NCBI GenBank assembly: GCA_949082785.1
Contig: CARVLU010000003.1
Location: forward strand, 9,133-73,132
Source: an uncultured Alphaproteobacteria bacterium
Lineage (GTDB): Bacteria > Pseudomonadota > Alphaproteobacteria > Rs-D84
Length of the DNA stretch: 64,000 nucleotides
Direction of reading: 5' to 3'
Each line of letters starts with the position of its first letter. Position 1 is the first letter of the stretch. Both the position numbers and the translations under genes were made by a program. This document shows positions 1 to 64,000 of the stretch, in pieces. The notes under the pieces were generated by a model. The model searched no databases and was not told the origin of the DNA. It saw only the letters and a list, made by a program, of their open reading frames with translations.

Positions 1-175
1 GAAACATTTCCCGAAACCAAACCAAGCCATCGCTGTACATGGTTTCCAGGTATTCGCGTGCTTCGGCATTGATTTTGCCGGCCGCCGCCGCACGCGCAAT
101 CACATCCAGATTTTTCCGGTCGTGTTCGGCAATAATATCCCGAATGGCGTTATCTGTGGCGGCGGTATGGGTCAT
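1..175 (-). CDS. hypothetical protein, partial (N-terminal ~58 codons; 3' end lies beyond window start)
   Basis: ATG at 175 on minus strand, open frame to position 1 (MTHTAATDNAIRDIIAEHDRKNLDVIARAAAAGKINAEAREYLETMYSDGLVWFREMF); 11 nt downstream of lysS stop, same strand. Confidence 0.35.
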   Translation of the reverse strand, partial: MTHTAATDNAIRDIIAEHDRKNLDVIARAAAAGKINAEAREYLETMYSDGLVWFREMF

Positions 176-186
176 GTTTCATCCTG

Positions 187-1653
187 TTATTTCATAATCG
201 GGAACAAAATCACGTCGCGCAGTGTCGGCGCGTCCGCGATGATGGAAAAGAACCGGTCAATCCCCAGCCCCAATCCCGAAATCGGGGGCATGCCGTGTTC
301 CATCGCACGCAAGAAATCTTCGTCCAGGTCAAAGGCTTCGTCGTCACCGGCGGCCTTGTTCGCCATTTGTTCTTCGAATGCGGCGCGCTGGACAATGGGG
401 TCAACCAATTCCGAATACGCCTTGATCAATTCGGCACCACAGACAATCAATTGGAAAATATCAATACGGCGGCCGTCCGCATCGTTACGCCGCGCCAGCG
501 GAATCATATATGCGGGATAATTGTACACCATGGCCGGGTGAATGATTTGGTCGCGAACCTTGCGCTTGAACACGTAATCGACGATGGCCGGCACGGATTT
601 CAGCGGTTCCAATTCATCCGCCCCAAACATGCCATTTGCAACCAACTGTTGCTTTAACGCGGGGGCGTCGCGGAATTCCAAGATATCCACCCCCAGCAAT
701 TCGTTCATGCGCGCGGTGTAATCGATTTCTTCGTATTTGGAAAAATCCAGTTTTGTCCCCTGGTATTCAATCTGTAATGTGCCGCGCAAATCCATCAAGA
801 TTTTCTGGACCAACGCCCATGAAAACGCCATGTTGTCGCGATAATTCCAATATGCCGCATACCATTCCAGCATCGTAAATTCTTGCAGGTGCATGGCATC
901 CATGCCTTCGTTTCTGAAATTCTTGCCCAATTCATAAACGCGGTCGAATCCGGCGGCAATCGTCTGTTTCAGGAACAATTCCGGCGCAATACGCAGATAG
1001 AAATCCGCATCCAGTGCGTTGTGATGCGTGACGAACGGGCGCGCCGCCGCACCGGACGCAACGGTTTGCATGATGGGTGTTTCCACTTCGACAAAGCCGT
1101 TGTTGTTCAGATAATCACGGATAATGCGCAACATTTGAAAACGCATTTTCATCGTGCGACGTGTGTCTTCGTTTGAAATAATATCCAGATAGCGTTGACG
1201 ATAACGCGTTTCCACATCGGTTAAACCGTGGAATTTTTCGGGCAATGGGCGCAACGCCTTGGCCAGGATTTCATACCCGGTCACCCGAACGGTCAATTCG
1301 CCGGCGGTCGTGTGATACAATTCCCCCGTCAGCCCCACAAAATCCCCCAAATCGACGTTGGATTTAAAGAACTTGTAATTTTCTTCGCCCAGTTCTTCGC
1401 GGGACATCGAAAACTGGATTTCGCCATCAATGTCATAAATGCGCCCGAACATCAATTTACCCAGCCAACGCTGTGCGGTAACGCGACCGGCCAAACGCAC
1501 GGGCGTACCGTCCGCCAATTCACGCGCGGCCACGATGGTGTGGGTGCGGTCAAACTTGTCTTTCCAGACAACGCCGTCACGGGCGCGGATATTTTCCGCC
1601 TTTTGCAGACGGGCGGTCAGTTCGTTGGTGGATATTGATGTATTTTCTGACAT
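187..1653 (-). CDS. lysS: lysine--tRNA ligase (class II)
   Basis: 488-aa ORF with class II aaRS motifs and OB-fold N-domain typical of LysRS (..FRNEG..., GLGIDR...). Confidence 0.95.
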   Translation of the reverse strand: MSENTSISTNELTARLQKAENIRARDGVVWKDKFDRTHTIVAARELADGTPVRLAGRVTAQRWLGKLMFGRIYDIDGEIQFSMSREELGEENYKFFKSNVDLGDFVGLTGELYHTTAGELTVRVTGYEILAKALRPLPEKFHGLTDVETRYRQRYLDIISNEDTRRTMKMRFQMLRIIRDYLNNNGFVEVETPIMQTVASGAAARPFVTHHNALDADFYLRIAPELFLKQTIAAGFDRVYELGKNFRNEGMDAMHLQEFTMLEWYAAYWNYRDNMAFSWALVQKILMDLRGTLQIEYQGTKLDFSKYEEIDYTARMNELLGVDILEFRDAPALKQQLVANGMFGADELEPLKSVPAIVDYVFKRKVRDQIIHPAMVYNYPAYMIPLARRNDADGRRIDIFQLIVCGAELIKAYSELVDPIVQRAAFEEQMANKAAGDDEAFDLDEDFLRAMEHGMPPISGLGLGIDRFFSIIADAPTLRDVILFPIMK

Positions 1654-1680
1654 AACTTTGGTTCCTTGGCATTGCGATTA

Positions 1681-1708
1681 AAAAAACGGACGCAAAAATG
1701 TGCGTCCG
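1681..1708 (-). terminator. rho-independent terminator downstream of tRNA-Gly
   Basis: hairpin CGGACGC-N8-GCGTCCG followed by T-run on minus strand. Confidence 0.5.
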
Positions 1709-1788
1709 TCCTGATTTCTTATGGTCGCACGTATCAATTAAAAAATTTTTTAGAAATGTTTTTCATATTGTCATGCACCTAAAAACTC

Positions 1789-1865
1789 TGGTGCGAGCAA
1801 AGGGGCTCGAACCCTCGACCTCAACCTTGGCAAGGTTGCGCTCTAGCCAACTGAGCTACGCTCGC
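1789..1865 (-). tRNA. tRNA-Gly (anticodon GCC)
   Basis: cloverleaf: acceptor GCGAGCG/TGCTCGC, D-loop AGTTGGCTA, anticodon loop TTGCCAA, T-loop TTCGAGC, encoded CCA. Confidence 0.9.
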
Positions 1866-1940
1866 ACTGCGTGGTGTATTCTGACATATCTTTTTTCAAA
1901 TTGCAAGTGTTATTTTATTGACAATTTTTATGGTTTGGAT

Positions 1941-4331
1941 ATGCTGATTTTAATGAAAAATATCCCAGACAAAAATCTTGGCAGTGCCCGAAAATCCCGC
2001 GAATTATTGATGGCGGGGTCGTATAATACACTGTTCGATAACCTGGTGTTTAATCCCCCGGCGCGATTTTTTGTCTATGCCGCACCCGATTCTGTTCATG
2101 ACATTTTTCACAGGACTTTTGACGCACTGAATAATGCCGCCACATCCATTAACCGCCATGACGCGTGGGCGTTCGACGATGTCGCCCGCATTTTGATGGG
2201 CGCCGCGAACGACATGCAGATGGACACGGCGATTAATTTCCTGGTGTCACGGTGCGCCGTGCCGGAAACGCATTTATATATCCGGCGCGCAAATGCGCCG
2301 GGGCAATTGTTCCCGACCAACCGAATTTATCTGTCGCGATACGCCATGTGCCGGGTGGCGAATTACTGGCTGGCCACAAAAATGCGGGCGGACATCGACA
2401 TGGGCCGACCCGTATTGACCGCGACGCACGCGGCGCATGACAACGGGCGCCACAAAATCCAAACGGAAATGCAATTGGCATTTGCGGCGTATTATTTCGC
2501 GTTCCCCGAAACCGATTGCGATGAAATCGCCCGCATCACATGGGACTGGGTCCGGGCAAAACCGGTTAAGCGTGCCTGGGAATCAGCGCAGAAAAATCTG
2601 ACCAATGAAATGCGGCGCATTTACGGCCGTGAATTTTCGTTTCATTTATTCGAAGAGTTTAAGCAAGAACACATTTTCAACCCGCTGTTTCGTGCACCGG
2701 GCGCCCCGTCCATTCGGGACCAGTATGCGGAAATGCTGACCACGCGGGGATTCAAACCAGACACCGGCGGCGCGCGCGGCGGATGGCGGCGCGGCCGACA
2801 AACCGCCCCCAAATACCCTGGGGGATACTTTGCGCCGCATGCGCTGTTTCTGGCGGCATGGATAACCAATCAATTTTGCGAATTCATATCCAATGAACCG
2901 GCCCCCGACCGCAACCGTACCAAATGGTTTGAATTGCGGGCAAAAAATTTCATGGCAACAATCGGCCAGGGATTGGCGGCCATGCGCCGTGATAACTCCG
3001 CGCTGCGCACGGCGCAACTGTGGGCCGCGCGCCATCACAGCGACGCGTTAAAATCCATTAATGAAATCAAACATGGCCGCGGCCACCGTAAAACCGATGA
3101 CGCAACCGGCCAAGTCATGCACGACAACCCGTCCGCGATGGAATTTTTCCGGACAAAGCATTTATTTTCCGATGACGACATGTGGTGCCTGAAATACCGG
3201 CAAAATGCCCAGCGGCGATTGGTTCAATTGCACGACGCATACCGGGCGGGACCGACATCGGAACTGGCACAAAAAATCGCAGACACAGAAACGCAAATCC
3301 GCGCGGAAAACATCACGCTGTACGATATGGATTTGGGGGGCTTTGTTGATGTGCCACACATTTTAAATGCCGATGGGCAATTTGTACCCCGCCCCGTTGT
3401 GACGCCCGTCATGGGGACACCGCATCAAACGATGACAACAGAACCAGCGGCGACGCCCGTCCACACACCACAACCCGCAATCGCGCCACATCAATACACC
3501 ATTGATTTTGATGCGGCGCCATGGGCCCCGTTTGTTATTAAATCCCCATCTAAAATCCCCGATGGCGCGCCGTTTATTCAATCAACAAATCCAACCACCG
3601 GCGCCCCGTACGTCATGTATGACACGCACGGTCAGTTTGAATCCGTCAACCCATTGCGGCCGGATTTCACGGTGCGCGACCGAATGGGGAACCCAAAAAA
3701 CAACGATGTGAATTTTGAAATGGGCAATTTCCTGTTGGAAAGCGACACCATGCCCCCCGCCGCCCAATTGGCCCAGGCGCACCGTCTGGTGGCACTGGGG
3801 GTGATTAATAAAATCGTGTGGTCTGGCAGCAAATCGTATCACATGCGCTGTACCGTGCGGCCGGCCCCACAAACGCGCGCACAGCGCAAATGGCTGTTCG
3901 CACACATTATCAATACGTATAACATCCAGGGCATCGACCCGGTATGCTGGAACAACGGGCGGTTGATGCGGCGCGCGGGGGCGACACGCCTGGTGGATGG
4001 GCGGGCGGTGACGCAAACACTGATACATCAATCTGATGCCGTTTTGGACATGGATTGGCGCCCATTATATGACGCCCACACGGCAATCCAGAAACACATG
4101 TTCGAAACCACCCACGAATTTTCACCCAAAATAAACGACCGCGTGCGCGCCATGTTGGCCCAGTGGCACGACGGCAATCGCCACAATTTATTAAACATGG
4201 GAATAATCCCCATGATGCACCACGCCGGTTGGACGGATAATCAAATTCGCGCCGCACTGATATCGGACGGCGGAAATCCGGGGCTGAACCGGACAATTGA
4301 AAAATATATCAACAATATTCGTGGGCGGTAA
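1941..4331 (+). CDS. large hypothetical protein (~797 aa) with central Pro/Thr-rich linker
   Basis: 2.4-kb uninterrupted frame with host-like composition; ORF-track frame begins inside tRNA-Gly so start placed at first ATG (1941) after the tRNA; linker PVVTPVMGTPHQTMTTEPAATPVHTPQPAIAPHQ; no recognisable domain. Confidence 0.7.
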   Translation: MLILMKNIPDKNLGSARKSRELLMAGSYNTLFDNLVFNPPARFFVYAAPDSVHDIFHRTFDALNNAATSINRHDAWAFDDVARILMGAANDMQMDTAINFLVSRCAVPETHLYIRRANAPGQLFPTNRIYLSRYAMCRVANYWLATKMRADIDMGRPVLTATHAAHDNGRHKIQTEMQLAFAAYYFAFPETDCDEIARITWDWVRAKPVKRAWESAQKNLTNEMRRIYGREFSFHLFEEFKQEHIFNPLFRAPGAPSIRDQYAEMLTTRGFKPDTGGARGGWRRGRQTAPKYPGGYFAPHALFLAAWITNQFCEFISNEPAPDRNRTKWFELRAKNFMATIGQGLAAMRRDNSALRTAQLWAARHHSDALKSINEIKHGRGHRKTDDATGQVMHDNPSAMEFFRTKHLFSDDDMWCLKYRQNAQRRLVQLHDAYRAGPTSELAQKIADTETQIRAENITLYDMDLGGFVDVPHILNADGQFVPRPVVTPVMGTPHQTMTTEPAATPVHTPQPAIAPHQYTIDFDAAPWAPFVIKSPSKIPDGAPFIQSTNPTTGAPYVMYDTHGQFESVNPLRPDFTVRDRMGNPKNNDVNFEMGNFLLESDTMPPAAQLAQAHRLVALGVINKIVWSGSKSYHMRCTVRPAPQTRAQRKWLFAHIINTYNIQGIDPVCWNNGRLMRRAGATRLVDGRAVTQTLIHQSDAVLDMDWRPLYDAHTAIQKHMFETTHEFSPKINDRVRAMLAQWHDGNRHNLLNMGIIPMMHHAGWTDNQIRAALISDGGNPGLNRTIEKYINNIRGR

Positions 4332-4339
4332 TTTGTTGC

Positions 4340-4368
4340 TTGTTTAAATTGTCAAAATCCGGTATAAT
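4340..4368 (+). promoter_or_regulatory. sigma70-type promoter (TTGTTT-17-TATAAT) of type-2 leader copy 1
   Basis: -35 at 4340-4345, 17-nt spacer, -10 TATAAT at 4363-4368; matches the same arrangement at 27446-27474. Confidence 0.55.
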
Positions 4369-4392
4369 ACATGGCATATAACCGGTTTAACT

Positions 4393-4486
4393 ATGCCTAA
4401 TGCAAAGGGACGATTAAACCCAACTTTTTTGCATTTGAAAGAATCCCCATTTTTCAGCCTTTTGTTCCTAAAAATATGGTCATTTT
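4393..4486 (+). promoter_or_regulatory. type-2 conserved 5' leader with upstream small ORF (uORF) starting ATGCCTAAT (MPNAKGRLNPTFLHLKESPFF...)
   Basis: nucleotide and codon-level conservation with 27500-27584; first 20 codons align gap-free with conservative substitutions. Confidence 0.5.
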
Positions 4487-4999
4487 ATGCCGAATCTAAA
4501 CGTCGGATTGCTTTCGACAATGTGGGGGCAGAATGCGACGGCCGTGAGTGCCGCCGATCAGGCATGCGCCAACTGCTATTGCTGTACCAATGGGACACAG
4601 TTCGCCTGCAAGGGCACATGTTATTACGACGAAAGGTGCTGTATGGGTATGATATGCCCGGAGGGACAGATTTGGGATTCCGAACAAGGAAAATGTGTTG
4701 ACGAACCCGTCGTAAAATTCTGTATGAGTGGCACCTATCCCACAGCAACCAGCTGTAAACCATGCCCGGAAACCACAGATTTTTCATCCACAAACGCCAG
4801 ATGCAGTGCATCATCCCCAGGTGGAACCATAGGTGGCAGTGCTGGCGACACAAGTATTTCACTGGGCATAGAATCGTGTTACATGCCCAAGGAATACCTA
4901 TCCCTAGAAGGCGGCGGCACATGCGAATACACCGATGTTTCTGGAACATTTGAATTTACCCGGAACTGTAACTATTCCGCACGGATTGAACTGGAATAA
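4487..4999 (+). CDS. small cysteine-rich protein, paralogous family member (C-terminal C-P-C ... CY ... GTFEFT ... CNY module)
   Basis: 170-aa ORF, 20 Cys; C-terminal module shared with 13737, 22498, 27585, 48723, 49016 genes; followed by strong terminator. Confidence 0.75.
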   Translation: MPNLNVGLLSTMWGQNATAVSAADQACANCYCCTNGTQFACKGTCYYDERCCMGMICPEGQIWDSEQGKCVDEPVVKFCMSGTYPTATSCKPCPETTDFSSTNARCSASSPGGTIGGSAGDTSISLGIESCYMPKEYLSLEGGGTCEYTDVSGTFEFTRNCNYSARIELE

Positions 5000-5026
5000 A
5001 AAAACGCCCCGACCGGGGCGTTTTAA
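4997..5026. terminator. bidirectional rho-independent terminator (AAAAAACGCCCCGACCGGGGCGTTTT)
   Basis: GC hairpin flanked by A-run and T-run; identical copy at 5378-5404. Confidence 0.85.
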
Positions 5027-5339
5027 CGTGTACGCGGCGGATGATAATAACGCAACGAATCCAGCACATATTGACGCCGTGCCAGTTCCAGCTGTTCTTT
5101 CTTGATTTTCAAATCATCACGATATAAATCGTTGTGTGTTTTTAACTGGCTGTAAATACCGTCCATGCACAACGCAATAAATATTGCGCACCCGGCAATA
5201 ATCCAACGCCGCCCCCCCCCACAGATTTTACCCGAACCGGATCGTCCGAAGTGCCCATTTGGGATTTAATATTGGCATCCACCTTAATCGGTTGATTTTT
5301 TATGTGTATAAATTTATCTTCTATCATCGTATTTCCCAT
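5023..5339 (-). pseudogene. small membrane-anchored coiled-coil protein (FtsB/DivIC-like?) interrupted by frameshift at C9 homopolymer
   Basis: the 5339..5142 frame ends 23 codons after the G9 run; a +1/-2 change in the run joins it to a downstream frame (RRWIIAGCAIFIALCMDGIYSQLKTHNDLYRDDLKIKKEQLELARRQYVLDSLRYYHPPRTR, stop 5023) giving a ~105-aa TM + coiled-coil protein. Confidence 0.5.
5212..5220. repeat. C9/G9 homopolymeric tract inside small ORF (candidate slip site or sequencing-error site)
   Basis: nine consecutive C on + strand. Confidence 0.9.
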
Positions 5340-5377
5340 TTATATCCACAATACATTTCCCATGCCATTTATCAAGT

Positions 5378-5404
5378 AAAAAAACGCCCCGACCGGGGCG
5401 TTTT
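5378..5404. terminator. bidirectional rho-independent terminator (identical to 4997-5026 copy)
   Basis: AAAAACGCCCCGACCGGGGCGTTTT. Confidence 0.85.
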
Positions 5405-5414
5405 AATCATGCGA

Positions 5415-6446
5415 TTACAACCATTTCCACGGCTGCACCAGTTTCAGCAAACCGTACGCGGTACGTTTATCTGCGAACGCATTTCCACAACGCGGACATA
5501 CGATAAACGGTGCCAGCATGGCTTTGACCTTTTTAAACAGTGTGAACCATACAAACAGCCCCACCGCCCATGCAGCCACAACCAATCCCCACGCAACATA
5601 ACCGAAATATTTGTTCACGGTCCCGGTGATAATCTGAATCACGCCGACATTGGATTTTTCCAAATCGTTATAGATTTTTGTTGCCACCGGCCATGACGAC
5701 GGACGCCACGGATAAACATGCTGGATACCGTAATTGGTCAGCAACGTTGTCCCCAACCCGCCGGAATTTTTATCCAGCTGGGTCTTGATGGCTTCGTCAA
5801 TCATTTTGTCGAATTCCATTTGCAGAACGCCCGCCAAATCTTTTTCGATTTTATCCAGCTTTGCGTTCACCTGTTCGGCGATATTGTCCACCTTGGCAAT
5901 GGCCTGGTTCGCCTGATCGACGGCGCCATCGGCGCGGTCAATGGCATGGTCCGCAGACGCCAGCGCATTGTCAATCGCATCGGTTTTTACCCCGAATTTG
6001 CCCGCAATCCCGGTCAGTTTTTTAACACCGCTGGTGGTTTCCTTGGCCTTGGCCGTGGATTCTTTGGCGGCGGCAGTCTTTTCTTTGGCCGCGGCGGTGG
6101 TATCGGTCACCCGGTCCACGGCACCGCCGACCATTTTCACCTGGTCGATGGCGAATGCGACGGGCTTTTCCAGATTAATAGACTTCTTAATCCCATCCAG
6201 CAATTTTTCATACTGCTGCACAATATTGCGTTGCAAGTCAAAGAACATCGATACCACAATCGATTTTTTAATCGGTTGGGAATACGTGTTTTTAACATGC
6301 AGCGGCGCCCAAATCACCAGCGCAATCCACAACACCGACACAATCGCAAATACGCGCTTGGTCCATGTGACATAAGACGTCTTTTTCGCAACGGTTTTTG
6401 CACCGCCGCGGTCGATGACTTCGACTTCTTTTTTCTTTCTTGGCAT
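5415..6446 (-). CDS. hypothetical membrane protein with coiled-coil/Ala-Lys-rich region and C-terminal CPRCG zinc-ribbon-like motif
   Basis: 343-aa ORF, N-terminal TM (VFAIVSVLWIALVIWAPL), second TM near C-terminus, CxxC motif. Confidence 0.65.
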   Translation of the reverse strand: MPRKKKEVEVIDRGGAKTVAKKTSYVTWTKRVFAIVSVLWIALVIWAPLHVKNTYSQPIKKSIVVSMFFDLQRNIVQQYEKLLDGIKKSINLEKPVAFAIDQVKMVGGAVDRVTDTTAAAKEKTAAAKESTAKAKETTSGVKKLTGIAGKFGVKTDAIDNALASADHAIDRADGAVDQANQAIAKVDNIAEQVNAKLDKIEKDLAGVLQMEFDKMIDEAIKTQLDKNSGGLGTTLLTNYGIQHVYPWRPSSWPVATKIYNDLEKSNVGVIQIITGTVNKYFGYVAWGLVVAAWAVGLFVWFTLFKKVKAMLAPFIVCPRCGNAFADKRTAYGLLKLVQPWKWL

Positions 6447-6504
6447 GTGTGTTTCTCCTTTCCTGGGTATAATACGATTTTATGGCCACCGGTTTCAACT
6501 GAAA

Positions 6505-6843
6505 TTATCGCGCCATAAACATGTCATGGAACATTTTAATGCGCGGGCGCAAAATCTGGTCCATTTGGCGCACCACCGGATGATTTTGATAAACATCAAC
6601 AACATCGGACATGGTGTCAAAGTACGCCTGGGCCTGGTCTTCGTCATCGAACGCCGTCACTTCGACCGATGTGTCGGACGTGTATGTACCGCCCCGCCCC
6701 ATCAGATACAAAGAATAGACGTATTTTGTCACATCTTCGTCCCGAATGGACGTTGCCAGATAGATTTTATCCGTCAGGTTCAGCCGCATTTTCGGCCGCG
6801 CCCCAAACGCAATTTCATGATTTTGACTGTTTTTATCTGTCAT
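6505..6843 (-). CDS. hypothetical protein
   Basis: 112-aa ORF immediately downstream of tgt (3-nt gap), same strand. Confidence 0.55.
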   Translation of the reverse strand: MTDKNSQNHEIAFGARPKMRLNLTDKIYLATSIRDEDVTKYVYSLYLMGRGGTYTSDTSVEVTAFDDEDQAQAYFDTMSDVVDVYQNHPVVRQMDQILRPRIKMFHDMFMAR

Positions 6844-6845
6844 GG

Positions 6846-7973
<1,128 letters not shown>

Positions 7974-9248
7974 TTACTTAAAATTATCCCGCCACACGGC
8001 TGCCAAATCGACGTTAAAATCCGCACCCTGGGTAACAATGGACATCGGCCCATCAAAGGAACCACGCACATTTTCAATCACATCGTCCCGACGAACACTT
8101 TCCGACATCCGGGTATCGGCATCCAAATCAAAAAGCCGCCCAGAAAAACGCCAGAAGCTAATTAATTTGTCACAGCGACTGGTCGCAGATTCCATCCAAT
8201 CTGCCCGCGACAGACGATTGCGACAATTTATGCGTCGCAAATCATCGTCTGTAATTGTGTTCTGGGTATAAATTTTGTGTGCATTTTTGGCAATCAACGC
8301 CACCACACGTTCCACATTTTCCGGCGCCGTTTGGGTGTTAAAGCCCGTCAGGCCAAGTTTTTCGTTCCCGACACCGGTGCCTGAAAAACCATACACCAAT
8401 CCATTTTCCCGACGAATAATATCAAACAATTCACGGTTCATATAACGCCAGAATTTTGACACGCATTTGTTCTGGAACAGATTTTCATATGTTGCATCCC
8501 ATACGTCGGGGAACAAAATACTTAACACCACATTTTTCTTGCCCGGTTTGGAATTGTGCGCAATGGTGGGCGTGTATGTGATGCTGGCATTTTCCGGCAC
8601 ATCCAGGTTTGGCAAAAACCCAAAGGCCGTTTCTAAATGTCGCAACACGGCGTCCGCATCCAAAATACGACCCGATATGCCGATGATGCAATTATTGGCC
8701 GACAGGCGCCGCCCCAAAAATTCAATAACCCGATCACGGGTAAAAGACAGAATCAATTCTTCGGTCCCCAAGCCCCGCGTTGAAAACGTTGCATAGTTAA
8801 ACAGTTTACCGGACACAAAATCCCTATATTGTCGCTGGGAATTATCCAGGGCACGGCGCAGCTCATCAATCACAACGCGGTGTTCAATATCAATCTTGTC
8901 CGGTTCAAACAGGGCGTTTTGCAACTGGTCACTGATCACATCAATCAAAACATTAATGTTTTCAGCCAAAATGCGCCCATAAAAATACAGTCGATTATTC
9001 CCCGTGGCGGCATTATGGTTTCCCCCATGATCGTCCAGAAATTCCTGTCGTTCCTTGGACGCTGCAAACCGCGCCGTGCTGCTGCACAACATGTGTTCGC
9101 AAAAATGGGTCAGACCATATTCGGTGGGACCTTCGTCCCGGCTGCCGGTGCGAAACAGAACCTTGACAGACACGGTTTCCAAATCCATCGGGTCCAGGAT
9201 GACCGTCACACCGTTTGATAATTTATGTATGGTCGGATTGTATTGCAC
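7974..9248 (-). CDS. M16 family zinc peptidase (pitrilysin-like, HxxEH)
   Basis: HFCEHM inverted zinc motif; ORF track extends to 9353 (TTG) but GTG at 9248 preceded by GGGGGG SD and 10 nt after upstream gene stop gives the typical M16 N-terminus (VQYNPTIHKLSNGVTV). Confidence 0.8.
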   Translation of the reverse strand: MQYNPTIHKLSNGVTVILDPMDLETVSVKVLFRTGSRDEGPTEYGLTHFCEHMLCSSTARFAASKERQEFLDDHGGNHNAATGNNRLYFYGRILAENINVLIDVISDQLQNALFEPDKIDIEHRVVIDELRRALDNSQRQYRDFVSGKLFNYATFSTRGLGTEELILSFTRDRVIEFLGRRLSANNCIIGISGRILDADAVLRHLETAFGFLPNLDVPENASITYTPTIAHNSKPGKKNVVLSILFPDVWDATYENLFQNKCVSKFWRYMNRELFDIIRRENGLVYGFSGTGVGNEKLGLTGFNTQTAPENVERVVALIAKNAHKIYTQNTITDDDLRRINCRNRLSRADWMESATSRCDKLISFWRFSGRLFDLDADTRMSESVRRDDVIENVRGSFDGPMSIVTQGADFNVDLAAVWRDNFK

Positions 9249-9258
9249 CAAAGCCCCC

Positions 9259-9663
9259 CTATCGCATATGGGCCCGGTCCGCCATCGCCATTTGCGCGGT
9301 GCGCACGCGCTGTAATTCCATTTGCATTTGGGCATATAAACGCTGTAATTCAATCACGCGGCGGCCCATCGTGAACGTCGCGGTTTCCAGTGTTTGGCGG
9401 TCTTGACGCATCGTATCAACTTGTGCCTGCAACTGACTGATTTGTCTTTGGATTTTATCAAATTTTGCTTGTTGCATTGCATAATCTTTTTTACCACCCA
9501 AATACTGATTGTTTGTGTGCATAAACTTTGTAATCGCGTCCTGGGCCGTTTTGGATTTGACGACCATCGTGCCGTATTTCAGTGCCGCCCGGCGGCCCGC
9601 CGGGGTGCGCAAAAACCGCGCCAGTAATTTCGGATTGGCCAACAAACGTAACAATACCTGCAT
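9259..9663 (-). CDS. hypothetical coiled-coil protein (134 aa)
   Basis: ATG at 9663 immediately after queA stop; Q/R-rich coiled-coil C-terminus; the 169-aa ORF-track version overlaps queA and is rejected. Confidence 0.55.
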   Translation of the reverse strand: MQVLLRLLANPKLLARFLRTPAGRRAALKYGTMVVKSKTAQDAITKFMHTNNQYLGGKKDYAMQQAKFDKIQRQISQLQAQVDTMRQDRQTLETATFTMGRRVIELQRLYAQMQMELQRVRTAQMAMADRAHMR

Positions 9664-9664
9664 A

Positions 9665-10687
9665 TTATTTTTCCCCCTGTTTAAACAATAAACAACAATC
9701 CCCATACGAAAAGAACCGATACCGCGCGTCCACCGCATGGCGGTATGCCGCGCGCATTTCATCGACACCCGCGAACGCCGACACCAGCATGAATAACGTC
9801 GATTTTGGCAAATGAAAGTTCGTCAGCAACACGTCCACCGCGCGGAATTTATACCCCGGCGTGATAAAGATATTTGTTGTCTGGCAAAACGGTTTTACGC
9901 GGCGGAATTCCGTACCATCACCGGCACCCATTGCCGCACTTTCCAGTGTGCGCATGGACGTCGTTCCGACCGCAATAACGCGGCGCGCGCGATTGATGAT
10001 GTCCGCCTGGTGGGGCGTAATTTGGCACCATTCGCTGTGCATTTTGTGCTGGGACAAATCTTCGGTTTTAACGGGCATCCATGTCCCCGCCCCAACGTGC
10101 AGTGTGACATGCACAATCTGGGCACCGCGGGCCGTGATTTCATCCATCAATTCCGGCGTAAAATGCAGCCCCGCCGTCGGTGCCGCCATCGACCCCAATG
10201 GCCCGGCATAGACCGTTTGATACCGGTCGCGGTCGGCGGTTTCACAATCGCGCTTCATATACGGGGGCAACGGCATTTTTCCCACCCGGTCCAGCACCGC
10301 AAAAATATCGTCGCATTGGAATTTCAGTTTAATCCCACTGTCGGCATCATGGTCAATGACGGTGGCCACCGTCCCGTCGTCCAGTGTTAAATCGGTGCCG
10401 ACCGGGATTTTATTAAATTTTTTACACAGCCCCCACCATGCGCCGTCATCCGCCGCGGTATGCAGTGTAATTTCGTGGCCAGATGCCATAAATCGCGCCG
10501 GAATCACACGTGAATTGTTAAATACAACCACATCCCCGGGCCGGATAAATTCCAGAAAATCCCGCACACATCTGTCCGCGATTTTTTCCCCATCCACCAC
10601 CAGCATGCGTGACGCATCGCGCCGGTCTAATGGACGCGACGCAATTAAATCAGACGGCAATTCAAAATCAAAATCAGACGTGTGCAT
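9665..10687 (-). CDS. queA: S-adenosylmethionine:tRNA ribosyltransferase-isomerase
   Basis: 340 aa with QueA signature regions (PLPPYMKR..., LHFT, FLFKQGEK C-terminus). Confidence 0.95.
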   Translation of the reverse strand: MHTSDFDFELPSDLIASRPLDRRDASRMLVVDGEKIADRCVRDFLEFIRPGDVVVFNNSRVIPARFMASGHEITLHTAADDGAWWGLCKKFNKIPVGTDLTLDDGTVATVIDHDADSGIKLKFQCDDIFAVLDRVGKMPLPPYMKRDCETADRDRYQTVYAGPLGSMAAPTAGLHFTPELMDEITARGAQIVHVTLHVGAGTWMPVKTEDLSQHKMHSEWCQITPHQADIINRARRVIAVGTTSMRTLESAAMGAGDGTEFRRVKPFCQTTNIFITPGYKFRAVDVLLTNFHLPKSTLFMLVSAFAGVDEMRAAYRHAVDARYRFFSYGDCCLLFKQGEK

Positions 10688-10689
10688 TT

Positions 10690-11145
10690 TTATCTTTGTT
10701 TCGTATTTATTTCCCGTATCAGGCTGTCACGACGTGCATTTTCGCGCAATTCTTTTAATGTACGGCCGTTGACCGTGCGTATCGTCGTAACCGGGACTGG
10801 CGGACGCAGCCCCTGATAATACCAGGACTTATTTACCGGATTGTTCATGAAACGCGCGTTTCCCATGATAGTATCACCAATATTTAAATATGGATAAAAT
10901 CCACCACGCGGGTCAATTGTATCACCGTCAAATGTCATTACATGATTGACACCGGGGTTTGCAATTGAATGATACACAATTTTATTCGCACCGCGGGCCG
11001 TGATTACATAATCATCCGTTTCATTGTCCGTCGTACACTTTACCACCATCAACGCGCCGACCGTCAGCATGACGCCCATCATCGCAAACACGGTCCAGGC
11101 GTCGGCCGGTAATTTCTGATTATTTTTCATTTGATTTGTATTCAT
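10690..11145 (-). CDS. hypothetical membrane-anchored protein
   Basis: ATG 11145 (MNTNQMKNNQKL) followed by TM helix; the ORF-track N-terminal extension is Cys/Arg-rich and rejected. Confidence 0.55.
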   Translation of the reverse strand: MNTNQMKNNQKLPADAWTVFAMMGVMLTVGALMVVKCTTDNETDDYVITARGANKIVYHSIANPGVNHVMTFDGDTIDPRGGFYPYLNIGDTIMGNARFMNNPVNKSWYYQGLRPPVPVTTIRTVNGRTLKELRENARRDSLIREINTKQR

Positions 11146-11164
11146 TGGCACAGCCCTTTGTCCA

Positions 11165-11863
11165 TTACAACGCCAATGCCACAAACGGCAACAACAACAC
11201 ATAAAATGCCGGGGTTTTGAACATGGTTTTGACACCGGACCAGATGGTTGTATCGTCGATATCAATGTTAAACAATGTATATTGCACCTGGGTTTTGATA
11301 TTGGCCAGTTGCCCCTGTAACGCCAAAATGTTGGCATTGACCCGTTGCAGTTCCGTTTCAATTTTCATAATCTGGTCCACGTCGGTGGTTTTGGCCAGCA
11401 ATTCGGTGTACCGTGTCCGGACCGCAATCATCGATTCCAATTTTGCCGCAACATCATTGCCGGTGTCGGTGACATCTGTGACACTGCGGTCAATTTTGCG
11501 CAGTTTGCCGATATCCGTCCCCATTCTGTCCAAGAAACGGTCCGCCCGGTCGGCCGGCACATATGCGATAACATGCGATGCGGTACCACTTTTGACATAT
11601 CCGCCCATATCGGTGACCAATTTTTGGATTTCCCCGGACGCGGTGGCGGCATCTGTAACCTTGATATCAACATCAATTTTGTTCGATTGTTGGCGCGCGG
11701 ACATTTCCAATTTCATATCCGCATCCGACGCATCGCGCCCCGCATCATACGTCGCCCCATCGGATGCCGCCACCACCGGCGCATCAATCGGCGTAATCGG
11801 CAACGTTTTGACACATCCGTTCACCGCCAACACACAAATAACAGACAAAATCACACGTTTCAT
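11165..11863 (-). CDS. lipoprotein with coiled-coil and C-terminal TM (DUF4349-like architecture)
   Basis: lipobox VLAVNGC after MKRVILSVIC; C-terminal hydrophobic segment FYVLLLPFVALAL. Confidence 0.55.
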   Translation of the reverse strand: MKRVILSVICVLAVNGCVKTLPITPIDAPVVAASDGATYDAGRDASDADMKLEMSARQQSNKIDVDIKVTDAATASGEIQKLVTDMGGYVKSGTASHVIAYVPADRADRFLDRMGTDIGKLRKIDRSVTDVTDTGNDVAAKLESMIAVRTRYTELLAKTTDVDQIMKIETELQRVNANILALQGQLANIKTQVQYTLFNIDIDDTTIWSGVKTMFKTPAFYVLLLPFVALAL

Positions 11864-11878
11864 CCCAACCCCCATTTT

Positions 11879-12772
11879 TTATTTTTTAAATTCCAATCCC
11901 TGGTCGATATAGTTTTCGGCCTTGTTCTCCCAGTCGGGTTCGACACGCACAAACAAATGCAGGCGCGCATTCACGCCCCACTGGTTTTGAATATCATGCC
12001 GGGCGGCGGTGCCAATTTGCTTTAACTGTTCGCCACCGCGACCAATGACAATTTTTTTATGCGCGTCACTGGCGACCACAATTTTCTGATAAATATCCAA
12101 AACATTTTCCGCATCCACGTCCACGCGTTCGGTCACAACATTGATGTGATACGGCAATTCTTGGTGAATATATTTATAAATTTTTTCCCGGGTCAATTCC
12201 GCCAGATACAGCGCATCCGGCACATCCGGCTGGTCGGTCGGATCAAACAGATACGGGGATTCGGGCATCACATCGGCCAATGCCCCCAGCATGCCCGTCA
12301 CACCATCGTTTTTCAGTGCCGAAATCATGAATATTTCGCGCCAATTGGCCATCGCAGACAATTCGGCGACAATCGGCAACAGATTGGGTTTGGCGACGGC
12401 ATCCACCTTGTTCAGGGCCACAAACAGGTTCGCCCGGTCGCGAATTTTTTCGACCAGCCCGCGAATGGTTTCGGTTACGCCCTTTTGCGCGTCCATAATT
12501 AACAAAATCGCATCGGCGTCCGACACCGCATCCATTGCGGCGGCAACCATCGCCCGGTCCAGACGGCGTTTTGGATTAAACACGCCGGGCGTATCGACAA
12601 ATATCAATTGCCGGTCACCCACCATTTTCACCGCGCGCAGCCGGGTGCGTGTGGTTTGCACCTTGTGCGATACGATGGACACTTTCTGTCCCATGATTTG
12701 ATTTAACAATGTGCTTTTGCCCGCGTTTGTCGGGCCGATAATGGCCACAAAGCCAGAATAAGTCTTCGTCAT
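11879..12772 (-). CDS. era: GTPase Era
   Basis: G1 GPTNAGKST, G3 DTPG, G4 NKVD, C-terminal KH domain; start at MTKTYSG (12772), the upstream ORF-track extension is not Era-like. Confidence 0.95.
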   Translation of the reverse strand: MTKTYSGFVAIIGPTNAGKSTLLNQIMGQKVSIVSHKVQTTRTRLRAVKMVGDRQLIFVDTPGVFNPKRRLDRAMVAAAMDAVSDADAILLIMDAQKGVTETIRGLVEKIRDRANLFVALNKVDAVAKPNLLPIVAELSAMANWREIFMISALKNDGVTGMLGALADVMPESPYLFDPTDQPDVPDALYLAELTREKIYKYIHQELPYHINVVTERVDVDAENVLDIYQKIVVASDAHKKIVIGRGGEQLKQIGTAARHDIQNQWGVNARLHLFVRVEPDWENKAENYIDQGLEFKK

Positions 12773-12856
12773 ACCCAGCACAATAGCACACCAATTTAAA
12801 AAGTGAATTAAAATCTTGCAAATCGGCATCCCACGTATAAAATAAATCCCGAGAGA

Positions 12857-13429
12857 ATGGCCAAAACAACAAAGACGCAAAGACACATGGATATGAGCAA
12901 TACATTCTCGGACATGTGGTACGGGCAAAGCAAAACCACCATGGAAGACATCTTTCAAATGGTGCCCCAGCCACAGCTGAACAAATTATCCGATTATTTG
13001 ATTCAGCAAAACGGATTAAACTACCAAATTTCAATGTGCATGGAAGAAATTTCCGAATTGGCCACAGAATTGGTTCTGGACCGATCATTTGCAGACACCG
13101 CCAGCGAAATTGCCGACGTATACATCACATTGAACCACGTGACATACGGGTACGATATCCAACGCACCGTCAACAGCATTCGCCGCAAAAAGATTCGCGC
13201 CCCGCAATTTATGTCCGGCAATGACGAACGGTTAATCGCCCTGTTGGGATTACAAAAAGAATTACTGAAACACATGAACCGCCGGCGCGACAACATGCCG
13301 GCCGTTATTAACGCAACGGCGGACGCGTACGTTGCCCTGGGGCGGTTAATCATCGCCCACAATAACATGCCGTTGGTTCTGGACACCGTTTACCAAAAGA
13401 TTCAGCGCACATTCCAGCGTGAAAAATAA
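12857..13429 (+). CDS. MazG-like nucleotide pyrophosphohydrolase family protein (tentative)
   Basis: EEISELATE ... SEIADVYITL motif pair resembling MazG EExxE/ExxD metal-binding helices; divergent from era. Confidence 0.5.
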   Translation: MAKTTKTQRHMDMSNTFSDMWYGQSKTTMEDIFQMVPQPQLNKLSDYLIQQNGLNYQISMCMEEISELATELVLDRSFADTASEIADVYITLNHVTYGYDIQRTVNSIRRKKIRAPQFMSGNDERLIALLGLQKELLKHMNRRRDNMPAVINATADAYVALGRLIIAHNNMPLVLDTVYQKIQRTFQREK

Positions 13430-13432
13430 AAA

Positions 13433-13459
13433 CAAAATCCGACACCCGTCGGATTTTTT
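13433..13459 (+). terminator. rho-independent terminator
   Basis: AAAATCCGACACCCGTCGGATTTTTT. Confidence 0.8.
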
Positions 13460-13463
13460 ATCA

Positions 13464-13491
13464 TTGCAACATTAACAAAATTCAATATAAT
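13464..13491 (+). promoter_or_regulatory. sigma70-type promoter TTGCAA-16-TATAAT for leader A
   Basis: near-consensus hexamers with 16-nt spacer directly upstream of conserved leader. Confidence 0.5.
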
Positions 13492-13497
13492 AACAAT

Positions 13498-13705
13498 CGA
13501 ATTCATTAGATTGGATTCGGGACGTCGAAAATCCCTTATTAGTCCGGCAGAAATGTCGTTAAAACATTATGGCTTTTGCCATTTCCCCGACACCAGGTCG
13601 GGTTGTTGCGGTTATACAACAGGATTTATCCGAAAACCGCAAGGTCATTGACTAATATGATTTTTCGAACTTCCCGACCACCAATATTTTGGTGGTTTTT
13701 GTTTA
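13498..13705 (+). promoter_or_regulatory. type-1a structured leader RNA (copy A) ending in intrinsic terminator GACCACCAATATTTTGGTGGTTTTT
   Basis: ~85% identical blocks with 22271-22484; 5' segment CGGGACGTCGAAAATC can pair with GATTTTTCGAACTTCCCG adjoining the terminator; conserved internal hairpins. Confidence 0.6.
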
Positions 13706-13736
13706 ACAAAAAAACAAAAGAAGGAAATGAAAAATC

Positions 13737-14192
13737 ATGAAAAAGCTGACAACATGTATTGCACTGGCCGCGATTTGCAGCCCCGCGCTGGGTATCGTCA
13801 CCAATCCCGACCTGTTGGCATGTTTATGCGATGATGCACTGACACCATCGGTCCCCCAGGGTTCATATTGTCCGGACGGAACATACTGTCCATATAAATG
13901 TCCGGGCTGCACCAATATCAATTGGACATCATCATCAACCGGGTATGAATCACGCATAAGGGCCACATGCGATATTTATTCAGGCAACTGTAACAAAACC
14001 ACCGAATATCGTTGCGCAGCCGGATATTACGGCAATACGTTAAATGGCAATTCCGGATGTTCGGCATGCCCCAGGGGCGGCACGTCCCCCGCCGGCAGCA
14101 AGTCCATAACATCATGCTATCTGCCCAATGGGACATCTGGGACCGACAGCACCGGCAGTTATGTTTATACATCAGATTGCTATTACAATTAA
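13737..14192 (+). CDS. secreted cysteine-rich protein, family member (signal peptide MKKLTTCIALAAICSPALG)
   Basis: 151 aa, 18 Cys; YRCAAGYYGN...SGCSACP...SCYLP...GSYVYTSDCYY shared module. Confidence 0.8.
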   Translation: MKKLTTCIALAAICSPALGIVTNPDLLACLCDDALTPSVPQGSYCPDGTYCPYKCPGCTNINWTSSSTGYESRIRATCDIYSGNCNKTTEYRCAAGYYGNTLNGNSGCSACPRGGTSPAGSKSITSCYLPNGTSGTDSTGSYVYTSDCYYN

Positions 14193-14447
14193 TCTGATGC
14201 CGGACAAGGCAAGAAAAAACACATCACCAACAGATAAAATCCCCGGCGAACGCCGGGGTGTCCTGGATTACTTCCGGGTCCCGCCATCGGGTTATCCCCG
14301 GTCGAAATTTTGAATATTGGGACCTTTAGAATGCCAACATTTTTTCGACCGGCCCAAAATGCCAGGGCATTCGGGCAATGGCGGGTTGTCGTTTTTGATG
14401 GTATGGTCATCGCGGTTTTCGAGAGAGAAAATCGTCCCCATCAACAA

Positions 14448-14640
14448 CAAAACCACCTGTGGATAAAGGTGGTTGGAGATTAGCAATCTATTAACAGTAA
14501 ATAGTGTCGATATTCAATATATTCTCGACTCTCCAACCCTGGTTGGATTTTTCATCTTGAAGCAAGACGACTGTTAAGGAGTGGCTAAACTCCACGATGT
14601 GAAATCCACATCGCATTTTAATTATATATAAATATTTTCT
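14448..14640 (-). ncRNA. orphan copy E of type-1b leader element (possible sRNA or decayed gene leader)
   Basis: contains hairpin with conserved loop GAATATATTGAATA, CCAACC/GGTTGGAG/CTCCAACC alternative pairing and terminator CCACCTTTATCCACAGGTGGTTTT; no cys-rich CDS downstream. Confidence 0.45.
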
Positions 14641-14707
14641 TATTTTCCAGTAAATTATAAAAAAAGAAAGGGTTAATCCCCCTTCTTTTCTACTGGTTTT
14701 TCTACAA

Positions 14708-14905
14708 AACAAAACCACCAGAAAATTCAGGTGGTTGGAGATTAGCAACTATTAACAGTAATAGTGCGATATTCAATATATTTTCGACTCTCCAACCATG
14801 TTGGACTTTTACATCATGTCAAAAGACATAACGACTGTTAATAGGTTGCTAAACCCACATCGGCAACACGCCGACACGTAATATATTATATATGTTTTTT
14901 TTGCG
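14708..14905 (-). ncRNA. orphan copy F of type-1b leader element with own TATAAT promoter
   Basis: tandem duplicate of copy E (about 85% identity), conserved loop GAAAATATATTGAATA, terminator CCACCTGAATTTTCTGGTGGTTTT. Confidence 0.45.
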
Positions 14906-15057
14906 AATTCCAGGGATTTTTTATGGACGAATAAAGGCGATTGGGGTCTAAGAACTATCGTTCGATGAACATAGCACGATTTATTTGAATCAAAGATTCT
15001 TATTCATCGCACCCCAACCACATTTATTATACACATTTTTTCTGACAATTGTACGAA

Positions 15058-15545
15058 TTTTCTGGATTACCGGGCGCTTACTCTCCTTTGTCATTGCGAA
15101 CGAAGTGAAGCAATCCAGTCAAATAATGAACTATTCCTTGCTATTCCTGGATTGCCGCAGTCGTTTCACTCCCTCGCAATGACAGGGGTGTTTAATTGCT
15201 CAAAACCGGGCGCTTACTCTCCTTTGTCATTGCGAACGAAGTGAAGCAATCCAGTAAATAGTGAACTATTCCTTGCTATTCCTGGATTGCCACGCGGCGA
15301 CGTTCCGTCTTGCTCGCAATGACAGGGGTGTTTAATTGCTCAAAACCGGACACTTACTCTACTTTGTCATTGCGAACGAAGTGAAGCAATCCAGTGAATA
15401 TGAACCTTGCCGCTTTCCTGGATTGCCACGCGGCGACGTTCCGTCTTGCTCGCAATGACAATGGGGATGCAGCGCCTGGCTTTGTGTCTTGCCTGCTTCA
15501 TCACACTTGTTCATTGCGAGAGAAGCGACACAATCCAGTTAATAA
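15058..15545. repeat. three and a half tandem ~140-bp repeats, each containing an inverted pair TTGTCATTGCGAACGAAGTGAAGCAATCCAG / CTGGATTGCC...CGCAATGACA
   Basis: direct inspection; related units at 43738-43839 and 44336-44545. Confidence 0.85.
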
Positions 15546-15574
15546 AAGTGCCCGCCGAACGGCGGGACACAAAA

Positions 15575-15604
15575 CAAAAAATCCCGCCGGTTGGCGGGAT
15601 TTTT
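15575..15604. terminator. bidirectional rho-independent terminator
   Basis: AAAAAATCCCGCCGGTTGGCGGGATTTTT just downstream of rlpA stop. Confidence 0.85.
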
Positions 15605-15608
15605 CACA

Positions 15609-16493
15609 TTAAATGCTGTCGGCATTGACCCAGCGACCGTTCTTTAACAGACCCGGCGCCATGCCTTCGTTACTGCGCAGCGCGTCAATCACATTGCGGG
15701 CCTTGGCCGCGTCCAGGCCGACAATACGTACCTTGTACATATCCCCTTCCTTGACCACGGTGGCGTCGCCATATGTGCGCATTCTGGATGCCAGTGCGTC
15801 CGCACTGTCTTCGGCGTAAAATGCCGCCAACTGAACGCTGTATTCACTGCCCGATGTCGCATTCGCAGACGGGGCCGGTTCAACCGTTACCGGTGTGGTG
15901 GTTGTGACCGTTTCGGTGACAGAATAAGTTGTTGTCGCGCCCAATGTCGCGTTTTTCACCGCGATGGTCTGTTCCGGCAAAACCTGAACCTGAACCTTGG
16001 ACTGGCCGGTCATGCCGATTTTGCGGGCGGCCGCCGGGGACAAATCCATAATGCGGGTGTTAACAAACGGACCACGGTTGTTCACGCGAACAATCACAGA
16101 ACTGCCGTTATCTAAATTGGTGACACGGGCGATTGTCGGCAACGGCAAAGTCTTGCTGGTGGCGACCATCTGGTTGATGTCAAATGTTTCACCATTGCTG
16201 GTTTTCGAACCGTTCAATTCCGACGGGATAATGCCCGCGATGCCGGTTTGGTTGTATGTCAAATCTTCGACCGGGATGTATTGTACATCTTCGACCTTGT
16301 ACGCGCTGCCAATATAATACTTGGGCGCGGCGGCCAATAAATAAGTGTTGTTTAAAGTCTGGTCTTCGCCTGTGACCAAGACTTCTTCGCCAAAACCGTC
16401 CGAACCGTAATCCGAACCGGTATTCTGGCCCGACGGGTTTGTACATGCGGCGACCAATGCGGTCAAAACAGCCAATGAAACAATTTTCTTCAT
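15609..16493 (-). CDS. rlpA: septal ring lytic transglycosylase RlpA (DPBB domain + C-terminal SPOR domain), lipoprotein
   Basis: lipobox LVAAC; DPBB block GETFDINQMVATSK...VIVRVNNRGPF; SPOR-like C-terminus YSVQLAAF...DMYKVRIVGL. Confidence 0.85.
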   Translation of the reverse strand: MKKIVSLAVLTALVAACTNPSGQNTGSDYGSDGFGEEVLVTGEDQTLNNTYLLAAAPKYYIGSAYKVEDVQYIPVEDLTYNQTGIAGIIPSELNGSKTSNGETFDINQMVATSKTLPLPTIARVTNLDNGSSVIVRVNNRGPFVNTRIMDLSPAAARKIGMTGQSKVQVQVLPEQTIAVKNATLGATTTYSVTETVTTTTPVTVEPAPSANATSGSEYSVQLAAFYAEDSADALASRMRTYGDATVVKEGDMYKVRIVGLDAAKARNVIDALRSNEGMAPGLLKNGRWVNADSI

Positions 16494-16561
16494 GTGGGAC
16501 TCCTTACATTCTTAATATTGATTTTATCATAAAAAAATCCCACATTCAACTGTATTTTATG

Positions 16562-18022
16562 TCAGATTTTCCGGTCGATAACCCATGCCGCCGGCAGATA
16601 TATTGCCCCGTATCCCGCAATCGCCGCCCCCAGAATCCAGATACTGGTGACCGGGACAAACCACAGCCCAACCCCCAGCACAGTCGCCAGCGAACCAAAC
16701 GCCACCACCGCACGAATTGTCCGCCGGTCCGCCCGGAACAAATCACGTCGCCGGCACGCACGCCCCAACAGATAATTTTTCAAATATCCGCTGACCACGA
16801 TGCCGACCGGAATCGCCAGATATCCCACCAACGGAAACGCCGCCAGATATATCGCCGCCGCCACCCCCAACGATATCATACTGGTGCGGACCGGGGTCCG
16901 AACATCCTGGGCCGCGTACAGTGTTTTACTGTACACCTGGCTGACCAACATGGCGGGCAGAACGAACACCTGAATCATGATGGCGGTCGCAACCGCGTGG
17001 GTGGATTCGGCGGTCCATGCGCCGTATTCAAACAAATACCGTATTATCGGTTCGGCCAACACGAACAGCCCCGCCACACACGGCAGTATCAACATCAATG
17101 ATTTGCGCAGCGATGAATTCTGTTGAATATGAACACTGCGCATATTATTATCCGCCAATGCGTTGGATATTGACGACATTAATACTGTCCCGACGGCCAG
17201 CCCAATCATCGCAAATGGCAACTGTACAATGCGGTCGGAATAATACAGCCATGATACGGCGCCACTTTGGTAACTGGCGACCAGGGTGCCGACAATAATT
17301 GTGATTTGATAAAACCCACTGCCAACGATACTGATGGTCAAACGCCGAAACAGGCTTTTTATCCCCGGCGTCCATTTCGGCACCACCAAATGCAATCCGA
17401 AATGCCGACGCCGGATGCGCCCCAGTAACACCAGACACTGAATCACACCCGACAGAACAACCGTGCCCGCCATGACATACAAAATAATCCCATCGGCATA
17501 AAATGGCGCCGCCGCCAATGCGGCAATCAGCATGATGTTCAGCAACACCGGCATAAACGCCGCCAGCAAGAATCGCGAATGCGCATTTAAAATCGCCGAC
17601 ATAAACGCCGCCGCGCACACAAAAATCACATAGAAAAACATAATGCGGGAAATTTGCACGGTCAGCTGCATCTTGCCCGGGTCATCGGCAAACCCCGGCG
17701 CCAGCCCCCATATCACCAACGGCATAAATATTTCAAACACCAGCGTGATGCCCAACAGCACGACCATTAGCCATGAAAATACGTTTTTCGCGAACGCGTC
17801 GTCTTTCTTTAAATCCGTGTACATGGGGATAAAGATGGCGGACAATGCCCCTTCGCCCAGTAAGTCGCGGAATAAATTCGGTAACTTGAACGCCGCCAGA
17901 AACACGTCCGACAACCGCCCCGCCCCCAGATATCGCGCAATCAGCATGTCGCGAATAAATCCGAATATACGACTGATGCCGGTCATGGCACCAACCCCGA
18001 AAATATGTTTGCCTAGTTTCAT
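16562..18022 (-). CDS. murJ: murein biosynthesis integral membrane protein MurJ (lipid II flippase)
   Basis: 486 aa polytopic, MviN/MurJ N-terminal signature RIFGFIRDMLIARYLGAG...SDVFLAAFKLPNLFRDL. Confidence 0.9.
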   Translation of the reverse strand: MKLGKHIFGVGAMTGISRIFGFIRDMLIARYLGAGRLSDVFLAAFKLPNLFRDLLGEGALSAIFIPMYTDLKKDDAFAKNVFSWLMVVLLGITLVFEIFMPLVIWGLAPGFADDPGKMQLTVQISRIMFFYVIFVCAAAFMSAILNAHSRFLLAAFMPVLLNIMLIAALAAAPFYADGIILYVMAGTVVLSGVIQCLVLLGRIRRRHFGLHLVVPKWTPGIKSLFRRLTISIVGSGFYQITIIVGTLVASYQSGAVSWLYYSDRIVQLPFAMIGLAVGTVLMSSISNALADNNMRSVHIQQNSSLRKSLMLILPCVAGLFVLAEPIIRYLFEYGAWTAESTHAVATAIMIQVFVLPAMLVSQVYSKTLYAAQDVRTPVRTSMISLGVAAAIYLAAFPLVGYLAIPVGIVVSGYLKNYLLGRACRRRDLFRADRRTIRAVVAFGSLATVLGVGLWFVPVTSIWILGAAIAGYGAIYLPAAWVIDRKI

Positions 18023-18074
18023 GGTTTCGATTATACTCTGGTTTGAAAGATAAAATCAAGGCAGGAATAAACAC

Positions 18075-18821
18075 ATGAAAAAAGTATTTGCAATCTTGGG
18101 GGCGATGGCCGTACTGGCCGCGTGCGCCGGGTCCAAAGATACCGTTGTCCCAGACCAGACTTTGCCGGAATTATATGCAAACGCATATGCGGAATTTAAC
18201 AAAGAACATTATGAAACCGCCGCCACAGATTTCTTGGCGGTCGAAACCCAATATCCGGCCAGTCCCTGGGCCGCGGATGCATTGGTAATGGCCGCGTATT
18301 CCCAATATCTGGACAAAGATTTTGCCGGCGCCATCCTGGCCGCCGACCGGTTTATGCGTTTCCACCCCGGACATGCGGATGTGCCGTATATCTTGTACCT
18401 GCGCGGGATGTGTTATTATCGCCAGGTCAGCGATGTGCGCCGCGAACCGGGCATGTCGGCGTACGCGTTGCAACAATTTGAACAGCTGGTCGAACGATTC
18501 CCACGGTCGGAATACGCGGAAAACGCGAAAAATAAAATCGCCATTTTGAAAAACTATATCGCCGGCAAGGTGATGTATTCCGCCCGCATGGATATGTCCC
18601 GCGAAAACTGGCCCAGCGCGATTTCCCACCTGCAATCGGTCGTCACCGGCGCCCAGGAAACCGTCATGACACCAGAAGCCATGTTTCGCTTAACAGAATG
18701 CTATACCGCAATCGGATTGCCGGCCCAGGCATCCGGATATGCCGAAATGTTGCGCACCAATTTCCCAGATAACGAATGGACGAAAAAATTGGACGCCCCA
18801 ACCAGTATCTGCGACAAATAA
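18075..18821 (+). CDS. bamD: outer membrane protein assembly factor BamD (TPR lipoprotein)
   Basis: lipobox LAACAG, TPR-like repeats, BamD-like length and motifs. Confidence 0.85.
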   Translation: MKKVFAILGAMAVLAACAGSKDTVVPDQTLPELYANAYAEFNKEHYETAATDFLAVETQYPASPWAADALVMAAYSQYLDKDFAGAILAADRFMRFHPGHADVPYILYLRGMCYYRQVSDVRREPGMSAYALQQFEQLVERFPRSEYAENAKNKIAILKNYIAGKVMYSARMDMSRENWPSAISHLQSVVTGAQETVMTPEAMFRLTECYTAIGLPAQASGYAEMLRTNFPDNEWTKKLDAPTSICDK

Positions 18822-18846
18822 AAATCCCCCGCCGGGGGATTTTTTC
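18818..18846 (+). terminator. rho-independent terminator
   Basis: AAAAATCCCCCGCCGGGGGATTTTTT. Confidence 0.85.
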
Positions 18847-18857
18847 TGGACACGGCC

Positions 18858-19256
18858 ATGACACACGCTATGATTGGGCATATGAAGCAACTGACGGACA
18901 CGGATATTCGGCAAATGGGGGATGGTGAATTTATCCCCGACACGCGCAGCGTTAATCGCAGCGTGCGCCGCCATTTGCGTCTGGGGCAATTAATCCCGAC
19001 GCCGCCCGCGGCCGCACCGCGGTTTGCGCGACTGGACCTGCATCATAATACCCAGGAACAAGCCTGGCAGAAAATTAACCAACTGGCCGACAGTGGTGTG
19101 CGCGATGCCCAGATTATAACGGGCGCCAGTGGTATTTTAAAAATCAAGTTTCAACAATGGGTCACGGCCAGCACATTGGCCGAAAAAATCATTTCATGGG
19201 CGCCGGTTAATAACGGCAGCTTTGTGGTGAAATTCAAACGCCGCGCCGCCAATTAA
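18858..19256 (+). CDS. Smr domain-containing protein
   Basis: LDLHHNTQEQAWQKINQLADSGVRDAQIITGASGILKIKFQQWV matches Smr (DLHG..EA...IITGKG..LK..V..WL). Confidence 0.75.
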   Translation: MTHAMIGHMKQLTDTDIRQMGDGEFIPDTRSVNRSVRRHLRLGQLIPTPPAAAPRFARLDLHHNTQEQAWQKINQLADSGVRDAQIITGASGILKIKFQQWVTASTLAEKIISWAPVNNGSFVVKFKRRAAN

Positions 19257-20422
19257 AACGATATCTTTAAATTAACATGCCCGCTGTGGGATGTGTAATC
19301 CCGGCGCATATCCAATTGATATTCCAATCCAACCGAAAACATCGGCGCATACAGACGCAATCCCAATCCGCCCTGGAACGCCGCGCGGGCGGGCACTTCG
19401 ACCGGCACGTCATAGAATTGACCACTCAGCACGCACACCCGCACATCACTGTTACCATGACGCAGCGCATCGTATCCCCCGCCCAGCCGGATATTCGGAC
19501 GCAACCGATAATCAATGCCGGTAAATTCATATTCAACCATTACCCCCGCCATCGCCGTAATCGTGTTAAAGAACCATTTTTCAAACGCCTGGGCGGCGGC
19601 ATCAATATGCTTGTCCGTGCGGATATAGCTGTACCGCGCCCCAATATGCGGCGTCATCACCCAATGCCCGCGCGTCAGATGGATGCCCCCGCTGACCTGG
19701 CCGGCCATGTATTCGGTGTCATAATCGCCACTGTCAACGATGCCGGCAACAGTTTTGTCGTTGGCCCAGCGGGTCTTGCCGCCCGTTGCCGCCACATTTA
19801 AATACATGCCGTTGGCCGCATAATACTGCGCCGCCAACACCAACCCGTTGCTGACCGCGTCGGTATAAATCCGCCCGTGATGGGTGTCGGTCATACTGCG
19901 CGTATATCCAATCGACAGGGCAAATCCTTCGGTCAAAAAGGTGTTTGCACGAATACTGACCCCGGTGGTGTTTGTGCGAAAATCCCCATTTTTACGGGAA
20001 TCAAAATCATTTGTCCCACCAAATACCGTCCCGTCGATGGTGAATACCTGGCGCGTGGGGTCGCACTTTGAATTCGTCCATTGACATCCCGTGCGGCGCC
20101 GCCCCAGCGGCATGCCATACGCGTCCAGGGATGCCGCAATATGGCGGTCTGTTTCAAACAAAGTAATGGCCGTGTCGTTGTGCCCGATAATCGACACCAG
20201 GTCATAAAACGTCGCCAAATCGGAATTATGCGCATCGGTCATACGGGCCGCAATTGCCCCACCCGGCCCCAGATTTCCAAAGATACTGGCCCAGGCATCC
20301 GCCACACCCACCAAATAATCCGGCGCGCCACCGGACTGGGCCATTGCGTTCCCAAACGATGTCCGCGCCGCATGTGCGGTACCACAAAACAATAATACGA
20401 CAACAGGGAAAATATTTTTCAT
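19253..20422 (-). CDS. outer membrane beta-barrel protein, autotransporter beta-domain-like
   Basis: signal peptide MKNIFPVVVLLFCGTAHA, alternating beta-strand pattern, C-terminal ...NLKISF aromatic terminus. Confidence 0.65.
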   Translation of the reverse strand: MKNIFPVVVLLFCGTAHAARTSFGNAMAQSGGAPDYLVGVADAWASIFGNLGPGGAIAARMTDAHNSDLATFYDLVSIIGHNDTAITLFETDRHIAASLDAYGMPLGRRRTGCQWTNSKCDPTRQVFTIDGTVFGGTNDFDSRKNGDFRTNTTGVSIRANTFLTEGFALSIGYTRSMTDTHHGRIYTDAVSNGLVLAAQYYAANGMYLNVAATGGKTRWANDKTVAGIVDSGDYDTEYMAGQVSGGIHLTRGHWVMTPHIGARYSYIRTDKHIDAAAQAFEKWFFNTITAMAGVMVEYEFTGIDYRLRPNIRLGGGYDALRHGNSDVRVCVLSGQFYDVPVEVPARAAFQGGLGLRLYAPMFSVGLEYQLDMRRDYTSHSGHVNLKISF

Positions 20423-20487
20423 GACGCGCCTTATTTTTTGATTATAATAAAAGCCGCCATATAAAATTTTAACAGGAACCATTTGCT

Positions 20488-21423
20488 ATGAAGAAAGTCC
20501 AGACCGTGTACGACCATATCCGGCGCAATAATATCAAGACCATTTTGCTGGTCTTGGGATTTCCGTTAATCTTTGTCGCGTTGATATTTTTATTCGTGTG
20601 GATGGTCGCCCCCGCAAACCAGGCCGCGCACACCACAATCACCGTCGCCATCCCGACATTCATTGCATGCCTGGTCTGGTTGGGGATATCGTGGGCGTTC
20701 GGGGATTCAATGATGCTGTCGGCGGCGCACGCACGTGAAATACACGACGACAATCCCGAATATCGCCAAATCTTTCGCCGTGTGGAAAATGTCGCCTTGG
20801 CCGCGGGATTGCCGACACCACGCGTTTATATCATCGATGACGACGGCATGAACGCATTTGCAACCGGACGCAGCCCCCGCGACGCGTCGGTCGCACTGAC
20901 ACGCGGCATTATCAACAAATTGGATGGCCCGGAACTGGACGGGGTTATCGCACACGAAATGGCCCACATTGGAAACCGCGATATTCGTTTGGACATGTTG
21001 CTGGTCACGGGTGTGGGGGTGACGGTGTTTGCGGCGGATTTTATTCTACGCGCCATGATGGCATCCAACAATAATCGCGACCAGAACGACAAAAACAACG
21101 GCGCCGCAATCTTGATGATGGTGTGGCTGGCGTTTATGGTCTTTAACTGGATAATCACACCTATTTTGCGCATGGCGGTGTCACGCAACCGCGAATATGC
21201 GGCGGACGCAACCGGCGCACAGATTACGCGCAATCCGGGCGCACTGGCGACGGCACTGCAAAAAATTACAAAAAATTCCCATGTGGCCTGTTTGGCGAAA
21301 CAGAAATCAATGCACGCGGCCTGTATCAGTAATCCGGGCGGCATGCGTGAATTTATGGGCGATTTGCTGGCGACGCACCCGCCGGTTGAACGCCGTATTG
21401 AACGCCTGGAATCAATGGCATAA
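20488..21423 (+). CDS. htpX: zinc metalloprotease HtpX (M48)
   Basis: HEMAHIGNRD HExxH motif, N-terminal TM helices, M48 layout. Confidence 0.9.
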   Translation: MKKVQTVYDHIRRNNIKTILLVLGFPLIFVALIFLFVWMVAPANQAAHTTITVAIPTFIACLVWLGISWAFGDSMMLSAAHAREIHDDNPEYRQIFRRVENVALAAGLPTPRVYIIDDDGMNAFATGRSPRDASVALTRGIINKLDGPELDGVIAHEMAHIGNRDIRLDMLLVTGVGVTVFAADFILRAMMASNNNRDQNDKNNGAAILMMVWLAFMVFNWIITPILRMAVSRNREYAADATGAQITRNPGALATALQKITKNSHVACLAKQKSMHAACISNPGGMREFMGDLLATHPPVERRIERLESMA

Positions 21424-21439
21424 AAAAAGGACACAACCA

Positions 21440-22024
21440 ATGGCAAACCTGCACTTTCATTACGGGACAATGGGCTCGTCAAAATCAGCCCAATTGTTGA
21501 TTAACGCGTACAACCAAAACAAACACGGGAACAAAACAGAAATATTAAAGCCCAAAACCGATAACCGTTTCAGTATCGACCACGTGGATTCACGTATCGG
21601 GGGGCTATCGGCCCCCGCGACCGCATTGGAAAATTTAAATCAATACTGGCCCGGGCCTGACACAAAAATGATACTGATTGATGAAATCCAATTCTTTGCC
21701 CCGTCGGACATTGATCAATTGGTCCGGATTGCAGATACGACACCGGTTATTGTCATGTGTTATGGATTAATGGTGGACAGTAACGAACAAATGTTCCCGG
21801 CATCACGCCGATTAATCGAAGTCGGTGCCAAACTGCACCGCATGGAATCGACATGCCAAATGCCGGGCTGCATGCGTCTGGCGACGCATCATTTGCGATT
21901 TGATGCGACGGGCGATGTCATCCGTGCCGGCGAACAAATCTGTGTGGGCGATTCTGCGTTTAAATCGGTCTGTCGCCAACATTTTAATGCGATATATCAC
22001 AATATCAACACGCATACGAAATAA
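21440..22024 (+). CDS. tdk: thymidine kinase
   Basis: MANLHFHYGTMGSSKS P-loop, C-terminal zinc ribbon CxxC...CRQH; start at ATG 21440 (ORF-track 5' extension rejected). Confidence 0.9.
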   Translation: MANLHFHYGTMGSSKSAQLLINAYNQNKHGNKTEILKPKTDNRFSIDHVDSRIGGLSAPATALENLNQYWPGPDTKMILIDEIQFFAPSDIDQLVRIADTTPVIVMCYGLMVDSNEQMFPASRRLIEVGAKLHRMESTCQMPGCMRLATHHLRFDATGDVIRAGEQICVGDSAFKSVCRQHFNAIYHNINTHTK

Positions 22025-22078
22025 ATCAGATATTTTTGCTTGCATTTGAAATAAAATCATATAAAATACTAAAACGTT

Positions 22079-22155
22079 GCGCCCATAGCTTAACTGGATA
22101 AAGCATCTGACTACGGATCAGAAGACTGCGGGTTCGAATCCTTCTGGGCGCGCCA
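22079..22155 (+). tRNA. tRNA-Arg (anticodon ACG)
   Basis: acceptor GCGCCCA/TGGGCGC, anticodon loop CTACGGA, T-loop TTCGAAT, encoded CCA. Confidence 0.9.
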
Positions 22156-22161
22156 GTTTAA

Positions 22162-22194
22162 TAAAAAAATACCACCATGCGTGGTATTTTTTTA
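22162..22194 (+). terminator. rho-independent terminator after tRNA-Arg
   Basis: AAAAAAATACCACCATGCGTGGTATTTTTTT. Confidence 0.85.
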
Positions 22195-22235
22195 TTAACC
22201 CCATGATAACGCGGTTCACCATTTCTATTTTATTA

Positions 22236-22264
22236 TTGCCTGGGTTTTAATAAACGACTATAAT
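22236..22264 (+). promoter_or_regulatory. sigma70-type promoter TTGCCT-17-TATAAT for leader B
   Basis: hexamers and spacing. Confidence 0.5.
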
Positions 22265-22270
22265 ACTTTT

Positions 22271-22484
22271 TGAATCCACGGTTGTGGGTTCGGGACTTCG
22301 AAAATCCCTTATCTGGTCGACATATTGTGTATGTCGTTATTTTGTGCGCGGCGCCTTGCCACGCCCCCCGACATTGGTCGGGTTGTTGCAGTTATACAAC
22401 AGGGGCATCGCCCCAAAGGCTGCAAGGTCATTATCAGATATGATTTTTCGAACTTCCCGACCACCAGATTCTGGTGGTTTTCTT
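22271..22484 (+). promoter_or_regulatory. type-1a structured leader RNA (copy B) ending in terminator GACCACCAGATTCTGGTGGTTTT
   Basis: homologous to 13498-13705 including GGGTTCGGGACTTCGAAAATCCC, GGTCGGGTTGTTGCAGTTATACAACAGG, GCAAGGTCATT, GATTTTTCGAACTTCCCGACCACC. Confidence 0.6.
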
Positions 22485-22497
22485 TGATAACCAAAGG

Positions 22498-23109
22498 ATG
22501 GAAGAAGTGAAGAAAATCAAACAAATAGGTAAAGTCTGGATAATGCTGACGCTGGTCATTATCCCCGGCGTGGCACGGGCGCTGTTGGTGCCACCGGTGG
22601 GCGAATGCGTGGGCGGCACATGCCCCAGCGATGGGCAATATATTGATGGCATCATGTACGGATGCGGGCGTGCAACGGAATGTTACTGCGTCAACAGTGA
22701 CGGCGAAGGAATCAATGTTCCCTGTGGATGCTTTGGCGACGCGGATTGCAAAACCAGCGGTTACGGATGTATTAACGGCCAATGCGCAAAATGCCGCAGT
22801 TGTACAAATTGTACCAGCAGCAACACCTGGGATTCTGTCGCCACCGGGTATCAACGCCGGACCACAAAAACATGTGGGTGTGACGGGACATGCAACACGT
22901 CATATTCTTACCGATGCGCACCCGGATATTTCGGCAACAGTTATAACGGCACATCGGGATGCACGCGTTGCCCGACCGACGGGGGCGTTACCGGGACATC
23001 TGTGGCGGGAACAACCGCACGAACGGGATGCTATGTCGGGGCAAACACGACGGGCCGCGATAATTCCGGGGCGTTTGAATTTACCGGAAATTCTTATTAT
23101 TGTGACTAA
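22498..23109 (+). CDS. secreted cysteine-rich protein, family member (signal peptide MEEVKKIKQIGKVWIMLTLVIIPGVARA)
   Basis: AAGGA SD 5 nt upstream; 28 Cys; CTNCTSSNTWDSVATGYQRR...YRCAPGYFGN...SGCTRCP...GAFEFTGNSYYCD shared module. Confidence 0.8.
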   Translation: MEEVKKIKQIGKVWIMLTLVIIPGVARALLVPPVGECVGGTCPSDGQYIDGIMYGCGRATECYCVNSDGEGINVPCGCFGDADCKTSGYGCINGQCAKCRSCTNCTSSNTWDSVATGYQRRTTKTCGCDGTCNTSYSYRCAPGYFGNSYNGTSGCTRCPTDGGVTGTSVAGTTARTGCYVGANTTGRDNSGAFEFTGNSYYCD

Positions 23110-23179
23110 GGCCATTTTATCCCGCCCCGGCGGGATTTTGGTTTGACTTTTTGGGGGCGGCTGGCATAATGCCATTACC

Positions 23180-23818
23180 ATGTTCACACGCAAAGATATT
23201 CACCCGGATATTGACCCCGTTTTGGCCGCCATCGCACGGGAATTAAAAATGTATGACAATCTGGCGCCGGATGAAATCAACGAATTGACCGGCATCAGCA
23301 CACATCCCACATTTATCGAATTAAATCGACGACATCATGTGTTACAGGCGCGCGCGATGGGTCACCAATATCCGGCCATGACGTATTATCAAATGCTGCG
23401 CCCAACCGTCGTGGCCCAGATTGTTGACATGGAACGCCATTTGGCGCGGTCACGCAACCCACGCATTCGGACCATCATTGGCGCCTGGATTCGGGGCACA
23501 CATTTCAAGCTGGAATTCAATGATGGCTTACATCATCAGGGATTGATAAAACTGGTTCTGGCATATCCACACATGTCGGCCGCGCAACTGGCCCGTCATT
23601 GCATTACGAATAAAATTAATGTATTGGGCGATGCGGCACTGAACACAGATGCCGCGTGCATTTCTGAAATCATCGGCCACATACGGTCATATGTCAATGC
23701 GGACAAACACTGGGCCCCGCATCCCATCACGGACTGTGAACGTCTGTACGCGTCGCGGTGGCTGGAAATTTTCGAACAATCACCCCAGGGGAAAAATACA
23801 AATGGCAAGCAGCGCTGA
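23180..23818 (+). CDS. hypothetical protein
   Basis: 212-aa ORF with host-like composition, no recognisable motif. Confidence 0.55.
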   Translation: MFTRKDIHPDIDPVLAAIARELKMYDNLAPDEINELTGISTHPTFIELNRRHHVLQARAMGHQYPAMTYYQMLRPTVVAQIVDMERHLARSRNPRIRTIIGAWIRGTHFKLEFNDGLHHQGLIKLVLAYPHMSAAQLARHCITNKINVLGDAALNTDAACISEIIGHIRSYVNADKHWAPHPITDCERLYASRWLEIFEQSPQGKNTNGKQR

Positions 23819-24140
23819 ATTCATTGAATTTGTATATGACCAGGTTGCCGCCGCCGGCGCGGTCCGTTATCGCAAAATGTTTGGCGATTACATGGTTTAT
23901 TGCAACGACAAACCGGTTTTGTTGGTATGTGACGACACGGTCTATGTCAAACAAATACCGGAAACACTGGATATGTTTGTGGCCCACGGCGTAACGCCCG
24001 ACGTCGGCATTCCATACACCGGCGCGCGGCCGCATTATATCTTGGACATTGAAAACCCGGATTTGGCGGTGGATATGACACGCATGCTGGCGCGTGTATT
24101 GCCGTTACCAAAGTCCAAGAAGCCGCGCCAGAAAAAATGA
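23802..24140 (+). CDS. TfoX N-terminal domain-like protein
   Basis: MASSAEFIEFVYDQ...RKMFGDYMVYCNDKPVLLVCDDTVYVK resembles TfoX_N fold signature (MFGgyglY..gkmFali.dd.lylK). Confidence 0.55.
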   Translation: MASSAEFIEFVYDQVAAAGAVRYRKMFGDYMVYCNDKPVLLVCDDTVYVKQIPETLDMFVAHGVTPDVGIPYTGARPHYILDIENPDLAVDMTRMLARVLPLPKSKKPRQKK

Positions 24141-24445
24141 ATATGCCCGACATAGATATTGACAATCTGCCCGGGACGCCATTCCAACGCGATGTATGGC
24201 GCGCATTAACACAAATACCGCGCGGTGAAACGCGCACATACGCCGAATTGGCCGCCATGGCGGGCCATCCGACGGCAATCCGTGCGGTGGCCAATGCGGT
24301 TGGCAAAAATCCCATGCCGCCCATCATTCCATGTCACCGCATTATCCGCAGTGACGGCAAAATCGGTGGATATTCCGCCCCGGGCGGCATCGCGACCAAG
24401 CGGCACCTGTTGCAAACCGAAGGCGTCAAATTCCCCGATTTTTAA
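24137..24445 (+). CDS. methylated-DNA--protein-cysteine methyltransferase family protein (DNA-binding/active-site domain only)
   Basis: IPCHRI active-site motif (PCHR), TYAELA HTH; start overlaps upstream stop (ATGA). Confidence 0.8.
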   Translation: MNMPDIDIDNLPGTPFQRDVWRALTQIPRGETRTYAELAAMAGHPTAIRAVANAVGKNPMPPIIPCHRIIRSDGKIGGYSAPGGIATKRHLLQTEGVKFPDF

Positions 24446-24720
24446 GTCAACGGGCATATATCTTCAAAGCGCCAGACACCCGTATCATCACTGTATTCAG
24501 TATCGGCCGGTGCGAACATCATGCACACCCCGGCGGGCGTTGGCAATAAACAGCTGACCGCGTCACCCGCACTGCTGTATCCGGTGGGGCACGCGCCATC
24601 GACGACAATCATAGCTGATTCATTAATCGCGACATAGCCGGACGGGCAACTGGTTCCGGGCGCCGCCGCCATCACAGACGTTGAAACGATTATACCCACC
24701 AATAAACACACCAAACGCAT
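24442..24720 (-). CDS. small secreted cysteine-containing protein (distinct from main family)
   Basis: 92 aa, signal peptide MRLVCLLVGIIVSTSVMAAA, 6 Cys. Confidence 0.55.
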   Translation of the reverse strand: MRLVCLLVGIIVSTSVMAAAPGTSCPSGYVAINESAMIVVDGACPTGYSSAGDAVSCLLPTPAGVCMMFAPADTEYSDDTGVWRFEDICPLT

Positions 24721-24722
24721 CC

Positions 24723-25148
24723 TTAATCACCCAAATTGGAAAATAAAATTGCTTGGAAATCGGTGGATGCCGCTGCAAAAGTTGCACAGTTCCGCGCACA
24801 AGATTGAGCACAATTATACGCCGATTCCCTATCTTCCAAATACACCCAAGACGATACAGCGGGTGTAACAATTTTACACCAACAATACCGATTATTCTCA
24901 CTGGTGGTACTGATCTTAACTGTATCCGATATGGCACCTATTCTGTTGCTCTTTTGGCTTCCACAAAACATAACGCCATTTATCTGAATCTTATTACAAC
25001 TAAATGTCCAGTTAGATTGGCCCAATGCCACTGCCTGATTATACGAACAATTCGCACTGGGCGTTAATTTAACACATTTTGTTGCGGCATGTACGGATGA
25101 CGTTGCCGCCATTAATCCCGCAGTAAAACACAACAAATAAATTTTCAT
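24723..25148 (-). CDS. small secreted cysteine-containing protein
   Basis: signal peptide MKIYLLCFTAGLMAATSSVHA, 10 Cys; GGGGGGA SD upstream; 3-nt gap to downstream gene. Confidence 0.55.
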   Translation of the reverse strand: MKIYLLCFTAGLMAATSSVHAATKCVKLTPSANCSYNQAVALGQSNWTFSCNKIQINGVMFCGSQKSNRIGAISDTVKISTTSENNRYCWCKIVTPAVSSWVYLEDRESAYNCAQSCARNCATFAAASTDFQAILFSNLGD

Positions 25149-25214
25149 TTTGTTCGCAATCCCCCCATTTTTTGCCGCAATTAACCGGTGGTTTAGATTA
25201 GGCAATTTTTCCGT

Positions 25215-25243
25215 TTGACACACGCCCAGAAATTGTATATTTT
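25215..25243 (+). promoter_or_regulatory. orphan consensus promoter TTGACA-17-TATATT on + strand (no CDS downstream before terminator at 25372)
   Basis: perfect -35 with 17-nt spacer; would give a ~150-nt transcript ending at the 25372-25397 terminator. Confidence 0.3.
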
Positions 25244-25371
25244 TACATCAATTCATCAGGAATAAATACCGCCAAATTAATCGACCGATTATTTTAGCGG
25301 TGCTTTTTTATGCCACGCGCCCTGGATTTTCGGGGGACACAACCCTGTGCATGCGGCACAGATAAAACAAC

Positions 25372-25397
25372 AAAAATCCCCCGATTGGGGGATTTTT
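25372..25397. terminator. bidirectional rho-independent terminator
   Basis: AAAAATCCCCCGATTGGGGGATTTTT. Confidence 0.85.
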
Positions 25398-26658
25398 ACA
25401 ACTGGATAAACATATCCGGGTGATCGGCCAATTGCCCAATGGCGTCATCGACAACCGCACGGAATTTCAAGAACCGTTCTTTTTCCGCCGCGCCCAGATT
25501 GCTGATGGCGGGCAATTTTACCGTCATGGGATTGACGTGTTTGCCGTTCTTGATAATTTCATAGTGCAAATGCGGGCCCGTTGACATCCCGGTCGAACCG
25601 ACGTATCCGATGGTCTGGCCCTGGCGGACATTGGTGCCGACGACGACGCCCTTGGCAAATTTGGACATGTGGGCGTACAGTGTTTCATACGACCCGTTGT
25701 GCCGAATTTTCACATAGTTACCGTGCCCGCGATTGTAACTGCGTGCGACAACGCGCCCCGCACCGGCTGCCGGAATCGGCGTGCCGGTCGATGCGCGGAA
25801 ATCAACCCCCTTGTGCGCGCGGGTATATCCCAAAACGGGATGTTTGCGGCGCAAATTAAAACTGCTGGTGACACGGGCATTGTTAATCGGCGTACGCTTT
25901 AACGATTTAATCGCACCGTTGCCATCTTCGTCATAATATCCGGTGGTGCCGTCCGATTTGCGGAAACGGTACATTTTGACATTACCGCGCAACGCTTCGA
26001 ACGACACGGCCAAAACGCGGCCATTATCTACCTTGGCCCCGTCAAAATAATTTTCTTCGTACATGACGCCGAATTTCTGGCCGGCGCGGATATCACGTTC
26101 AAAATCCATTTCGAACGCCAGCAAGTCGTACACATCGGCCAAAATCCCGGCCGGGATGCCCGCACGTTGGCCGGCGACAAAGAAACTGTCGCCATCCTTA
26201 ATTTCGCCACTGCGATAAACGACGCGCGTGTCGCGTTCGATATCAACGGTCTTGCATTCCCACATGCCGTCGCCGACACATGTCAGTTCCACCTGGCGCC
26301 AGGGGCTGGGGATTAACACAACCTGATGCACGGGGGCATCTGCGCGGGGGCGGCGAAATTCGATTTTATCGGAATCTGCCCGCAGGGTTGAAATCCCGGC
26401 GTCTTTCTTTAACGTGGCGGCGATGGTTTCAATGTCGCGGGCGGTCAATCCCTGGGCCGATAATAATTGGCCCAGTGTATCCCCACTGGCGACGGCAACG
26501 GTGGACGTACAATTGGACGCGGCACCGGACACGACGCGGTCCGCAATGCGCGGACGCGTTAATACCAATACCACCGCGACCGCCGTCAATAACAACGCCA
26601 GGCCCAAGACCACTTTGGTTAAACGATTTGGGTTCAGAATATTTTTTGCTTTTTCCAT
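25396..26658 (-). CDS. M23 family metallopeptidase (membrane-anchored)
   Basis: HKGVDF ... GSTGMSTGPHLHYEI signature of M23 LytM domain; N-terminal TM; start at MEKAKNIL. Confidence 0.85.
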   Translation of the reverse strand: MEKAKNILNPNRLTKVVLGLALLLTAVAVVLVLTRPRIADRVVSGAASNCTSTVAVASGDTLGQLLSAQGLTARDIETIAATLKKDAGISTLRADSDKIEFRRPRADAPVHQVVLIPSPWRQVELTCVGDGMWECKTVDIERDTRVVYRSGEIKDGDSFFVAGQRAGIPAGILADVYDLLAFEMDFERDIRAGQKFGVMYEENYFDGAKVDNGRVLAVSFEALRGNVKMYRFRKSDGTTGYYDEDGNGAIKSLKRTPINNARVTSSFNLRRKHPVLGYTRAHKGVDFRASTGTPIPAAGAGRVVARSYNRGHGNYVKIRHNGSYETLYAHMSKFAKGVVVGTNVRQGQTIGYVGSTGMSTGPHLHYEIIKNGKHVNPMTVKLPAISNLGAAEKERFLKFRAVVDDAIGQLADHPDMFIQL

Positions 26659-26679
26659 GACGGGGATTATAATTGCTTT

Positions 26680-27453
26680 ATGAAAATAAATCAAGCGTTC
26701 ACAATCTTGCAATCGGCCGGCGGTATTCGCGCGGCGCGCATCATTACAAACAAATTTAAAAATCCGTCTACAATCCGTGTGTTATGGATGGCGCGTCAAT
26801 TGCGCCGCGGTGTGCCGGTGGCAAAAATCATCCATGAAAAATGGTTTTATGGCCTGGCGTTTTACACGAACAGATTCACATTGGACCCGCGGCCCGATAC
26901 AGAAACACTGGTGTCGGCGGTTATCACCGATTGCGCGGATGCAACGGCGCGCCGCATTTTAGATTTGGGCACCGGGACCGGTTGCGTTCTGGGGGCATTG
27001 GTCAAAAATATTGCGGGCACATCCGGCGTCGGCATTGACCGGTCACTGGGCGCCGTGCGCGTTGCACGCCGCAATATGCGGACACTGGGGCTGGATAAGA
27101 ATACAACAATTTTATGGCGCAGTTTTAACACACCGCAAATGCCCGGTGCGCCGTTTGACATAATTGTATCAAATCCGCCATACATCGCACATGGTGACAC
27201 CCGCGTCAACGACGCCGCACGACACGACCCGGCGGCGGCGCTGTATGCCGCAAACAACGGATTTGGGGCGTACGAAAAAATTTCACAAAACGCACGCACA
27301 TGGTTGCGCCCGGGCGGACGGATTTATCTGGAAATCGGGGCGGACATGGGGACAATGGTGCGTGAAATCTTTGCCCGCACGGGATGGACGTTTGTGCGGG
27401 CCGAATCCGATTTGGGCGGTATCCAACGCGTGCTGGTTTTTACACTTGCATAA
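26680..27453 (+). CDS. prmC: release factor glutamine N5-methyltransferase PrmC (HemK)
   Basis: LDLGTGTGC SAM motif, NPPY catalytic motif. Confidence 0.85.
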   Translation: MKINQAFTILQSAGGIRAARIITNKFKNPSTIRVLWMARQLRRGVPVAKIIHEKWFYGLAFYTNRFTLDPRPDTETLVSAVITDCADATARRILDLGTGTGCVLGALVKNIAGTSGVGIDRSLGAVRVARRNMRTLGLDKNTTILWRSFNTPQMPGAPFDIIVSNPPYIAHGDTRVNDAARHDPAAALYAANNGFGAYEKISQNARTWLRPGGRIYLEIGADMGTMVREIFARTGWTFVRAESDLGGIQRVLVFTLA

Positions 27454-27474
27454 AATCCGGTAATGCGATATAAT
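27446..27474 (+). promoter_or_regulatory. sigma70 promoter TTGCAT-17-TATAAT of type-2 leader copy 2
   Basis: consensus hexamers, overlaps prmC stop. Confidence 0.55.
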
Positions 27475-27499
27475 TTGGGGCATCGGATGGGGTGAATAT

Positions 27500-27580
27500 A
27501 TGCCTAGTCCAAGGGAACGATTACAATCCCCATACGTGTTTTTGAAAAAATCCCCATTTTCTGCCCCCTGTTGTTTATGA
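27500..27580 (+). CDS. conserved upstream small ORF / leader peptide candidate (MPSPRERLQSPYVFLKKSPFSAPCCL)
   Basis: 26 codons; first 20 codons align gap-free with 4393-4452 uORF; TGA stop 4 nt before main ATG. Confidence 0.4.
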   Translation: MPSPRERLQSPYVFLKKSPFSAPCCL

Positions 27581-27584
27581 TTTT

Positions 27585-28061
27585 ATGCCGAATCCAATCG
27601 TTGGTTTTTGTGTCATGCAAATACCCCAAACAACGCGGTCGGCATGGGCCGCCAATAACTCATGCAGCACAACCATATGTACAAATTCCACCCAGTCCGG
27701 TGTGCCATATGGCCATAATTGCAGAACCAGCCAAACTGTCTGTGACGGGAACATAGGATATCGTTCATGCGTAACATGTGACCGTGCCGTATCCACCCCG
27801 GACCAGATGATAGGCGCCGAATTGTCCGGTTGCAGTGGGGTGTTCATGACATATTCAACATGCAAATGCTTAAAAGGCTATTATTCCAGTGCCGAAAAGT
27901 GTGTTCGATGCCCGGCGGATGCCGATGGCAATTATGGCACCACCGCGGCGGCAGGCGACACAACCCGACCAACAGACTGTTACCTGACGCGCGCCACAGA
28001 ATACCAGGATGACAGCGGGTCATATTCTTACACCCAAAACTGTTATTACAGCAACGGTTAG
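27585..28061 (+). CDS. cysteine-rich protein, family member (no classical signal peptide)
   Basis: 158 aa, 16 Cys; CKCLKGYYSSAEKCVRCP...DCYL...GSYSYTQNCYYSNG shared C-terminal module. Confidence 0.75.
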   Translation: MPNPIVGFCVMQIPQTTRSAWAANNSCSTTICTNSTQSGVPYGHNCRTSQTVCDGNIGYRSCVTCDRAVSTPDQMIGAELSGCSGVFMTYSTCKCLKGYYSSAEKCVRCPADADGNYGTTAAAGDTTRPTDCYLTRATEYQDDSGSYSYTQNCYYSNG

Positions 28062-28062
28062 G

Positions 28063-28698
28063 CTATGATTTAAAATATGGATTACATGTGCGCAAGTGAC
28101 CGATGGTCGAATCCGGGCCGTGGCCATGAATAACCCGCGTATCATCGGGCAAATTCATTTTGGCGACATTTGATATCGACCCGCGCAAGGCGTCCAAATC
28201 GCCCCCCGGCAAATCCCATCGACCGATACCGTCGGCAAAAATCGTATCCCCCGACACCAGGATTTTTTCCCCCGCAAAATGATACATAACCCCGCCACGC
28301 GAATGGCCGGGCGCCGGAATTATTGCGGCAACCAGTCCCGGTAACACAGTTATATTCCCCGCCCCCAATACCATCGGCGGCGTATCGGAATCGGTGACAC
28401 GCGGCAACCCGAAATAATCCAGCAAAGAATTTCCCCACGGGATAATTTCATGGTCACGTTCATTTAAAAACCAGGGAACATTGTAATGCGCGGCCAGAAA
28501 TGGTGCAGCCGAAAAATGGTCGGGATGACCGTGGGTCGTGTACACGGCGCGCAGGCGCAATTTACGATTGTTCAATAAACGCACCCAATCGTCCCCGCGG
28601 CCCCACGCGTCAATAATAACGCAATCGCCGCCCATCGACACCAACACGGAATTGGTGTTTTCGGGCGGCATATGAATGACTTCGATTTTATGCGTCAT
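28063..28698 (-). CDS. MBL-fold metallo-hydrolase (glyoxalase II-like)
   Basis: HTHGHPDH metal-binding motif, downstream His/Asp ligands. Confidence 0.85.
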   Translation of the reverse strand: MTHKIEVIHMPPENTNSVLVSMGGDCVIIDAWGRGDDWVRLLNNRKLRLRAVYTTHGHPDHFSAAPFLAAHYNVPWFLNERDHEIIPWGNSLLDYFGLPRVTDSDTPPMVLGAGNITVLPGLVAAIIPAPGHSRGGVMYHFAGEKILVSGDTIFADGIGRWDLPGGDLDALRGSISNVAKMNLPDDTRVIHGHGPDSTIGHLRTCNPYFKS

Positions 28699-30577
28699 CG
28701 GCAGATTTTTTTTGTCTGCGCACGTTTTTCTTGGGCGCGGTTGTTTTTTTACGCCCCAGAACGATTTCGCGGATTTCTTCGCCGGTCAAGGTTTCGCGTT
28801 TCAGCAATTCATTGGCCAATTTTTCAACCGTCGCACGGTTTTTCCGCAGATAATTTGCAGCATCGCGATGCGCCGTATCCAGCCAGTCGCGAATTTCCCC
28901 ATCGACCAATTCGGCGGTTTTTTCGGACGCATTTTCCAGTGCACTGCGGGCGTTGAACGTGCCAACCTGGTTAATCGCGGCCAATCCAACGCGCGGCGAC
29001 AGCCCCGCGACCGTAATTGAATAACGCGCCAAACGGGTGGCCGATGCGATATCGCTTTCGGCGCCGGTGGTGATTTTGTCCGCGCCAAAGAAAATTTCTT
29101 CGGCGGCGCGCCCCGCCAGGGCAACTGCCAGATTGGCACGAACCTCGGCCAGGGTCATGGACACCTTGTCATCGATGGGCAAATGCTGCACCATCCCCAA
29201 CGCACGGCCACGTGGGATAATCGTCGCCTTGTGTATGGGGTCGGTGACATCGGCATACATCATGCTGACGAATGCGTGACCGGCTTCGTGATAGGCGGTC
29301 AACTTGATATCTTCGGGTCGCATTTTGCGAACCTTGCGCGGGCCCATCAGGATTTTATCACGCGCTTCTTCGACGTCGATGGGTTCGACCGCCGCGCGGC
29401 CGCCACGAACCGCATGCAGGGCCGCTTCGTTCAACAGGTTTTCCAAATCCGCACCCGAAAACCCGGTGGTTCCGCGGGCCAAGTCTTGTAAATTTACGCT
29501 GTCTGCGATTTTCACCCGTTTGGAATACAAATCCAAGATTTCACGCCGTCCCGCCATGTCGGGTAATTCAATGTACACCTGGCGGTCAAAGCGGCCGGGC
29601 CGCAACAGCGCCGCGTCCAGCATATCCGGACGGTTTGTCGCCCCAATAACGATAATGCCGGTGTCGTTTGAAAACCCGTCCATTTCAATCAGCAATTGGT
29701 TCAGCGTTTGTTCGCGGTCCTGGTCATTATAAGAATGGGTACTGCGACGCTGGCCGATGGCATCAATTTCATCAATGAACAAGATGCACGGCGCGTTACG
29801 CTTTGCCATTTCAAAGATTTCTTTTATCTTGGCCACGCCCAGCCCAACGATAATCCCGGAAAAATCACTGCCCGATGCGGCAAAGAACGGCACATTTGCT
29901 TCGCCGGCAATGGCCCGGGCCAGCAATGTTTTCCCCGTCCCCGGTTCCCCCGACAACAGCACCCCACGCGGCACGCGGGCACCGACGGATTTAAACTTGT
30001 CCTTGTTCTTTAAGAAATCGACGATTTCCATCAATTCTTGTTTTTCAGAATCAATGCCGGCAACGTCTTTGAATGTGGTCTTGGTTTTACCGGTGGTGAT
30101 TTTGGTCGGATTCTGGCTGACCAGACTGCGCGACAGGCCGCCCGGCCCACCCCGCATCCCGCGCAGTAACCACCAGATAAACAATCCCCCCATCAAAATC
30201 GGCACCCAAATCCCCAAATAATCCACCCAGGATTTGTCGTCATTAATCGACACAGTCGCCCCGGCCGCGGACAGTTTGGATAATAATTCGGGATCATACG
30301 CAATTGTTGCGCGATATTTTGTCCCGTCACGCAGCACCCCCGTCGCGCGCGCCCCGCGGATGTCCATTGTTTTAATATCTTTTTCCCGGCGCAAGACATC
30401 CGAAAAAGACAGTTCCACCGGCGCCGGCTGTGCCCCGGGCACCGCACCAAATTTGCCCGTCATCTGGCCACCGCCCATCGGACGCAGCATCAGTGCCAAA
30501 AACAATAACCCGGCAAAGATTAAGAAAATTGATGCGCCGTCGCGCTTTGTATTTTTATTGTCGTTTTGTTTTTTCAT
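28688..30577 (-). CDS. ftsH: ATP-dependent zinc metalloprotease FtsH
   Basis: Walker [18 protein letters not shown] zinc motif; start at MKKQNDNK with AGGAAGAG SD. Confidence 0.95.
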
Positions 30578-31532
30578 TTCTCTTCCTAAAACTTGTACTG
30601 CTTCCTTCGGCGACAATCAGGATATGGTTGCGAAACTTTCGCACCGTACAGCGCCCCAGGGTGAATTGACAGTCACTTCCCAGTTTATGTAGCGCCCGTT
30701 CCAGCGAATTCAAGCGTGGCTGATAATTGTCCCCCCCAACCCGTTGCAGTAAGTTGCCCAGCAACTTTAATCTAATATCATCCGGTTCGTCAAATAGAAA
30801 AGATTCTGGCATATATGCCGCGCGCCCGTCCATGACGGTGCGAATGCGGTCATTGACATATGATTCCATTGCCGCGCGACTGCGGCCCAAATTCTGGGTC
30901 GCCAACAAAATGCGTTCGTCTGAAATCCCCAGCATATCGCGCAACACATGGCGTCCCATGCGCATGCGCACCCGGGCAAAGCGCGTATCATCATTCATTT
31001 CATCATGAACACATTCAATCCCGCGGTCATTACAATATTTTTCCAGTTGCGCGCGCGGCACGTCCAGCAACGGGCGCACAATCATAACGCCATCGCGCAT
31101 GGACACCGGTTGCATCCCGGCCAGGCCGTACAGCCCACTGCCCCGTGCCAAATTCATCAAAAAAGTTTCGATTTGGTCGTCGGCCTGGTGCGCCACCATC
31201 AGCGTTCCAATCCCCCGCGCCCGGCAAAAATCCGTCATCAGTTTGTATCGCGCGGTGCGGGCGGCGGCTTCTACCCCGCGGGTTGGTTTATCCCCCGTCC
31301 AGTGCAATACATGGCACCCCACCCCCAGACGCCGGCACGCCCCGCGCACAACATTGGCGTCATTGTCCGCCGCCGCCCCGCGCAGCCCGTGGTTCACATG
31401 CACCGCGACAACGTCCAACCCCAATTCCACTGCCATGTGCAGCAATGCCATTGAATCCACGCCACCACTGACCGCGACGGCCAGTTTTTGACCGAAAAAC
31501 GGGCGCATAAAATACGCAAACTTTTGGTTCAT
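30555..31532 (-). CDS. tilS: tRNA(Ile)-lysidine synthetase TilS
   Basis: PP-loop SGGVDS; tilS upstream of ftsH is a conserved arrangement; alternative start at 31508. Confidence 0.9.
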   Translation of the reverse strand: MNQKFAYFMRPFFGQKLAVAVSGGVDSMALLHMAVELGLDVVAVHVNHGLRGAAADNDANVVRGACRRLGVGCHVLHWTGDKPTRGVEAAARTARYKLMTDFCRARGIGTLMVAHQADDQIETFLMNLARGSGLYGLAGMQPVSMRDGVMIVRPLLDVPRAQLEKYCNDRGIECVHDEMNDDTRFARVRMRMGRHVLRDMLGISDERILLATQNLGRSRAAMESYVNDRIRTVMDGRAAYMPESFLFDEPDDIRLKLLGNLLQRVGGDNYQPRLNSLERALHKLGSDCQFTLGRCTVRKFRNHILIVAEGSSTSFRKRNEKTKRQ

Positions 31533-31581
31533 AACGGGTTTATTTTATGCTATAATTCGCAAAAATAAAGGAAAATGTAGC

Positions 31582-32148
31582 ATGACAAAACCGATTAAAT
31601 CCATTGCCGTGTACTGTGGCCATGAATTTGGTAATAACCCACAATTTGCCCGCGATGCGGCCCGGGTCGGCGAATTATTGGCCCGGAATAAATTTCGTAT
31701 GGTCTTTGGGGGGGGCAACGTTGGTCTGATGGGCGAATGCGCGACCGCCGCCATCCGCAACGGGGGCGATGTTATCGGGGTATCCACCCATCATGTGGTC
31801 GCCCTGCAAGAACCCGCCCACGAAGACGTCGCCGTGGAAATCGTTGACGGCGTCAATGAACGCAAGCAAAAGATGTTCGACGCATCGGATGCCTTTATCA
31901 TTTTGCCGGGCGGGATTGGAACACTGAACGAATTGACCGACGTTATGACCATGCAACAGATTGGGGAAACGAAAAAGCCGCTGTTCTTTTTAAACACGGC
32001 GCGTTTCTGGGGCATTTTCGGCCGCGTGTTGGTGCACATGCAACACAACGGATTTATCGAAAGCATGAAAGATTACGACATCACCGTCGCCAACACGCCC
32101 GATGAATTGATTGACAAAATCTTAAAAAGAAATCAGTTTGTCGCGTGA
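31582..32148 (+). CDS. LOG family protein (cytokinin riboside 5'-monophosphate phosphoribohydrolase-like)
   Basis: GGGNVGLMG and PGGIGTLNE motifs. Confidence 0.85.
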   Translation: MTKPIKSIAVYCGHEFGNNPQFARDAARVGELLARNKFRMVFGGGNVGLMGECATAAIRNGGDVIGVSTHHVVALQEPAHEDVAVEIVDGVNERKQKMFDASDAFIILPGGIGTLNELTDVMTMQQIGETKKPLFFLNTARFWGIFGRVLVHMQHNGFIESMKDYDITVANTPDELIDKILKRNQFVA

Positions 32149-32343
32149 TGCGGCGCCGCGAATGATTTGAATTTGTGATTTTGGCACGTCATAATGGCGT
32201 GCCAATAATTTTATGACGGCCGCATTGGCATCGCCGTCGGCGGGCGCCGCGGTTGTGTGAACACGCACCGTGCCGTCATCGGCCACATCCACACGGTCGA
32301 ATTTGGCGCGCGGGATAACGCGGACATTTATTCGCACAGACAT
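32122..32343 (-). CDS. DUF167 (YggU) family protein
   Basis: 73 aa; VRVHTTAAPADGDANAAVIKLLA...SQIQIIRGAASRDKLI matches YggU pattern. Confidence 0.7.
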   Translation of the reverse strand: MSVRINVRVIPRAKFDRVDVADDGTVRVHTTAAPADGDANAAVIKLLARHYDVPKSQIQIIRGAASRDKLISF

Positions 32344-32708
32344 TTCACCATTTCCCGTAATTCATCGTGCCGGTCCCCCGCCATCAGGTGCAGATGGAAA
32401 TGAAACACCGACTGTTTAAACAACGGGGCATCCACGCCGGCATTGGCCAAAATGTTAAAATCGGCCGTCACCCCCAAAATTTCCGCCGTTTTGGCAAAGC
32501 ATTCCCAAAATCCCGCCTGGACCGCGGCCGGGGCGCGCTGCACAAAATCCAGGACGTTTTCATATTCCCCCTTTGGGATAATCAGGGCGTGCGTCGCGCA
32601 CATCGGTTCGATATCATGGAACGACATGGCGTAATCGTTTTCATAAATCTTGTTACATGGGATTTCCCCGCGAATAATCTTGGCAAAGACATTGTCTGAA
32701 TTATACAT
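32328..32708 (-). CDS. HIT family hydrolase
   Basis: histidine triad HFHLHLM. Confidence 0.85.
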   Translation of the reverse strand: MYNSDNVFAKIIRGEIPCNKIYENDYAMSFHDIEPMCATHALIIPKGEYENVLDFVQRAPAAVQAGFWECFAKTAEILGVTADFNILANAGVDAPLFKQSVFHFHLHLMAGDRHDELREMVKCLCE

Positions 32709-32776
32709 TTGAAACCCCCGGCTGAATTAATGTGATATTTTCTTTACAATAAACAAAGCCCCGTATAAAATCAAGG

Positions 32777-32808
32777 CTTGAAATAACAACAACAGTTAAT
32801 TATATCCC
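32777..32808 (+). promoter_or_regulatory. possible RpoH (sigma32)-type heat-shock promoter upstream of groES (CTTGAAA-N16-TTATATCC)
   Basis: CTTGAAA -35-like element and CC-containing -10-like element; no CIRCE inverted repeat present. Confidence 0.3.
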
Positions 32809-32827
32809 GCTGTGGAGGAGGAAACAC

Positions 32828-33115
32828 ATGTTCAAACCATTATATAATTATGTTCTGCTGGAACGGGTCGAAGAAGAAAACAAAACCGCCGGCGGAATCA
32901 TCATCCCCGACAATGCACGTGAAAAACCGTCCCGCGGTCGCGTAATTGCAACCGGCGATGGGGCGATGGACGGCGCCGCGCGCATTCCGATGGCGGTCGC
33001 GGTTGGAAATATCGTATTGTTTGCCAAATGGGCGTCATCCGCCAACGAAGTCAAAATTGACGGCAAAGATTATGTATTAATCAAAGAAACCGACATTCTG
33101 GGAATTTTGGAATAA
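32828..33115 (+). CDS. groES: co-chaperonin GroES
   Basis: 95 aa, classic GroES sequence, GGAGG SD. Confidence 0.95.
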   Translation: MFKPLYNYVLLERVEEENKTAGGIIIPDNAREKPSRGRVIATGDGAMDGAARIPMAVAVGNIVLFAKWASSANEVKIDGKDYVLIKETDILGILE

Positions 33116-33129
33116 CAAAGGATTAAACG

Positions 33130-34746
33130 ATGGCAAAAGAAATCGTATTTGATACAGACAAACTGGCCGCGGGCGTTGATAAATTGGCCAACGCGGTAAA
33201 AATCACCATGGGCCCCAAGGGACGCACGGTCGTGATTGAAAAATCTTATGGTGCTCCTGTCGCGACCAAGGACGGCGTGACGGTCGCCAAAGAAGTTTCT
33301 TTGAAAGACCCGATTGAAAACGTTGGTGCCCGCATGGTCCAAGAAGTCGCAAAAAAGGCCGGTGACAAAGCCGGCGACGGCACCACAACCGCGACCGTTT
33401 TGGCCCAAAAATTAATCCGCGAAGGCCGCCGTGTCATCGCCGCCGGCATGAACCCGATGGACGTCAAACGTGGTATTGATATCGCGGTCTGCGCCGTTAT
33501 GGCCGATATTGACGCCCACGCCCGCCCGGTTAAAAACAGCGCCGAAATCGCCCAGGTCGCGACCATTTCCGCCAATTCCGACCGCGATATTGGTGAAAAA
33601 ATTGCGGGCGCCATGGAACGCGTCGGCAAAGAAGGCGTTATCACCGTCGAAGAAGCCAAGGGGCTGGACACGGAAATCGACGTCGTCGAAGGCATGCAGT
33701 TCGACCAGGGCTTTATGTCCCCGTATTTTGTCACCAACAGTGAAAAAATGCTGGCGGAATTGGACGGCGCACAAATCTTGGTTTCTGAAAAGAAAATCAC
33801 CGGGTTGCAGGCGCTGTTGCCGATTTTGGAACCGATTGCGCAATCGGGCCGCCCGCTGTTGATTATCGCCGAAGATGTCGAATCCGAAGCGTTGGCGACA
33901 CTGGTACTGAACCGTCTGCGCGGGGGACTGAAAGTCTGCGCGGTCAAAGCGCCCGGATTTGGCGACCGCCGCAAAGAAATGTTAAAAGATATCGCCATCG
34001 TCACCGGCGCAACCATCATTTCTGATGATATGGGCATGACGCTGGAAAACATCACACCGGCCGTCCTGGGCAGTGCGAAAAAGGTCGTCGTCAGCAAAGA
34101 CGCCACACTGTTGGTGGATGGCGCGGGCGACAAATCGGCCATCGCCGCACGTGCGGACGAAATCCGCCGTCTGTTGGCCGACGCCACCAGCGAATATGAC
34201 CGCGAAAAATTGTCGGAACGTTTGGCCAAACTGGTCGGCGGCGTTGCCGTGATTAAGGTTGGCGGAATGACCGAATTGGAAGTAAAAGAAAAGAAAGACC
34301 GCGTCGATGACGCATTGGCCGCAACACGCGCCGCGGTCGCGGACGGCATTGTTGCCGGTGGTGGAATTGCCCTGGTGCGGGCGGTACGCGCATTGGAAAA
34401 ATTGACCGGCGCCAACACCGACCAAAACGTCGGGATTGACATTGTCCGCCGCGCCATTGTCGCCCCGTGCGCCCAGATTGCCGAAAACGCGGGCGTGTCC
34501 GGCGAAATCGTTGTGGGCAAAGTTATGGAAGCCAAAGATTACAATTTTGGTTACAACGCCCAGACCGGCGAATATGTTGACATGATGCAGGCGGGCATTA
34601 TCGACCCGGCCAAGGTGGTAAAAACCGCCATCCAGGCCGCGGCCAGCACCGCCGGTGTATTATTGACAACCGGGGCAGTTATGTCGGAAATCCCCGAAGA
34701 AAAACCGGCCGCCCCGCAAATGGGCGCCATGCCGGGCATGATGTAA
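33130..34746 (+). CDS. groEL: chaperonin GroEL
   Basis: 538 aa, canonical GroEL incl. C-terminal GM-rich tail. Confidence 0.97.
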
Positions 34747-34764
34747 TCGAAAATATTCGTCATG

Positions 34765-34793
34765 AAAAAACCGCCCCATTCGGGGCGGTTTTT
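34765..34793. terminator. bidirectional rho-independent terminator
   Basis: AAAAAACCGCCCCATTCGGGGCGGTTTTT. Confidence 0.9.
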
Positions 34794-34804
34794 AATCATC
34801 CAAT

Positions 34805-35542
34805 TTAACGGCCGCGTTCCAAAAATGACGTGAACGTGACAATGCGATTTAATTCGCGTTCAATACGCTGGGCGGTGAACGGACTGACGCCGCGGTCCAC
34901 GTGAATTCGGCGTTCACCGTTATGCGCCAATCCATATCCGCGAATTTGTCCCGCATCATCCACATACACAACCCCAGGCTGATGATGACGATTAATAATC
35001 GATGAATCAAATTCCATTTCGTACCCACGTGAGATTTGACCGCACACGCGCGAAACCGCCCCCATGGTTCGAAACACAGGCAACACCTGGCAACGCCCCG
35101 CCCCGTGGATATTTTTGATATATTTGTTGGTTTTATACGGCGACGTGTAACCATGCCGGCGATAGAAATTTTCGGCCCGCGGCAACGCCACCAAATCGAC
35201 CCATTTTGCACCGATTGTGGCGGCCGTTTCCGCCTGGTGCAATAACCGGCCACCGATGCGCGCGGATTGATAATCCGGCAATACGTACAGGCAATTTATT
35301 GTCGCCTGTTGCTTTTGAATGGTGCCCTGGACGAATCCGACCATATCGCCCCCATCCCACGCGCCAAATGCAAAGCTGTACGGTAATTCCACCGCCAGCG
35401 TTTTGTAAAATTCACGCGCCACATCATCGGACCACGCATTGGGCCCCAAATCACGAACCGCGGCACCGCGAATACGTGAAAAATCGTCCCAGATGCCGGG
35501 CGTACGTTGATTAAAAATGGGATAAACATTAACGTCTGTCAT
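34805..35542 (-). CDS. GNAT family N-acetyltransferase with C-terminal extension
   Basis: acetyl-CoA binding-like block LYVLPDYQSARIGGRLLHQAE; start at MTDVNVYP. Confidence 0.65.
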   Translation of the reverse strand: MTDVNVYPIFNQRTPGIWDDFSRIRGAAVRDLGPNAWSDDVAREFYKTLAVELPYSFAFGAWDGGDMVGFVQGTIQKQQATINCLYVLPDYQSARIGGRLLHQAETAATIGAKWVDLVALPRAENFYRRHGYTSPYKTNKYIKNIHGAGRCQVLPVFRTMGAVSRVCGQISRGYEMEFDSSIINRHHQPGVVYVDDAGQIRGYGLAHNGERRIHVDRGVSPFTAQRIERELNRIVTFTSFLERGR

Positions 35543-35668
35543 ACTTTTATATATAATACAAATTTTCACTTTGTCAATACAGTATCATGAAATAAATCCG
35601 CCACCGCCCGCCCCGCGATGGATAAAATCTGTTTTTATTGCATCCGCATTTGTGATATAATACGGGAC

Positions 35669-36646
35669 ATGAAATTAAAATCGATTTTTATTTTTTCCGT
35701 GTTATCCGCGCTGGCAACCGGTGGCGCACATGCCAATTGGCAATATGACGGCGAATTTGTCCGCGACGGCTGGTACGTTGACGATGGGTCGCGCTTTACC
35801 ATATCGGTCCGCGGCGGCGCATCCATGGGCTTTGGTTCGATTAAAAACGAAGTTGGATCCATGACCAGCGAATATTACTATAACCCGAATGACGGGATGG
35901 TGATATCCGCGGCGTACTATGACGCGTGCCAGGAAAATGGCGCATGCGAAAATTTTGTATATGCCGGGATTGGCGAATTATCCGAATTGCCCGCGTCCCA
36001 GGATTATGAATCTTTTTCATTCGCGGCCGGGGCCAGCATTGGCTGGACCATTCCGAACGCCCCGCAATGGCGTCTGGAATTGGGATGGGACCACATCGCG
36101 GAAAGCGAATATAACGCATCCCCATTGTACGAAGGGGACATGCCCCTGACCGGTGGCAACATCGACGGCATCACCGTGCATGTGCAAAGTGGCGGCGTCC
36201 ATTCCAATGTTTCCGCCGATATCATCAGTGCGATGGCATTCTATGATTTCTTTGACGGGGTCCAGAAACCGACCCGCCATGTGATTCCCTATGTCGGATT
36301 TGGGATTGGGTACGCTGATACAAAAACGGTTCTGAACCTGTCCGATTTGTATGGCGATTTGTCGTTGTCGGTGGATTTACAGAACTTTGGTGAATTGGAC
36401 AAATACAACGTGTTGCAATTTTATAAATCTGAAAAAAGTAATTCGTCCATCGCGGGTCTGGTCGCGGTCGGATTGTCTTATGGAATTACGGAAACACTGT
36501 TTTTGGATTTTGGCGCACGCATCACCTATGTGCCCAAGGTAAAGTGGTCCCTGACCAACCAAGACGGCAGTCGTGACCGCGATTGGTTCAGCGCCGAAAA
36601 CGTCATCTGGGCCAATGTTATGTTGGGACTGCGTTTCGAATTTTAA
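35669..36646 (+). CDS. outer membrane beta-barrel protein (porin-like)
   Basis: signal peptide MKLKSIFIFSVLSALATGGAHA, C-terminal LGLRFEF. Confidence 0.7.
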   Translation: MKLKSIFIFSVLSALATGGAHANWQYDGEFVRDGWYVDDGSRFTISVRGGASMGFGSIKNEVGSMTSEYYYNPNDGMVISAAYYDACQENGACENFVYAGIGELSELPASQDYESFSFAAGASIGWTIPNAPQWRLELGWDHIAESEYNASPLYEGDMPLTGGNIDGITVHVQSGGVHSNVSADIISAMAFYDFFDGVQKPTRHVIPYVGFGIGYADTKTVLNLSDLYGDLSLSVDLQNFGELDKYNVLQFYKSEKSNSSIAGLVAVGLSYGITETLFLDFGARITYVPKVKWSLTNQDGSRDRDWFSAENVIWANVMLGLRFEF

Positions 36647-36677
36647 AAAATTTTTCCCGGTTTTCCGGGATTTTTTA
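36645..36677 (+). terminator. rho-independent terminator
   Basis: CCCGGTTTTCCGGGATTTTTT. Confidence 0.8.
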
Positions 36678-36734
36678 TTGTCTGTGAAATGGTTCTTATG
36701 GTATGGGACGGGGCCGGCGCGGCATAATTGAATT

Positions 36735-37826
36735 ATGTTACGCAAAAACCTTTTTTCCTTGTTACTGGTGGGTGGTGTCGCAATGGCACATCCCCACATC
36801 GCCAATGCCTGTACCGGCATTACATTAACCCCAAAAGATAAATCTGTCGTCGTTGCCCGCACCATCGAATGGTCCGGCAGTGAAATGAAATCAGATTACG
36901 TCATCGTCCCCCAGGGATACACACAAAAATCCTTTGTCCCGGGCGGGGAAAAAGACGGTCTGGAATTTTCCGCACGATACGGATATGTCGGCCTGGCGGT
37001 GGTCGAACCCGAATACATTGTCGAAGGCTTGAACGAAGCCGGCCTGTCTGCGGGTCTGTTTTATTTCCCGGGATACGGTCAATACGAAGCCTATGACCCG
37101 GCCGACAATGCGACCACCATTTCCGATTTCCAATTGGTGTCGTGGATGCTGTCCCGGTTTTCCACCATCGACCAAATCCAAGATGCCATCCGCGATGTCC
37201 GCGTTGTCGGAATTGACCCGCGGGCATCAACCGTGCATTGGCGCATCGCCGACATGACCGGCCGCCAGGTGGTTCTGGAAATCGTCGATGGCGTTCCGCA
37301 TTTCTATGAAAACACGCTGGGCGTGTTAACCAACGCCCCCGGGTTCGAATGGCAGATGACCAATTTAAATAACTATGTCAATCTGACACCTGGCACCGCG
37401 GGGCCGACCGATATACGCAATCTGCGGATGAAATCATTTGGCGGCGGCAGTGGCATGTTGGGACTGCCGGGGGACGTAACCCCGCCGTCGCGCTTTGTCC
37501 GCGCCGCGTTCTATGCTGCAACCGCCATCCCCCAGGACACCGCATACGGCGCCGTGATGCAGGCATTTCACATCCTGAACAACTTTGACGTGCCGTTGGG
37601 CACCCAATACCCCATTGACCAGGTGCCCACCCCAATGCCCAGCGCGACGCAATTTACATCCGCAACCGATATGACAAACCAGATTTTGTATTATCGCACA
37701 ATGTACAACAGCGTTATTCGCGCCATCGATTTGTCTAAAATCAATTTCAGCGATGTTAAATACCAGGTGCACCCCATGGACGCCATCCGGGAACAAACGG
37801 TCATTAATATCCAACCGGACGCATAA
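36735..37826 (+). CDS. choloylglycine hydrolase / penicillin V acylase family Ntn-hydrolase (paralogue 1)
   Basis: signal peptide then nucleophile Cys (ANA-CTGITL); ~65% identical to 39416..40498. Confidence 0.8.
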   Translation: MLRKNLFSLLLVGGVAMAHPHIANACTGITLTPKDKSVVVARTIEWSGSEMKSDYVIVPQGYTQKSFVPGGEKDGLEFSARYGYVGLAVVEPEYIVEGLNEAGLSAGLFYFPGYGQYEAYDPADNATTISDFQLVSWMLSRFSTIDQIQDAIRDVRVVGIDPRASTVHWRIADMTGRQVVLEIVDGVPHFYENTLGVLTNAPGFEWQMTNLNNYVNLTPGTAGPTDIRNLRMKSFGGGSGMLGLPGDVTPPSRFVRAAFYAATAIPQDTAYGAVMQAFHILNNFDVPLGTQYPIDQVPTPMPSATQFTSATDMTNQILYYRTMYNSVIRAIDLSKINFSDVKYQVHPMDAIREQTVINIQPDA

Positions 37827-37855
37827 CAAACGCCCCCACTCGGGGCGTTTTTTTA
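37826..37855 (+). terminator. rho-independent terminator
   Basis: AAACGCCCCCACTCGGGGCGTTTTTTT. Confidence 0.85.
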
Positions 37856-37892
37856 AACTTGCAATTTGATACCCGTGCGCTAAGGTGCCGGT

Positions 37893-38681
37893 ATGACCAC
37901 AGAAAAGATTCTTATTTATGACGACCTGGGGGCGGGCGACACAAAAATCCTGGTGCGGGAAATGGCGGATTATTTCACGCCACGCGGGGTAAAAATCGAT
38001 ATGACCAACGCCCATGACATCACCCGGCGCCACGCATTGAATCGCCGTATTTTGGCGCTGGTGATGCCGGGCGGCCGTGCCATGGGGTACCAGCAACGGT
38101 TAAACCCGCGTGGGAACCAAATTATCACCGACTGGGTCCGCGGGGGCGGCACATACTTTGGCATTTGCGCGGGCGCGTATTATTCGGCACGGCACGTTAT
38201 TTTCGAACCGGACATCCCCGAATTAACTGTGCGGCAAGACGGCACACTGAAACTGGTGTCGGCAAACGCGATTGGCACATTGCACCGCGAATTGGATATC
38301 GCGCCATACCGCGCGGATACCCAATCAATGGCCGCGCCACAAATTGAATGGACGGCCGACGCACGGCTGCACATATCGTATTATCATGGGGGCCCATATT
38401 TCGAACCGACGGGCCACGATAAAAATTTAACAACATTGGCCGTGTACGCACTGGACACCGGCGACAAACCGGCCATTGTCCGCCAAACGGTCGGTAACGG
38501 CCGCGTTATTGCATCCGGGGTACATGTGGAAGTGTCCGGCCCCGCCCTGGCCGGGACATTTGCCCAACCGACCGACATTGACGCAAACGCGCGCCACGTG
38601 GCCCACACATTGCATCAATATGAATCATACCGCAAATCATTGTTTGACAAAGTCATGGCGGAAATCGCCCCAGAAAAATAA
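37893..38681 (+). CDS. class I glutamine amidotransferase-like / BPL_N-like domain protein
   Basis: ALVMPGGRAMGY ... GGGTYFGICAGAYY motif typical of BPL_N GATase-like fold. Confidence 0.6.
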   Translation: MTTEKILIYDDLGAGDTKILVREMADYFTPRGVKIDMTNAHDITRRHALNRRILALVMPGGRAMGYQQRLNPRGNQIITDWVRGGGTYFGICAGAYYSARHVIFEPDIPELTVRQDGTLKLVSANAIGTLHRELDIAPYRADTQSMAAPQIEWTADARLHISYYHGGPYFEPTGHDKNLTTLAVYALDTGDKPAIVRQTVGNGRVIASGVHVEVSGPALAGTFAQPTDIDANARHVAHTLHQYESYRKSLFDKVMAEIAPEK

Positions 38682-38785
38682 GATAAAATAAAAAAAGAAA
38701 GGCAGATAAAAATCTGCCTTTTTGGTTGGGTGATTTCATTTTATCACGCCCCCACCCGCCCCGCAATAGGAACGAATTTCCATAT

Positions 38786-39211
38786 CTATTCAATAACAAC
38801 AGTCTTGGGGGCATTATCAAAATTGATATTATTACCCATGGCGGACAACATATCCGTGTAATCATAGACACCTGTGGGCTTTTTATCGCCGGCGGGCACC
38901 GGGCGCGCATAATTGATATACGTTTTTTTGTGCCCGGACATATTTTTGTCTGCGCCAAAGGTTATGATGGTAAATTCATCACTAGAAACCCATTCTTTAC
39001 TGCCGTAAACCAGGTTACTTTTTCTGTAATACCACGATTCTGTACCGTTTTTGTTTATAATTTTATTATACGGTTCCCCGAATGCATCCAAGACGCGATT
39101 CTGGCTGATTTGTTCATGCCGATATGAATCCACAATTTTGCGTTTATCGGACGCACACCCACAAAACATCAAACACACGGACAGTAAAAACATATTCTTT
39201 ATGATATTCAT
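38786..39211 (-). CDS. hypothetical lipoprotein (AT-rich gene)
   Basis: MNIIKNMFLLSVCLMFCGCAS lipobox; markedly lower GC than neighbours. Confidence 0.55.
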   Translation of the reverse strand: MNIIKNMFLLSVCLMFCGCASDKRKIVDSYRHEQISQNRVLDAFGEPYNKIINKNGTESWYYRKSNLVYGSKEWVSSDEFTIITFGADKNMSGHKKTYINYARPVPAGDKKPTGVYDYTDMLSAMGNNINFDNAPKTVVIE

Positions 39212-39242
39212 TTTGTATCCCCAATATTTGAACAATCCATCG

Positions 39243-39278
39243 CCCAAAAACCAAAATTTAAACGCCCATACAGGGCGT
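39243..39278 (-). terminator. terminator downstream of tRNA-Gln
   Basis: ACGCCC-ATACA-GGGCGT hairpin followed by T-rich tract on minus strand. Confidence 0.6.
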
Positions 39279-39287
39279 TTGAATTCT

Positions 39288-39361
39288 TGGTTGGGGCAGC
39301 TGGATTCGAACCAACACTGACGGAGTCAGAGTCCGGAGTTCTACCGTTAAACTATGCCCCA
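39288..39361 (-). tRNA. tRNA-Gln (anticodon CUG)
   Basis: acceptor TGGGGCA/TGCCCCA, anticodon loop CTCTGAC, T-loop TTCGAAT, encoded CCA. Confidence 0.8.
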
Positions 39362-39415
39362 AGCGCGCCCATTATATTCCCAACCCATCACAAATGCAAG
39401 CATAAAATAATTATT

Positions 39416-40498
39416 TTAATCGATTGTGACGTCGATTACGGTTTCCTGTTTTTGCATATCCAATGGATGCGACTGAAACGCAACGGTTTCAAAATCAATA
39501 CGCGACAGATCAATCGCCCGCACGGCGCGACTGTACATCGTATGATAATAGATAACCCGATTGGTAATATCCGTGGCCACCGTCCACTGGGTCGCCGACG
39601 GCATGTCATCCGGCACGCCGCCAACCGGGAATTGCACACCGACCGGCACATCGAAATTGTTCAGGATATGGAACGCCTGTAATACGGTTTGATACCCGCC
39701 GTCCTGGGGCACGGCGCAATTTTGCAAAAAAGCCGCCCGAACAAACCGCGACGGCGGCGTCATATCCCCCGGCAATCCGTGCAGGCCGCTGCCACTGCCG
39801 AACGCGGTCATCCGCAGGTTGCGAATAGTTGTCGGCCCGGCGGTGCCTGGATGCAGATTGACATAGTTATTCAGATTTGTTGTCATCCACGGGAATCCCG
39901 GCGCGTTGGTCAAAACACCGATTTCATTTTCATAAAATTGCGGCACACCATCGATGATTTCCAGGACCGCCTGGCGGCCGCCGGGTTCGATAATACGCCA
40001 ATGGACCGTTGTTGTTCGCGGGTCGGCGTTGATAATGCGGATGTTTTTGATGGCATCTTTGACCTGGTCAATGGTGGAAAACTGGGACAGTATCCATGAC
40101 ACCAACTGAAAATCGGCCAGTGTTTCATCACGGTATTGCGCATCATAATCCACATACTTGCCATATGCCGGGAAATAGAACAGCGCCGCGGCCAGGCCCG
40201 CTTCGTTAACGCCATCGATTACGAATTCAGGCTGTTCCACCCCCAGCCCCGCAAACCCGTATCGCGACGTGAATTCCAATCCGCCCGCCGTCCCATCGGG
40301 CAAGATTGAACGCACGGTCCGTCCCCGCGGAACGATGACGTACATGTTATCCAGTTCTTCGCGGGACCAATCCATTGTCCGCGCCACGACCAGTGAATTA
40401 TTTTTGGACCGTAACGTTATCCCGGTACAGGCATCCGCCCGCCCCATCACGCCGCACACGGCCGCAACCGTCATAAATACAACAGATAAATATTTCAT
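39416..40498 (-). CDS. choloylglycine hydrolase / penicillin V acylase family Ntn-hydrolase (paralogue 2)
   Basis: MKYLSVVFMTVAAVCGVMGRADA-CTGITL; inverted relative to paralogue 1. Confidence 0.8.
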   Translation of the reverse strand: MKYLSVVFMTVAAVCGVMGRADACTGITLRSKNNSLVVARTMDWSREELDNMYVIVPRGRTVRSILPDGTAGGLEFTSRYGFAGLGVEQPEFVIDGVNEAGLAAALFYFPAYGKYVDYDAQYRDETLADFQLVSWILSQFSTIDQVKDAIKNIRIINADPRTTTVHWRIIEPGGRQAVLEIIDGVPQFYENEIGVLTNAPGFPWMTTNLNNYVNLHPGTAGPTTIRNLRMTAFGSGSGLHGLPGDMTPPSRFVRAAFLQNCAVPQDGGYQTVLQAFHILNNFDVPVGVQFPVGGVPDDMPSATQWTVATDITNRVIYYHTMYSRAVRAIDLSRIDFETVAFQSHPLDMQKQETVIDVTID

Positions 40499-40570
40499 GA
40501 TAATTCCCCCCGAAGCGCAGTATATCGGGGGGACGCATTACCCATCCACAGGATTGGTTTCCAATCCCCA

Positions 40571-42343
40571 TCAATCCACGATTTTGCGGAAAATTTCGGC
40601 CGGAATGGTGCCGCCGGTAATCTTGCTGTTCATTGGGGTGAAATCATCATTACCCATCCAAACCCCGATAATCAGTTCCCCCGTCGCCCCCACGAACCAG
40701 GCGTCACGGTTCCCGTTACTGGTCCCGGTTTTCCCCCCCAGCACGCCATCGCCCGCCGCGCGGCGCCCCGTGCCACCCGGCCCGATAACATCGGCCAACA
40801 ATTGGGACATATAATCCACCGTCGTGGGCGCCAATATTTGAATCGCATCCGACGGATTACGTTCGTACAGCACGCGTCCCGACGGGTCCACCACGCGCGT
40901 GATGGAATATGGGCGCACCGATTGCCCGTCGTTCCAAATCACCGCATAAATGGTGGTTAAATCCAACAAATTCATTTCCGACGCCCCCAAGACGGTTGAA
41001 TATTCCCGGCGCAACTGCGTCCCCACCCCCAAACGCCCCGCCATATTCAAAACGGTATCGATGCCGTATTGCTGGGTCAGTTTCAGGGGAACCGAATTCA
41101 CACTTTTTGCAAAGGCCGTCGCCAACGTGATATCGCCATAATACCGTTCGTTGTAATTTTTCGGGTTGTAATCCCCAATGGCAAAGGGTGAATCATTAAC
41201 ATACGCATCCGGCGTCATTCCGTTTTCCAACGCGACCAAATACACCACGGGTTTAAAACTGCTGCCGGGTTGGCGCATGGCCATCGCGCGGTTAAATTGA
41301 CTGGCCTGGTAATCGGCGCCGCCAACCATTGCACGCATGGCACCACCGCGCGTCATGGCGATAACGGCCCCCTGGTATGGGGCGACTTTTTCCGTTACGG
41401 TTGCAGCAACATGTTCCTGTAACCCGCGGTCCAGCGTGGTATAAACAAACAAATCGGAATCCCAGACACCAATTCGCGAACGCACTTCGTCAATGACAAA
41501 ATCTGTCCAGTAACGATAGATGTTTGTGTCCGGCGCGGGCGTTGCGGGCCGCAATTGTTTGGCCGCGGCGCGGGCATCGTTGATGGTGATGTACCCCTGG
41601 CGCACCATTTCGGTCAACACCACACGCGCACGCGCGATATTTTTTTCCGGATTTTTCAGCGGGCTGTATGTCGTCGGCGCCTTTAACATGGCGGCGATTT
41701 GTGCACTTTGTGCGATGGTCATCTGTGCCGCGGGCGTCTGGAACAGTGTGCGTGACGCCGCGTCAATCCCACGCATCCCGCCCACCAGCGACACGCGGTT
41801 CATGTACAGGTCCAGTACCTGGTCCTTGGTAAAACGGTTTTCCAACCAATAGGACAGAATCAGTTCCTGAACCTTGCGCGAAATGGTTTTTTCCCGCGAT
41901 AAAAATACGTTCTTGGCCGTTTGCTGGGTAATCGACGACCCGCCGGCGGCAATGCGCCCGCGCACCAGATTGGACATCATTGCGCGCATGATGCCGCGCA
42001 TATCGATGGGGCCATGGCGGTAAAAACGTTTATCTTCGATGGCGACGATGGCCTGCCACACGTGGGGTGGCAGATTTTCCGTGGACACCGGCGCGCCCAT
42101 AATACGATTTGCACTGCGGATTTCATTGCCATCGCGGTCCAAAATAGTCACCGCCGCGGGCCGGGTTTCATGCAAAATCGCATCCAGCGACGGCATCTGT
42201 AAAAACACGACCAAGACCCACACCGCGACGGCGGCCACCGCCACCATCACCAGGTTCAGTGTCCAAACAAGCATCCGCGTCCGCAGTGACGGCCGCGTTT
42301 TTTCCGCGGGAACGGTATTTTCAACCGGATTGCGACGTGCCAC
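40571..42343 (-). CDS. class A penicillin-binding protein (transglycosylase + transpeptidase)
   Basis: GT51 motifs (RFYRHGPID..., GGSSITQQ), transpeptidase SSFKP, SxN, KTG. Confidence 0.9.
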   Translation of the reverse strand: MARRNPVENTVPAEKTRPSLRTRMLVWTLNLVMVAVAAVAVWVLVVFLQMPSLDAILHETRPAAVTILDRDGNEIRSANRIMGAPVSTENLPPHVWQAIVAIEDKRFYRHGPIDMRGIMRAMMSNLVRGRIAAGGSSITQQTAKNVFLSREKTISRKVQELILSYWLENRFTKDQVLDLYMNRVSLVGGMRGIDAASRTLFQTPAAQMTIAQSAQIAAMLKAPTTYSPLKNPEKNIARARVVLTEMVRQGYITINDARAAAKQLRPATPAPDTNIYRYWTDFVIDEVRSRIGVWDSDLFVYTTLDRGLQEHVAATVTEKVAPYQGAVIAMTRGGAMRAMVGGADYQASQFNRAMAMRQPGSSFKPVVYLVALENGMTPDAYVNDSPFAIGDYNPKNYNERYYGDITLATAFAKSVNSVPLKLTQQYGIDTVLNMAGRLGVGTQLRREYSTVLGASEMNLLDLTTIYAVIWNDGQSVRPYSITRVVDPSGRVLYERNPSDAIQILAPTTVDYMSQLLADVIGPGGTGRRAAGDGVLGGKTGTSNGNRDAWFVGATGELIIGVWMGNDDFTPMNSKITGGTIPAEIFRKIVD

Positions 42344-42445
42344 GATATATCACCCCATTGTTTATCACAAGAATTATATCACAAAAAAACAGCGCGGCGC
42401 CATATGAATAAGTATCAAAAAAATCCCCGAAACCGGGGATTGGAT

Positions 42446-42700
42446 TTATTTCTTTTTCACCGATTTTTTCGGCGCCGGTTTTTTGCCGGAAACCTGGGCG
42501 GTGCGGGCCGCAGGCGTTTTTGCATATTCTTTGTACAGCAATTCAATGCAGATATACGCAATCAACGCAGACGCCGCCGTAATCAGCCCGGCCAACAGAC
42601 CGTCTGAAAAGATGGCAAACAGCACAATCGCCACAGCCAATATCACGGTATAGAAAATATTCTGGGCCATGACACCAACGATTTTTTCAAAAGTTTTCAT
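42446..42700 (-). CDS. small membrane protein with Lys-rich C-terminus
   Basis: MKTFEKIVGVMAQNIFYTVILAVAIVLFAIF...; two predicted TM helices. Confidence 0.45.
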   Translation of the reverse strand: MKTFEKIVGVMAQNIFYTVILAVAIVLFAIFSDGLLAGLITAASALIAYICIELLYKEYAKTPAARTAQVSGKKPAPKKSVKKK

Positions 42701-42813
42701 TTTATACTCCATTTGGAACAGACACATTATATCAGAAAAAATACCCATTGTGTATGAAATAAAGCGAAACCGCCCAAACGGGCGGTTAAGCAACAGGGGA
42801 ACTGATATTAAAC

Positions 42814-43545
42814 TTACAGAATAACCTGCCCGCCCAGACGCGCGGTCGATGGAATCGGCCCGAACGAAGAACGGCGGCTGACGTAAATATTGCCGGTGAC
42901 GACAAAGTCCCCACAGAATTGCAGCATATTTACATCGCGCAGGAACAGGTGACCGTCAATATACGCATTGCACGGTAAAACATATTTGCGCATGTTTTGC
43001 AAATACACGTTACCCTGGACCCGGATACCATTGGTCAGCATATGGCCATCGCCGCGACCGTTGACGACAACGTCGCCGGTGACCGTGTAACGCATTGCGG
43101 AATTATTTGTCGGACGGGCCACCACACCATCACGACGCAACGGCAAAGTGGTACGTACCGGGCGCGCGGTCACATGACGCGGGGCGGCGGAATTGGTAAC
43201 GGCAACCTGGGGGATGTCGCTGATGACAACGGGCACCGCATCGGCATCGACCACAACAACGGTCTTTTTCCCACCGCGATAAATATCGATAATCAGCATG
43301 GAAAACAAAATGATAATGGACACCAACAGTGTCAGATTCACCATACCAATCAAATCCACAGAACGCAGCCACGCCCAAACGCGCCCGCCCATGCGGCCCA
43401 TCCATTTAAACGGGCGGCAAATCAAATCCCATACGCGGGCCCAAAAACCGGCCGCCGGACGGGAATTTGTACGACGATTGGCGTTGCGTTTTTTGTTTTT
43501 TTCAACGCGACGTGCGGCAATTTTCATCTTTAACTGTTTGAACAT
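42814..43545 (-). CDS. hypothetical membrane-anchored protein (possible beta-helix/bactofilin-like C-terminal region)
   Basis: 243-aa ORF, basic N-terminus, one TM, repetitive V/G/N-rich C-terminal half. Confidence 0.55.
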   Translation of the reverse strand: MFKQLKMKIAARRVEKNKKRNANRRTNSRPAAGFWARVWDLICRPFKWMGRMGGRVWAWLRSVDLIGMVNLTLLVSIIILFSMLIIDIYRGGKKTVVVVDADAVPVVISDIPQVAVTNSAAPRHVTARPVRTTLPLRRDGVVARPTNNSAMRYTVTGDVVVNGRGDGHMLTNGIRVQGNVYLQNMRKYVLPCNAYIDGHLFLRDVNMLQFCGDFVVTGNIYVSRRSSFGPIPSTARLGGQVIL

Positions 43546-43737
43546 AGATTCACCTTTGGGTAAGACTTATGTCCTAAAAATAATATTTGTCAACACGTTT
43601 GTCAAGGATTATTTGCCACAAAAATATATTTTTGTCAAATACGCATCCCGCCCCATCGATGTGTTATGACGCCCCAGGGCATGGCGCGGGGGATTTTTAT
43701 GGACCGGACAGCCCGCGCATCCGCGCAACATTATTGA

Positions 43738-43839
43738 CTGGATTGCTTCGCCGATGGCTCGCAATGACAAAGGAGATGCAGTGCCAGGCAATTCAACATC
43801 CTTGTCATTGCGAGCCACGACAGTGGCGCGGCAATCCAG
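43738..43839. repeat. palindromic repeat unit pair (CTGGATTGCTTCGCC...GCTCGCAATGACAA / TTGTCATTGCGAGC...GCAATCCAG)
   Basis: same family as 15058-15545 and 44336-44545. Confidence 0.8.
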
Positions 43840-43877
43840 TCAATAAACCAACACACCTGGCGTGATATAATTCTTGA

Positions 43878-44063
43878 ACATTCGCGCGGGATGCGATATA
43901 CTGGATTCGCATTGGGAAACCGGTGTAGGCTTAGAAACCTTTTCACATCGTCGGAATCGACGTAAAACTCCAACTGTTGGTTGGGGGGCTGCGAATATAT
44001 TGAATAAGCAGCGCTATCCATGTGAATAGTTTCTAACCTCCAACCGCCCACAATGTTGTCGGG
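43878..44063 (+). promoter_or_regulatory. type-1b leader copy G upstream of XRE-like regulator: TG-extended -10 promoter, hairpin with loop GAATATATTGAATA, terminator CCGCCCACAATGTTGTCGGGCGGTGTTTTTT
   Basis: shares conserved loop and CTCCAAC/GGTTGG/CCTCCAACC alternative-pairing logic with copies C-F. Confidence 0.5.
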
Positions 44064-44097
44064 CGGTGTTTTTTATAACGTAAAAGGAGTTTAAACT

Positions 44098-44325
44098 ATG
44101 TCAAAAATATTAATCGATGCCCAGTATTACGGCAATATCATGCGCTGTGCGCGACAACATTTGAAAATCAGTGCCGGTGACGCGGCGGCATTATTGAAAA
44201 TGACCAAGAAAGATTATCTGAAATGTGAACGTGGCCGCGATTTGTTCGCAGAAGGTACCCTGCGCCGCGTTTTCCATGGTGCGTTTGCGATGTTGATTAT
44301 CAAGCGTGGCCGCGTCGCGTGTTGA
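44098..44325 (+). CDS. small XRE/Cro-like HTH DNA-binding protein (tentative)
   Basis: AAAGGAG SD 7 nt upstream; ISAGDAAALLKMTKKDYLKCERGR resembles HTH_XRE. Confidence 0.55.
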   Translation: MSKILIDAQYYGNIMRCARQHLKISAGDAAALLKMTKKDYLKCERGRDLFAEGTLRRVFHGAFAMLIIKRGRVAC

Positions 44326-44335
44326 CGTGGCGCGT

Positions 44336-44545
44336 TGTCATTGCGAGCAAGTCGCGACGCAGCGTAGCGAAGACGGACGCCGCGTGGCAATCCAGGAAAG
44401 TGACAGCGCGCATTATTCACTGGATTGCTTCGCCGGTGGCTCGCAATGACAAAGAAGATAATGGGCCTGGCTGTTAAACACCCTTGTCATTGCGAGCAAG
44501 TCGCAACGTAGCGTAGCGAAGACGGACGCCGCGTGGCAATCCAGG
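44336..44545. repeat. three palindromic repeat units (TTGTCATTGCGAGCAAGTCGC...GCGTGGCAATCCAGG family)
   Basis: direct inspection. Confidence 0.8.
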
Positions 44546-44565
44546 AAATGACAATGGTGACGAAA

Positions 44566-44591
44566 CAAAAAATCCCGCCGTGGCGGGATTG
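44566..44591 (-). terminator. rho-independent terminator of secG
   Basis: AATCCCGCCACGGCGGGATTTTTT on minus strand. Confidence 0.8.
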
Positions 44592-44596
44592 GTATC

Positions 44597-44914
44597 TTAA
44601 TTTTCCGGAACGGCGGGGGTTGGTGCCGCATTTTCCTGCATAATGATTTCCTGGCGCAAATCGCTTTGGCGGGTGGCCATGTCGGATTTCGACGCAACCA
44701 ATGCCAACGCCGCGCACAGAACAAAGAAAATTGTCGCCAGCCATGCCGTCGCCTTGGTCAGGAAATTCCCGGCCGCCGCCCCCGTCAGCGCACCGCCAAA
44801 CATCGACGCCGCCGATGAACCGGACATGCCGCTGCCTTCGGATTTCTGTAATAAAATCAGGCCCGTCATAAACACGGATACAACAATCAAGCAAACCAAT
44901 AAAATCGAAAACAT
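44597..44914 (-). CDS. secG: preprotein translocase subunit SecG
   Basis: 105 aa, two TM, Gly-rich loop LLQKSEGSGMSGSSAASMFGG. Confidence 0.9.
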   Translation of the reverse strand: MFSILLVCLIVVSVFMTGLILLQKSEGSGMSGSSAASMFGGALTGAAAGNFLTKATAWLATIFFVLCAALALVASKSDMATRQSDLRQEIIMQENAAPTPAVPEN

Positions 44915-44960
44915 TCTTTATCCTTAAATTTCTTATGTGCGAATTCTAGCCATCCTGCCC

Positions 44961-45593
44961 CTAAATTGCAAGGATTTTCAACATCGCGTCCGCGGCGGCA
45001 ATGCTGGCGGCCTTTTTCGATGCGCCGGTGCCCGTCGCAGTGTGGCCCATGGCAGTGACCGATACGCGGAACACCGGGCTGTGCGATGCGCCCGACGGTT
45101 CCAAGTATTCATACGTCGGCAATGCGCCGCCGGAATGCTTTTGCACGTATTCTTGCAGGCGGGTCTTGGGGTCTTTTGGGGCGACGGTGTCGGCGGCGGC
45201 CAAATCGCGCCACAAATCCGTGATAACGGCGGCGGCCGCATCAAAACCGCCGTCCAGATAAATGGCGCCAAAAACCGCTTCCATTGCGTCGGCCAAGATA
45301 TGCTGAATCCGGCCGCCGGTCATATGGCCGTGACGCACGCATGTGTCCAGCCCCAACTGGCCCGCGACATGCGCCAACGTGTCGGTCGATACCAGCACCG
45401 CGTGACGCCGGGCCAGTTCCCCTTCTGTTTCAGATGGGAACATCCGGTACAGCATTGTTGCCACCGTCAAGCCCAACACCCGGTCCCCAATGAATTCCAG
45501 GCGTTCGTTATTCTGGGCGGCGTTTGCGCCACTTTGCGTCAATGCCAAATCCAGCAACGACGCGTCCGTAAATGTGTAATTCAGTTTTAACAC
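44961..45593 (-). CDS. rnc: ribonuclease III
   Basis: ERLEFIGDRVLGL signature, dsRBD C-terminus. Confidence 0.95.
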   Translation of the reverse strand: MLKLNYTFTDASLLDLALTQSGANAAQNNERLEFIGDRVLGLTVATMLYRMFPSETEGELARRHAVLVSTDTLAHVAGQLGLDTCVRHGHMTGGRIQHILADAMEAVFGAIYLDGGFDAAAAVITDLWRDLAAADTVAPKDPKTRLQEYVQKHSGGALPTYEYLEPSGASHSPVFRVSVTAMGHTATGTGASKKAASIAAADAMLKILAI

Positions 45594-46481
45594 TTAATTA
45601 ATCCCCATGCCAAACCGGTCCCAGCGCATCTTGTTCCCCCAATTCCAGATGGCCAGCATCGGCGAATGATAGTTATGTGAATACCAGACAAACCATACCT
45701 TGCCCAGCAGATTGTCGCGCGGCACAAAACCAACCGGGCCGCGGCTGTCGCCACTGTTGTCGCGGTTGTCCCCCATAAAGAAGTAATGGCCGTCGGGAAC
45801 CGTGAACGCGGGCGTGTTGTCGTACATCGCGTTGTCGGAATATTCGATAATGCTGTGCGATACGCCATTGGGTAACGTTTCGGTATATTCTGTCACCTGG
45901 AACACGCCGCATTCGGTCGGGTACATGTTGCAGAAACGGTTGTCTTTGTATTCAATGGTATAATTAAAATCTACTGGGGCGTTGTCCATCCAAATCTTGT
46001 TCCCCTTTATCGAAATATTGTCGCGGTAATACCCCACACTGCGCAGTGATTTCGGCAATGTCGCAACAATATACGGCCGCGGGTCGGAACGCGCAACCTG
46101 TTGCCCGTTAATGTGCAGCCGACCGTTAATCATCTGGATGGTGTCACCGGGGCGACCAATCAAACGCTTGACATAATCCAGACGTTCATCGACCGGATTG
46201 CGGAACACCACAACATCCCCCACATCCGGTTCAGACGCCAAAAACCGCCCGTTCCACAAATGCCACGACCCAAACGGAAAAGAATAACGTGAATACCCAT
46301 ACGCCCATTTTTCGACAAAGATATGGTCCCCGATATGCAGTGTCGGAATCATGGACCCGGACGGGATATTGAACGGTTCGATTAAAATACTGCGGAACGC
46401 GATGGCAATCAGCGCCCCATAAAACAAAGTATTAAACCATTCGCGTGCTGTATTTCTGTTTTTTGCCGGCATAAAATTCAT
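45594..46481 (-). CDS. lepB: signal peptidase I
   Basis: SGSMIPTL catalytic Ser box, K box, GDNRDNSGDSR; start at MNFMPAKN (ORF-track 5' extension rejected); lepB-rnc adjacency. Confidence 0.9.
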   Translation of the reverse strand: MNFMPAKNRNTAREWFNTLFYGALIAIAFRSILIEPFNIPSGSMIPTLHIGDHIFVEKWAYGYSRYSFPFGSWHLWNGRFLASEPDVGDVVVFRNPVDERLDYVKRLIGRPGDTIQMINGRLHINGQQVARSDPRPYIVATLPKSLRSVGYYRDNISIKGNKIWMDNAPVDFNYTIEYKDNRFCNMYPTECGVFQVTEYTETLPNGVSHSIIEYSDNAMYDNTPAFTVPDGHYFFMGDNRDNSGDSRGPVGFVPRDNLLGKVWFVWYSHNYHSPMLAIWNWGNKMRWDRFGMGIN

Positions 46482-46542
46482 CCTTTCTTTGACGGATATA
46501 TTAAAACTTGAAATGAATTTGCGCAAGCTATAATATACGCAT

Positions 46543-48069
46543 ATGATTTCTTTGAATTCCATCATATTTAACGGCATGGACAGCACGCATATTGATGTCC
46601 AGGTGCAATTGTCCAGTGGCCTGTCGAAGCCTGAATTTAACATCATCGGTTTGGCCGACCGCGCGGTAAAAGAATCCGCCGAACGCATTCGCAATGTGTT
46701 GGCGGCGCTGAACCTGTCACTGCCGCCGAAACGGTTGACGGTAAATTTATCGCCGGCCGATGTTGAAAAATCCGGGTCACATTTTGATTTGCCGATATTG
46801 TGCGGGATTTTATGCGCACTGGGGGTATTGCCCGAAGAAGAAATCGGGAAATACATCATCCTGGGCGAAGTTGGTCTGAACGGCGCAATTGTAAAGGCCG
46901 GCGGCGTCTTGCCCGCCAGTGTTTGGGCCGGCGCGAACGGATACGGCATTATCTGCCCCGCGTCCCAGGGGTGCGAAGCACGCTGGGCCGGTCACACCAA
47001 CATTGTGGCCGCGGCGCATGTCTTGGACCTGATTAATCATTTCAAGGGGACGCAGATTCTGCCCATCCCGCCGATGGCCGGTCCCGCGCCCGCGGCGTCC
47101 AATTCGAACATCGACCTGGCAGAGGTACGCGGTCAACACGCCGCGAAACGCGCACTGGAAATCGCGGCCGCGGGTGGTCACGCCATGCTGATGGTGGGGC
47201 CGCCCGGGTCGGGTAAAACCATGCTGGCGTCGCGGTTGCCGACAATTATGCCGGAAATGACGGCGGACGAAATTTTGGAATCATCCATCATTTATTCCAT
47301 CGCCGGGCAATTGGACAGCCAATCTTTAATCGCCGCGCGCCCGTTTCGCAGTGTTCATCACACGTCCAGTGCGGTGGCCCTGGCGGGTGGCGGGTCGGAT
47401 GCCAGACCCGGTGAAATATCGTTGGCGCACAATGGCGTGTTGTTCCTGGACGAATTACCGGAATTCAGCCGCACGACGTTGGAAATCCTGCGCCAGCCAA
47501 TGGAATCGGGTAAAATCATGATTTCGCGGGCGCGGCGTAACGCCACGTATCCAGCACGATTTCAATTAATTGCGGCCATGAACCCATGTCCGTGCGGGCA
47601 TTTGGGCAATCCCAACATGTCTTGTTCGCGTGCGCCGCGTTGCGCGGAAGCGTACCAGAATAAAATATCGGGACCATTGTTGGACCGCATTGATTTGCAC
47701 GTTGACGTGGATGCGGTCAACCCATGGGAAATGGACCGGGTGGACGACACGCCCGCCGAATCCAGCGCAACCGTCCGCGCCCGCGTTGTGGCCGCGCGTC
47801 AAATCCAAATCACGCGCCAGGGATGCGTGAACGCGCAACTGGATGGTGCGGCATTGGATGCGGCGGTAAAATTATCGCCCGAATTGACCCAGTTTTTGAA
47901 CACCGCCGCGGAAAAGATGGGCATGTCGGCCCGCGGTTACAACCGGATAAAGCGTATTGCGCGCACGATTGCGGACCTGCGCGGGGCGGCGGATATTGAA
48001 ATGGCCGACCTGGCCGAAGCGTTGTCGTACCGGCCCATCAATCGCGGCAAATACGGCGTACGTTTATAA
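46543..48069 (+). CDS. YifB/ComM family Mg-chelatase-like AAA+ ATPase
   Basis: 508 aa; N-terminal Lon-like domain, Walker A GPPGSGKT, C-terminal Mg-chelatase domain. Confidence 0.9.
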   Translation: MISLNSIIFNGMDSTHIDVQVQLSSGLSKPEFNIIGLADRAVKESAERIRNVLAALNLSLPPKRLTVNLSPADVEKSGSHFDLPILCGILCALGVLPEEEIGKYIILGEVGLNGAIVKAGGVLPASVWAGANGYGIICPASQGCEARWAGHTNIVAAAHVLDLINHFKGTQILPIPPMAGPAPAASNSNIDLAEVRGQHAAKRALEIAAAGGHAMLMVGPPGSGKTMLASRLPTIMPEMTADEILESSIIYSIAGQLDSQSLIAARPFRSVHHTSSAVALAGGGSDARPGEISLAHNGVLFLDELPEFSRTTLEILRQPMESGKIMISRARRNATYPARFQLIAAMNPCPCGHLGNPNMSCSRAPRCAEAYQNKISGPLLDRIDLHVDVDAVNPWEMDRVDDTPAESSATVRARVVAARQIQITRQGCVNAQLDGAALDAAVKLSPELTQFLNTAAEKMGMSARGYNRIKRIARTIADLRGAADIEMADLAEALSYRPINRGKYGVRL

Positions 48070-48094
48070 AAATCCCCGCAATGGGGATTTTTTA
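48066..48094 (+). terminator. rho-independent terminator
   Basis: AAAAATCCCCGCAATGGGGATTTTTT. Confidence 0.85.
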
Positions 48095-48101
48095 ATACTT
48101 C

Positions 48102-48130
48102 TTTACTTTATGCGGTTTATCCCATATAAT
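48102..48130 (+). promoter_or_regulatory. sigma70-type promoter TTTACT-17-TATAAT for leader C
   Basis: hexamers and spacing. Confidence 0.45.
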
Positions 48131-48136
48131 ATTGAT

Positions 48137-48348
48137 GCCCGAACGTGTTGTTTGGGCGGGGCCTCATAACCTCTGATTTAGGCGTCGGAATTCATTCAAA
48201 TGGCGGGCCACGCGCACCCATTTTATGATGCAGACGAAAATAAAACTCCTGATTTTCCGGTCAGGAGGGTTGTGGAATATCAAATACGCAACGCAATTCC
48301 TAAAAATTGTTATGAGCCTCCTGACCACCAATTTGTTGGTGGTTTTTG
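48137..48348 (+). promoter_or_regulatory. type-1b structured leader RNA (copy C) with antiterminator/terminator alternative pairing and terminator CCTGACCACCAATTTGTTGGTGGTTTTT
   Basis: CTCCTGA/TCAGGAGG hairpin; GGTCAGGAGG can alternatively pair CCTCCTGACC overlapping terminator 5' arm; hairpin GTTGTGG-AATATCAAATAC-GCAAC. Confidence 0.6.
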
Positions 48349-48372
48349 CTTTGTACCACAGGAGGTTTTCAT

Positions 48373-48708
48373 ATGAAGCAACATTTAACAGTCGCCCTGG
48401 TGGCCATACCCATTTGGGCGGCGACATTACCCCACGGCATGGCCGCATGCCAAAGCATGATTCAATGCCGGCAATCCGCGGGCAACAATTGCAACTGTTG
48501 TCCGACCGGGACATCCGAAACACAATACACGTGCCCCGACGGATGGGATGCCCGCGGCAGCCAATGTTACCGGGACGCAACCCGTTCATCGGACAGCATC
48601 GGATACACCGAAACCACATACGGCACATGCGCCGGAACGGCGGGCGGCTTTGTCCAATGCTACAAAGCCCAATGCGGAAACCCGATTCCAAACTGCAAGC
48701 TTTTATAA
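48373..48708 (+). CDS. secreted cysteine-rich protein (N-module-type), family member
   Basis: GGAGG SD; signal peptide MKQHLTVALVAIPIWAATLPHGMAA; 14 Cys; ends 14 nt before next gene. Confidence 0.7.
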   Translation: MKQHLTVALVAIPIWAATLPHGMAACQSMIQCRQSAGNNCNCCPTGTSETQYTCPDGWDARGSQCYRDATRSSDSIGYTETTYGTCAGTAGGFVQCYKAQCGNPIPNCKLL

Positions 48709-48722
48709 CGGGGGTACTGGAA

Positions 48723-48998
48723 ATGAAGAAATTTGTATTCTGTGCCATCATGGCATGTATCAGCGGTGCGGCGTACGGGGCATGCACAACGGCCGGCACC
48801 ACATATTACGCGTGCAAGCCGGGGTATTATCTGTCGTCCGGAAATTGTGTCCGGTGCCCGTCATCCAGCGATGGATACGGCACAACAACGGACACCAACA
48901 CCGGCGGGCGCACATCATGCTATGTCCCGTCGGGCACCACCGGCAGCGATGGGTCGGGTTCATATACATACATGGCCAATTGCCATTATGTGGAATAA
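48723..48998 (+). CDS. secreted cysteine-rich protein (C-module-type), family member
   Basis: signal peptide MKKFVFCAIMACISGAAYG; YYACKPGYYLSSGNCVRCP...SCYVP...GSYTYMANCHY shared module. Confidence 0.7.
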   Translation: MKKFVFCAIMACISGAAYGACTTAGTTYYACKPGYYLSSGNCVRCPSSSDGYGTTTDTNTGGRTSCYVPSGTTGSDGSGSYTYMANCHYVE

Positions 48999-49015
48999 CA
49001 CGGCGATCCATAAAA

Positions 49016-49600
49016 CTATTGAATATAATAGCAATCCTGGGTGAACGTGAAACTGCCCGCGGAATCTGCCCCATTGTTCCCGGCCGCCAGATAACATGAT
49101 GTAATCGCGGTGGCCCCGGGGGCGGACGTGGCATTCATATTATGGGCGGGCGAACACTGCGTACATCCCGACGTGCCGTTGGTGGTCGTGCCCCAATAAC
49201 CGGCCGCGCATCTGTATTCCCACGATGTTTTGCATGTATTGCAATCACACCGCCGCATGGCCCGCCGTTCATATCCCGCACCCCCCGCCGACCAAGTGGC
49301 GTCACTGACACAATTGCTGCACCCGGTACAGGATTTTTCACAAACGCTGTATTCATAACTGCATCCGGTTTTGCTGTCATACCCCGTTTTTTCAACCAAA
49401 GTAAAACCGGTGCGACATGTGCGACATGTGGTCACCCGTTCCCCGTTCATGCACCCCAATGTCGTTCCATCGGAACATCCAAATATAATGGGCATCTGGC
49501 CGTCATCCGTGCAATGTTCCCATGAACACACCAGTGCATGCGCGCCGCGCACCAACATCAGATTCATCCCCGCAGCAATAACCGCAGCATATAATTTCAT
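49016..49600 (-). CDS. secreted cysteine-rich protein, family member
   Basis: AAAGGAG SD; signal peptide MKLYAAVIAAGMNLMLVRGAHA; CSNCVSDATWSAGGAGYERR...YRCAAGYWGT...SGCTQCS...GSFTFTQDCYYIQ closely parallels 22498 gene. Confidence 0.8.
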   Translation of the reverse strand: MKLYAAVIAAGMNLMLVRGAHALVCSWEHCTDDGQMPIIFGCSDGTTLGCMNGERVTTCRTCRTGFTLVEKTGYDSKTGCSYEYSVCEKSCTGCSNCVSDATWSAGGAGYERRAMRRCDCNTCKTSWEYRCAAGYWGTTTNGTSGCTQCSPAHNMNATSAPGATAITSCYLAAGNNGADSAGSFTFTQDCYYIQ

Positions 49601-49604
49601 TCAA

Positions 49605-49800
49605 ACACTCCTTTTTTCTTCAACGAATGAAAAAGCCACCAAAATTCAGGTGGCAGGAGGTTCGAAACTATCTGTAAAAAATAGCAGTGTGCTTTCAATA
49701 TATAACACACTCCCCCTGCCCGCATAAAGACAGGGTCGCTTTACGTCCGCCGACGTTTACAGAAGGGTTTCGACGCCCCGACATCGGAATTCCCGATGCT
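49605..49800 (-). promoter_or_regulatory. type-1b leader RNA copy D (minus strand) with terminator GCCACCTGAATTTTGGTGGCTTTTT
   Basis: 5' CGGGAATTCCGATGTCGGGGCGTCGAAACCC resembles copies A/B; hairpin GTGTG-TTATATATTGAAAG-CACAC; AGTTTCGAACCTCCTGCCACC before terminator. Confidence 0.55.
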
Positions 49801-49840
49801 GCTGTAATTATGTCACAATTATAAAAAATTTACCACATTT

Positions 49841-51874
<2,034 letters not shown>

Positions 51875-51937
51875 TCACGCAATGGAAATATCGATATTTG
51901 ACAATCTATCCTATGAAAATCCCGCGCAATGCGGGAT

Positions 51938-52195
51938 TTATGTATCATCGGTGGTATCATCAGTCTGTACTTGGGCCATCAGGACGGAAAATTCTTCCAT
52001 GGTGGTACCGGTGGCATCTAAAACTTTTTGAATTGTGCCCATGGACAAATATCGTGGTTTGCCGTAACGTGTGGTTCGTTTGCTTTTGTTAAACGTAGTG
52101 GCATTTAACCCGCTGATTACGGCCAATCGTGAACAAGACATATTCAATTGTCGGGCCAACGCATCAATCGCATTCCATAATGCTTTGTTACTCAT
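51938..52195 (-). CDS. small Cro/CI-type HTH DNA-binding protein (tentative)
   Basis: LARQLNMSCSRLAVISGLNATTFNKSKR resembles YdaS/Cro-like HTH. Confidence 0.5.
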   Translation of the reverse strand: MSNKALWNAIDALARQLNMSCSRLAVISGLNATTFNKSKRTTRYGKPRYLSMGTIQKVLDATGTTMEEFSVLMAQVQTDDTTDDT

Positions 52196-52340
52196 TCTTC
52201 TCTCCTGTTTTTATTCTACATTCAAACACAGACAGCACATCGCATTATGATTGTATTCCCAGAAAAAATTCAAGCCATTTTAGTAAGCAAATTTTCCTAA
52301 CTGCGCCTTGGGGCGATTTTACATTCCGGGCTTTATCCAA

Positions 52341-52366
52341 AACAAAATCCCGGACATGCCGGGATT
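52341..52366 (-). terminator. rho-independent terminator of fabI
   Basis: AAAATCCCGGCATGTCCGGGATTTTG on minus strand. Confidence 0.8.
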
Positions 52367-52389
52367 TTGCGCGTTTATGGGTAAAAAGC

Positions 52390-53202
52390 TTATTTTTCTT
52401 CCAACCCTTTCAGAACGATGTCTTTTAAATCGTTGGGCATCATGCCGGTGGTCGAATAGCCACAATCGACGTGATGAACTTCGCCCGTGACCGCCGACGA
52501 CAAATTGCTGAACAAATACAGCGCCGCGCCCGACACGTCGTCCAACGTCATGTTACGACGCAACGGTGTCTGGTCCGCGTTCAGGCGCAACATCGCCTTG
52601 AACCCACCAACGCCCGACGACGCCAATGTCATAATCGGCCCCGCGCTGATGGCGTTAACGCGAATACCGTCACGGCCCAGGTCAGATGCCAGATAACGCA
52701 CACTGCTATCCAGGGCGGATTTCGCAACACCCATCACGTTGTAATTCGGTACGGATTTTTCCCCGCCGAAATATGTCAGTGTAACAATGCTGCCGCCGTC
52801 TTTCATCAATTTGGATGCGCGGCGTGTCAAATCGACCAACGAATACACAGAAATGTCCATGGTATTCTTGAAATTATCGCGCGAAGTGTCGGCATAACGG
52901 CCGGACAATTCATTTTTATCCGAAAACGCAATCGCGTGCAGCATGCCGTCCAGATGGCCCCATTCTTTTTCAATGGCGGCAAACAAAGCATCCATCTGTT
53001 CGTCGTTCTGCACATTGCATTCCTGAACGAATTTTGCACCGATGGATTCCGCCAGCGGGCGCACACGCTTTTCCAGGGCGGGCATCGCGTACGGCATTGC
53101 GATTTCGGCGCCTTCTTCGTGGGCGCGCTTTGCAATGGCCCAGGCCATAGACCAATCGTTGGCCACGCCTGTAATTAAAATCTTTTTTCCTTTTAATAAC
53201 AT
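52390..53202 (-). CDS. fabI: enoyl-[acyl-carrier-protein] reductase (NADH) FabI
   Basis: GVANDWSMAW N-terminal Rossmann motif, catalytic Y/K spacing of SDR FabI. Confidence 0.95.
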   Translation of the reverse strand: MLLKGKKILITGVANDWSMAWAIAKRAHEEGAEIAMPYAMPALEKRVRPLAESIGAKFVQECNVQNDEQMDALFAAIEKEWGHLDGMLHAIAFSDKNELSGRYADTSRDNFKNTMDISVYSLVDLTRRASKLMKDGGSIVTLTYFGGEKSVPNYNVMGVAKSALDSSVRYLASDLGRDGIRVNAISAGPIMTLASSGVGGFKAMLRLNADQTPLRRNMTLDDVSGAALYLFSNLSSAVTGEVHHVDCGYSTTGMMPNDLKDIVLKGLEEK

Positions 53203-53281
53203 ATTTTATCCTTTTAAGTGATATTGGACGTTAAAAAATATAGCACTAAAATAAAAACATCGCAATAATTAAAAAAAAGAC

Positions 53282-53308
53282 TTGAAATGGGGAAAAATCC
53301 AGTATAAT
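53282..53308 (+). promoter_or_regulatory. sigma70-type promoter TTGAAA-15/16-TATAAT for tRNA-Asn
   Basis: hexamers upstream of tRNA. Confidence 0.4.
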
Positions 53309-53321
53309 ATATGCGAGCAAT

Positions 53322-53397
53322 TCGGGCATAGTTCAGTCGGTAGAACAACGGACTGTTAATCCGTATGTCGCTGGTTCGAGTCCAGCTGCCCGAGCCA
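53322..53397 (+). tRNA. tRNA-Asn (anticodon GTT)
   Basis: acceptor TCGGGCA/TGCCCGA, anticodon loop CTGTTAA, T-loop TTCGAGT, encoded CCA. Confidence 0.9.
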
Positions 53398-53430
53398 AGA
53401 TTTACAAACCGCCCCACGGCGGTTTTTGTT
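53391..53430. repeat. direct repeat DR-L (tRNA-Asn 3' end + terminator) matching 55041-55086
   Basis: CGAGCCAAGATTTACAAACCG identical in both copies, then CCCCACGGCGGTTTTT. Confidence 0.8.
53405..53428 (+). terminator. rho-independent terminator after tRNA-Asn
   Basis: AACCGCCCCACGGCGGTTTTT. Confidence 0.85.
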
Positions 53431-53581
53431 ATGGTGCGGCTGGCCCACACCCGGTTCGATAATTTCTGAATTAAAATCGCGATTTTTTGGCCATTATCGA
53501 ACAATCCAAATAAAAAAAGGTTGGATTACAAACCCTTTCCACGCGTTTGAGTTCAACTCAAATTTTTCCATTACTTATTGT

Positions 53582-53989
53582 CTATGGAAGCTTTTTTAAT
53601 ATATCCACCAACATAATAAGCCATCGTTGTAATCTTTGTTTACACGATTTTTTATCTTGTGTTAAATACGGATTGATTTGGCTTGATGAAAAGTTCCACG
53701 AGTCTTGAAATGATGGCTGATGGTTAAAAACATATGGATAAAAAGATGTTTCGTAAAATGAATTTTCTGTTATAAGAAATTCATTTAAATATGTCGTTCG
53801 ATAGGCAGTATCAACAATTTCTAATGCAGAATTAGCATATTTCTTCCAAGACTCCAAAAGTTCTGTATCAAGAAAATCACTGGACATCAAATTAATGCCT
53901 TCACATAAAACATCAAACAATCCACTTTTAGCAGCCTGTTTCATGTCCCCAAAATCAAACATAGGTTTTATCGCCATTAATCTCTCCAT
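53582..53989 (-). CDS. islet hypothetical protein (soluble, 135 aa)
   Basis: AT-rich ORF, last gene of 3-gene minus-strand operon; start overlaps upstream stop. Confidence 0.5.
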   Translation of the reverse strand: MERLMAIKPMFDFGDMKQAAKSGLFDVLCEGINLMSSDFLDTELLESWKKYANSALEIVDTAYRTTYLNEFLITENSFYETSFYPYVFNHQPSFQDSWNFSSSQINPYLTQDKKSCKQRLQRWLIMLVDILKKLP

Positions 53990-54414
53990 TATACCTTTTG
54001 GCTCATTTGTGCCCGTTTTTCTTTAAGAATTTTTTCGTAATTTTGCTTTGAGTCAGATAGTTTATCGTTCGCAAACTCTATCCCTCCAAGTTTACAATTG
54101 ACTGTTTTTACAAATGGCTTGAAAATCATAATTAACCAAACAATAAAAATTAATGAATGACCATTAAATGGTATAAAAGTCATTGCCTCGGACCAATGCA
54201 TATAAAGATATATACTCCCTGTCACGAACCAAAATGTATGCCAAATACTGCGTCTGCTATTAACATATGGTAATATGAATATACAAACTGTAAAAAACAA
54301 TCTGCACAACCATCGCAAAAAACATAATGCGCCAATCTTGATTTTTTGAGAAAAATTTTTTATTCCATCTAGCATATCTGATTCATTGTAGAACAAAATT
54401 AATATAAAATGCAA
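53989..54414 (-). CDS. islet hypothetical polytopic membrane protein (141 aa)
   Basis: 3-4 hydrophobic helices, AT-rich. Confidence 0.5.
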   Translation of the reverse strand: MHFILILFYNESDMLDGIKNFSQKIKIGALCFLRWLCRLFFTVCIFILPYVNSRRSIWHTFWFVTGSIYLYMHWSEAMTFIPFNGHSLIFIVWLIMIFKPFVKTVNCKLGGIEFANDKLSDSKQNYEKILKEKRAQMSQKV

Positions 54415-54473
54415 GTTGGCAATTTTCTCGACAAACTTTACAGTTATTGAATATAATTGTCGTATTTATGTCC

Positions 54474-54905
54474 TTATATTAAGGCATTTTCCTCATTATG
54501 AACTGTTTTTTGTTCTTGCAATTTTCTAAATTCAAGTTCGCTTTTTGGAAATTTTATGGAATGTCTTTTTTGTTCGTATTCATTAATCGCCTCTGCAATA
54601 GCATCTATATATTCTTCTGCATTCTTCTTATAGTGTTTTATTAACTGGCAATTTTTAAACACCTGTCTTAATTCATTATCCTTATATATCGTCGTATCAA
54701 TATCACTTTCAATACGTCTTACTATGCTCCACCAACTTTTAAACATACTTACAGGATGTGGATGAAGTGCTGCATCAATCAATACAGAAAACAAGTTATC
54801 TCGTTCCTTTCTCTCTCGTTCAGCCTTGTCATTTCCGATACTATAACCTATCAAGCCACCAATAATTAAAGCAACAAAGATACTACCAGTAAGAATTCCT
54901 TCCAT
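54474..54905 (-). CDS. islet hypothetical protein with N-terminal TM and charged coiled region (143 aa)
   Basis: GSIFVALIIGGLIGYSIG TM then ERERKERD; AT-rich. Confidence 0.5.
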   Translation of the reverse strand: MEGILTGSIFVALIIGGLIGYSIGNDKAERERKERDNLFSVLIDAALHPHPVSMFKSWWSIVRRIESDIDTTIYKDNELRQVFKNCQLIKHYKKNAEEYIDAIAEAINEYEQKRHSIKFPKSELEFRKLQEQKTVHNEENALI

Positions 54906-55040
54906 TTTTCATCCTTTTCTGACATTGTAATTCGCTCCTATATGGAATTCAAGCACACAATTGCTTCTTTAACAAACTGATTTGTCTTGCACATTCAAGA
55001 AATTCATTTGGATTTTTTGCTCGATAACTGCAAGCTGAGC

Positions 55041-55086
55041 CGAGCCAAGATTTACAAACCGTCCCCCCACGGCGGTTTTTTTGTTG
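55041..55086. repeat. direct repeat DR-R (copy of tRNA-Asn 3' end + terminator hairpin)
   Basis: GAGCCGAGCCAAGATTTACAAACCGTCCCCCCACGGCGGTTTTTTT. Confidence 0.8.
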
Positions 55087-55219
55087 TGCCCATTCGGCGT
55101 GCCGACTGCACAGTTTGGCAACATCCGCGAATATTTCCCGGGCGCGGCGACGACTGACCGCTTCAATAATTATACGTCATATGCTATAATCCGTTACAGT
55201 TAACCAAAGGAGAATCAGG

Positions 55220-55567
55220 ATGTACAAATTATTCGTGGCCTTGGCAATGTTGGCGACGCTGTCCGCATGCAAGCAGCAGGAAACCAAAACACTGCATCTG
55301 GTGTGCAAAACAACCCCATCAGAAACAGCCCCCAGCGTTCGCCCCCAATACGACGTAACAGTTAATCTGTTGGCCGATGGTGCCACATTAACCATCGATG
55401 GCCAAACATACGATTTAATCCAAGAATATGATGCGCCGGTTTCATTTTACCGACACGACCCATGGTATAATTTCCAAATCGGCAATCGAAAGTATGGGAA
55501 ATACGCCCTGGGGATTCCCACGAACGAAAACTTTGCGCGATATATCACATGCGAAGAAGTCAAATAA
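55220..55567 (+). CDS. hypothetical lipoprotein
   Basis: AGGAGAA SD; lipobox LSAC. Confidence 0.6.
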   Translation: MYKLFVALAMLATLSACKQQETKTLHLVCKTTPSETAPSVRPQYDVTVNLLADGATLTIDGQTYDLIQEYDAPVSFYRHDPWYNFQIGNRKYGKYALGIPTNENFARYITCEEVK

Positions 55568-55570
55568 TTT

Positions 55571-55604
55571 AAAACCGGCCGCGCCTAATGGCGGCCGGTT
55601 TTTG
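55571..55604. terminator. bidirectional rho-independent terminator
   Basis: AAAACCGGCCGCGCCTAATGGCGGCCGGTTTTT. Confidence 0.85.
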
Positions 55605-55616
55605 TATTGCGGTTTA

Positions 55617-56255
55617 TTACAAACCAAATCTGTACGCCAGCCCCAGGTATAATTGCGTGGCATCAACCTTGGACACGCCGCGGGCATGTTCCACACGACC
55701 AAAATTGATGTATTTAAACCCAACATCCAAATCAATACGCGAATTCAGGTGAAACAACACACCGACCATCACCTGGTACGACAAATCAAAGGCATTATCC
55801 AAATCCCCGTCAATTTCGCCCCAAATCCCGGTTAAACCCAATCCGGCCGCCGCATACGGCGCCACCGCATTGTCAAAATCCCATAACAGATAGGCATTCA
55901 GCATATTCGCCCAAATATCATATTCAAAATTGGTATCGTATTTGGTGTACTGGGCCCCCATGTACATTGTTTCGTATTCCACCCGCAGAAAATTGGTTAA
56001 ATTATTGCCAACCGTGGTACCGAAACCGAAATTATCTTTCTTGTACTTTTCCTTGTGCCCATTGGACAGGTTATATGAATACGCGGCATGTTCGTTTTTA
56101 TAGACACGCACGCCGGTGTAATTGTCGCGCGTGGGCGACCCGCAATCACAGACCGGGCATTCTGGATACACAGTCACATCATAATCGATATATTCATTCG
56201 CCATGGCCCCCGTGGCGGTCATGCACATTAAAAACAAAGCCAGAAATTTTTTCAT
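55617..56255 (-). CDS. outer membrane beta-barrel protein (OmpA-like/OMP_b-brl family)
   Basis: signal peptide MKKFLALFLMCMTATGAMA, alternating amphipathic strands, C-terminal LGLAYRFGL. Confidence 0.65.
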   Translation of the reverse strand: MKKFLALFLMCMTATGAMANEYIDYDVTVYPECPVCDCGSPTRDNYTGVRVYKNEHAAYSYNLSNGHKEKYKKDNFGFGTTVGNNLTNFLRVEYETMYMGAQYTKYDTNFEYDIWANMLNAYLLWDFDNAVAPYAAAGLGLTGIWGEIDGDLDNAFDLSYQVMVGVLFHLNSRIDLDVGFKYINFGRVEHARGVSKVDATQLYLGLAYRFGL

Positions 56256-56336
56256 CTGTTCCCTCAATCATTATCATTTAACGATAATATATGAATGAAT
56301 TCAAGTTAAAAAGTATTTGCAAATTTCAGGGGGATT

Positions 56337-57596
56337 TTATTTACAATGTATTTCGATGATGTCGTTGATGTCGGTTGTGTAATTCGGGGACAACATGTTG
56401 TGCATCGGGCGCCATGTCTGGTTGCCAATTTCCGCGGTTAAACGGACTGTGTTTTTGCCAAAACGGGTATTGATTGCATCTATCGCCGCCATCAGATTAT
56501 CCGACGCGGCCGTGTCATGGGCGCCGAACAAATCCATCGGGCGATTGCGGGCGGGCGTGATGTCGTTGACGATGACCCCGGCCTTTTTATACTGAAAGCC
56601 GGTTCGATATATCTGCCCCAGTGCATCCAGTGCCACCGACACAATTACGCGCGTATCGTTTGTGACAAACGGCATCGGCAAAACGCGTGTCAAAACGCAT
56701 TGCGGCAAATCGGGCCGAAAACGATTTGTGGTCAAAAATGTCATCACTGACCCCGCGACCAATTGTCCCGCGCGCAATTTGGCCCCACACCGCGCGGCAA
56801 ACGTTGCGACCGCCGATTCCAAATCCGCCAGTTCCGTCTGCATCACGGCAAAGCTGCGTGATGTGCAAATCTGCTGCTTGTCCGCGGGGTGCATTTCCAA
56901 TTGGATACAGGCCGTGCCATTTAATTCGCACCATGTGCGCAGACCGGTTACCGTCATTAATTTTTGGACCCGGGCCCGGGGCAAGCGTGCAAAATCCGCC
57001 GCGGTGAACACCCCCATTGTGTTTAAGCGCGCCCCGTGGCGCCGCCCAATTCCCCACACATCGTCCACCGGGGTCAGTTCCAGCGCACGCCGACGCTTTT
57101 CATCGTTGTCAATGACACAGACGCGTTTATATCCGGGATATTTTTTGGCGGCGTGGTTGGCCACCTTGGCCAATGTTTTTGTGGGACCAATTCCGACCGA
57201 CACCGGCACGCCGGTCGATTGCGTGACATACCGCGCGATGTTTGCCCCCAATTCGGCGTAATTCGCATTATCGGGGATTTTAAAAAAGGCTTCGTCAATC
57301 GAATAGATTTCAACATCCGGCACAATTTCCGCCAGCAATCGCATCACCCGCGCCGACATATCCCCATACAGCGTGTAATTCGATGACCGTGCCACAACCG
57401 TGCCTGCATCGATTAATTTCCGCAATTGGAACGCGGGCGTGCCCATTTTTATCCCCATGGCACGCGCGGCGGGCGACCGGGCGATAACGCACCCGTCATT
57501 ATTGGACAACACGACCACCGCCCGCCCCCACAGCGCCGGGTCAAAGACGCATTCGCAACTGGCATAAAAATTATTACAATCCAACAATCCGAACAT
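56337..57596 (-). CDS. umuC: translesion error-prone DNA polymerase V subunit UmuC (Y-family)
   Basis: MFGLLDCNNFYASCE N-terminus, Y-family catalytic D/E residues. Confidence 0.9.
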   Translation of the reverse strand: MFGLLDCNNFYASCECVFDPALWGRAVVVLSNNDGCVIARSPAARAMGIKMGTPAFQLRKLIDAGTVVARSSNYTLYGDMSARVMRLLAEIVPDVEIYSIDEAFFKIPDNANYAELGANIARYVTQSTGVPVSVGIGPTKTLAKVANHAAKKYPGYKRVCVIDNDEKRRRALELTPVDDVWGIGRRHGARLNTMGVFTAADFARLPRARVQKLMTVTGLRTWCELNGTACIQLEMHPADKQQICTSRSFAVMQTELADLESAVATFAARCGAKLRAGQLVAGSVMTFLTTNRFRPDLPQCVLTRVLPMPFVTNDTRVIVSVALDALGQIYRTGFQYKKAGVIVNDITPARNRPMDLFGAHDTAASDNLMAAIDAINTRFGKNTVRLTAEIGNQTWRPMHNMLSPNYTTDINDIIEIHCK

Positions 57597-57601
57597 CACG
57601 T

Positions 57602-58063
57602 TTATCCCTGGGTATGACGGCGGATGGAATATGTCACCACGCCCCAAATGACAAAATCATTATCGGGGGTAACGCGGATTGGGGTGAATTCTTTGTTTGC
57701 CGGAATCAACAGGATGGTTTTTTTCTGAATCTTGATATATTTAACCGTAAATTCCCCATTGACAAAGCACACGGCAATCTGGCCCGTTTTCGGGTTCAGC
57801 GATTTGTCCACCACGACCAAGTCCCCATCATAAATCCCCGCATCAATCATGCTGTCGCCACGGATGCGCCCCAAAAAAGTTGACGCGGGATGCGCGATTA
57901 ATTCACGGTTTAAATCGATTGGCGCCGCGATATAGTCATCGGCGGGGCTGGGGAAACCGGCCTGGATTGATGTATCCGGGAATGGAATTTCGATACTGGT
58001 TTTTAAACTGACCGGATATATGGTGACGTCACCGGTTGTTTTTTTCTGTGCGCGTTTTACCAT
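57602..58063 (-). CDS. umuD: DNA polymerase V autoproteolytic subunit UmuD (S24 peptidase)
   Basis: AGFPSPADDY ... GDSM ... GDLVVVD ... K; LexA-like self-cleaving domain. Confidence 0.85.
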   Translation of the reverse strand: MVKRAQKKTTGDVTIYPVSLKTSIEIPFPDTSIQAGFPSPADDYIAAPIDLNRELIAHPASTFLGRIRGDSMIDAGIYDGDLVVVDKSLNPKTGQIAVCFVNGEFTVKYIKIQKKTILLIPANKEFTPIRVTPDNDFVIWGVVTYSIRRHTQG

Positions 58064-58161
58064 TGATGCCCCCCTGTTGCCAAACCAGTCTAGGCCATCT
58101 GGGCATCCGCATGATACAGGTATGTAACCCTGGGGAAAGATTCGCGGGCGGACGCCCCCTT

Positions 58162-59187
58162 TTATTCTTTCACGCGTTGCAGGGCGCCAATAATCTGCCC
58201 CAACAGACGTGCCTTTTTCGTGCCGACGGGGGCGCGACCCTGAACCTGTTTCGCGGCCAGGTTAAATGATACACGCTTGTTATTTTTTAACTTTGTAATG
58301 CGGGGTTCGCTGTACCCGGTTTTGCGCGATGTGGCGGCAACGCGCCCCCGGGACCCGTTCAATGCGGTTTGGACCGCGTCAATTTCCCCCTGGGACATTT
58401 CGGGTTTACGAACGGGGCGCACGGGGACAATATGAAATTTTCGATTCCAGATATACAGTTGATCGCACGTCAGTTCATATTTGGGCGCAATTGTCATAAA
58501 TGCAACGCGTGCGGTGCGGCTGTGCGCTGGCAATTCGTCATAGACCCCACGCGCGTCACGCAAAATTTCCCGTTGCTGGGCCGGGGTGAACGCGGTGTAT
58601 TGGGGCGCCGTGCGACCTTCATAAATTTGATACTGTTTATTCCATCGGCCAATGGTGTATTGTGGCACATTGAAATGCCGGGATGCGTCCGCCACGCCGT
58701 GGTCACGGGCATGCATCAAAATGGCGACAATGTCATCGTGACCGTATTCGCGCAACGGGGAATAAACATGATACTTTTTATTCCAACGGATAATCGTACT
58801 GGGGTTCACACCAAACTGGTTGGCGGCCGCCATCGGCCCAAAATCGCGCGCATATTCCAGTATTGCCATCTTTTGCGCGGATGTGAACGACGGCACCTTT
58901 GGGGCATAGACATGCGCATCTTGGTTCCACAGTTTAATGATGGCCGCCGACACACCAAATTTTTTCGTTGTTGCCCGAACGCCATTATCCCGGACAAAGG
59001 CCAAAATTTTCGCGCGTTGCCCCGGGGTGTATTCCGCCGTCTGGGGCGTGTATATTTTCAGGCGCCGGTTCCACAATCCCAACGCGTTGCGTGACACGCC
59101 AAAGTGACGCGATGCCGCCACCACCCCATGGTCGCGGGCATAGGTCAGAATTTCAATTTTTTTATCTTCTTTGAACGGGGCCGTCAT
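58162..59187 (-). CDS. protein composed of five tandem transposase-N-terminal-type HTH repeats (HTH_Tnp_1/HTH_28-like)
   Basis: repeats KKIEILTYARDHGVVAASRHFGVSRNALGLWNRRLKIY / RAKILAFVRDNGVRATTKKFGVSAAIIKLWNQDAHVY / KMAILEYARDFGPMAAANQFGVNPSTIIRWNKKYHVY / IVAILMHARDHGVADASRHFNVPQYTIGRWNKQYQIY / ... Confidence 0.6.
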   Translation of the reverse strand: MTAPFKEDKKIEILTYARDHGVVAASRHFGVSRNALGLWNRRLKIYTPQTAEYTPGQRAKILAFVRDNGVRATTKKFGVSAAIIKLWNQDAHVYAPKVPSFTSAQKMAILEYARDFGPMAAANQFGVNPSTIIRWNKKYHVYSPLREYGHDDIVAILMHARDHGVADASRHFNVPQYTIGRWNKQYQIYEGRTAPQYTAFTPAQQREILRDARGVYDELPAHSRTARVAFMTIAPKYELTCDQLYIWNRKFHIVPVRPVRKPEMSQGEIDAVQTALNGSRGRVAATSRKTGYSEPRITKLKNNKRVSFNLAAKQVQGRAPVGTKKARLLGQIIGALQRVKE

Positions 59188-59199
59188 ATGCCAATCCTT

Positions 59200-60516
59200 T
59201 TAATCTTTGCGCAATAATTCTGTGGATTTTATGTATTCGGGTGCAGATTTATCCAAACGTTTGCGTGCACGCGTTGCATATTGATGCGTCTTTTTCTGGT
59301 CGCCGGTCATATTGTAATATTCCGCCATGGCCCAGTCGGCCCGCCCGTCCCCGTCGCCCCACGCGCGGGCCAAAACCCAGTATGTCAACGCCGCCGGTTC
59401 GGCAAGTAACGCCCGCCGGCACAATTCAATTGCACGGTCGCGGTCACCGGGTTTGTCCCGTTCAGACAGCACCAGCGCCAGCGCCGTCTGAATCTGGGGG
59501 GCGCCCCCCGCCAACGTCAACGATTTGTCGTATGCGGCCACACTGTCATCATAATGGCCGTATTGGTATTCAATATCCCCCAGTAATTCATAGAAATACG
59601 GATTCTGCCCATGGCGCGATATCAGGGTTTGCGTCCCGGTTTTTGCCCCCGCCAAATTCCCCGCGCGCATATTTGCGATTGCCCGCGCGTACAGCGCCGC
59701 ATCGGATTTGTCCGTTGCGGGATACAGCGTCCGCACCCGGTCACCCGGATACAAATACCCGACCAGTTTGGCCCGGACCAATTCGTATTGCGCACGGCGA
59801 TTGGCATCCCGGCGGGCATCTGATTTGTAATCAGACGGTCGGGCCGCGATATAATCACGAACGTTTTTCAACCGTTCGGTTGTCAAAGGGTGGTTGACGC
59901 GATTGGGGTTAATTTTTTCTTCGGCGGCGCCCGTGATATCGCGCATTTGTTCAAAGACATCAACAAACCCGTTCGGATTTTGGCCGGCGCGCATCATTAA
60001 ATCCAGCCCCAGATTGTCCGCCATGCGTTCTTCGTCCCGGGAAAATGCCAGCATTGATTGCGTTGTCATTCCCGCGGTTCCCGCCAACACCCCCATCCCC
60101 AGCGACGGGTTCCCGCCCGCCACCATCAGCCCCACCCCCAATGCCTGGACAATGGCGGTGCGTTTTAGTTCTGCGTTCATACGCGCCGACATTTGCGCCA
60201 TATGCCCGCCCAGCGTATGCCCCAATTCGTGGGCAACAACGGCCTGTAACGCGTCGGGCGTTTTAATTTGGGTCAGCAAACCGGTATAAATATAAACTTC
60301 TTCGCCACCACTGACGAATGCGTTGAAATCATCGCTGTGCACCACATTGATTTTCAAGCGCCCCGCCGCAATCCCCGCCGCATCCGCCAATGGTTCTACC
60401 AATTCGGTCAAATGGCGTTCAATTTCCGTATCATTGATAATCGCGGCGCCATATACCCCGGTGCAAAACCACGCCCCCACAATAACGGCCAAGATGCGTC
60501 GCACCACGTTCATCAT
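59200..60516 (-). CDS. M48 family metallopeptidase with TPR repeats (BepA/YfgC-like)
   Basis: signal peptide; HELGHTLGGH zinc motif; C-terminal TPR-like helices; start overlaps recG stop. Confidence 0.8.
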   Translation of the reverse strand: MMNVVRRILAVIVGAWFCTGVYGAAIINDTEIERHLTELVEPLADAAGIAAGRLKINVVHSDDFNAFVSGGEEVYIYTGLLTQIKTPDALQAVVAHELGHTLGGHMAQMSARMNAELKRTAIVQALGVGLMVAGGNPSLGMGVLAGTAGMTTQSMLAFSRDEERMADNLGLDLMMRAGQNPNGFVDVFEQMRDITGAAEEKINPNRVNHPLTTERLKNVRDYIAARPSDYKSDARRDANRRAQYELVRAKLVGYLYPGDRVRTLYPATDKSDAALYARAIANMRAGNLAGAKTGTQTLISRHGQNPYFYELLGDIEYQYGHYDDSVAAYDKSLTLAGGAPQIQTALALVLSERDKPGDRDRAIELCRRALLAEPAALTYWVLARAWGDGDGRADWAMAEYYNMTGDQKKTHQYATRARKRLDKSAPEYIKSTELLRKD

Positions 60517-62582
60517 GCCCCCACCGCCAATCGCCGGTCAAAGATAAACATCAAATCCAAAATAAACTGGGTCGGCCCGTTCATTTCCATCGCCGCACGC
60601 GACGCCAATTTGAACAAATCACGATGTTCCCGGTAATCCACAAAATGATATTGGACCCAACCGCTTTGCCGTGTGCCCAGCAATTCGCCGGTGCCGCGCA
60701 TCATCAAATCTTGTTCGGCGATGACAAACCCATCGTCCGTTTCACACAGCACGTCCAGACGCCGCATTCCATCTTCGCCCAGGTAATTTCCATGCAACAA
60801 AACACAATACGATTGCAACGCCCCACGACCGACGCGGCCGCGCAACTGATGCAACGCCGCCAGCCCAAATCGTTCCGCATTTTCAATAACAATAATCGTC
60901 GCACGGGGGACGTCGATGCCGACTTCTATCACGGTCGTTGCAACCAACAGCGGCATGTCGGAATTATCGTCGGCAAATTCGGCCATGACGGCGTCGCGCT
61001 GCTTCTTGTCCATTTGACCATGGACCAGACCGATGTTCGGCCAAAATTTCTTTAAATCATCAAATCGCGCCTGGGCCGCGGTCATGTCAGATTCCGCCGT
61101 TTCCGCAACCAGTGGGGTGACCCAGAATACCTTGGCACCGGCATCAATCTGGGCCGCCACACGCCCGACCAATGCGTCAATGCGCGACAACGGCAGCTTG
61201 GTCGTTTTAATGGGCAATCGGCCCGCGGGTTTTTCATTAATCACGGAAACATCCATGTCGCCGTAAATCGTCATGGACAGTGTGCGCGGAATCGGTGTCG
61301 CCGACAGCGCCAATAAATCCGGGTTTGTCCCCTTGGCCCGCATGGCTTCGCGTTGGGAAACGCCAAATCGATGCTGTTCATCAACAATGACCAATCCCAA
61401 ATCTTTGTACGCAACATCGTCGGAAAACAGCGCATGTGTCCCAATGGCCAACCGCGTCCGCCCCGACCGCAGGGATACCAGTTTTTCGCGCCGCGCGCCC
61501 CCCTTGTCCCGGCCGGTCAGAATGTCACAGACCAATCCCATCTGGGCGCACATCGGGGCCAGTTTTGCATAATGCTGTTGCGCCAACGTATCGGTCGGCG
61601 CCATTAAAACCGTCTGGGCACCGGTTTCGGCCATGGCGACGGCGGCGGCCATGGCGACCATGGTTTTCCCACTGCCCACATCCCCCTGGACCAGGCGCAT
61701 CATCGGCACGTCGCGCGCCATGTCCGCGCGGATATCATCAATAGTGCGTTGTTGCGCGCCGGTCAATTCAAATGGCAAAATCTGATAAAACCGGTCCATC
61801 AAATCGTATTTGTGGGCGCGATGCGGCCGACGGTGACGTGCATCACGACGTTCACGCCGGGTGATAGCAATCGCCGATTGATGCGCCAACAATTCGTAAT
61901 ACGCCAATTTAACCATGTATTGGGCATGGGGCGCCAAATCGGCGGGGTCGGTCGGGAAATGCACATGACGCAGCGCATCAAAAAATTCCCGCGTTTGGTC
62001 ATCGGCATCATTCAGCCCCACCCGTTCGTCCAGGGCACGGAATACCTGGTCACGGACGGCGGCAAACGTTTTTTGGGTCAACCCTTCGCCGGCGGGGTAA
62101 ATCGCCTGGACCGCGGGGATTTTGTCCGCCCCATCCACCGTTTCGATAAATTCAGGATGATTGATAATCCAATTGCCGCGCGGGCTGCGTTCCAATTTGC
62201 CACTGACGACGCGGTATTCGCCAATGGGCAATTTCTTTAACCAATAATCCAGAAAATTCACGTTAAAGAACTGTATCACCACGCGGTTGCCGCCCATATC
62301 GGTACAGACAACCTGGCTGGGGGCGCGGCGACCGCGGAATTTTCCGCCCACCTTGTGCGATTGGACGTTCAGACGCACCGTCACAATATCACCCGGGGTA
62401 ACATCGGCAACATTATCCGTTATATCGCGCCGGCGCACACCACTGGGGCGATGCAATAAAAAATCCAGAACGCGGCGACCACCCAACACGTCTTCGAACC
62501 GGGCGGCGACGACGGGGCCAACCCCCTTGACGAATTGCAAATCGGTTTTCAGAAAATCAAACAGTTCCTGTTTCATATGCAA
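60513..62582 (-). CDS. recG: ATP-dependent DNA helicase RecG
   Basis: wedge domain, helicase motifs GDVGSGKT, DEQHRFG, QLRGRVGRG. Confidence 0.95.
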   Translation of the reverse strand: MHMKQELFDFLKTDLQFVKGVGPVVAARFEDVLGGRRVLDFLLHRPSGVRRRDITDNVADVTPGDIVTVRLNVQSHKVGGKFRGRRAPSQVVCTDMGGNRVVIQFFNVNFLDYWLKKLPIGEYRVVSGKLERSPRGNWIINHPEFIETVDGADKIPAVQAIYPAGEGLTQKTFAAVRDQVFRALDERVGLNDADDQTREFFDALRHVHFPTDPADLAPHAQYMVKLAYYELLAHQSAIAITRRERRDARHRRPHRAHKYDLMDRFYQILPFELTGAQQRTIDDIRADMARDVPMMRLVQGDVGSGKTMVAMAAAVAMAETGAQTVLMAPTDTLAQQHYAKLAPMCAQMGLVCDILTGRDKGGARREKLVSLRSGRTRLAIGTHALFSDDVAYKDLGLVIVDEQHRFGVSQREAMRAKGTNPDLLALSATPIPRTLSMTIYGDMDVSVINEKPAGRLPIKTTKLPLSRIDALVGRVAAQIDAGAKVFWVTPLVAETAESDMTAAQARFDDLKKFWPNIGLVHGQMDKKQRDAVMAEFADDNSDMPLLVATTVIEVGIDVPRATIIVIENAERFGLAALHQLRGRVGRGALQSYCVLLHGNYLGEDGMRRLDVLCETDDGFVIAEQDLMMRGTGELLGTRQSGWVQYHFVDYREHRDLFKLASRAAMEMNGPTQFILDLMFIFDRRLAVGA

Positions 62583-62767
62583 TAACGGTACCCAAAAACA
62601 CCGGCTGATTCAATAAAAAAACGGGGCGTGGTGGACGTCCCGTCTTTCTCTCTCCGACGGGCAGAATACCAAAATGTCCCATCGCGCACAAGCGGCATAG
62701 ATTCACACGCATAATGAAAAACAGCCCCCGCATGCGGGGGCCATTGGACTGTTTTATAATCGATATA

Positions 62768-62983
62768 TTATCGTGCGTTACGCGCGGCCGGACGGTCGAT
62801 GAACGCCCAAATCAACCAAATCAACGCAGCGATACCGATGATGCAGTACACGATGCGGCTGGCAACGGTGGCCGGGCCAAACAAAAACGCGACCAAGTCA
62901 AAACCGAACAAACCAATCAGACCCCAGTTCAAGGCGCCGATAAAAGTCAACGGTTTCAGGATATAGCGGGTTAATTCTCTCAT
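62768..62983 (-). CDS. DUF378 family membrane protein
   Basis: 71 aa, GALNWGLIGLFGFDLVAFLFG matches DUF378. Confidence 0.7.
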   Translation of the reverse strand: MRELTRYILKPLTFIGALNWGLIGLFGFDLVAFLFGPATVASRIVYCIIGIAALIWLIWAFIDRPAARNAR

Positions 62984-63112
62984 CTTTTTGTCTCCTATTT
63001 AAGATTTAATGTGTCAGTTACGACAGGTTCATTATATCTGTTTTTTTACCGCGTTTCAATTTGAATACAGCGTTTAGGAAAACGTTCTTAGCCGCGGATT
63101 TCCTGGGAATTT

Positions 63113-63892
63113 TTACACATTACCGGAACATGCTGCCGCAACATTATTCTGTTTCATCCGTTCAATAAACGGGTCCATAATTTTATCAAAGACATCATTG
63201 CAATCCGATTGAGCAAAACGCTGGTTCAATATTTTTATCCATTCGGGATTGGCCCCACGACCGCTGTCACTGCGGGCACAACGCGCCTGGTATTCTTCCT
63301 GGGACTTGGTAATATAATGATTACATCGGATATGATTCCACGTGGGCGGATTATTCGTTTGGTCAATATGACCCAAACGGCGCCCATTTTCATCAATGGT
63401 AAAACCGGCAACGGCGTTGACATGCGCGCTGTGCTGGCGCAGGGTCAATCGCGGATTAACAATCGATTTCACCCCCCACGATTTTGCACTGTGATACTTA
63501 TAATTTTCAATAACCAGTCCGTCTGGTCGTGTCACGTGTCCCCCAGAACCGTAAATTACCCACGTCATAATTAATTGTGCAAACCCGGACGGCAAACTGT
63601 ACAAAAATTCGGGAATGGTTTTATGATATACCGGCACAATAAATTCATCCAAATCGACCAGGGCCATCCAACGCACATCTTGGTCATGGCGATTAATCGC
63701 ATCGACATAGGCCGCATTTTGCATCTGTTTTCCGGGCCACCACGTATATTCAACGATGCCGCGCGCGATATATGGTGCCAAGATTTCCCGACTGTTGTCA
63801 TCCGAACCGTTATCATACAGATAAAATTTATCCACCCCGACCAAGATATGAAAATCCAGCCATTCTTTTAAATACAGCCCTTCGTTTTTCAT
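63113..63892 (-). CDS. glycosyltransferase (GT92/DUF23-like fold); N-terminus may extend beyond window end
   Basis: DxD-type motif LVDLDEFIVP; frame is open from 63892 up to 64000 with no stop, so true start may be outside window. Confidence 0.65.
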   Translation of the reverse strand: MKNEGLYLKEWLDFHILVGVDKFYLYDNGSDDNSREILAPYIARGIVEYTWWPGKQMQNAAYVDAINRHDQDVRWMALVDLDEFIVPVYHKTIPEFLYSLPSGFAQLIMTWVIYGSGGHVTRPDGLVIENYKYHSAKSWGVKSIVNPRLTLRQHSAHVNAVAGFTIDENGRRLGHIDQTNNPPTWNHIRCNHYITKSQEEYQARCARSDSGRGANPEWIKILNQRFAQSDCNDVFDKIMDPFIERMKQNNVAAACSGNV

Positions 63893-64000
63893 AATGGCGG
63901 CAATGGCCAGTGTGCTGTCAAACTGACGATTGTTATCGCAACGCAGAACATCACGGTATTGACGTACCCCCAGCTGAATAACGCCACGCCATGCGCGGCG

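What the first reader, a model, noticed from the sequence alone, without database searches (positions are those of the whole stretch)
4340..4486. Type-2 leader with a conserved upstream small ORF (MPNAKGRLNPTFLHLKESPFF / MPSPRERLQSPYVFLKKSPFS) before two cysteine-rich genes
Two loci are clearly homologous at the nucleotide level: 4340-4486 and 27446-27584. Each carries a consensus sigma70 promoter (TTGTTT or TTGCAT, 17-nt spacer, TATAAT) followed by an ATG-initiated upstream small ORF (uORF). The first 20 codons of the two uORFs align without gaps and change mostly conservatively (K/R, N/S, F/Y, L/V, E/K). That pattern fits peptide-level selection.

In the second copy the uORF ends at TGA only 4 nt before the main ATG (TGATTTTATG), which is set up for translational coupling. 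In the first copy the uORF frame runs on into the main gene.

Both the uORF and the main ORF begin ATGCC[TG]AAT (MPN/MPS). The two downstream proteins lack a classical signal peptide.

This looks like a leader-peptide-based attenuation or stalling mechanism, distinct from the type-1 RNA leaders.
Basis: seen in the sequence. Interest (0 to 1): 0.7.

Follow-up and report, generated by a model that had tools for sequence, protein, structure and literature searches.

The report
Shared gene leader with upstream mini-ORF
Secreted cysteine-rich protein genes in uncultured gut Alphaproteobacteria share a promoter-plus-leader module containing a short upstream reading frame that copies the gene's own start, and this module is conserved as nucleotide sequence and RNA pairing rather than as a peptide.

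Summary
The two loci are truly homologous (71% over 122 nt, E 1e-8), although the proteins they precede are only 26% identical. I recovered 20 copies of this leader from at least four related assemblies.

- In every relative the upstream ORF stops after 8-15 codons, before the "KSPF" motif. That stretch stays conserved as nucleotides.
- The two window uORFs differ in 12 of 21 codons, none synonymously.
- No reading frame shows excess synonymous change (uORF frame 17 syn / 58 nonsyn, p=0.49).
- There is no terminator and no Shine-Dalgarno sequence to unmask.

What is conserved:
- a -35/17 nt/TATAAT promoter;
- an upstream ATG (19/20 copies) whose first 24 nt are a direct repeat of the main start;
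- a fixed 84/85-nt spacing between the two starts (94 in copy A);
- a 5' hairpin that includes the upstream ATG;
- a long-range pairing between uORF codons 6-8 and main-ORF codons 4-6, with compensatory changes in three lineages.

Best reading (about 0.4): an RNA leader that controls SD-less translation initiation. The mini-ORF acts by its position, not its peptide. No Rfam family matches. The element is a new variant of a known kind and of moderate interest.

The parts
4340..4368 (+). Promoter of copy A: -35 TTGTTT (4340-4345), 17-nt spacer, -10 TATAAT (4363-4368).
   Evidence: Read directly. It is positionally conserved in all leader copies. The homologous promoters in relatives score 10/12. 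The window copy has only 3/6 in the -35 and was not flagged.
4373..4397 (+). 5'-proximal hairpin H1 of copy A. GGCATA (4373-4378) pairs with TATGCC (4392-4397), so the upstream ATG lies in the 3' arm.
   Evidence: The 5' segment folds better than controls with a shuffled UTR in 16/16 leaders (mean z -1.85). Copy A itself is weak: -5.9 kcal/mol, z -1.07.
4393..4416 (+). Upstream copy of the start region (DR1): ATG plus the first 8 codons, ATGCCTAATGCAAAGGGACGATTA. Positions 4409-4415 (GACGATT) form the 5' arm of long-range helix H4.
   Evidence: It matches the main start at 16/24 positions in A. The mean over 17 leaders is 15.1/24, against a control mean of 6.0 and a 99th percentile of 11.
4393..4701 (+). 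uORF as it reads in this genome (102 codons, overlapping the main ORF out of frame). Only the first 8 codons are shared with relatives.
4438..4459 (+). Conserved pyrimidine-rich block AAAGAATCCCCATTTTTCAGCC in a G-poor tract.
   Evidence: Block alignment. C/G is 1.7-4.0 in the leader versus 0.5-1.6 in the CDS. Its apparent invariance is partly built into my search patterns: copies found independently (L047, L048, the L045 divergent copy) carry changes.
4487..4510 (+). Main start region (DR2): ATGCCGAATCTAAACGTCGGATTG, with no Shine-Dalgarno sequence upstream. Positions 4498-4504 (AAACGTC) form the 3' arm of H4.
   Evidence: The H4 duplex in A is -6.0 kcal/mol and has one A.A mismatch.
4487..4999 (+). 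Gene A: a 170-aa cysteine-rich protein with a signal-peptide-like N-terminus.
   Evidence: Strain variants show 0 differences in 4330-4570 and 14-16 differences in 4571-4999.
27446..27474 (+). Promoter of copy B: TTGCAT, 17-nt spacer, TATAAT.
27500..27523 (+). DR1 of copy B: ATGCCTAGTCCAAGGGAACGATTA. Positions 27516-27522 (AACGATT) form the H4 5' arm and carry the G->A half of a compensatory pair.
27500..27580 (+). uORF of copy B (26 codons), with its TGA 4 nt before the main ATG. In the close relatives L025 and L042 it is cut to 8 codons by CAA->TAA.
27545..27568 (+). Pyrimidine-rich block AAAAAATCCCCATTTTCTGCCCCC of copy B.
27585..27608 (+). DR2 of copy B: ATGCCGAATCCAATCGTTGGTTTT. Positions 27596-27602 (AATCGTT) form the H4 3' arm and carry the C->T half of the compensatory pair.
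   Evidence: In strain contig L032 homology to the window ends at 27611, immediately 3' of this block.
27585..28061 (+). Gene B: a 158-aa cysteine-rich protein, 26% identical to A.
25150..25260 (-). A related relic. TTGCCTAATCTAAAC (25191-25205) is an exact match to the start motif. It lies in frame 19 codons upstream of the SD-bearing start of gene 24723-25150.

Best explanation
The feature is a portable 5' expression module of about 170 nt, used by a multigene family of secreted, fast-diverging cysteine-rich proteins. Its parts, in order, are:
- a strong sigma-70-type promoter;
- a 5' UTR of about 105 nt;
- an SD-less main start (AUG, UUG or GUG);
- the first ~8 codons of a signal peptide.

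The 'uORF' is the upstream member of a tandemly duplicated start region. It has the same AUGCCNAAUYYAAU context as the real start and sits 84/85 nt before it.

The leader acts as RNA.
- Nucleotides 1-12 of the mini-ORF form the 3' arm of a 5'-proximal hairpin (H1).
- Nucleotides 17-23 pair over a long range with codons 4-6 of the main ORF (H4). In some copies A-rich/U-rich pairing extends H4 so that it covers the main start.

My inference is that H4 damps initiation at the SD-less main start. Ribosomes that load at the upstream AUG and translate 8-15 codons would melt H1 and H4, then terminate in the AU-rich spacer 40-60 nt upstream of a pyrimidine-rich, G-poor tract. That would open the main start or hand ribosomes on to it. 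On this view the mini-ORF works through its position and its translation, not through its peptide.

What is shown: homology, the duplicated start, the fixed spacing, the lack of peptide-level constraint, H1 stability above controls, and H4 covariation.

What is inferred: that the mini-ORF is translated, that H4 represses the main start, and which way the switch goes.
For: - **Leader more conserved than the genes.** The leader is 71-75% identical between A and B while the proteins are 26% identical. Strain variants have 0 changes in 4330-4570 and 14-16 in 4571-4999.
- **Copy number.** There are 20 leader copies: 5 in GCA_029059055.1, metagenome copies found with a pattern that did not include the uORF, one divergent copy found by nhmmer, and two found through protein search.
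- **Start codons.** The upstream ATG is present in 19/20 copies. The main start varies: ATG in 10, TTG in 9, GTG in 1.
- **Spacing.** The two starts are 84/85 nt apart in 19 copies and 94 nt apart in A.
- **Direct repeat.** uORF and main start share 15.1/24 positions on average, against a control mean of 6.0 and a 99th percentile of 11.
- **H1.** The 5' segment is more stable than shuffled-UTR controls in 16/16 leaders, mean z -1.85. The 5' arm binds the uORF start (-7 to -18 kcal/mol) more strongly than the main start in most copies (the window's two copies are exceptions), and its binding to the main start is near the shuffled-arm level in most copies.
- **H4.** Four of the 7 core pairs carry changes on both sides (8 cells). 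None of 500 shuffles reaches the observed pair count or covariation score (0.172 vs 0.051). The compensations are in three separate lineages: B-type G-C->A-U; L048 A-U->U-A; and the L045 divergent copy, where CGCUGGUUU/AAACCAGCG gives 9 perfect pairs at -16.6 kcal/mol.
- **No SD.** Neither start has a Shine-Dalgarno sequence, although other genes of the family have AGGAG-type SDs.
- **Composition.** The tract before the main start is G-poor and T-rich, with C/G of 1.7-4.0.
Against: - No transcription or translation data exist for these uncultured organisms.
- Whole-leader folding energies are not better than shuffles (z -1.5 to +2.0; the window's B is +2.0).
- H4 has a central A.A or U.U mismatch in 8 of 19 copies and is weak in the window's own copies (-6.0 and -6.8 kcal/mol).
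- Complementarity of the extended arms is significant in only about 6 of 19 copies and absent in A and B.
- The slide +3 control for H4 also gives 74% 'paired' cells, largely through G.U pairs.
- Predicted accessibility is similar for the upstream start (0.39) and the main start (0.41).
- The uORF has no SD and its ATG sits inside H1.
- One copy (L047, 3.3x coverage) has ACG in place of the upstream ATG.
- The uORF stop position is unconstrained (8 to 102 codons). In A the uORF would carry ribosomes through the main start out of frame.
- H4 could equally be a DNA inverted repeat.
Confidence: 0.4

Rival explanations
1. The leader is untranslated. The upstream ATG is only part of the RNA or protein-recognition sequence. 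H1 acts as a 5'-terminal stabilising stem-loop, and the pyrimidine-rich single-stranded tract is a landing pad for ribosomal protein S1 or for a family-specific RNA-binding regulator or sRNA. On this view the mini-ORF is incidental.
For: - No frame shows coding-type substitution.
- The mini-ORF's first 8 codons are almost fully accounted for by the arms of H1 and H4.
- Neither start has an SD.
- The stop position is unconstrained.
- One copy has ACG.
- The tract is G-poor and pyrimidine-rich.
- The block AAAAATCCCCATTTTCTGCCCC is highly conserved.
Against: - The upstream ATG is kept in 19/20 copies, including copies where it is not paired with CAU in H1 (L015, L016, L019). The homologous first base of the main start toggles freely between A, T and G.
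- The upstream start has the same sequence context as a start that must be functional.
- Invariance of the C/U block is partly an ascertainment effect of my search patterns (versus 47, 80, 81).
Confidence: 0.27
2. The module is a DNA-level element. The direct repeats (WTGCCKAATYYAAW) and the inverted repeat (GACGATT...AATCGTC) are either operator sites for a transcription factor placed in helical phase, or homology arms that promote recombination and swap gene bodies behind a common promoter.
For: - Spacings of 84/85 and 94 nt are close to 8 and 9 helical turns.
- H4 covariation fits a DNA inverted repeat equally well.
- Leader type and gene body are shuffled: a B-type leader sits on an A-type protein in L025.
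- L032 is identical to the window up to 27610 and then becomes a different gene.
- The syntenic ortholog of A carries the leader type of its own genome's paralogs.
- A relic of the start motif lies at 25191-25205.
Against: - The repeats are short (7-14 bp), and no recombinase or regulator gene is consistently adjacent.
- Operators 25-110 bp downstream of the start site are unusual.
- Recombination at conserved sequence is expected anyway and needs no dedicated site.
- H1 complementarity to the transcript's 5' end points to RNA.
Confidence: 0.13
3. A conserved leader peptide (MPNxxGRL...KSPF) stalls the ribosome or mediates attenuation, and the stall controls the downstream gene.
For: - The upstream ATG and an open frame of at least 8 codons are present in 19/20 copies.
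- The N-terminal MP(N/S/K)x(M/K/R)(G/E)RL is recognisable in all canonical copies (the divergent L045 copy reads MPNLNAGL and L048 ends in F).
- In B the uORF stop is 4 nt from the main ATG.
Against: - The frame closes after 8-15 codons in all relatives.
- The 'KSPF' region is conserved whether or not it is read (B versus L025).
- Synonymous change is 17 versus 58 nonsynonymous, 0.23 against 0.22 expected, p=0.49.
- A and B differ at 12 codons, none synonymously.
- Four-fold degenerate sites in codons 4, 6 and 7 are invariant (a single change in codon 7) while replacement sites vary.
- There is no terminator, no SD to unmask, and no run of regulatory codons.
Confidence: 0.05
4. The conservation reflects a small antisense gene. 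A 17-codon ORF on the opposite strand (MGI[F/L]...IVPL[D/H]*, window 4397-4450 and 27504-27557, minus strand) starts at the complement of CAT in CCCCATTTT. A GGGG/GGAG element 6 nt upstream (AAGG at 7 nt in window copy A) looks like an SD.
For: - This ORF is open for at least 17 codons in 17/17 canonical leaders, and the divergent L045 copy has a 20-codon ORF ending at the same TAG.
- The IVPL codons show only third-position differences between leader types.
Against: - There is no excess of synonymous change in that frame: 17/58, p=0.38.
- There is no three-base periodicity.
- The stop is lost in 7/17 copies, giving arbitrary extensions of 27 to 133+ residues.
- In L048 the frame and the ATG are not preserved.
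- No antisense promoter was detected.
Confidence: 0.05

Closest known systems
Translational attenuation leaders of ermC/ermB and cat/cmlA (leader ORF overlapping an RNA helix that masks the downstream start).
   Same: A short ORF in the 5' leader overlaps one arm of a pairing whose other arm lies in the translation-initiation region of the regulated gene. A ribosome in the leader ORF would open that pairing.
   Different: - There is no conserved arrest peptide here.
- The leader ORF has no fixed length.
- No SD is sequestered, because none exists.
- The masked segment is codons 4-6 of the gene rather than the SD and start.
- No inducer is implied.
- Membership was tested and is not met.
Long-range, translation-dependent unmasking of a downstream start (MS2 coat/replicase 'Min Jou' interaction; rpmI-rplT coupling in the IF3-L35-L20 operon). 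This comparison is from my own knowledge.
   Same: A distant upstream coding segment base-pairs with the initiation region of a downstream cistron, so that translating the upstream segment activates the downstream one.
   Different: In those systems the upstream cistron is a real protein gene. Here it is an 8-15-codon, sequence-unconstrained duplicate of the downstream start, and the helix is only 7-9 bp.
Rho-dependent leader attenuators with a short leader ORF followed by a C-rich, G-poor tract (tnaC-tnaA, mgtL-mgtA, corL-corA). This comparison is from my own knowledge.
   Same: A mini-ORF is followed by an unstructured tract with C>G (C/G 1.7-4.0) ahead of the structural gene.
   Different: The tract is short, about 60 nt. 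There is no evidence for Rho involvement, and the leader peptide carries no sensing codons such as the Trp or Pro codons of those systems.
5'-terminal stabiliser hairpins such as the ompA 5' UTR, and SD-independent, S1-dependent initiation on U-rich leaders such as rpsA. This comparison is from my own knowledge.
   Same: A hairpin is predicted within a few nucleotides of the likely 5' end. The start lacks an SD and is preceded by a U/C-rich, poorly structured tract.
   Different: The transcription start has not been mapped. The hairpin contains a start codon. The module also has a duplicated start and a long-range helix.
Multigene families with conserved 5' regions and hypervariable mature proteins (Giardia VSPs; conotoxin precursors).
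   Same: The promoter, leader and signal-peptide start are far more conserved than the cysteine-rich mature part. Weak, sub-threshold Pfam hits to Giardia VSP and Ephrin_rec_like were found. Leader and gene body appear recombined.
   Different: This is a bacterial family. No switching or expression-site mechanism has been shown, and the protein-family hits fall below the curated cut-offs.

Membership tests
Leader-peptide transcription attenuators (trp/his/leu/phe type) | The leader ORF is enriched in codons for the regulatory amino acid. | tested here: not met
   The uORF peptides (MPNPMGRLSCT and similar) have no tandem regulatory codons. Most have a single Cys, and A has none in its first 20 codons.
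Leader-peptide transcription attenuators (trp/his/leu/phe type) | An intrinsic terminator with an alternative antiterminator lies between the leader ORF and the gene. | tested here: not met
   No terminator-like site occurs in 4369-4486 or 27475-27584. The only lenient hit in a relative is the small GGGAC/GUCCU hairpin, which has no U-run. No Rfam leader family matches at E<=10.
Ribosome-arrest leader peptides (ErmCL/ErmBL, CatA86L/CmlAL, SecM, MifM, TnaC, SpeFL) | The peptide sequence is conserved under amino-acid-level selection, with an arrest motif at a fixed position. | tested here: not met
   - Only 8 codons are shared, and length varies over 8/11/13/15/26/102 codons.
- Synonymous/nonsynonymous counts are 17/58 against 0.22 expected, p=0.49.
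- A and B show 0 synonymous among 12 differing codons.
Ribosome-arrest leader peptides (ErmCL/ErmBL, CatA86L/CmlAL, SecM, MifM, TnaC, SpeFL) | The SD and start of the regulated gene are sequestered in a hairpin that the stalled ribosome opens. | tested here: inconclusive
   No SD exists. A long-range helix to main codons 4-6 has covariation support, but it is weak in A and B, and the main start is about 41% unpaired in the predicted ensembles.
Termination-reinitiation coupling (uORF stop overlapping or abutting the main start) | The uORF stop codon lies within a few nucleotides of the main start in members of the family. | tested here: not met
   This holds only for B-lineage copies of the window's species (TGA, 4 nt, ATG). 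In 15 distinct relatives the stop lies roughly 35-60 nt upstream, and in A it lies 212 nt downstream of the main ATG.
Rho-dependent leader attenuators (tnaC, mgtL, corL type) | A C-rich, G-poor, unstructured rut-like tract follows the leader ORF. | tested here: met
   The leader from uORF codon 9 to the main start has C/G of 1.7-4.0 and 5-13% G, versus a CDS C/G of 0.5-1.6. This is a compositional match only.
Rho-dependent leader attenuators (tnaC, mgtL, corL type) | Premature termination depends on Rho and is modulated by ribosome position. | not testable with these tools
   This needs transcript mapping or bicyclomycin experiments.
Any curated RNA family (Rfam 15) | A covariance-model match at or near the gathering score. 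| tested here: not met
   There is no hit on 4340-4520 or 27446-27620 at the gathering threshold or at E<=10.
Sec-type signal peptide (for the downstream proteins) | A positively charged n-region, a hydrophobic h-region and an AXA cleavage site. | tested here: inconclusive
   By reading the sequences, an h-region and an AXA site are present in most type-2 proteins, but none has K/R before the h-region. No signal-peptide predictor was available.
Sigma-70 promoter | -35 and -10 hexamers with 16-18 nt spacing, conserved in position. | tested here: met
   TATAAT is perfect in nearly all copies (TTATAAT in the divergent L045 copy). The -35 is TTG-type at 16-17 nt. Relatives score 10/12. The window copies have only 3/6 in the -35.

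The most novel reading that the evidence does not exclude
The duplicated, SD-less start is a dedicated ribosome-loading device. Ribosomes initiate at the invariant upstream AUG, translate a throw-away 8-15-codon ORF that unzips a long-range helix, terminate in an AU-rich spacer, and are passed across a pyrimidine tract to an SD-less AUG/UUG/GUG start. This would be a family-specific initiation pathway for a recombining, Giardia-VSP-like repertoire of secreted cysteine-rich proteins in gut Alphaproteobacteria. The conserved module would also serve as the homology arm for swapping gene bodies.
Probability: 0.15. Interest if true: 0.65.

Novelty: new variant of a known kind. Interest (0 to 1): 0.42.

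Why it matters
If the model is right, this is a compact, uncatalogued cis-regulatory leader with three linked properties:
- It shows how a bacterial gene family can be translated from SD-less AUG/UUG/GUG starts.
- It uses a duplicated start codon as the moving part.
- It is a natural case where a uORF matters through position rather than peptide.

It also marks a large, fast-evolving repertoire of secreted cysteine-rich proteins in uncultured mouse-gut-type Alphaproteobacteria. The common promoter and leader of that repertoire appear to be exchanged between gene bodies, which bears on host interaction and surface or secretome variation.

For annotation, the result warns that conserved small ORFs in paralogous leaders can be by-products of nucleotide-level constraint. 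One public gene call already reads through this leader (P0005).

Tried and rejected
- **Programmed +1 frameshift or ribosome hopping to fuse the uORF to the main ORF.** Rejected. The frame relation is 0 in some copies and +1 in others, early stops intervene, and there are no matching take-off and landing codons.
- **Cysteine-sensing attenuation.** Rejected. Most uORFs have at most one Cys codon, and A has none in its first 20 codons.
- **Intrinsic terminator formed by GGGA...UCCCC followed by AUUUU.** Not detected. The loop is 26 nt and the U-tract only 4-5 nt.
- **A globally stable RNA fold.** Rejected. Folding z-scores range from -1.5 to +2.0.
- **RNAalifold's first long-range helix (UGCC..AUCCAA with UUGGGU..GGCA).** It did not hold up across the wider set on inspection.
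- **Distal hairpin GGG/GAUU with AAUC/CCC.** It is 96% paired but shows no covariation, and the B-type G->A change breaks it while being compensated in H4.
- **Antisense 17-codon ORF.** Considered in detail and down-weighted.
- **CsrA-type GGA sites.** No second conserved GGA is present.
- **CtrA or integron attC-like sites.** They do not fit by inspection.
- **Rfam.** Nothing matches the type-2 leader.
- **Protein homology searches.** They returned very few relatives. Pfam gave only sub-threshold hits.
- **Literature.** A search for the gene family found nothing.
- **Technical failures.** My first dinucleotide-shuffle script hung. One alignment of type-1 leaders was mis-registered and is uninformative.
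Full report
**1. The observation**

The two loci are homologous.
- A self-BLAST of the window aligns 4392-4509 with 27499-27607 at 71.3% identity over 122 nt (E=1.2e-8). No third copy turns up, and a profile search agrees.
- The proteins behind the two leaders are 170 aa (4487-4999) and 158 aa (27585-28061). They are only 26% identical.
- The leader is therefore much better conserved than the genes it precedes.

The ORFs are as described.
- uORF A is 4393-4701 (102 codons) and runs out of frame into the gene.
- uORF B is 27500-27580 (26 codons), with TGA, four bases, then the main ATG.

The promoter hexamers are at the stated positions, with perfect TATAAT and 17-nt spacers. The -35 elements match TTGACA at only 3 of 6 positions, so the scan tool did not flag them. 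The homologous promoters in relatives score 10/12, and many copies lie directly after the terminator of the preceding gene.

**2. Source organism and further copies**

Protein A occurs on contigs from many metagenome samples and in the MAG GCA_948584795.1. Its only detectable homolog (62% identity) is the syntenic gene of another Alphaproteobacteria MAG, GCA_029059055.1.

I collected 20 leader copies in four ways.
- A DNA pattern built from two conserved blocks found five copies in GCA_029059055.1, against about eleven chance hits elsewhere.
- A second pattern deliberately left out the uORF. It used only the pyrimidine block and the main start. It found 20 true hits among 23 in metagenome contigs.
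- nhmmer on the fetched loci found one divergent copy, at L045:2500-2680.
- A profile protein search found two more on short contigs, L047 and L048.

All 20 copies precede members of one family of cysteine-rich, apparently secreted proteins.
- These proteins share little beyond a C-terminal C..G[YF]Y...C..CP...CY...D..G.Y....CYY module.
- They give only sub-threshold Pfam hits, to Ephrin_rec_like and to Giardia VSP.

**3. Test of the peptide hypothesis**

- In every copy outside the window's own species the upstream ORF ends after 8, 11, 13 or 15 codons. That is inside the AT-rich 26-nt spacer and before the 'KSPF' stretch.
- The nucleotides that would encode 'KSPF...' remain conserved all the same.
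- B and its close relatives L025 and L042 form a natural experiment. A single CAA->TAA change ends the ORF at codon 8, yet the next 53 nt differ at only 3 positions.
- The frame relation between the uORF and the main ORF is 0 in some copies and +1 in others. This rules out recoding that fuses the two.

The substitution pattern gives no coding signal.
- Within the window, 12 of the 21 aligned codons differ and none of these differences is synonymous. The differences fall 7:6:5 over the three codon positions.
- Along a minimum spanning tree of 14 distinct leaders, the uORF frame shows 17 synonymous and 58 nonsynonymous changes. The synonymous fraction is 0.23 against 0.22 expected (p=0.49), and 15 of the changes create or remove stops.
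- No other frame on either strand does better, and there is no three-base periodicity.

The leader also lacks the machinery of the proposed mechanisms. It has no intrinsic terminator, no Shine-Dalgarno sequence on the sense strand, and no match to any Rfam family, even at E<=10.

**4. What is conserved**

- *The upstream ATG.* It is present in 19 of 20 copies. The exception is ACG in L047, a contig with 3.3x coverage. The main start, by contrast, is ATG in 10 copies, TTG in 9 and GTG in 1.
- *A direct repeat.* The first 24 nt of the uORF repeat the first 24 nt of the main ORF. Mean identity is 15.1/24, against a control mean of 6.0 and a 99th percentile of 11. Both starts also follow a GATTT-type U-rich stretch.
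  - In the divergent L045 copy the upstream ORF reads MPNLNAGL..., which is the main-ORF type. The main ORF there reads MPNLNQRLPCA..., which is the uORF type.
  - A relic of the same motif lies in frame upstream of the SD-bearing gene at 24723-25150.
  - The uORF is therefore the upstream half of a duplicated start region.
- *The spacing.* The two starts are 84 or 85 nt apart in 19 copies and 94 nt apart in A.
- *Hairpin H1.* The first ~35 nt of the predicted transcript fold into a hairpin whose 3' arm is the upstream ATG plus codons 2-4.
  - This segment is more stable than shuffled-UTR controls in 16 of 16 leaders, with mean z -1.85.
  - The 5' arm prefers the upstream start to the main start.
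- *Helix H4.* Nucleotides 17-23 of the uORF (GACGAUU) are complementary to nucleotides 12-18 of the main ORF (AAUCGUC).
  - Across 17 distinct sequences, 4 of the 7 core pairs show changes on both sides. None of 500 shuffles reaches the observed values.
  - The compensations lie in three separate lineages. B-type copies have G-C->A-U. L048 has A-U->U-A. The divergent L045 copy has a quite different sequence, CGCUGGUUU/AAACCAGCG, that still forms nine perfect pairs (-16.6 kcal/mol).
- *Composition.* The tract between the uORF and the main start is G-poor and pyrimidine-rich, with C/G of 1.7-4.0.

**5. Caveats**

- The apparent invariance of AATCCCCATTTT, GGNACGATT and the main-start block among the first 17 copies is partly built into my search patterns. 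The three copies found by other routes carry changes in these blocks.
- Whole-leader folding is no better than shuffles (z -1.5 to +2.0). The window's B copy is less structured than random sequence.
- H4 has a central mismatch in 8 of 19 copies and is weak in the window's A and B, at -6.0 and -6.8 kcal/mol.
- Complementarity of the extended arms is significant in about a third of copies only.
- Predicted accessibility is similar for the two starts, 0.39 versus 0.41.
- The H4 slide +3 control is also high, through G.U pairs.

**6. Mechanism**

I commit to an RNA-level leader that sets or regulates initiation at an SD-less start.

H1 and H4 both use the mini-ORF sequence, and H4 reaches into the ribosome-binding window of the main ORF. 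The upstream AUG has the same context as the functional start and is better conserved than that start. I therefore infer that ribosomes do load there. Their passage through 8-15 codons would open H4, and it may also deliver ribosomes to the main start. The peptide itself is irrelevant on this view. I put this at about 0.4.

The rivals, with my estimates, are:
- an untranslated leader that binds a protein, S1 or an sRNA (0.27);
- a DNA-level operator or recombination module (0.13);
- the original arrest-peptide idea (0.05);
- an antisense 17-codon ORF with a good SD-like motif (0.05). That ORF is open in 17/17 canonical copies, but it shows no coding signal, loses its stop in 7 copies and is not preserved in L048.

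**7. Evolutionary context**

- The leader and the first ~8 codons behave as a portable module.
- A second strain has no differences in 4330-4570 but 14-16 differences in 4571-4999.
- Contig L032 is identical to the window from 27300 to 27610 and then continues as a different gene, found elsewhere behind another B-type leader.
- A B-type leader sits on an A-type protein in L025.
- The syntenic ortholog of gene A carries the leader variant typical of its own genome's paralogs.
- Recombination at the conserved block, combined with rapid divergence of the mature proteins, explains why the leader is so much more similar than the genes.

**8. Comparison with known systems, and novelty**

The logic resembles erm/cat translational attenuation and long-range translational unmasking of the MS2 and rpmI-rplT kind. 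The defining features of the attenuator and arrest-peptide families were tested and are not met. The Rho-attenuator resemblance rests on composition alone.

I class the element as a new variant of a known kind, namely a uORF-containing 5' leader. It is confined so far to a narrow clade of uncultured gut Alphaproteobacteria. Interest is moderate at 0.42.

Noticed in passing
window ~13505-13736 (+), ~22290-22540 (+), ~49601-49800 (-), ~48140-48345 (+): These are the 'type-1' leaders in front of other genes of the same cysteine-rich family. They are about 200 nt long. Each has a GGGACGUCGAAAAUCCC hairpin near the 5' end, a 3' segment (GAUUUUUCGAACUUCCCGACC) complementary to that 5' end, and an ACCACC...GGUGGUUUUU intrinsic terminator before an SD-bearing start. 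This is a riboswitch-like attenuator layout. The small GGGA...UCCC hairpin resembles the one inside the type-2 mini-ORF. Rfam gives sub-threshold hits to RF02221 sRNA-Xcc1: 13596-13687 at E=7.8e-4 and 41 bits (gathering score 53), plus 49644-49720 and 22376-22470.
   Followed up: partly
window 25150-25260 (-), upstream of gene 24723-25150 (-): TTGCCTAATCTAAACCACCGGTTAATTGCGGCA is an exact match to the type-2 start motif. It lies in frame 19 codons upstream of a normal SD-plus-ATG start (MKIYLL...). It looks like a decayed type-2 start left in front of a gene that acquired its own start and signal peptide. AAAAAATGGGGGGATT there is close to the reverse complement of the type-2 AATCCCCATTTT block.
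   Followed up: partly
window 27585-27611; locus L032 (ERZ778514 contig): Another strain is identical to the window from 27300 to 27610. From 27611 (codon 9 of gene B) it carries an unrelated gene, the same gene that sits behind a B-type leader in L042. This places a recombination breakpoint at the 3' edge of the conserved start block.
   Followed up: partly
window 4330-4999; loci L027, L030, L046: Strain variants have no differences in the promoter, the leader and the first 84 nt of gene A (4330-4570), but 14-16 differences in the remaining 429 nt (4571-4999). Several of these are amino-acid changes, which suggests diversifying pressure on the mature protein.
   Followed up: partly
window 4397-4450 (-) and 27504-27557 (-): An antisense 17-codon ORF (MGILSNAKKLGLIVPLH*, MGIFSKTRMGIVIVPLD*) starts at the complement of CAT in CCCCATTTT and is preceded by an SD-like GGGG/AAGG 6-7 nt upstream. 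It is open in all 17 canonical leaders. It shows no coding-type substitution pattern, its stop is often lost, and it is not preserved in L048.
   Followed up: yes
window 1789-4331: A 796-877-aa ORF (1698/1941-4331, +) with no Pfam match lies between tRNA-Gly (1789-1865, -) and leader A. In the syntenic locus of GCA_029059055.1 the tRNA is followed directly by the leader (L007 ~9170-9346). This suggests an insertion next to the tRNA gene in the window's species, or a deletion in the other genome.
   Followed up: no
window 13737-14192, 22474-23109, 24442-25223 (-), 48346-48708, 49016-49600 (-), 4487-4999, 27585-28061: At least eight genes in 64 kb encode small cysteine-rich, signal-peptide-bearing proteins of one loose family. 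They give only sub-threshold similarity to Ephrin_rec_like (GCC2/GCC3-type) repeats and to Giardia variant-specific surface protein. The same protein subtype can sit behind a type-1 leader in one genome and a type-2 leader in another, for example window 48346 versus L016.
   Followed up: partly
locus L047 (ENA ERZ14208403 contig), protein P0005: A public gene call starts at an ATG in the 5' UTR and reads through the whole leader into the main ORF (MILVRLIQWDDYPVHVTKIKNPHFLPPLAYEL-MPILIVGLG...). This is probably an annotation artefact of the open +1 frame. The same copy has ACG in place of the upstream ATG.
   Followed up: partly

Follow-up and report, generated by a model that had tools for sequence, protein, structure and literature searches.

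A multi-copy family of putatively exported cysteine-rich proteins in a gut alphaproteobacterium and its shared sRNA-Xcc1-related leader RNA, a candidate cis-acting switch

Large variable families of surface or secreted proteins are found in small-genome, host-dependent microbes, the Giardia VSPs and the mycoplasma variable lipoproteins being examples. RNA leaders can also recur within one genome, as T-box leaders do in front of many genes. The sRNA-Xcc1 class, first found in Xanthomonas campestris, is integron-, transposon- and plasmid-borne and, according to its Rfam model and the literature, about 90 nt long and trans-acting; the most widespread Xanthomonas cassette carries it upstream of the toxin gene symE (bioRxiv 10.1101/2025.06.18.660453). 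Genomes of the Rs-D84 / Ca. Enterousia lineage measure 0.75–1.0 Mb and belong to a partner-dependent lifestyle (PMC12306168).

Here we describe a 64,000-nucleotide stretch of DNA (the window) whose source appears to be a gut alphaproteobacterium, as yet uncultured and of the Rs-D84 / Candidatus Enterousia type; its genome is a reduced one, probably of about 0.9 Mb. We consider it reasonably probable that a multi-copy, Sec-exported, disulfide-rich protein family is encoded here under a shared cis-acting leader, attenuator- or riboswitch-like and related to sRNA-Xcc1.

Membership and distribution of the cysteine-rich family

The preliminary description of the window proposed seven paralogous genes for small, cysteine-rich secreted proteins. 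The coordinates and strands of all seven ORFs were verified, the protein lengths agree (91–203 aa as measured) and the C-terminal strings it cited are found in the proteins; the counts of 8–21 Cys show its range of 14–28 to be wrong at both ends. The ORFs are as follows.

13737..14192, plus strand: core family gene; 151 aa, 15 Cys, classical signal peptide MKKLTTCIALAAICSPALG
22498..23109, plus strand: core family gene; 203 aa, 21 Cys
27585..28061, plus strand: core family gene; 158 aa, 14 Cys, N-terminus MPNPIVG, type-B subgroup
48723..48998, plus strand: core family gene; 91 aa, 8 Cys, signal peptide and C-terminal module only
49016..49600, minus strand: core family gene; 194 aa, 19 Cys, used for the structure model
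4487..4999, plus strand: probable divergent member; 170 aa, 17 Cys, N-terminus MPNLNVG, weak signal peptide
48373..48708, plus strand: putatively exported Cys-rich ORF with undetectable homology to the family; 111 aa, 11 Cys, first behind a type-A leader

In an all-against-all BLASTP search (database size set to proteome scale, composition-corrected), the five core genes were connected at E values of 2e-3 to 5e-27, while the best link of 4487 was to 27585 (E 0.04) and 48373 had no match among the seven. An HMM built from the five and scored against every six-frame ORF of the window recovered 4487 at E 7e-4, placed 48373 at E about 1 and found no further ORF under E 0.4. The proposed alignment motif (C-x2-C-P ... 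C-Y ... G-S-[YF]-x-[YF]-T ... C-Y-Y) follows the same division: it is present in the five, degraded in 4487 and absent from 48373. As judged from these comparisons, the five core genes clearly form a real paralogous family and 4487 is a probable, divergent and marginal sixth member; the relatedness of 48373 claimed earlier is not detectable. The suggestion that 48373 and 48723 represent a split N-module and C-module fared no better, since 48373 has its own predicted signal peptide and is presumably co-transcribed with 48723 in a two-gene operon (48723 begins 15 nt past the 48373 stop), and so is not simply half of a split gene.

The proteins are compositionally biased (G+S+T+C+N make up 41–53% of residues), and 48373 and the adjoining ORFs 24442 and 24723 contain Cys yet are unrelated by the HMM, as would be expected if there were no real family and the likeness were a chance product of Cys/Gly/Ser/Thr-rich composition. 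That reading has next to no probability left and, on the sequence comparisons, is already refuted for the five core genes: BLASTP corrected for composition still reaches E 5e-27, homologues with E≤1e-30 number in the hundreds, non-Cys positions are invariant across the family, and conserved leaders are common to its members.

In line with the preliminary description, the family is absent from the curated libraries, the seven genes having no Pfam or NCBIfam match. None of 65 homologues carried a Pfam domain, no consistent Pfam match was found over 70 members, and a relative is likewise lacking in the PDB. Public data contained 1,426 clusters at 50% identity with E≤1e-3 (768 with E≤1e-10), and GTDB species genomes contained 134 family loci. 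Among the best 80 of these 134, every locus came from a MAG, with five to seven loci per genome; labels were mostly Alphaproteobacteria, Rickettsiales or Ca. Enterousia (a few just Proteobacteria or 'bacterium'), and sample names indicated chicken, roe deer, rabbit and other gut sources. The family thus described would be lineage-specific and multi-copy, its stand-alone units dispersed among housekeeping genes.

Protein architecture and predicted fold

A hydropathy heuristic, the maximum 10-residue Kyte-Doolittle value, served to call signal peptides and agreed with the earlier count of five classical signal peptides in the seven proteins (maxima of 2.0–3.0). The signal peptide of 27585 is borderline (1.9, ending AWA/A) and that of 4487 weak (1.1); the real start of 22498 may be a GTG at 22507, giving MKKIKQ.... 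The family proteins are probably exported by the Sec route and disulfide-rich. Mean pairwise identity rises from 26% through 47% to 64% from the N-domain to the C-module, which supports an architecture of a variable N-terminal domain joined to a conserved C-terminal module.

AlphaFold2 modelled the whole 49016 protein with a pLDDT of 84.7 and the C-module alone with a pLDDT of 89.8 and a pTM of 0.75. In these models the proteins are all-beta, and the C-module, of about 70 aa with 5 conserved Cys and long 10-residue hairpins, is predicted to fold on its own; a disulfide map is not readable from them.

The preliminary description saw in the C-module a likeness to TNFR and ephrin-receptor repeats, and such a eukaryote-type module (TNFR, ephrin-receptor-like or furin-like) might have been acquired, or have converged, for host mimicry. 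The resemblance lies in extracellular disulfide-rich beta-hairpin modules and in cysteine spacing (C-x2-G-Y-Y ... C-x2-C-P in the family, C-x2-C and G-[YF]-[YF] shared with the repeats), and these repeats are the weak best structural matches of the full-length model, the EphA2 CRD heading the Foldseek results at E 0.6. Not one of the scores is significant, however: Pfam, even with the threshold relaxed to E≤1, gave no consistent match in 70 members, a PDB sequence profile search returned sushi domains only (E about 0.7), and TNFR_c6, Ephrin_rec_like and Furin-like repeats show neither a sequence-profile match nor a significant fold match. Since the confident AlphaFold models have no significant structural neighbour and there is no Pfam or PDB sequence relative, the likeness is unsupported, and we regard a eukaryote-type origin as very unlikely.

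The leader RNAs and their relation to sRNA-Xcc1

The earlier claim that each gene has its own promoter and regulatory leader proved much stronger than stated, with the exception of 48723, which has no leader of its own and shares that of 48373. Seven copies of a type-A leader (170–230 nt) lie in the window, four preceding Cys-rich gene units, one a small HTH ORF and two standing as orphans; a second, type-B leader is common to 4487 and 27585. A covariance model (CM) trained on A1 copies only found exactly these seven type-A copies (E 3e-44 to 2e-4; next match E 0.16), the score of the 48143 copy following by construction because that copy is in the seed.

13497..13722, plus strand: type-A leader, subtype A2, of gene 13737; nhmmer E 5e-32; CM 33.2 bits, E 4e-7; -10 box TATAAT at about 13486-13491; terminator hairpin and U-run 13678-13700; RF02221 41.2 bits at 13596-13687
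22271..22487, plus strand: type-A leader, subtype A2, of gene 22498; nhmmer E 7e-31; CM E 2e-4; terminator 22461-22481; RF02221 30.2 bits
48143..48369, plus strand: type-A leader, subtype A1, of operon 48373-48723; terminator 48325-48347
49609..49836, minus strand: type-A leader of gene 49016; nhmmer E 1e-25; CM 81.9 bits, E 7e-20; RF02221 30.8 bits; elements a/b/c CCCUGUC / GGCAGGGGG / CCUCCUGCC
43914..44093, plus strand: compact type-A leader before the 75-aa HTH-like ORF; CM 70.9 bits, E 5e-17; a/b/c CUCCAAC variant; both pseudoknot partners seen
44098..44325, plus strand: HTH-like ORF behind this type-A leader; 75 aa, weak XRE-type HTH match (Pfam HTH_31, E 0.005, under the curated cut-off)
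14688..14871, minus strand: orphan type-A leader; CM 67.8 bits, E 3e-16; own -10 box (14890-14885) and own terminator; no ORF behind
14426..14608, minus strand: second orphan type-A leader, in tandem with the 14688 copy; CM 56.2 bits, E 4e-13
4339..4518, plus strand: type-B leader of gene 4487; spans the start codon and first 7 codons (box 2)
27445..27617, plus strand: type-B leader of gene 27585; spans the start codon and first 7 codons

Across the window and 80 fetched loci there were 92 type-A copies. A family gene lay directly 3' of the leader, in sense orientation, in 76 of 91 copies, and a leader was present at no fewer than 75 of the 80 family loci; because the protein served as the query for these loci, the association carries an ascertainment bias. 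A -10 box stood at a fixed distance from 64 of 66 leaders (versus 28.5% of random 70-mers). Other genes behind the leader encode HTH proteins (the 44098 ORF has a homologue in locus L050, likewise behind a leader), an outer-membrane-type protein and a 552-aa surface-type protein.

The type-A leader contains about 10 helices, two of them long-range pseudoknots, and covaries strongly. In 34 non-redundant A1 leaders, 95.5% of cells were paired, against 84.9% when shuffled and 37–55% when slid; compensatory changes affected 31 of 57 pairs, and pairing reached 100% in pseudoknot PK-A and 97% in PK-B, with as many as 5 pair types in them. Alternative pairing is made possible by three elements, a, b and c, which co-vary as a triple across at least five sequence variants. 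The alternative a:b helix was 97.9% paired and the full terminator 98.1%, and mean helix length over 78 sequences was 9.0 bp for b:c and 7.2 bp for a:b; since a nearly duplicates c, this covariation is shared by a:b and b:c and does not tell them apart. An intrinsic terminator lies directly 5' of the ribosome-binding site (RBS). Complementarity of the RBS to c was 5.56, versus 5.11±0.08 with permuted partners, a modest excess confounded by phylogeny.

At the level of sequence and predicted structure, the type-A leader is related to the sRNA-Xcc1 class, from which it has diverged and which it exceeds in length. Its 3' half matches RF02221 below the gathering score of 53 (41.2, 30.8 and 30.2 bits, at homologous positions); A1- and A3-type copies have no RF02221 match. 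The A2-type 3' domain aligns along the entire 87-position model, including the closing helix, the AUACAA...GAA internal-loop hairpin, the second hairpin and the CACC tail. In all four genuine RF02221 loci examined (68.8–72.6 bits), the hairpin-2 loop and the junction before the closing helix complement sequences 85–170 nt upstream, ordered as PK-A and PK-B are in the window leader, and in three of the four a sense ORF follows about 40–55 nt downstream. Unlike sRNA-Xcc1, the window RNA has a clear terminator at its end and an RBS after it; it is encoded on the chromosome, many times over in each genome, and is associated with a single protein family. Its extra element a, upstream of b, was not found in the sRNA-Xcc1 locus L081.

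This kinship raises the question of whether the leaders are independent, terminated, trans-acting sRNA genes, the downstream genes being mere neighbours that depend on read-through or on promoters that escaped detection. Every element has its own -10 box and intrinsic terminator end, the Rfam entry type of sRNA-Xcc1 is gene/sRNA, and the pseudoknot partner sequences vary from copy to copy, which would give trans specificity; the two tandem copies with no gene behind indicate that the RNA can exist gene-free and fit a stand-alone sRNA equally well. We nevertheless find such independence rather unlikely. The U-run lies just about 20–45 nt from the start codon, RBS included, leaving no room for a separate promoter; the 76 of 91 copies in sense directly 5' of a family gene argue the same way; helix H3, which covaries, reaches across the internal hairpin and thereby makes the two leader halves a single molecule; and element c complements the RBS in a subtype-specific manner.

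The symE cassette suggests another possibility, that the proteins are toxins or bacteriocin-like effectors and that the RNA represses them tightly or acts like an antitoxin. The small size, predicted export and disulfides, and high diversification of the proteins would suit this role. Against it, no immunity-like partner lies beside the units (their neighbours are housekeeping genes), Pfam and NCBIfam gave no toxin-family match, the leader also precedes the HTH, outer-membrane-type and 552-aa surface-type proteins, and other genuine sRNA-Xcc1 loci are followed not by toxins but by a BRO-family and a hypothetical protein. We therefore hold a toxin system to be distinctly improbable.

A candidate switch and its counterparts in known systems

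Because b can pair alternatively and c overlaps the terminator stem and is complementary to the RBS, the leader is most likely a cis-acting switch. The proteins are most likely exported envelope or secreted proteins under this common attenuator-type control. The unit would run from a sigma-70-type promoter through the 170–230 nt structured leader and intrinsic terminator to the RBS and gene. Element b would partner either a, forming a local hairpin, or c, forming the helix that closes the 3' domain. The compact fold built on b:c and the pseudoknots would weaken the terminator and leave the RBS free, so that the gene would be on; in the a:b fold the terminator would form and the RBS could be masked by complementary c, so that the gene would be off. 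This direction and logic are what we infer from the pairing patterns; as c overlaps the terminator stem by 2 nt only, antitermination via b:c is plausible rather than compelling. If the switch operates as proposed, the whole family would answer one signal, along with a few further proteins of the envelope and of the small HTH type.

Such a leader resembles riboswitches and attenuators such as the T-box in its structured promoter-proximal domain followed by mutually exclusive helices, an intrinsic terminator and an RBS, in its many copies per genome over functionally related genes, and in its strong covariation. It differs in having no known ligand, tRNA or protein partner, in the small (2 nt) antiterminator/terminator overlap, and in pseudoknot sequences that are hypervariable among its copies, whereas a ligand pocket would be conserved. 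Rfam riboswitch and leader models gave no match to the window leaders at gathering score.

The proteins themselves invite comparison with the Giardia VSPs and mycoplasma lipoproteins, with which they have in common numerous divergent paralogues, the presence of a signal peptide, a variable part joined to a conserved one, and a partner-dependent organism; within such a lifestyle they probably act on the cell surface or extracellularly. The cysteine-rich family is not homologous to either, has no evident membrane anchor or lipobox and gives no indication of switching by recombination or repeats. The same alleles are seen repeatedly, on more than 100 independent contigs (the 13737 and 49016 proteins on 124 and 134 public contigs, respectively), and the family, unlike those of Giardia and the mycoplasmas, is apparently controlled by an RNA leader.

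Membership, fold and distribution of the cysteine-rich family

All seven cysteine-rich open reading frames (ORFs) reported in the preliminary description were present at its coordinates with the correct lengths, and the peptide strings it quoted were found in the proteins. Named by start coordinate, ORFs 4487, 13737, 22498, 27585, 48373, 48723 and 49016 encode 170, 151, 203, 158, 111, 91 and 194 aa with 17, 15, 21, 14, 11, 8 and 19 cysteines, respectively; the earlier range of 14–28 Cys is thus corrected to 8–21. All-against-all BLASTP of the seven proteins (composition-corrected, with the search space set to proteome size) connected 13737, 22498, 27585, 48723 and 49016 (E 2e-3 to 5e-27), matched 4487 to 27585 alone (E 0.04), and returned no match among the seven for 48373. 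An HMM built from the five core genes and run over all six-frame ORFs in the window gave E 7e-4 for 4487 and E about 1 for 48373, with no remaining ORF under E 0.4. Together, these results indicate that the proposed seven-gene paralogous family is real for five genes, probable for the sixth (4487) and unsupported for the seventh (48373). The idea that 48373 and 48723 are a split N-module and C-module is rejected on the same BLASTP and HMM results and on the separate signal peptide that each possesses.

Two adjoining small signal-peptide ORFs, 24442-24720(-) and 24723-25223(-), with 6 and 11 Cys, were considered as members and rejected despite their cysteines and signal peptides: the former scored E 0.87 with the HMM, the latter was not among the HMM matches, and the leader described below is absent from both. 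ORF 24442-24720(-) has a marginal Pfam 'CC domain' match (E 1.2e-4). At gene 22498, the annotated ATG adjoins an RBS-like AAAGG (22498-22509), and an alternative GTG three codons on, at 22507, would give the family-typical N-terminus MKKIKQ...

Sequence conservation rises toward the C-terminus, and mean pairwise identity across 70 family sequences climbs from 26% (N-terminal domain) through 47% (middle) to 64% (last ~68 residues). Near-invariant positions in the family protein alignment (A4), which are not confined to cysteines, follow the pattern Y-R-C-A-A-G-Y-Y-G ... N-G-T-S-G-C-x2-C ... S-C-Y ... D ... G ... C-x-Y. Since the 48723 product consists solely of a signal peptide and the C-terminal module, this module is an autonomous one. 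A hydropathy heuristic and inspection found five classical signal peptides among the seven proteins, the number previously counted, with 27585 borderline and 4487 weak, and most homologues begin MKK... followed by a hydrophobic stretch.

Neither Pfam nor NCBIfam matched any of the seven window proteins, and a Pfam scan of 70 family members gave scattered single matches with no consistent family, in agreement with the earlier view that this is not a described bacterial family. A resemblance to TNFR/ephrin-receptor cysteine-rich repeats had also been proposed. Such proteins do appear as weak top matches, yet the likeness fails every test: Ephrin_rec_like, GCC2_GCC3, TNFR_c6, Furin-like and VSP domains were absent from the seven window proteins and the 70 members even at E<=1, a PDB sequence-profile search returned sushi domains alone (E 0.7-1), and Foldseek found no significant neighbour of the 49016 model among solved structures, its best match, the EphA2 CRD (E 0.6), giving no significant superposition. 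The model itself, produced by AlphaFold2 with the family alignment, is all-beta with long two-stranded hairpins (pLDDT 84.7), and residues 100-194 modelled alone reached pLDDT 89.8 and pTM 0.75. Its confident prediction, combined with the lack of a solved relative, makes the C-module attractive for structure determination.

With 49016 as query, a word-indexed search retrieved 65 homologues, and none of them (0/65) carried a precomputed Pfam annotation; those with names are 'hypothetical protein' entries from Alphaproteobacteria MAGs, with one exception labelled Muribaculaceae. A 70-sequence profile (A4), searched across 1.84 billion cluster representatives, yielded 1,426 family clusters at E<=1e-3, of which 768 reached E<=1e-10 and 164 reached E<=1e-30. 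From GTDB one-genome-per-species contigs, 134 family loci were confirmed and the best 80 of the 134 kept; all 80 derive from MAGs, mostly labelled Alphaproteobacteria, Rickettsiales or Candidatus Enterousia (a few merely Proteobacteria or 'bacterium'), with sample names referring to chicken, roe deer, rabbit and other gut material, and single genomes contributed at least 5-7 loci to these best 80 of 134. The exact 49016 protein recurs on 134 public contigs and the exact 13737 protein on 124. Candidatus Enterousia, which belongs to order Rs-D84, has genomes of 0.75-1.0 Mb from which respiration and most biosynthesis are missing, and an obligate life as symbionts or parasites of other cells has been proposed for its members; bacteria of the Rs-D84/Enterousia type (~0.9 Mb) are widespread in animal and human guts and are thought to depend on other cells (PMC12306168). 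Literature searches for Enterousia and Rs-D84 yielded no mention of the protein family or of its leader RNA. Family genes lie among common housekeeping genes (Era, PBP1, ComM, an M48 peptidase, an RlpA-like lipoprotein, a methyltransferase, an MBL-fold protein and GroES/EL), indicating that the family units are dispersed single insertions rather than an island.

Other features of the window include a pair of paralogous exported choloylglycine-hydrolase-family (CBAH) proteins at 36735-37826(+) and 39416-40498(-) (Pfam E about 1e-63), each with a Cys immediately following its predicted signal peptide, which flank tRNA-Gln and a small lipoprotein-like ORF. A further surface protein nearby is the 409-aa product of 19253-20482(-), with an autotransporter beta-domain (Pfam E 1e-17). 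A gene pair resembling umuD (Peptidase_S24) and umuC (IMS, IMS_C, DUF4113) lies at 56337-58063(-), and the retention of an error-prone polymerase cassette in a ~0.9 Mb genome is notable. The segment 52000-56000, with tRNA-Asn (53322-53397) and several small ORFs, is low in GC (0.39-0.43 vs about 0.52 elsewhere) and may be a foreign island. The long ORF 1698-4331(+), directly upstream of the 4487 unit, overlaps tRNA-Gly (1789-1865, -) at its 5' end and had no Pfam match (743 aa scanned from 2100).

Leader RNAs and the genes behind them

Upstream of 13737, 22498, 48373 and 49016 lies a common block of ~200 nt that ends in CCACC-loop-GGUGG-U5 (type A), and 4487 and 27585 share another, different block (type B). 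An iterated nhmmer profile found 92 type-A copies in the 80 homologous loci plus the window; 76 of 91 stand directly before a family gene according to an RBS-aware ORF picker (which mis-assigns 48373 owing to an overlapping frame), and at least 75 of the 80 loci carry a recognisable leader of either type, both figures being subject to ascertainment bias since the loci were fetched via the protein. The window provides the unbiased picture. There, a covariance model (R1) built from copies of subtype A1 alone and run unfiltered detected exactly seven type-A elements (E 3e-44 to 2e-4; next match E 0.16). A structure-descriptor scan agreed with this census; two of its candidates, at 42785(-) and 3565(-), were unsupported by the covariance model and are regarded as false positives. 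With two type-B copies, the window holds nine leader elements.

Leader elements in the window (type A as found by R1)
13497-13722, plus strand: type-A leader before 13737
14426-14608, minus strand: type-A orphan, no ORF behind it
14688-14871, minus strand: type-A orphan, no ORF behind it
22320-22504, plus strand: type-A leader before 22498
43914-44093, plus strand: compact type-A leader before a 75-aa ORF with a weak HTH_31 match
48143-48369, plus strand: type-A leader before the 48373-48723 operon
49609-49794, minus strand: type-A leader before 49016
4339-4518, plus strand: type-B leader
27445-27617, plus strand: type-B leader

Every one of the seven cysteine-rich ORFs, including the non-homologous 48373, is under a leader, as the preliminary description had proposed for each copy, with 48373 and 48723 sharing one as an operon. 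Outside the window, leaders also precede an outer-membrane-type protein, a 552-aa signal-peptide protein and other small exported proteins. The leader is therefore the mark of a regulon rich in envelope or exported proteins.

The two orphans (14426-14871, minus strand) are complete tandem copies that have a -10 box and a terminator apiece. Both fall within ~1.4 kb of non-coding, low-GC sequence (14193-15600), and they may be either independent sRNAs or remnants of family genes that have been lost. The unit at 43914-44325(+) joins the compact leader to the 75-aa XRE-like HTH ORF, a homologue of which follows a leader in another locus (L050, 5386-5545). HTH-like small ORFs also stand behind copies of the leader 3' domain in loci L026 and L029, and these leader-linked ORFs may encode regulators within the same regulon.

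Type B was treated as a separate class because the type-A covariance model leaves it undetected. Seventeen copies were found (15 of them in the loci) and 16 were aligned (A7). Their -35 and -10 boxes are conserved, as is a box 1, UAUGCC(U/G)AAUCCAAAGGGACGAUU; box 2, (A/G/U)UGCCGAAUCUAAACGUCGGUUUG, repeats box 1 across the start codon (AUG, GUG or UUG) and the first seven codons, which accounts for the odd conserved N-terminus MPN(L/P)NVG, kept at the RNA level. A 12-mer, AAUCCAAAGGGA, occurs seven times in the loci and always in leaders: five copies lie near the 5' end of A2-type leaders (L018, L020, L024, L028 and L034) and two in type-B box 1 (L049 and L072), with an estimated chance expectation of ~0.06. 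This distribution hints at a recognition element common to both leader classes and possibly a site for a common factor.

Structure and switch-like anatomy of the type-A leader

The type-A structure was drawn by eye from compensatory changes and then tested on a MAFFT alignment of 34 non-redundant A1 leaders (A5). It comprises 57 pairs in 10 helices, and 95.5% of cells form standard pairs, compared with 84.9% for shuffled columns and 37-55% when the 3' partners are slid by 1-3 columns. Both sides have changed in 31 of the 57 pairs (18.8 expected), compensatory cells number 195 (control, 51), and the covariation score is 0.318 (control, 0.138). Two long-range pseudoknots are part of this structure: PK-A pairs the H2 hairpin loop with the segment directly 5' of element c (100% paired, 4/5 pairs covarying), and PK-B pairs the six nucleotides that come next with the H7 hairpin loop (97% paired, 5/6 covarying, up to five pair types). 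G-U pairs are frequent, which assigns the structure to the gene-sense RNA strand. RNAalifold recovered it only in part from a mixed-subtype alignment.

Three short segments give the leader alternative pairings. Element b (e.g., GGUCAGGAGG) can form a local hairpin with the upstream element a (CUCCUGA), a near-copy of the complement of b, in which 97.9% of positions are paired; it can also pair with the downstream element c (CCUCCUGACC) as the closing helix of the 3' domain (98.2% paired). Across 78 non-redundant 3' domains, a, b and c co-vary through at least five variants (CUCCUGACC, CCUCCAACC, CCCCGACC, UUCCCGGCC and CUCCAGCC), and the 49016 leader carries a further one, CCUCCUGCC. As the MAFFT alignment of these 78 domains (A6) set a/b/c of different subtypes out of register, helices were measured per sequence, giving mean lengths of 9.0 bp (b:c) and 7.2 bp (a:b).

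Downstream, all type-A copies have a terminator consisting of a covarying GC-rich stem of 5-7 bp and a U-run, with the RBS 20-30 nt past the U-run. Element c overlaps the 5' arm of the terminator by just 2 nt (its last two Cs), and a:b and b:c are both conserved. Complementarity between the RBS and c is subtype-specific, the mean longest run being 5.56, compared with 5.11+-0.08 for permuted partners and 3.96 for shuffled sequence, and in A1 the RBS, (U)CAGGAG(A), duplicates element b. At the other end, a -10 box with at most one mismatch stands at a fixed upstream distance in 64 of 66 leaders (28.5% of random 70-mers), upholding the earlier assignment of a promoter to each copy, and is accompanied by a -35 box in 28 of 66 (vs 6%). 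The -10 box is confined to the 5' end of the leader, and the interval from U-run to start codon is too short for a promoter. The layout is thus that of a riboswitch or attenuator, with an intrinsic terminator between a structured domain and the RBS and no separate promoter.

Taken together, the alternative helices, terminator, RBS and promoter point to a cis-acting attenuator. A compact fold with b:c and both pseudoknots would weaken the terminator and leave the RBS free, whereas the a:b fold would allow the terminator to form and c to mask the RBS. We infer this direction of switching, and the existence of a trigger, from the leader anatomy.

Relation to sRNA-Xcc1

Rfam at gathering thresholds reported four tRNAs in the window and nothing else. 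With E-value thresholds, the 3' domains of three of the seven type-A copies matched RF02221 (sRNA-Xcc1) at homologous positions with 41.2, 30.8 and 30.2 bits, the first at E 7.8e-4 for the whole window, and no match was reported for the other four; these scores fall below the gathering score of 53, so the leaders are not RF02221 members by Rfam's criterion. They do have the RF02221 architecture of a closing helix, a hairpin with an AUACAA/GAA internal loop and a second hairpin. A window leader aligns full-length to model positions 1-87, and these helices covary in the leader alignment.

According to its description, sRNA-Xcc1 acts in trans and is carried by integrons, transposons and plasmids; in Xanthomonas integrons it lies upstream of, and in the same orientation as, the toxin gene symE (bioRxiv 10.1101/2025.06.18.660453). 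The window units do not fit a type I toxin-antitoxin system (SymE/SymR-like): their leader RNA is sense and upstream rather than an overlapping antisense RNA, and the proteins have signal peptides and no match to any toxin family.

We compared the leaders with four genuine RF02221 loci, from plasmid-collection records assigned to Nitratidesulfovibrio, Pseudomonas, Neisseria and Aeromonas, whose RNAs score 68.8-72.6 bits.

Genuine sRNA-Xcc1 loci examined
L081, 1078-1272
L082, 1096-1280
L083, 580-770
L084, 586-769

In all four, complements (6-9 nt) to the loop of hairpin 2 and to the junction that precedes the closing helix occur 85-170 nt upstream, beyond the bounds of the Rfam model and in the same order as PK-A and PK-B (chance expectation 0.004-0.07 per exact k-mer; for Aeromonas, the script's best match included G-U pairs and the exact 6-mer loop partner was picked by eye). 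These complements make the published boundaries of the family look too short. A sense ORF starts ~40-55 nt downstream in three of the four loci; two of these ORFs are annotated, as a hypothetical protein and a BRO-family protein, and the third was read from the sequence. A hairpin and U-run were also observed between the upstream partners and the Rfam-defined RNA. Sequence comparison with these four loci leads us to regard the window leader as a relative of the sRNA-Xcc1 class that is both divergent and extended; sRNA-Xcc1 as catalogued probably represents the 3' portion of a larger RNA, itself gene-proximal.

The account best supported by our data is a lineage-specific family of probably exported, disulfide-rich proteins, each with a variable N-domain and a conserved C-module lacking a detectable relative, that has multiplied in small-genome, host- or partner-dependent bacteria and would be co-regulated by a common double-pseudoknot attenuator RNA related to sRNA-Xcc1. 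The preliminary observation is borne out for the most part, and what survives of its interpretation is a new, probably exported and diversified family with dedicated leaders; the TNFR/ephrin analogy and the membership of 48373 do not. The window's 64 kb hold six or seven genes of this probably exported cysteine-rich type and nine dedicated leader copies, and a commitment of this size in a genome this small marks the family out as a leading candidate for the partner-cell interface.

A more far-reaching reading, which we regard as possible though rather unlikely, is that the leader represents an unrecognised class of large double-pseudoknot switches of which sRNA-Xcc1, listed for 15 years as a short sRNA acting in trans, is merely the 3' half. 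The class would have multiplied in reduced-genome gut Alphaproteobacteria to place a whole fold-novel exported family, their main interface with partner cells, under one signal, acting as an orphan riboswitch or factor sensor in dozens of copies per 0.9 Mb genome. 

Beyond the covariation-supported structure for a large leader, the RNA results suggest that the mobile-element sRNA-Xcc1 belongs to a larger gene-proximal structured RNA, and they make the function of sRNA-Xcc1 testable in culturable Pseudomonas, Aeromonas, Neisseria and Xanthomonas.

What the first reader, a model, noticed from the sequence alone, without database searches (positions are those of the whole stretch)
5023..5339. Small membrane/coiled-coil gene (FtsB/DivIC-like?) split by a C9 homopolymer, between two identical terminators
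The minus-strand ORF from 5339 to 5142 encodes MGNTMIEDKF...KSVGGGG and then runs into out-of-frame sequence. A single-base change in the G9/C9 run at 5212-5220 joins it to a downstream frame that ends at 5023. That frame reads RRWIIAGCAIFIALCMDGIYSQL (a TM helix) followed by KTHNDLYRDDLKIKKEQLELARRQYVLDSLRYY (a coiled coil).

The repaired product is a ~105-aa bitopic protein of the septum-initiator (FtsB/DivIC/FtsL) type.

Three explanations fit: a sequencing or assembly error at a homopolymer, phase variation by slipped-strand mispairing, or recent pseudogenisation.

The locus sits between two identical terminator copies at 4997-5026 and 5378-5404.
Basis: partly seen in the sequence, partly recalled or inferred. 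Interest (0 to 1): 0.6.

Follow-up and report, generated by a model that had tools for sequence, protein, structure and literature searches.

The report
Poly-G on/off switch in membrane gene
A small membrane-protein gene of an uncultured gut alphaproteobacterium is interrupted by a run of nine G's whose length differs (7 to 11) between otherwise identical genomes, so it is a classic slippage-driven on/off (phase-variable) gene caught in the OFF state, not a broken cell-division gene.

Summary
A minus-strand gene is split by a G9 run at 5212-5220. G10 or G7 restores one ORF of 105/104 aa (101/100 aa from the likely true start at 5327). Identical hairpin terminators flank it.

The FtsB/DivIC reading is not supported:
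- Pfam, NCBIfam, PDB and hhalign searches give no match.
- The gene context is wrong for a division gene.
- The family is tiny and clade-restricted.

Phase variation is strongly supported:
- Public assemblies carry G7, G8, G9, G10 and G11 alleles with identical flanks.
- In 14 contigs of 3.6-7.0 kb the tract length is the only difference from the window.
- ON alleles (G7, G10) are on about 119 contigs and OFF alleles (G8, G9, G11) on about 155.
- The length spectrum resembles that of Campylobacter poly-G contingency loci.
- A G8 run in a housekeeping gene of the same genome shows no frameshifted forms across 131 contigs.
- Relatives have GGT GGT or GGC GGT at this site and intact genes (dN/dS 0.06-0.14).

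The product is a bitopic protein: a disordered tail, a TM segment and one long helix with a conserved LDS motif. It is encoded directly after a highly conserved 343-aa membrane protein, its probable partner. Its biochemical function is unknown. This is a new member of a known kind of switch, and interest is moderate.

The parts
5023..5327 (-). Small phase-variable gene, from its probable true start (second ATG, M5) to the stop codon. In this window it is frameshifted at the G9 tract (OFF). With G10 it encodes a 101-aa bitopic membrane protein, and with G7 a 100-aa one.
   Evidence: frames; the first ATG is ACG in lineage B, and homologues start at M5; intact homologues and an exact G10 allele. 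TM at residues 42-60 and one helix at 43-99.
5328..5339 (-). Four extra codons (MGNT) from an upstream in-frame ATG. It is probably 5' UTR carrying the ribosome-binding site (GGGAAA) rather than coding sequence.
   Evidence: ATG is replaced by ACG in L037, L038 and L043, and all distant homologues lack these codons.
5212..5220 (-). Poly-G tract (G9 here). It is the hypermutable simple-sequence repeat and sits at the Gly-Gly linker between the cytoplasmic tail and the TM helix. G7 and G10 are in frame; G8, G9 and G11 are out of frame.
   Evidence: (G7-G11 in DNA with identical flanks; the only difference in 14 otherwise identical contigs).
5142..5327 (-). OFF-state product of the G9 allele. It is 61 aa (65 aa from the first ATG): the N-terminal tail plus an out-of-frame 22-residue end (GVGLLPGAQYLLRCAWTVFTAS), with no TM segment.
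   Evidence: P0005 and P0013 are this product on about 140 contigs.
4997..5026 (-). Downstream intrinsic terminator (10-bp stem, GGUC loop, U7). It overlaps the stop codon TAA and lies between convergent genes.
   Evidence: -16.5 kcal/mol, z = -4.2.
5377..5406 (-). Identical copy of the terminator, placed after the 343-aa gene. It insulates the small gene from upstream transcription.
   Evidence: relatives have a hairpin here too, but of a different sequence.
5348..5375 (-). Promoter-like element of the small gene (TTGATA, 16 nt, TATTGT), immediately after the terminator's T-run.
   Evidence: 9 of 12 matches; the count alone is not significant; a CTTGAT/CTTGAA box directly after the T-run, followed by a TATAAT-like box, is present in L015, L016, L019 and L034.
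5415..6446 (-). 343-aa membrane protein of unknown family with two TM segments, a long helical Ala/Lys/Asp-rich middle and a C-terminal CPRCG. It is always encoded immediately upstream and is the probable partner.
   Evidence: synteny; a 14-17 nt gap in distant members. (68-80% identity over more than 1000 clusters). (no family). (model pLDDT 46).
6505..6843 (-). 112-aa protein of unknown family. It is the first gene of the conserved trio that follows tgt.
   Evidence: a 112-113 aa gene in the same position in most relatives. (no family).
1789..1865 (-). tRNA-Gly(GCC), the ancestral downstream neighbour of the small gene. In this species it is separated from the gene by an inserted segment of about 3.1 kb.

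Best explanation
This is a simple-sequence-repeat contingency locus, that is, translational phase variation.

The gene encodes a protein of about 100 aa: a roughly 40-residue, probably cytoplasmic tail, a Gly-Gly linker, one TM helix, and a helical C-terminal segment that is probably periplasmic. That segment ends in the family signature NELK..EL.I..QLELA.RQY.LDSL.

In this species the two Gly codons of the linker, GGT GGT in the sister lineage, have become GGG GGG. This created an uninterrupted G run (GT-G7-CGG). Slipped-strand mispairing during replication then adds or removes G's.
- G7 and G10 are in frame (ON, full-length protein with 2 or 3 Gly).
- G8, G9 and G11 are out of frame (OFF). 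They give a 61-70-aa fragment lacking the TM helix and the conserved C-terminal motif.
- The window carries the commonest OFF allele, G9.

The gene is its own transcription unit. It has a promoter-like element directly after the terminator of the upstream gene, and its own terminator, so switching affects only this protein.

What is shown: the tract polymorphism, the frame consequences, the intactness and conservation of orthologues, and the synteny.

What is inferred: the slippage mechanism and its reversibility, the topology (N-in, C-out), the promoter, and that the protein acts as a switchable small subunit or modulator of the adjacent, highly conserved 343-aa membrane protein. The cellular process it affects is unknown.
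For: 1. Tract alleles G7, G8, G9, G10 and G11 were read directly in DNA from 38 contigs, with identical flanks.

2. Across the 20 near-identical contigs compared with the window (115,388 aligned nt) there are 20 substitutions and 21 gap openings, 18 of them at the tract. In 14 contigs of 3.6-7.0 kb the tract is the only difference.

3. Collection-wide contig counts by exact protein:
- G7: 52 contigs
- G8: about 10 contigs
- G9: about 140 contigs
- G10: 67 contigs
- G11: 2 contigs
This is a five-length spectrum peaking at G9 then G10. It resembles Campylobacter poly-G phase-variable tracts, which are 53% G9 and 26% G10, with a cut-off of 7 or more G (PMC6321876).

4. Negative control: the in-frame G8 of the LOG-like gene (31708-31715) gives the intact protein on 131 contigs. 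Its G7 and G9 frameshift forms are absent from the collection.

5. The gene is real and constrained.
- Intact homologues of 100-104 aa have interrupted tracts: GGGTGGT, GGCGGT and TGGGGCGGC.
- dN/dS against distant relatives is 0.06-0.14, including the part downstream of the tract.
- There are 0-1 differences in 305 nt between the window and the 97% lineage, against 4.4% in tgt.
- No lesion other than the tract was seen in any contig.

6. Anatomy: one TM segment (KD 1.79, residues 42-60) with RR on the N side. AF2 gives a single helix at 43-99 with pLDDT about 90. The OFF-frame tails have no TM.

7. The gene always follows the 330-343-aa gene downstream of tgt, with only a 14-17 nt gap in distant members.
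Against: - No reads were available, so mixed tract lengths within one population and reversibility within one lineage are not shown. Each assembly reports only a consensus allele.
- The contigs were fetched by allele, so the sample of DNA loci is not random. Contig counts may include the same sample assembled by several sources.
- Some 'MIEDKF'-start proteins come from different gene callers rather than from different lineages.
- The ON fraction among G8-G11 alleles is about 31%, close to the one third expected from neutral drift of the tract. Adaptive switching is therefore not demonstrated.
- Between the window and its sister lineage, dN/dS is 0.48 overall, and downstream of the tract there are 6 non-synonymous changes to 1 synonymous. 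The counts are small, but some relaxation of constraint cannot be excluded.
- Typical phase-variable genes encode surface structures or restriction-modification enzymes. A small inner-membrane protein of unknown function is atypical.
Confidence: 0.75

Rival explanations
1. Non-adaptive decay. The gene has become dispensable in this species. A chance homopolymer makes it frameshift-prone, and the tract drifts neutrally between lengths on the way to pseudogenisation. The tract is hypermutable, but it is not a functional switch.
For: - The ON fraction among G8-G11 alleles is about 31%, near the neutral third.
- The commonest allele (G9) is OFF.
- dN/dS is raised between the window and its sister lineage: 0.48 overall, with 6 non-synonymous to 1 synonymous change downstream of the tract.
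- The clade has reduced genomes, where gene loss is common (PMC12306168).
Against: - No second lesion was seen in any of the 38 contigs with a tract.
- The gene is the least diverged segment between two lineages that differ by 4.4% in tgt.
- In-frame alleles are abundant, about 119 contigs.
- All ten contigs examined from the 97% lineage, which were retrieved through the G7 protein P0010, carry in-frame G7.
- The family is under strong purifying selection elsewhere.
Confidence: 0.15
2. Sequencing or assembly artefact. The true tract has one in-frame length, and the other lengths are homopolymer miscounts by sequencers or assemblers.
For: - Long G runs are error-prone in library PCR and sequencing.
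- Some variant contigs have low coverage, for example L027 (cov 3.8) and L048 (cov 2.9).
- No reads could be inspected.
Against: - G9 is reproduced on about 140 contigs from NCBI, ENA and Logan, built with different assemblers, including one at 91x coverage.
- Five different lengths occur, with substantial counts at G7, G9 and G10. This is not an error halo around one value.
- The G8 run in the LOG-like gene of the same genomes never appears frameshifted across 131 contigs.
- No other homopolymer varies among the near-identical contigs.
Confidence: 0.04
3. Recoding. The out-of-frame arrangement is the functional state, and the full-length protein is made by programmed -1 ribosomal frameshifting on G_GGG_GGG, or by transcriptional slippage on the G9 run.
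For: - In the G9 allele the heptamer G GGG GGG is in the X XXY YYZ register.
- A -1 slip would give exactly the G10 protein (sequence).
- From general knowledge, long homopolymers can cause RNA-polymerase slippage, so OFF alleles may be leaky.
Against: - The frame arrangement is not conserved. In-frame G7 and G10 alleles, and G8 and G11 alleles that would need a different shift, all occur.
- All relatives are unshifted and have non-slippery sequence at this site.
- There is no significant RNA structure downstream of the tract (z = -0.8 and -1.7), and the best local hairpin starts 22 nt away.
- No Rfam match.
Confidence: 0.05

Closest known systems
Poly-G/C simple-sequence-repeat contingency loci of Campylobacter, Helicobacter, Neisseria and Haemophilus (translational phase variation by slipped-strand mispairing)
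   Same: - An intragenic G run of 7 or more in the 5' half of the ORF.
- Length polymorphism of G7-G11 on otherwise identical DNA.
- ON and OFF alleles that differ only in frame.
- A length spectrum peaking at G9 then G10, as in Campylobacter (PMC6321876).
- An origin by synonymous change of consecutive Gly codons, one of the genesis routes proposed in that paper.
   Different: - The host is an uncultured, reduced-genome gut alphaproteobacterium of the Rs-D84 / Ca. Enterousia-like clade, not a classical pathogen.
- The product is a small inner-membrane protein of unknown family, not a glycosyltransferase, adhesin, receptor or restriction-modification enzyme.
- Switching rate and reversibility have not been measured.
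FtsB / DivIC / FtsL septum-initiator proteins
   Same: - Size of about 100 aa.
- Bitopic layout, with one TM helix continuing into a long helix outside the membrane.
- Like FtsL, a cytoplasmic tail of about 40 residues precedes the TM.
   Different: - No sequence or profile similarity.
- Not in the dcw cluster or next to eno.
- The family is restricted to about 45 clusters.
- Frameshifted in most assemblies, which an essential divisome component could not tolerate.
- Its own conserved signature (RQY.LDSL) is not that of FtsB or FtsL.
Programmed frameshift or transcriptional-slippage genes (e.g. dnaX, IS element transposases)
   Same: A homopolymer at the junction of two frames. The G9 allele formally contains a -1 slippery heptamer.
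   Different: The site length is not fixed, in-frame alleles are common, relatives lack it, and there is no downstream stimulatory structure.

Membership tests
SSR-mediated phase-variable (contingency) locus | Uninterrupted mononucleotide repeat at or above the empirically mutable length (7 or more G/C) inside the reading frame | tested here: met
   G9 at 5212-5220, inside the ORF at the Gly-Gly linker. The threshold comes from PMC6321876.
SSR-mediated phase-variable (contingency) locus | Tract length differs between closely related or otherwise identical genomes | tested here: met
   G7-G11 with identical flanks. The tract is the only difference in 14 contigs of 3.6-7.0 kb. Of 21 gap openings in 115 kb, 18 are at the tract.
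SSR-mediated phase-variable (contingency) locus | Length changes toggle between an intact ORF and a truncated one, and both states occur in nature | tested here: met
   ON alleles G7 and G10 are on about 119 contigs. OFF alleles G8, G9 and G11 are on about 155 contigs.
SSR-mediated phase-variable (contingency) locus | The gene is otherwise functional: no other lesions, and orthologues are intact and under purifying selection | tested here: met
   (intact orthologues with interrupted tracts). (dN/dS 0.06-0.14). (0-1 differences in 305 nt against 4.4% in tgt).
SSR-mediated phase-variable (contingency) locus | The variation is not a general homopolymer sequencing artefact | tested here: met
   The G8 run in the LOG-like gene gives 131 contigs intact and 0 with G7 or G9 frameshift forms. 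Other homopolymers are invariant among the near-identical contigs. Caveat: the control tract is shorter (G8).
SSR-mediated phase-variable (contingency) locus | High-frequency, reversible switching within a clonal lineage, with mixed lengths within a population | not testable with these tools
   No reads and no cultures are available. The organism is uncultured. Only consensus alleles per assembly were seen.
FtsB/DivIC/FtsL septum-initiator family | Sequence or profile membership (Pfam DivIC PF04977 or FtsL PF04999; NCBIfam FtsB/FtsL models; similarity to solved FtsB/FtsL) | tested here: not met
   - No Pfam hit at E<=1 for the protein or any of 38 family members.
- In NCBIfam, 1 of 38 members gives a sub-threshold FtsL match (E=0.05), among equally weak spanin, LysB and MreC noise.
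- The PDB profile search finds no FtsB or FtsL.
- hhalign probability is 0.1% against E. coli FtsB and FtsL. Those sequences were verified.
FtsB/DivIC/FtsL septum-initiator family | Bitopic topology: one TM helix followed by an extracytoplasmic coiled coil | tested here: met
   TM at residues 42-60 and a continuous helix at 43-99. This layout is generic and is shared with spanins, MreC and many others.
FtsB/DivIC/FtsL septum-initiator family | Genomic context (ftsL in the mraZ-rsmH-ftsL-ftsI dcw cluster; ftsB typically next to eno or ispD) and near-universal distribution | tested here: not met
   The context is era-queA-tgt-112aa-343aa-gene-tRNA-Gly in all relatives. Only about 45 clusters exist in 1.84 billion representatives. 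The expected contexts are from general knowledge.
FtsB/DivIC/FtsL septum-initiator family | Essential, so constitutively intact | tested here: not met
   The gene is out of frame on about 155 of about 275 contigs.
Programmed -1 frameshift / transcriptional slippage gene | A fixed out-of-frame arrangement conserved among strains and relatives, with a stimulatory structure 5-9 nt downstream | tested here: not met
   (variable length, in-frame alleles, relatives unshifted). (no significant structure).

The most novel reading that the evidence does not exclude
This is an evolutionarily young contingency locus caught at its birth: GGT GGT became G7 and then G8-G11, on a gene that had already acquired its own promoter and terminator. 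Its host is an uncultured, reduced-genome gut alphaproteobacterium of the Rs-D84 / Ca. Enterousia-like clade. The locus switches the small subunit of a clade-specific, very highly conserved three-gene membrane module (112 aa, 343 aa and about 100 aa, downstream of tgt). That module would mediate an interaction under fluctuating selection, such as attachment to a host or partner cell, or phage susceptibility. If true, this would be the first functional handle on that module, and evidence that such symbionts use pathogen-style stochastic switching.
Probability: 0.3. Interest if true: 0.55.

Novelty: new member of a known kind. Interest (0 to 1): 0.4.

Why it matters
- **Annotation.** The 65-aa and 49-aa ORF calls, and any 'pseudogene' label, should be replaced by one phase-variable gene in the OFF state. 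The FtsB/DivIC guess should not be propagated.
- **Reach of the mechanism.** Poly-G contingency switching is best known from Campylobacter, Helicobacter, Neisseria and Haemophilus. Here it operates in an uncultured gut alphaproteobacterial lineage with a reduced genome. It was detected purely by comparing public assemblies that are otherwise identical.
- **A pointer to an unknown module.** The switch marks a conserved, uncharacterised membrane module (112 aa, 343 aa and about 100 aa, after tgt) as being under fluctuating selection. That is a pointer to where this organism's interaction with its environment may lie.
- **Limit.** The mechanism itself is not new, and the protein's function remains unknown.

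Tried and rejected
- **FtsB/DivIC/FtsL.** Rejected after Pfam, NCBIfam, PDB profile and hhalign tests and a context check.
- **Phage or defence role.** PHROGs and PADLOC gave only weak coiled-coil noise.
- **343-aa partner structure.** The AF2 model has pLDDT 46, too poor for a fold search, so none was run.
- **Small protein structure.** It models as a single helix. A fold search would not discriminate between families, so it was not run.
- **JGI metagenome scan.** The tract-spanning DNA pattern gave 0 hits, so this species is not in that collection.
- **Lineage assignment by start codon.** I first assumed that proteins starting at 'MIEDKF' marked the 97% lineage. That was wrong: P0013 contigs are 100% identical to the window. 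I therefore pooled the counts and did not claim per-lineage spectra.
- **Programmed frameshifting.** Considered and rejected as the main mechanism.
- **Identical terminators as ends of a mobile cassette.** Relatives also have a hairpin at both positions, but with unrelated sequences. The identity in this species group looks like local copying or gene conversion. Excision between the 30-nt repeats was not tested.

Full report
**1. The observation**

The region was read on the minus strand and ORFs were listed.
- A 65-aa ORF (5339..5142) runs MGNTMIEDKF...VRVKSVGGGG and then into out-of-frame sequence.
- A second frame continues ...RRWIIAGCAIFIALCMDGIYSQLKTHNDLYRDDLKIKKEQLELARRQYVLDSLRYYHPPRTR to a stop at 5025-5023.
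- The two frames meet in an uninterrupted G9 at 5220..5212 (C9 on the plus strand). This is the longest homopolymer in the window. The only other G/C run of 8 or more is a G8 at 31708-31715.
- Rebuilding the tract in silico shows that G10 or G7 gives one ORF of 105 or 104 aa. G8 and G11 give a 73/74-aa product, and G9 gives the 65-aa product.
- The two hairpin + T7 elements are identical over 30 nt (4997-5026 and 5377-5406). They are the only two copies in the window, with none in 100 shuffles. Each folds at -16.5 kcal/mol with z about -4.

The repairing 'single-base change' must be an insertion.

**2. Is it one gene?**

A search with the repaired protein found intact homologues:
- P0001: 104 aa, 90% identity, full coverage.
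- P0002 and P0003: 101 aa, 72% identity.
- P0004: 101 aa, 54% identity.
- Also 65-aa and 73-aa truncated forms.

A profile search of 1.84 billion representatives found only about 45 clusters. All but one of the hits are 52-107 aa; the exception is a 2154-aa protein matching only a short repeated stretch.

The family alignment shows a variable N-terminal tail, a juxtamembrane G-x-R, a hydrophobic segment, and a conserved C-terminal signature NELK..EL.I..QLELA.RQ[YF].LDS[LI] with invariant D-S.

dN/dS between the window gene and distant members is 0.06-0.14, including the part downstream of the tract. It is a real protein-coding gene.

In the 97%-identical lineage the first ATG is ACG, and all distant homologues begin at the second ATG. 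The true start is therefore probably 5327, giving 101 aa (G10) or 100 aa (G7).

**3. The tract is hypervariable**

DNA was fetched for each protein form and the tract was read in every contig.

| Allele | Where seen |
|---|---|
| G7 | L037-L046 |
| G8 | L003-L008 |
| G9 | window, L001, L002, L052, L053 |
| G10 | L024-L033 |
| G11 | L047, L048 |

The flanks are identical in all of them.

Every indel was mapped against the window. In the 20 near-identical contigs compared (115,388 aligned nt) there are 20 substitutions, 16 of them in two low-coverage contigs. There are 21 gap openings, of which 18 are at the tract. In 14 contigs of 3.6-7.0 kb from different samples and assemblers, the tract length is the only difference from the window.

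Exact-sequence look-ups give collection-wide contig counts:

| Allele | Proteins (contigs) | Total |
|---|---|---|
| G7 | P0010 (37), P0011 (15) | 52 |
| G8 | P0007 (4), P0017 (4), P0018 (2) | about 10 |
| G9 | P0005 (90), P0013 (48), plus singletons | about 140 |
| G10 | P0008 (23), P0009 (44) | 67 |
| G11 | P0016 (2) | 2 |

The exact G6 and G12 forms are absent. In-frame alleles are therefore on about 119 contigs and out-of-frame alleles on about 155.

The spectrum peaks at G9, then G10. This resembles Campylobacter poly-G phase-variable tracts, which are 53% G9 and 26% G10, with other lengths less common, and where 7 or more G is the working threshold (PMC6321876).

**4. Control for artefact**

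The window's other long G run (G8, 31708-31715) lies in frame in a LOG/TIGR00730-like gene, where it encodes FGGGN. The intact protein is on 131 contigs. The proteins expected from G7 or G9 miscounts are not in the collection at all. No other homopolymer varies among the near-identical contigs. General homopolymer miscounting therefore does not explain the variation, although the control tract is one to three bases shorter than the tracts being tested.

**5. Origin of the tract**

The sister lineage (about 95-97% identical DNA; L009-L014) has GTG GGT GGT CGG at this site. More distant relatives have GTT GGC GGT CGT, GTC GGC GGT CGT, GTA TGG GGC GGC CGG or GTG GGT GGT CGT. Two synonymous T-to-G changes turn GGT GGT into the in-frame G7, from which the G8-G11 alleles derive. 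The homopolymer is thus a recent, species-level innovation, placed in a Gly-Gly linker that tolerates two or three glycines.

**6. Not a decaying pseudogene**

No contig has any second lesion. Between the window and the 97% lineage, divergence by segment is:

| Segment | Divergence |
|---|---|
| Small gene | 0-1 differences in 305 nt |
| 343-aa gene | 1.0% |
| 877-aa ORF | 2.3% |
| 112-aa gene | 3.0% |
| Cys-rich gene | 3.7% |
| tgt | 4.4% |

Some caution is needed. Against the sister lineage dN/dS is 0.48, with 6 non-synonymous changes to 1 synonymous downstream of the tract. The ON fraction among G8-G11 alleles (about 31%) is close to the neutral third. Adaptive value is therefore inferred, not shown.

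**7. Not recoding**

In the G9 allele, G GGG GGG is formally a -1 slippery heptamer, and a -1 slip would give the G10 protein. Four results argue against recoding as the main mechanism:
- The arrangement is not fixed.
- Relatives lack it.
- The downstream RNA is not significantly structured (z = -0.8 and -1.7).
- Rfam finds nothing.

Leaky expression from OFF alleles remains possible.

**8. What the protein is**

- Pfam gives no hit at E<=1 for the repaired protein or for any of 38 family members.
- NCBIfam gives only scattered sub-threshold noise: one FtsL match at E=0.05, next to spanin, LysB and MreC matches.
- PDB profile searches find nothing relevant.
- hhalign against E. coli FtsB and FtsL gives 0.1% probability each.
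- No FtsB- or FtsL-like ORF was detected in the window itself. The rest of the genome could not be searched.
- Hydropathy gives one TM segment at residues 42-60 (KD 1.79), with RR on its N-terminal side. Both OFF-frame tails lack a TM.
- AF2 with the family alignment gives a disordered region at residues 1-42 and a single confident helix at 43-99.

The protein is FtsL-like only in its generic bitopic layout. Membership of that family is not supported.

**9. Context**

In every relative the gene follows a 328-343-aa membrane protein downstream of tgt, usually with a 112-116-aa gene in between. In distant members the gap is only 14-17 nt, which suggests an operon.

In nearer relatives, and in the window, a hairpin + T-run lies between the two genes. 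It is followed directly by a CTTGAT/CTTGAA box and a TATAAT-like box. In the window this is TTGATA, 16 nt, TATTGT.

The two hairpins are identical only in this species group. In L019 the upstream and downstream hairpins differ.

The 343-aa protein is far more conserved than the small one: 68-80% identity over more than 1000 clusters. It has no family assignment, and its model is unusable (pLDDT 46).

Source names for its homologues are 'Candidatus Enterousia sp.', 'Rickettsiales bacterium' and 'Alphaproteobacteria bacterium'. The genome-collection relatives are uncultured Alphaproteobacteria MAGs. Ca. Enterousia, of order Rs-D84, comprises gut bacteria with reduced genomes of about 1 Mb or less (PMC12306168). 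Assigning the window's organism to this clade is an inference from these names.

**10. Verdict**

This is a poly-G contingency locus in the OFF (G9) state. It encodes a small bitopic membrane protein of a narrow, unnamed family, which probably works with the adjacent 343-aa membrane protein.
- Shown: the observation and the tract hypervariability.
- Inferred: reversibility, adaptive value and the partner relationship.
- Unknown: the biochemical function.

It is a new member of a known kind of switch, in an unusual host and on an unusual type of gene. Interest is moderate.

Noticed in passing
window 31708-31715 (ORF 31582-32148, +): The second-longest G run (G8) lies in frame in a LOG/TIGR00730-like gene, where it encodes the conserved FGGGN motif. 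The intact protein is on 131 contigs, and no G7 or G9 frameshift forms exist in the collection. A long G run under purifying selection therefore stays fixed in these assemblies.
   Followed up: yes
window 1941-4999 (+ strand genes 4487-4999 and about 1941-4331), between the small gene and tRNA-Gly 1789-1865: In distant relatives tRNA-Gly(GCC) follows the small gene within about 50 nt. Here about 3.1 kb is inserted on the opposite strand. It carries a Cys-rich 159-170-aa protein and an ORF of about 800-877 aa with no family, apart from a weak PHROG primase hit at E=0.05. The listed 877-aa ORF start (1698) overlaps the tRNA in antisense and is probably an artefact.
   Followed up: partly
window 5023-5060; L019 and L035 gene 3' ends: The last ~10 residues of the small protein exist in two versions...LRYYHPPRTR and ...LALEQNRKIR. 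The first occurs when the Cys-rich gene lies downstream, the second when the tRNA follows directly. L035 and L019 are identical up to about codon 85 and then switch version. This implies a recombination breakpoint inside the 3' end of the gene.
   Followed up: partly
L052 (= window 2142-8327), L001 (= window 142-10339): Contigs 100% identical to the window over 6-10 kb recur in 20 or more independent samples. This strain is remarkably clonal across datasets, for example as a shared laboratory-animal or host-restricted lineage would be. The sample origins were not determined.
   Followed up: no
window 4426-4494; L010, L037: A cluster of small indels lies upstream of, and at the start of, the Cys-rich gene. 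Its called product length varies between contigs: 159, 165, 170, 174, 178 and 203 aa. The start or N-terminus of this gene is variable.
   Followed up: no
L016 5355-6946: One relative has two tRNA-Gly(GCC) copies flanking a phage-integrase fragment and a HicAB toxin-antitoxin pair, just downstream of the small gene. The tRNA-Gly locus appears to be an integration hotspot in this clade.
   Followed up: no
window 5415-6446 (-) and 6505-6843 (-): The 343-aa protein is extremely conserved across the clade, with more than 100 invariant columns in 30 sequences. It has two TM segments, a long Ala/Lys/Asp-rich helical region, and a C-terminal CPRCG...QPWKW. It has no Pfam or NCBIfam family. With the 112-aa protein it forms an uncharacterised conserved module after tgt.
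   Followed up: partly
L027 (window 7235 and 2315 equivalents): A low-coverage contig (cov 3.8) has a 17-nt insertion that splits tgt into 250-aa and 125-aa parts, plus a 1-nt deletion. These are most likely assembly errors. It is a reminder that single low-coverage contigs should not be trusted for tract calls.
   Followed up: no
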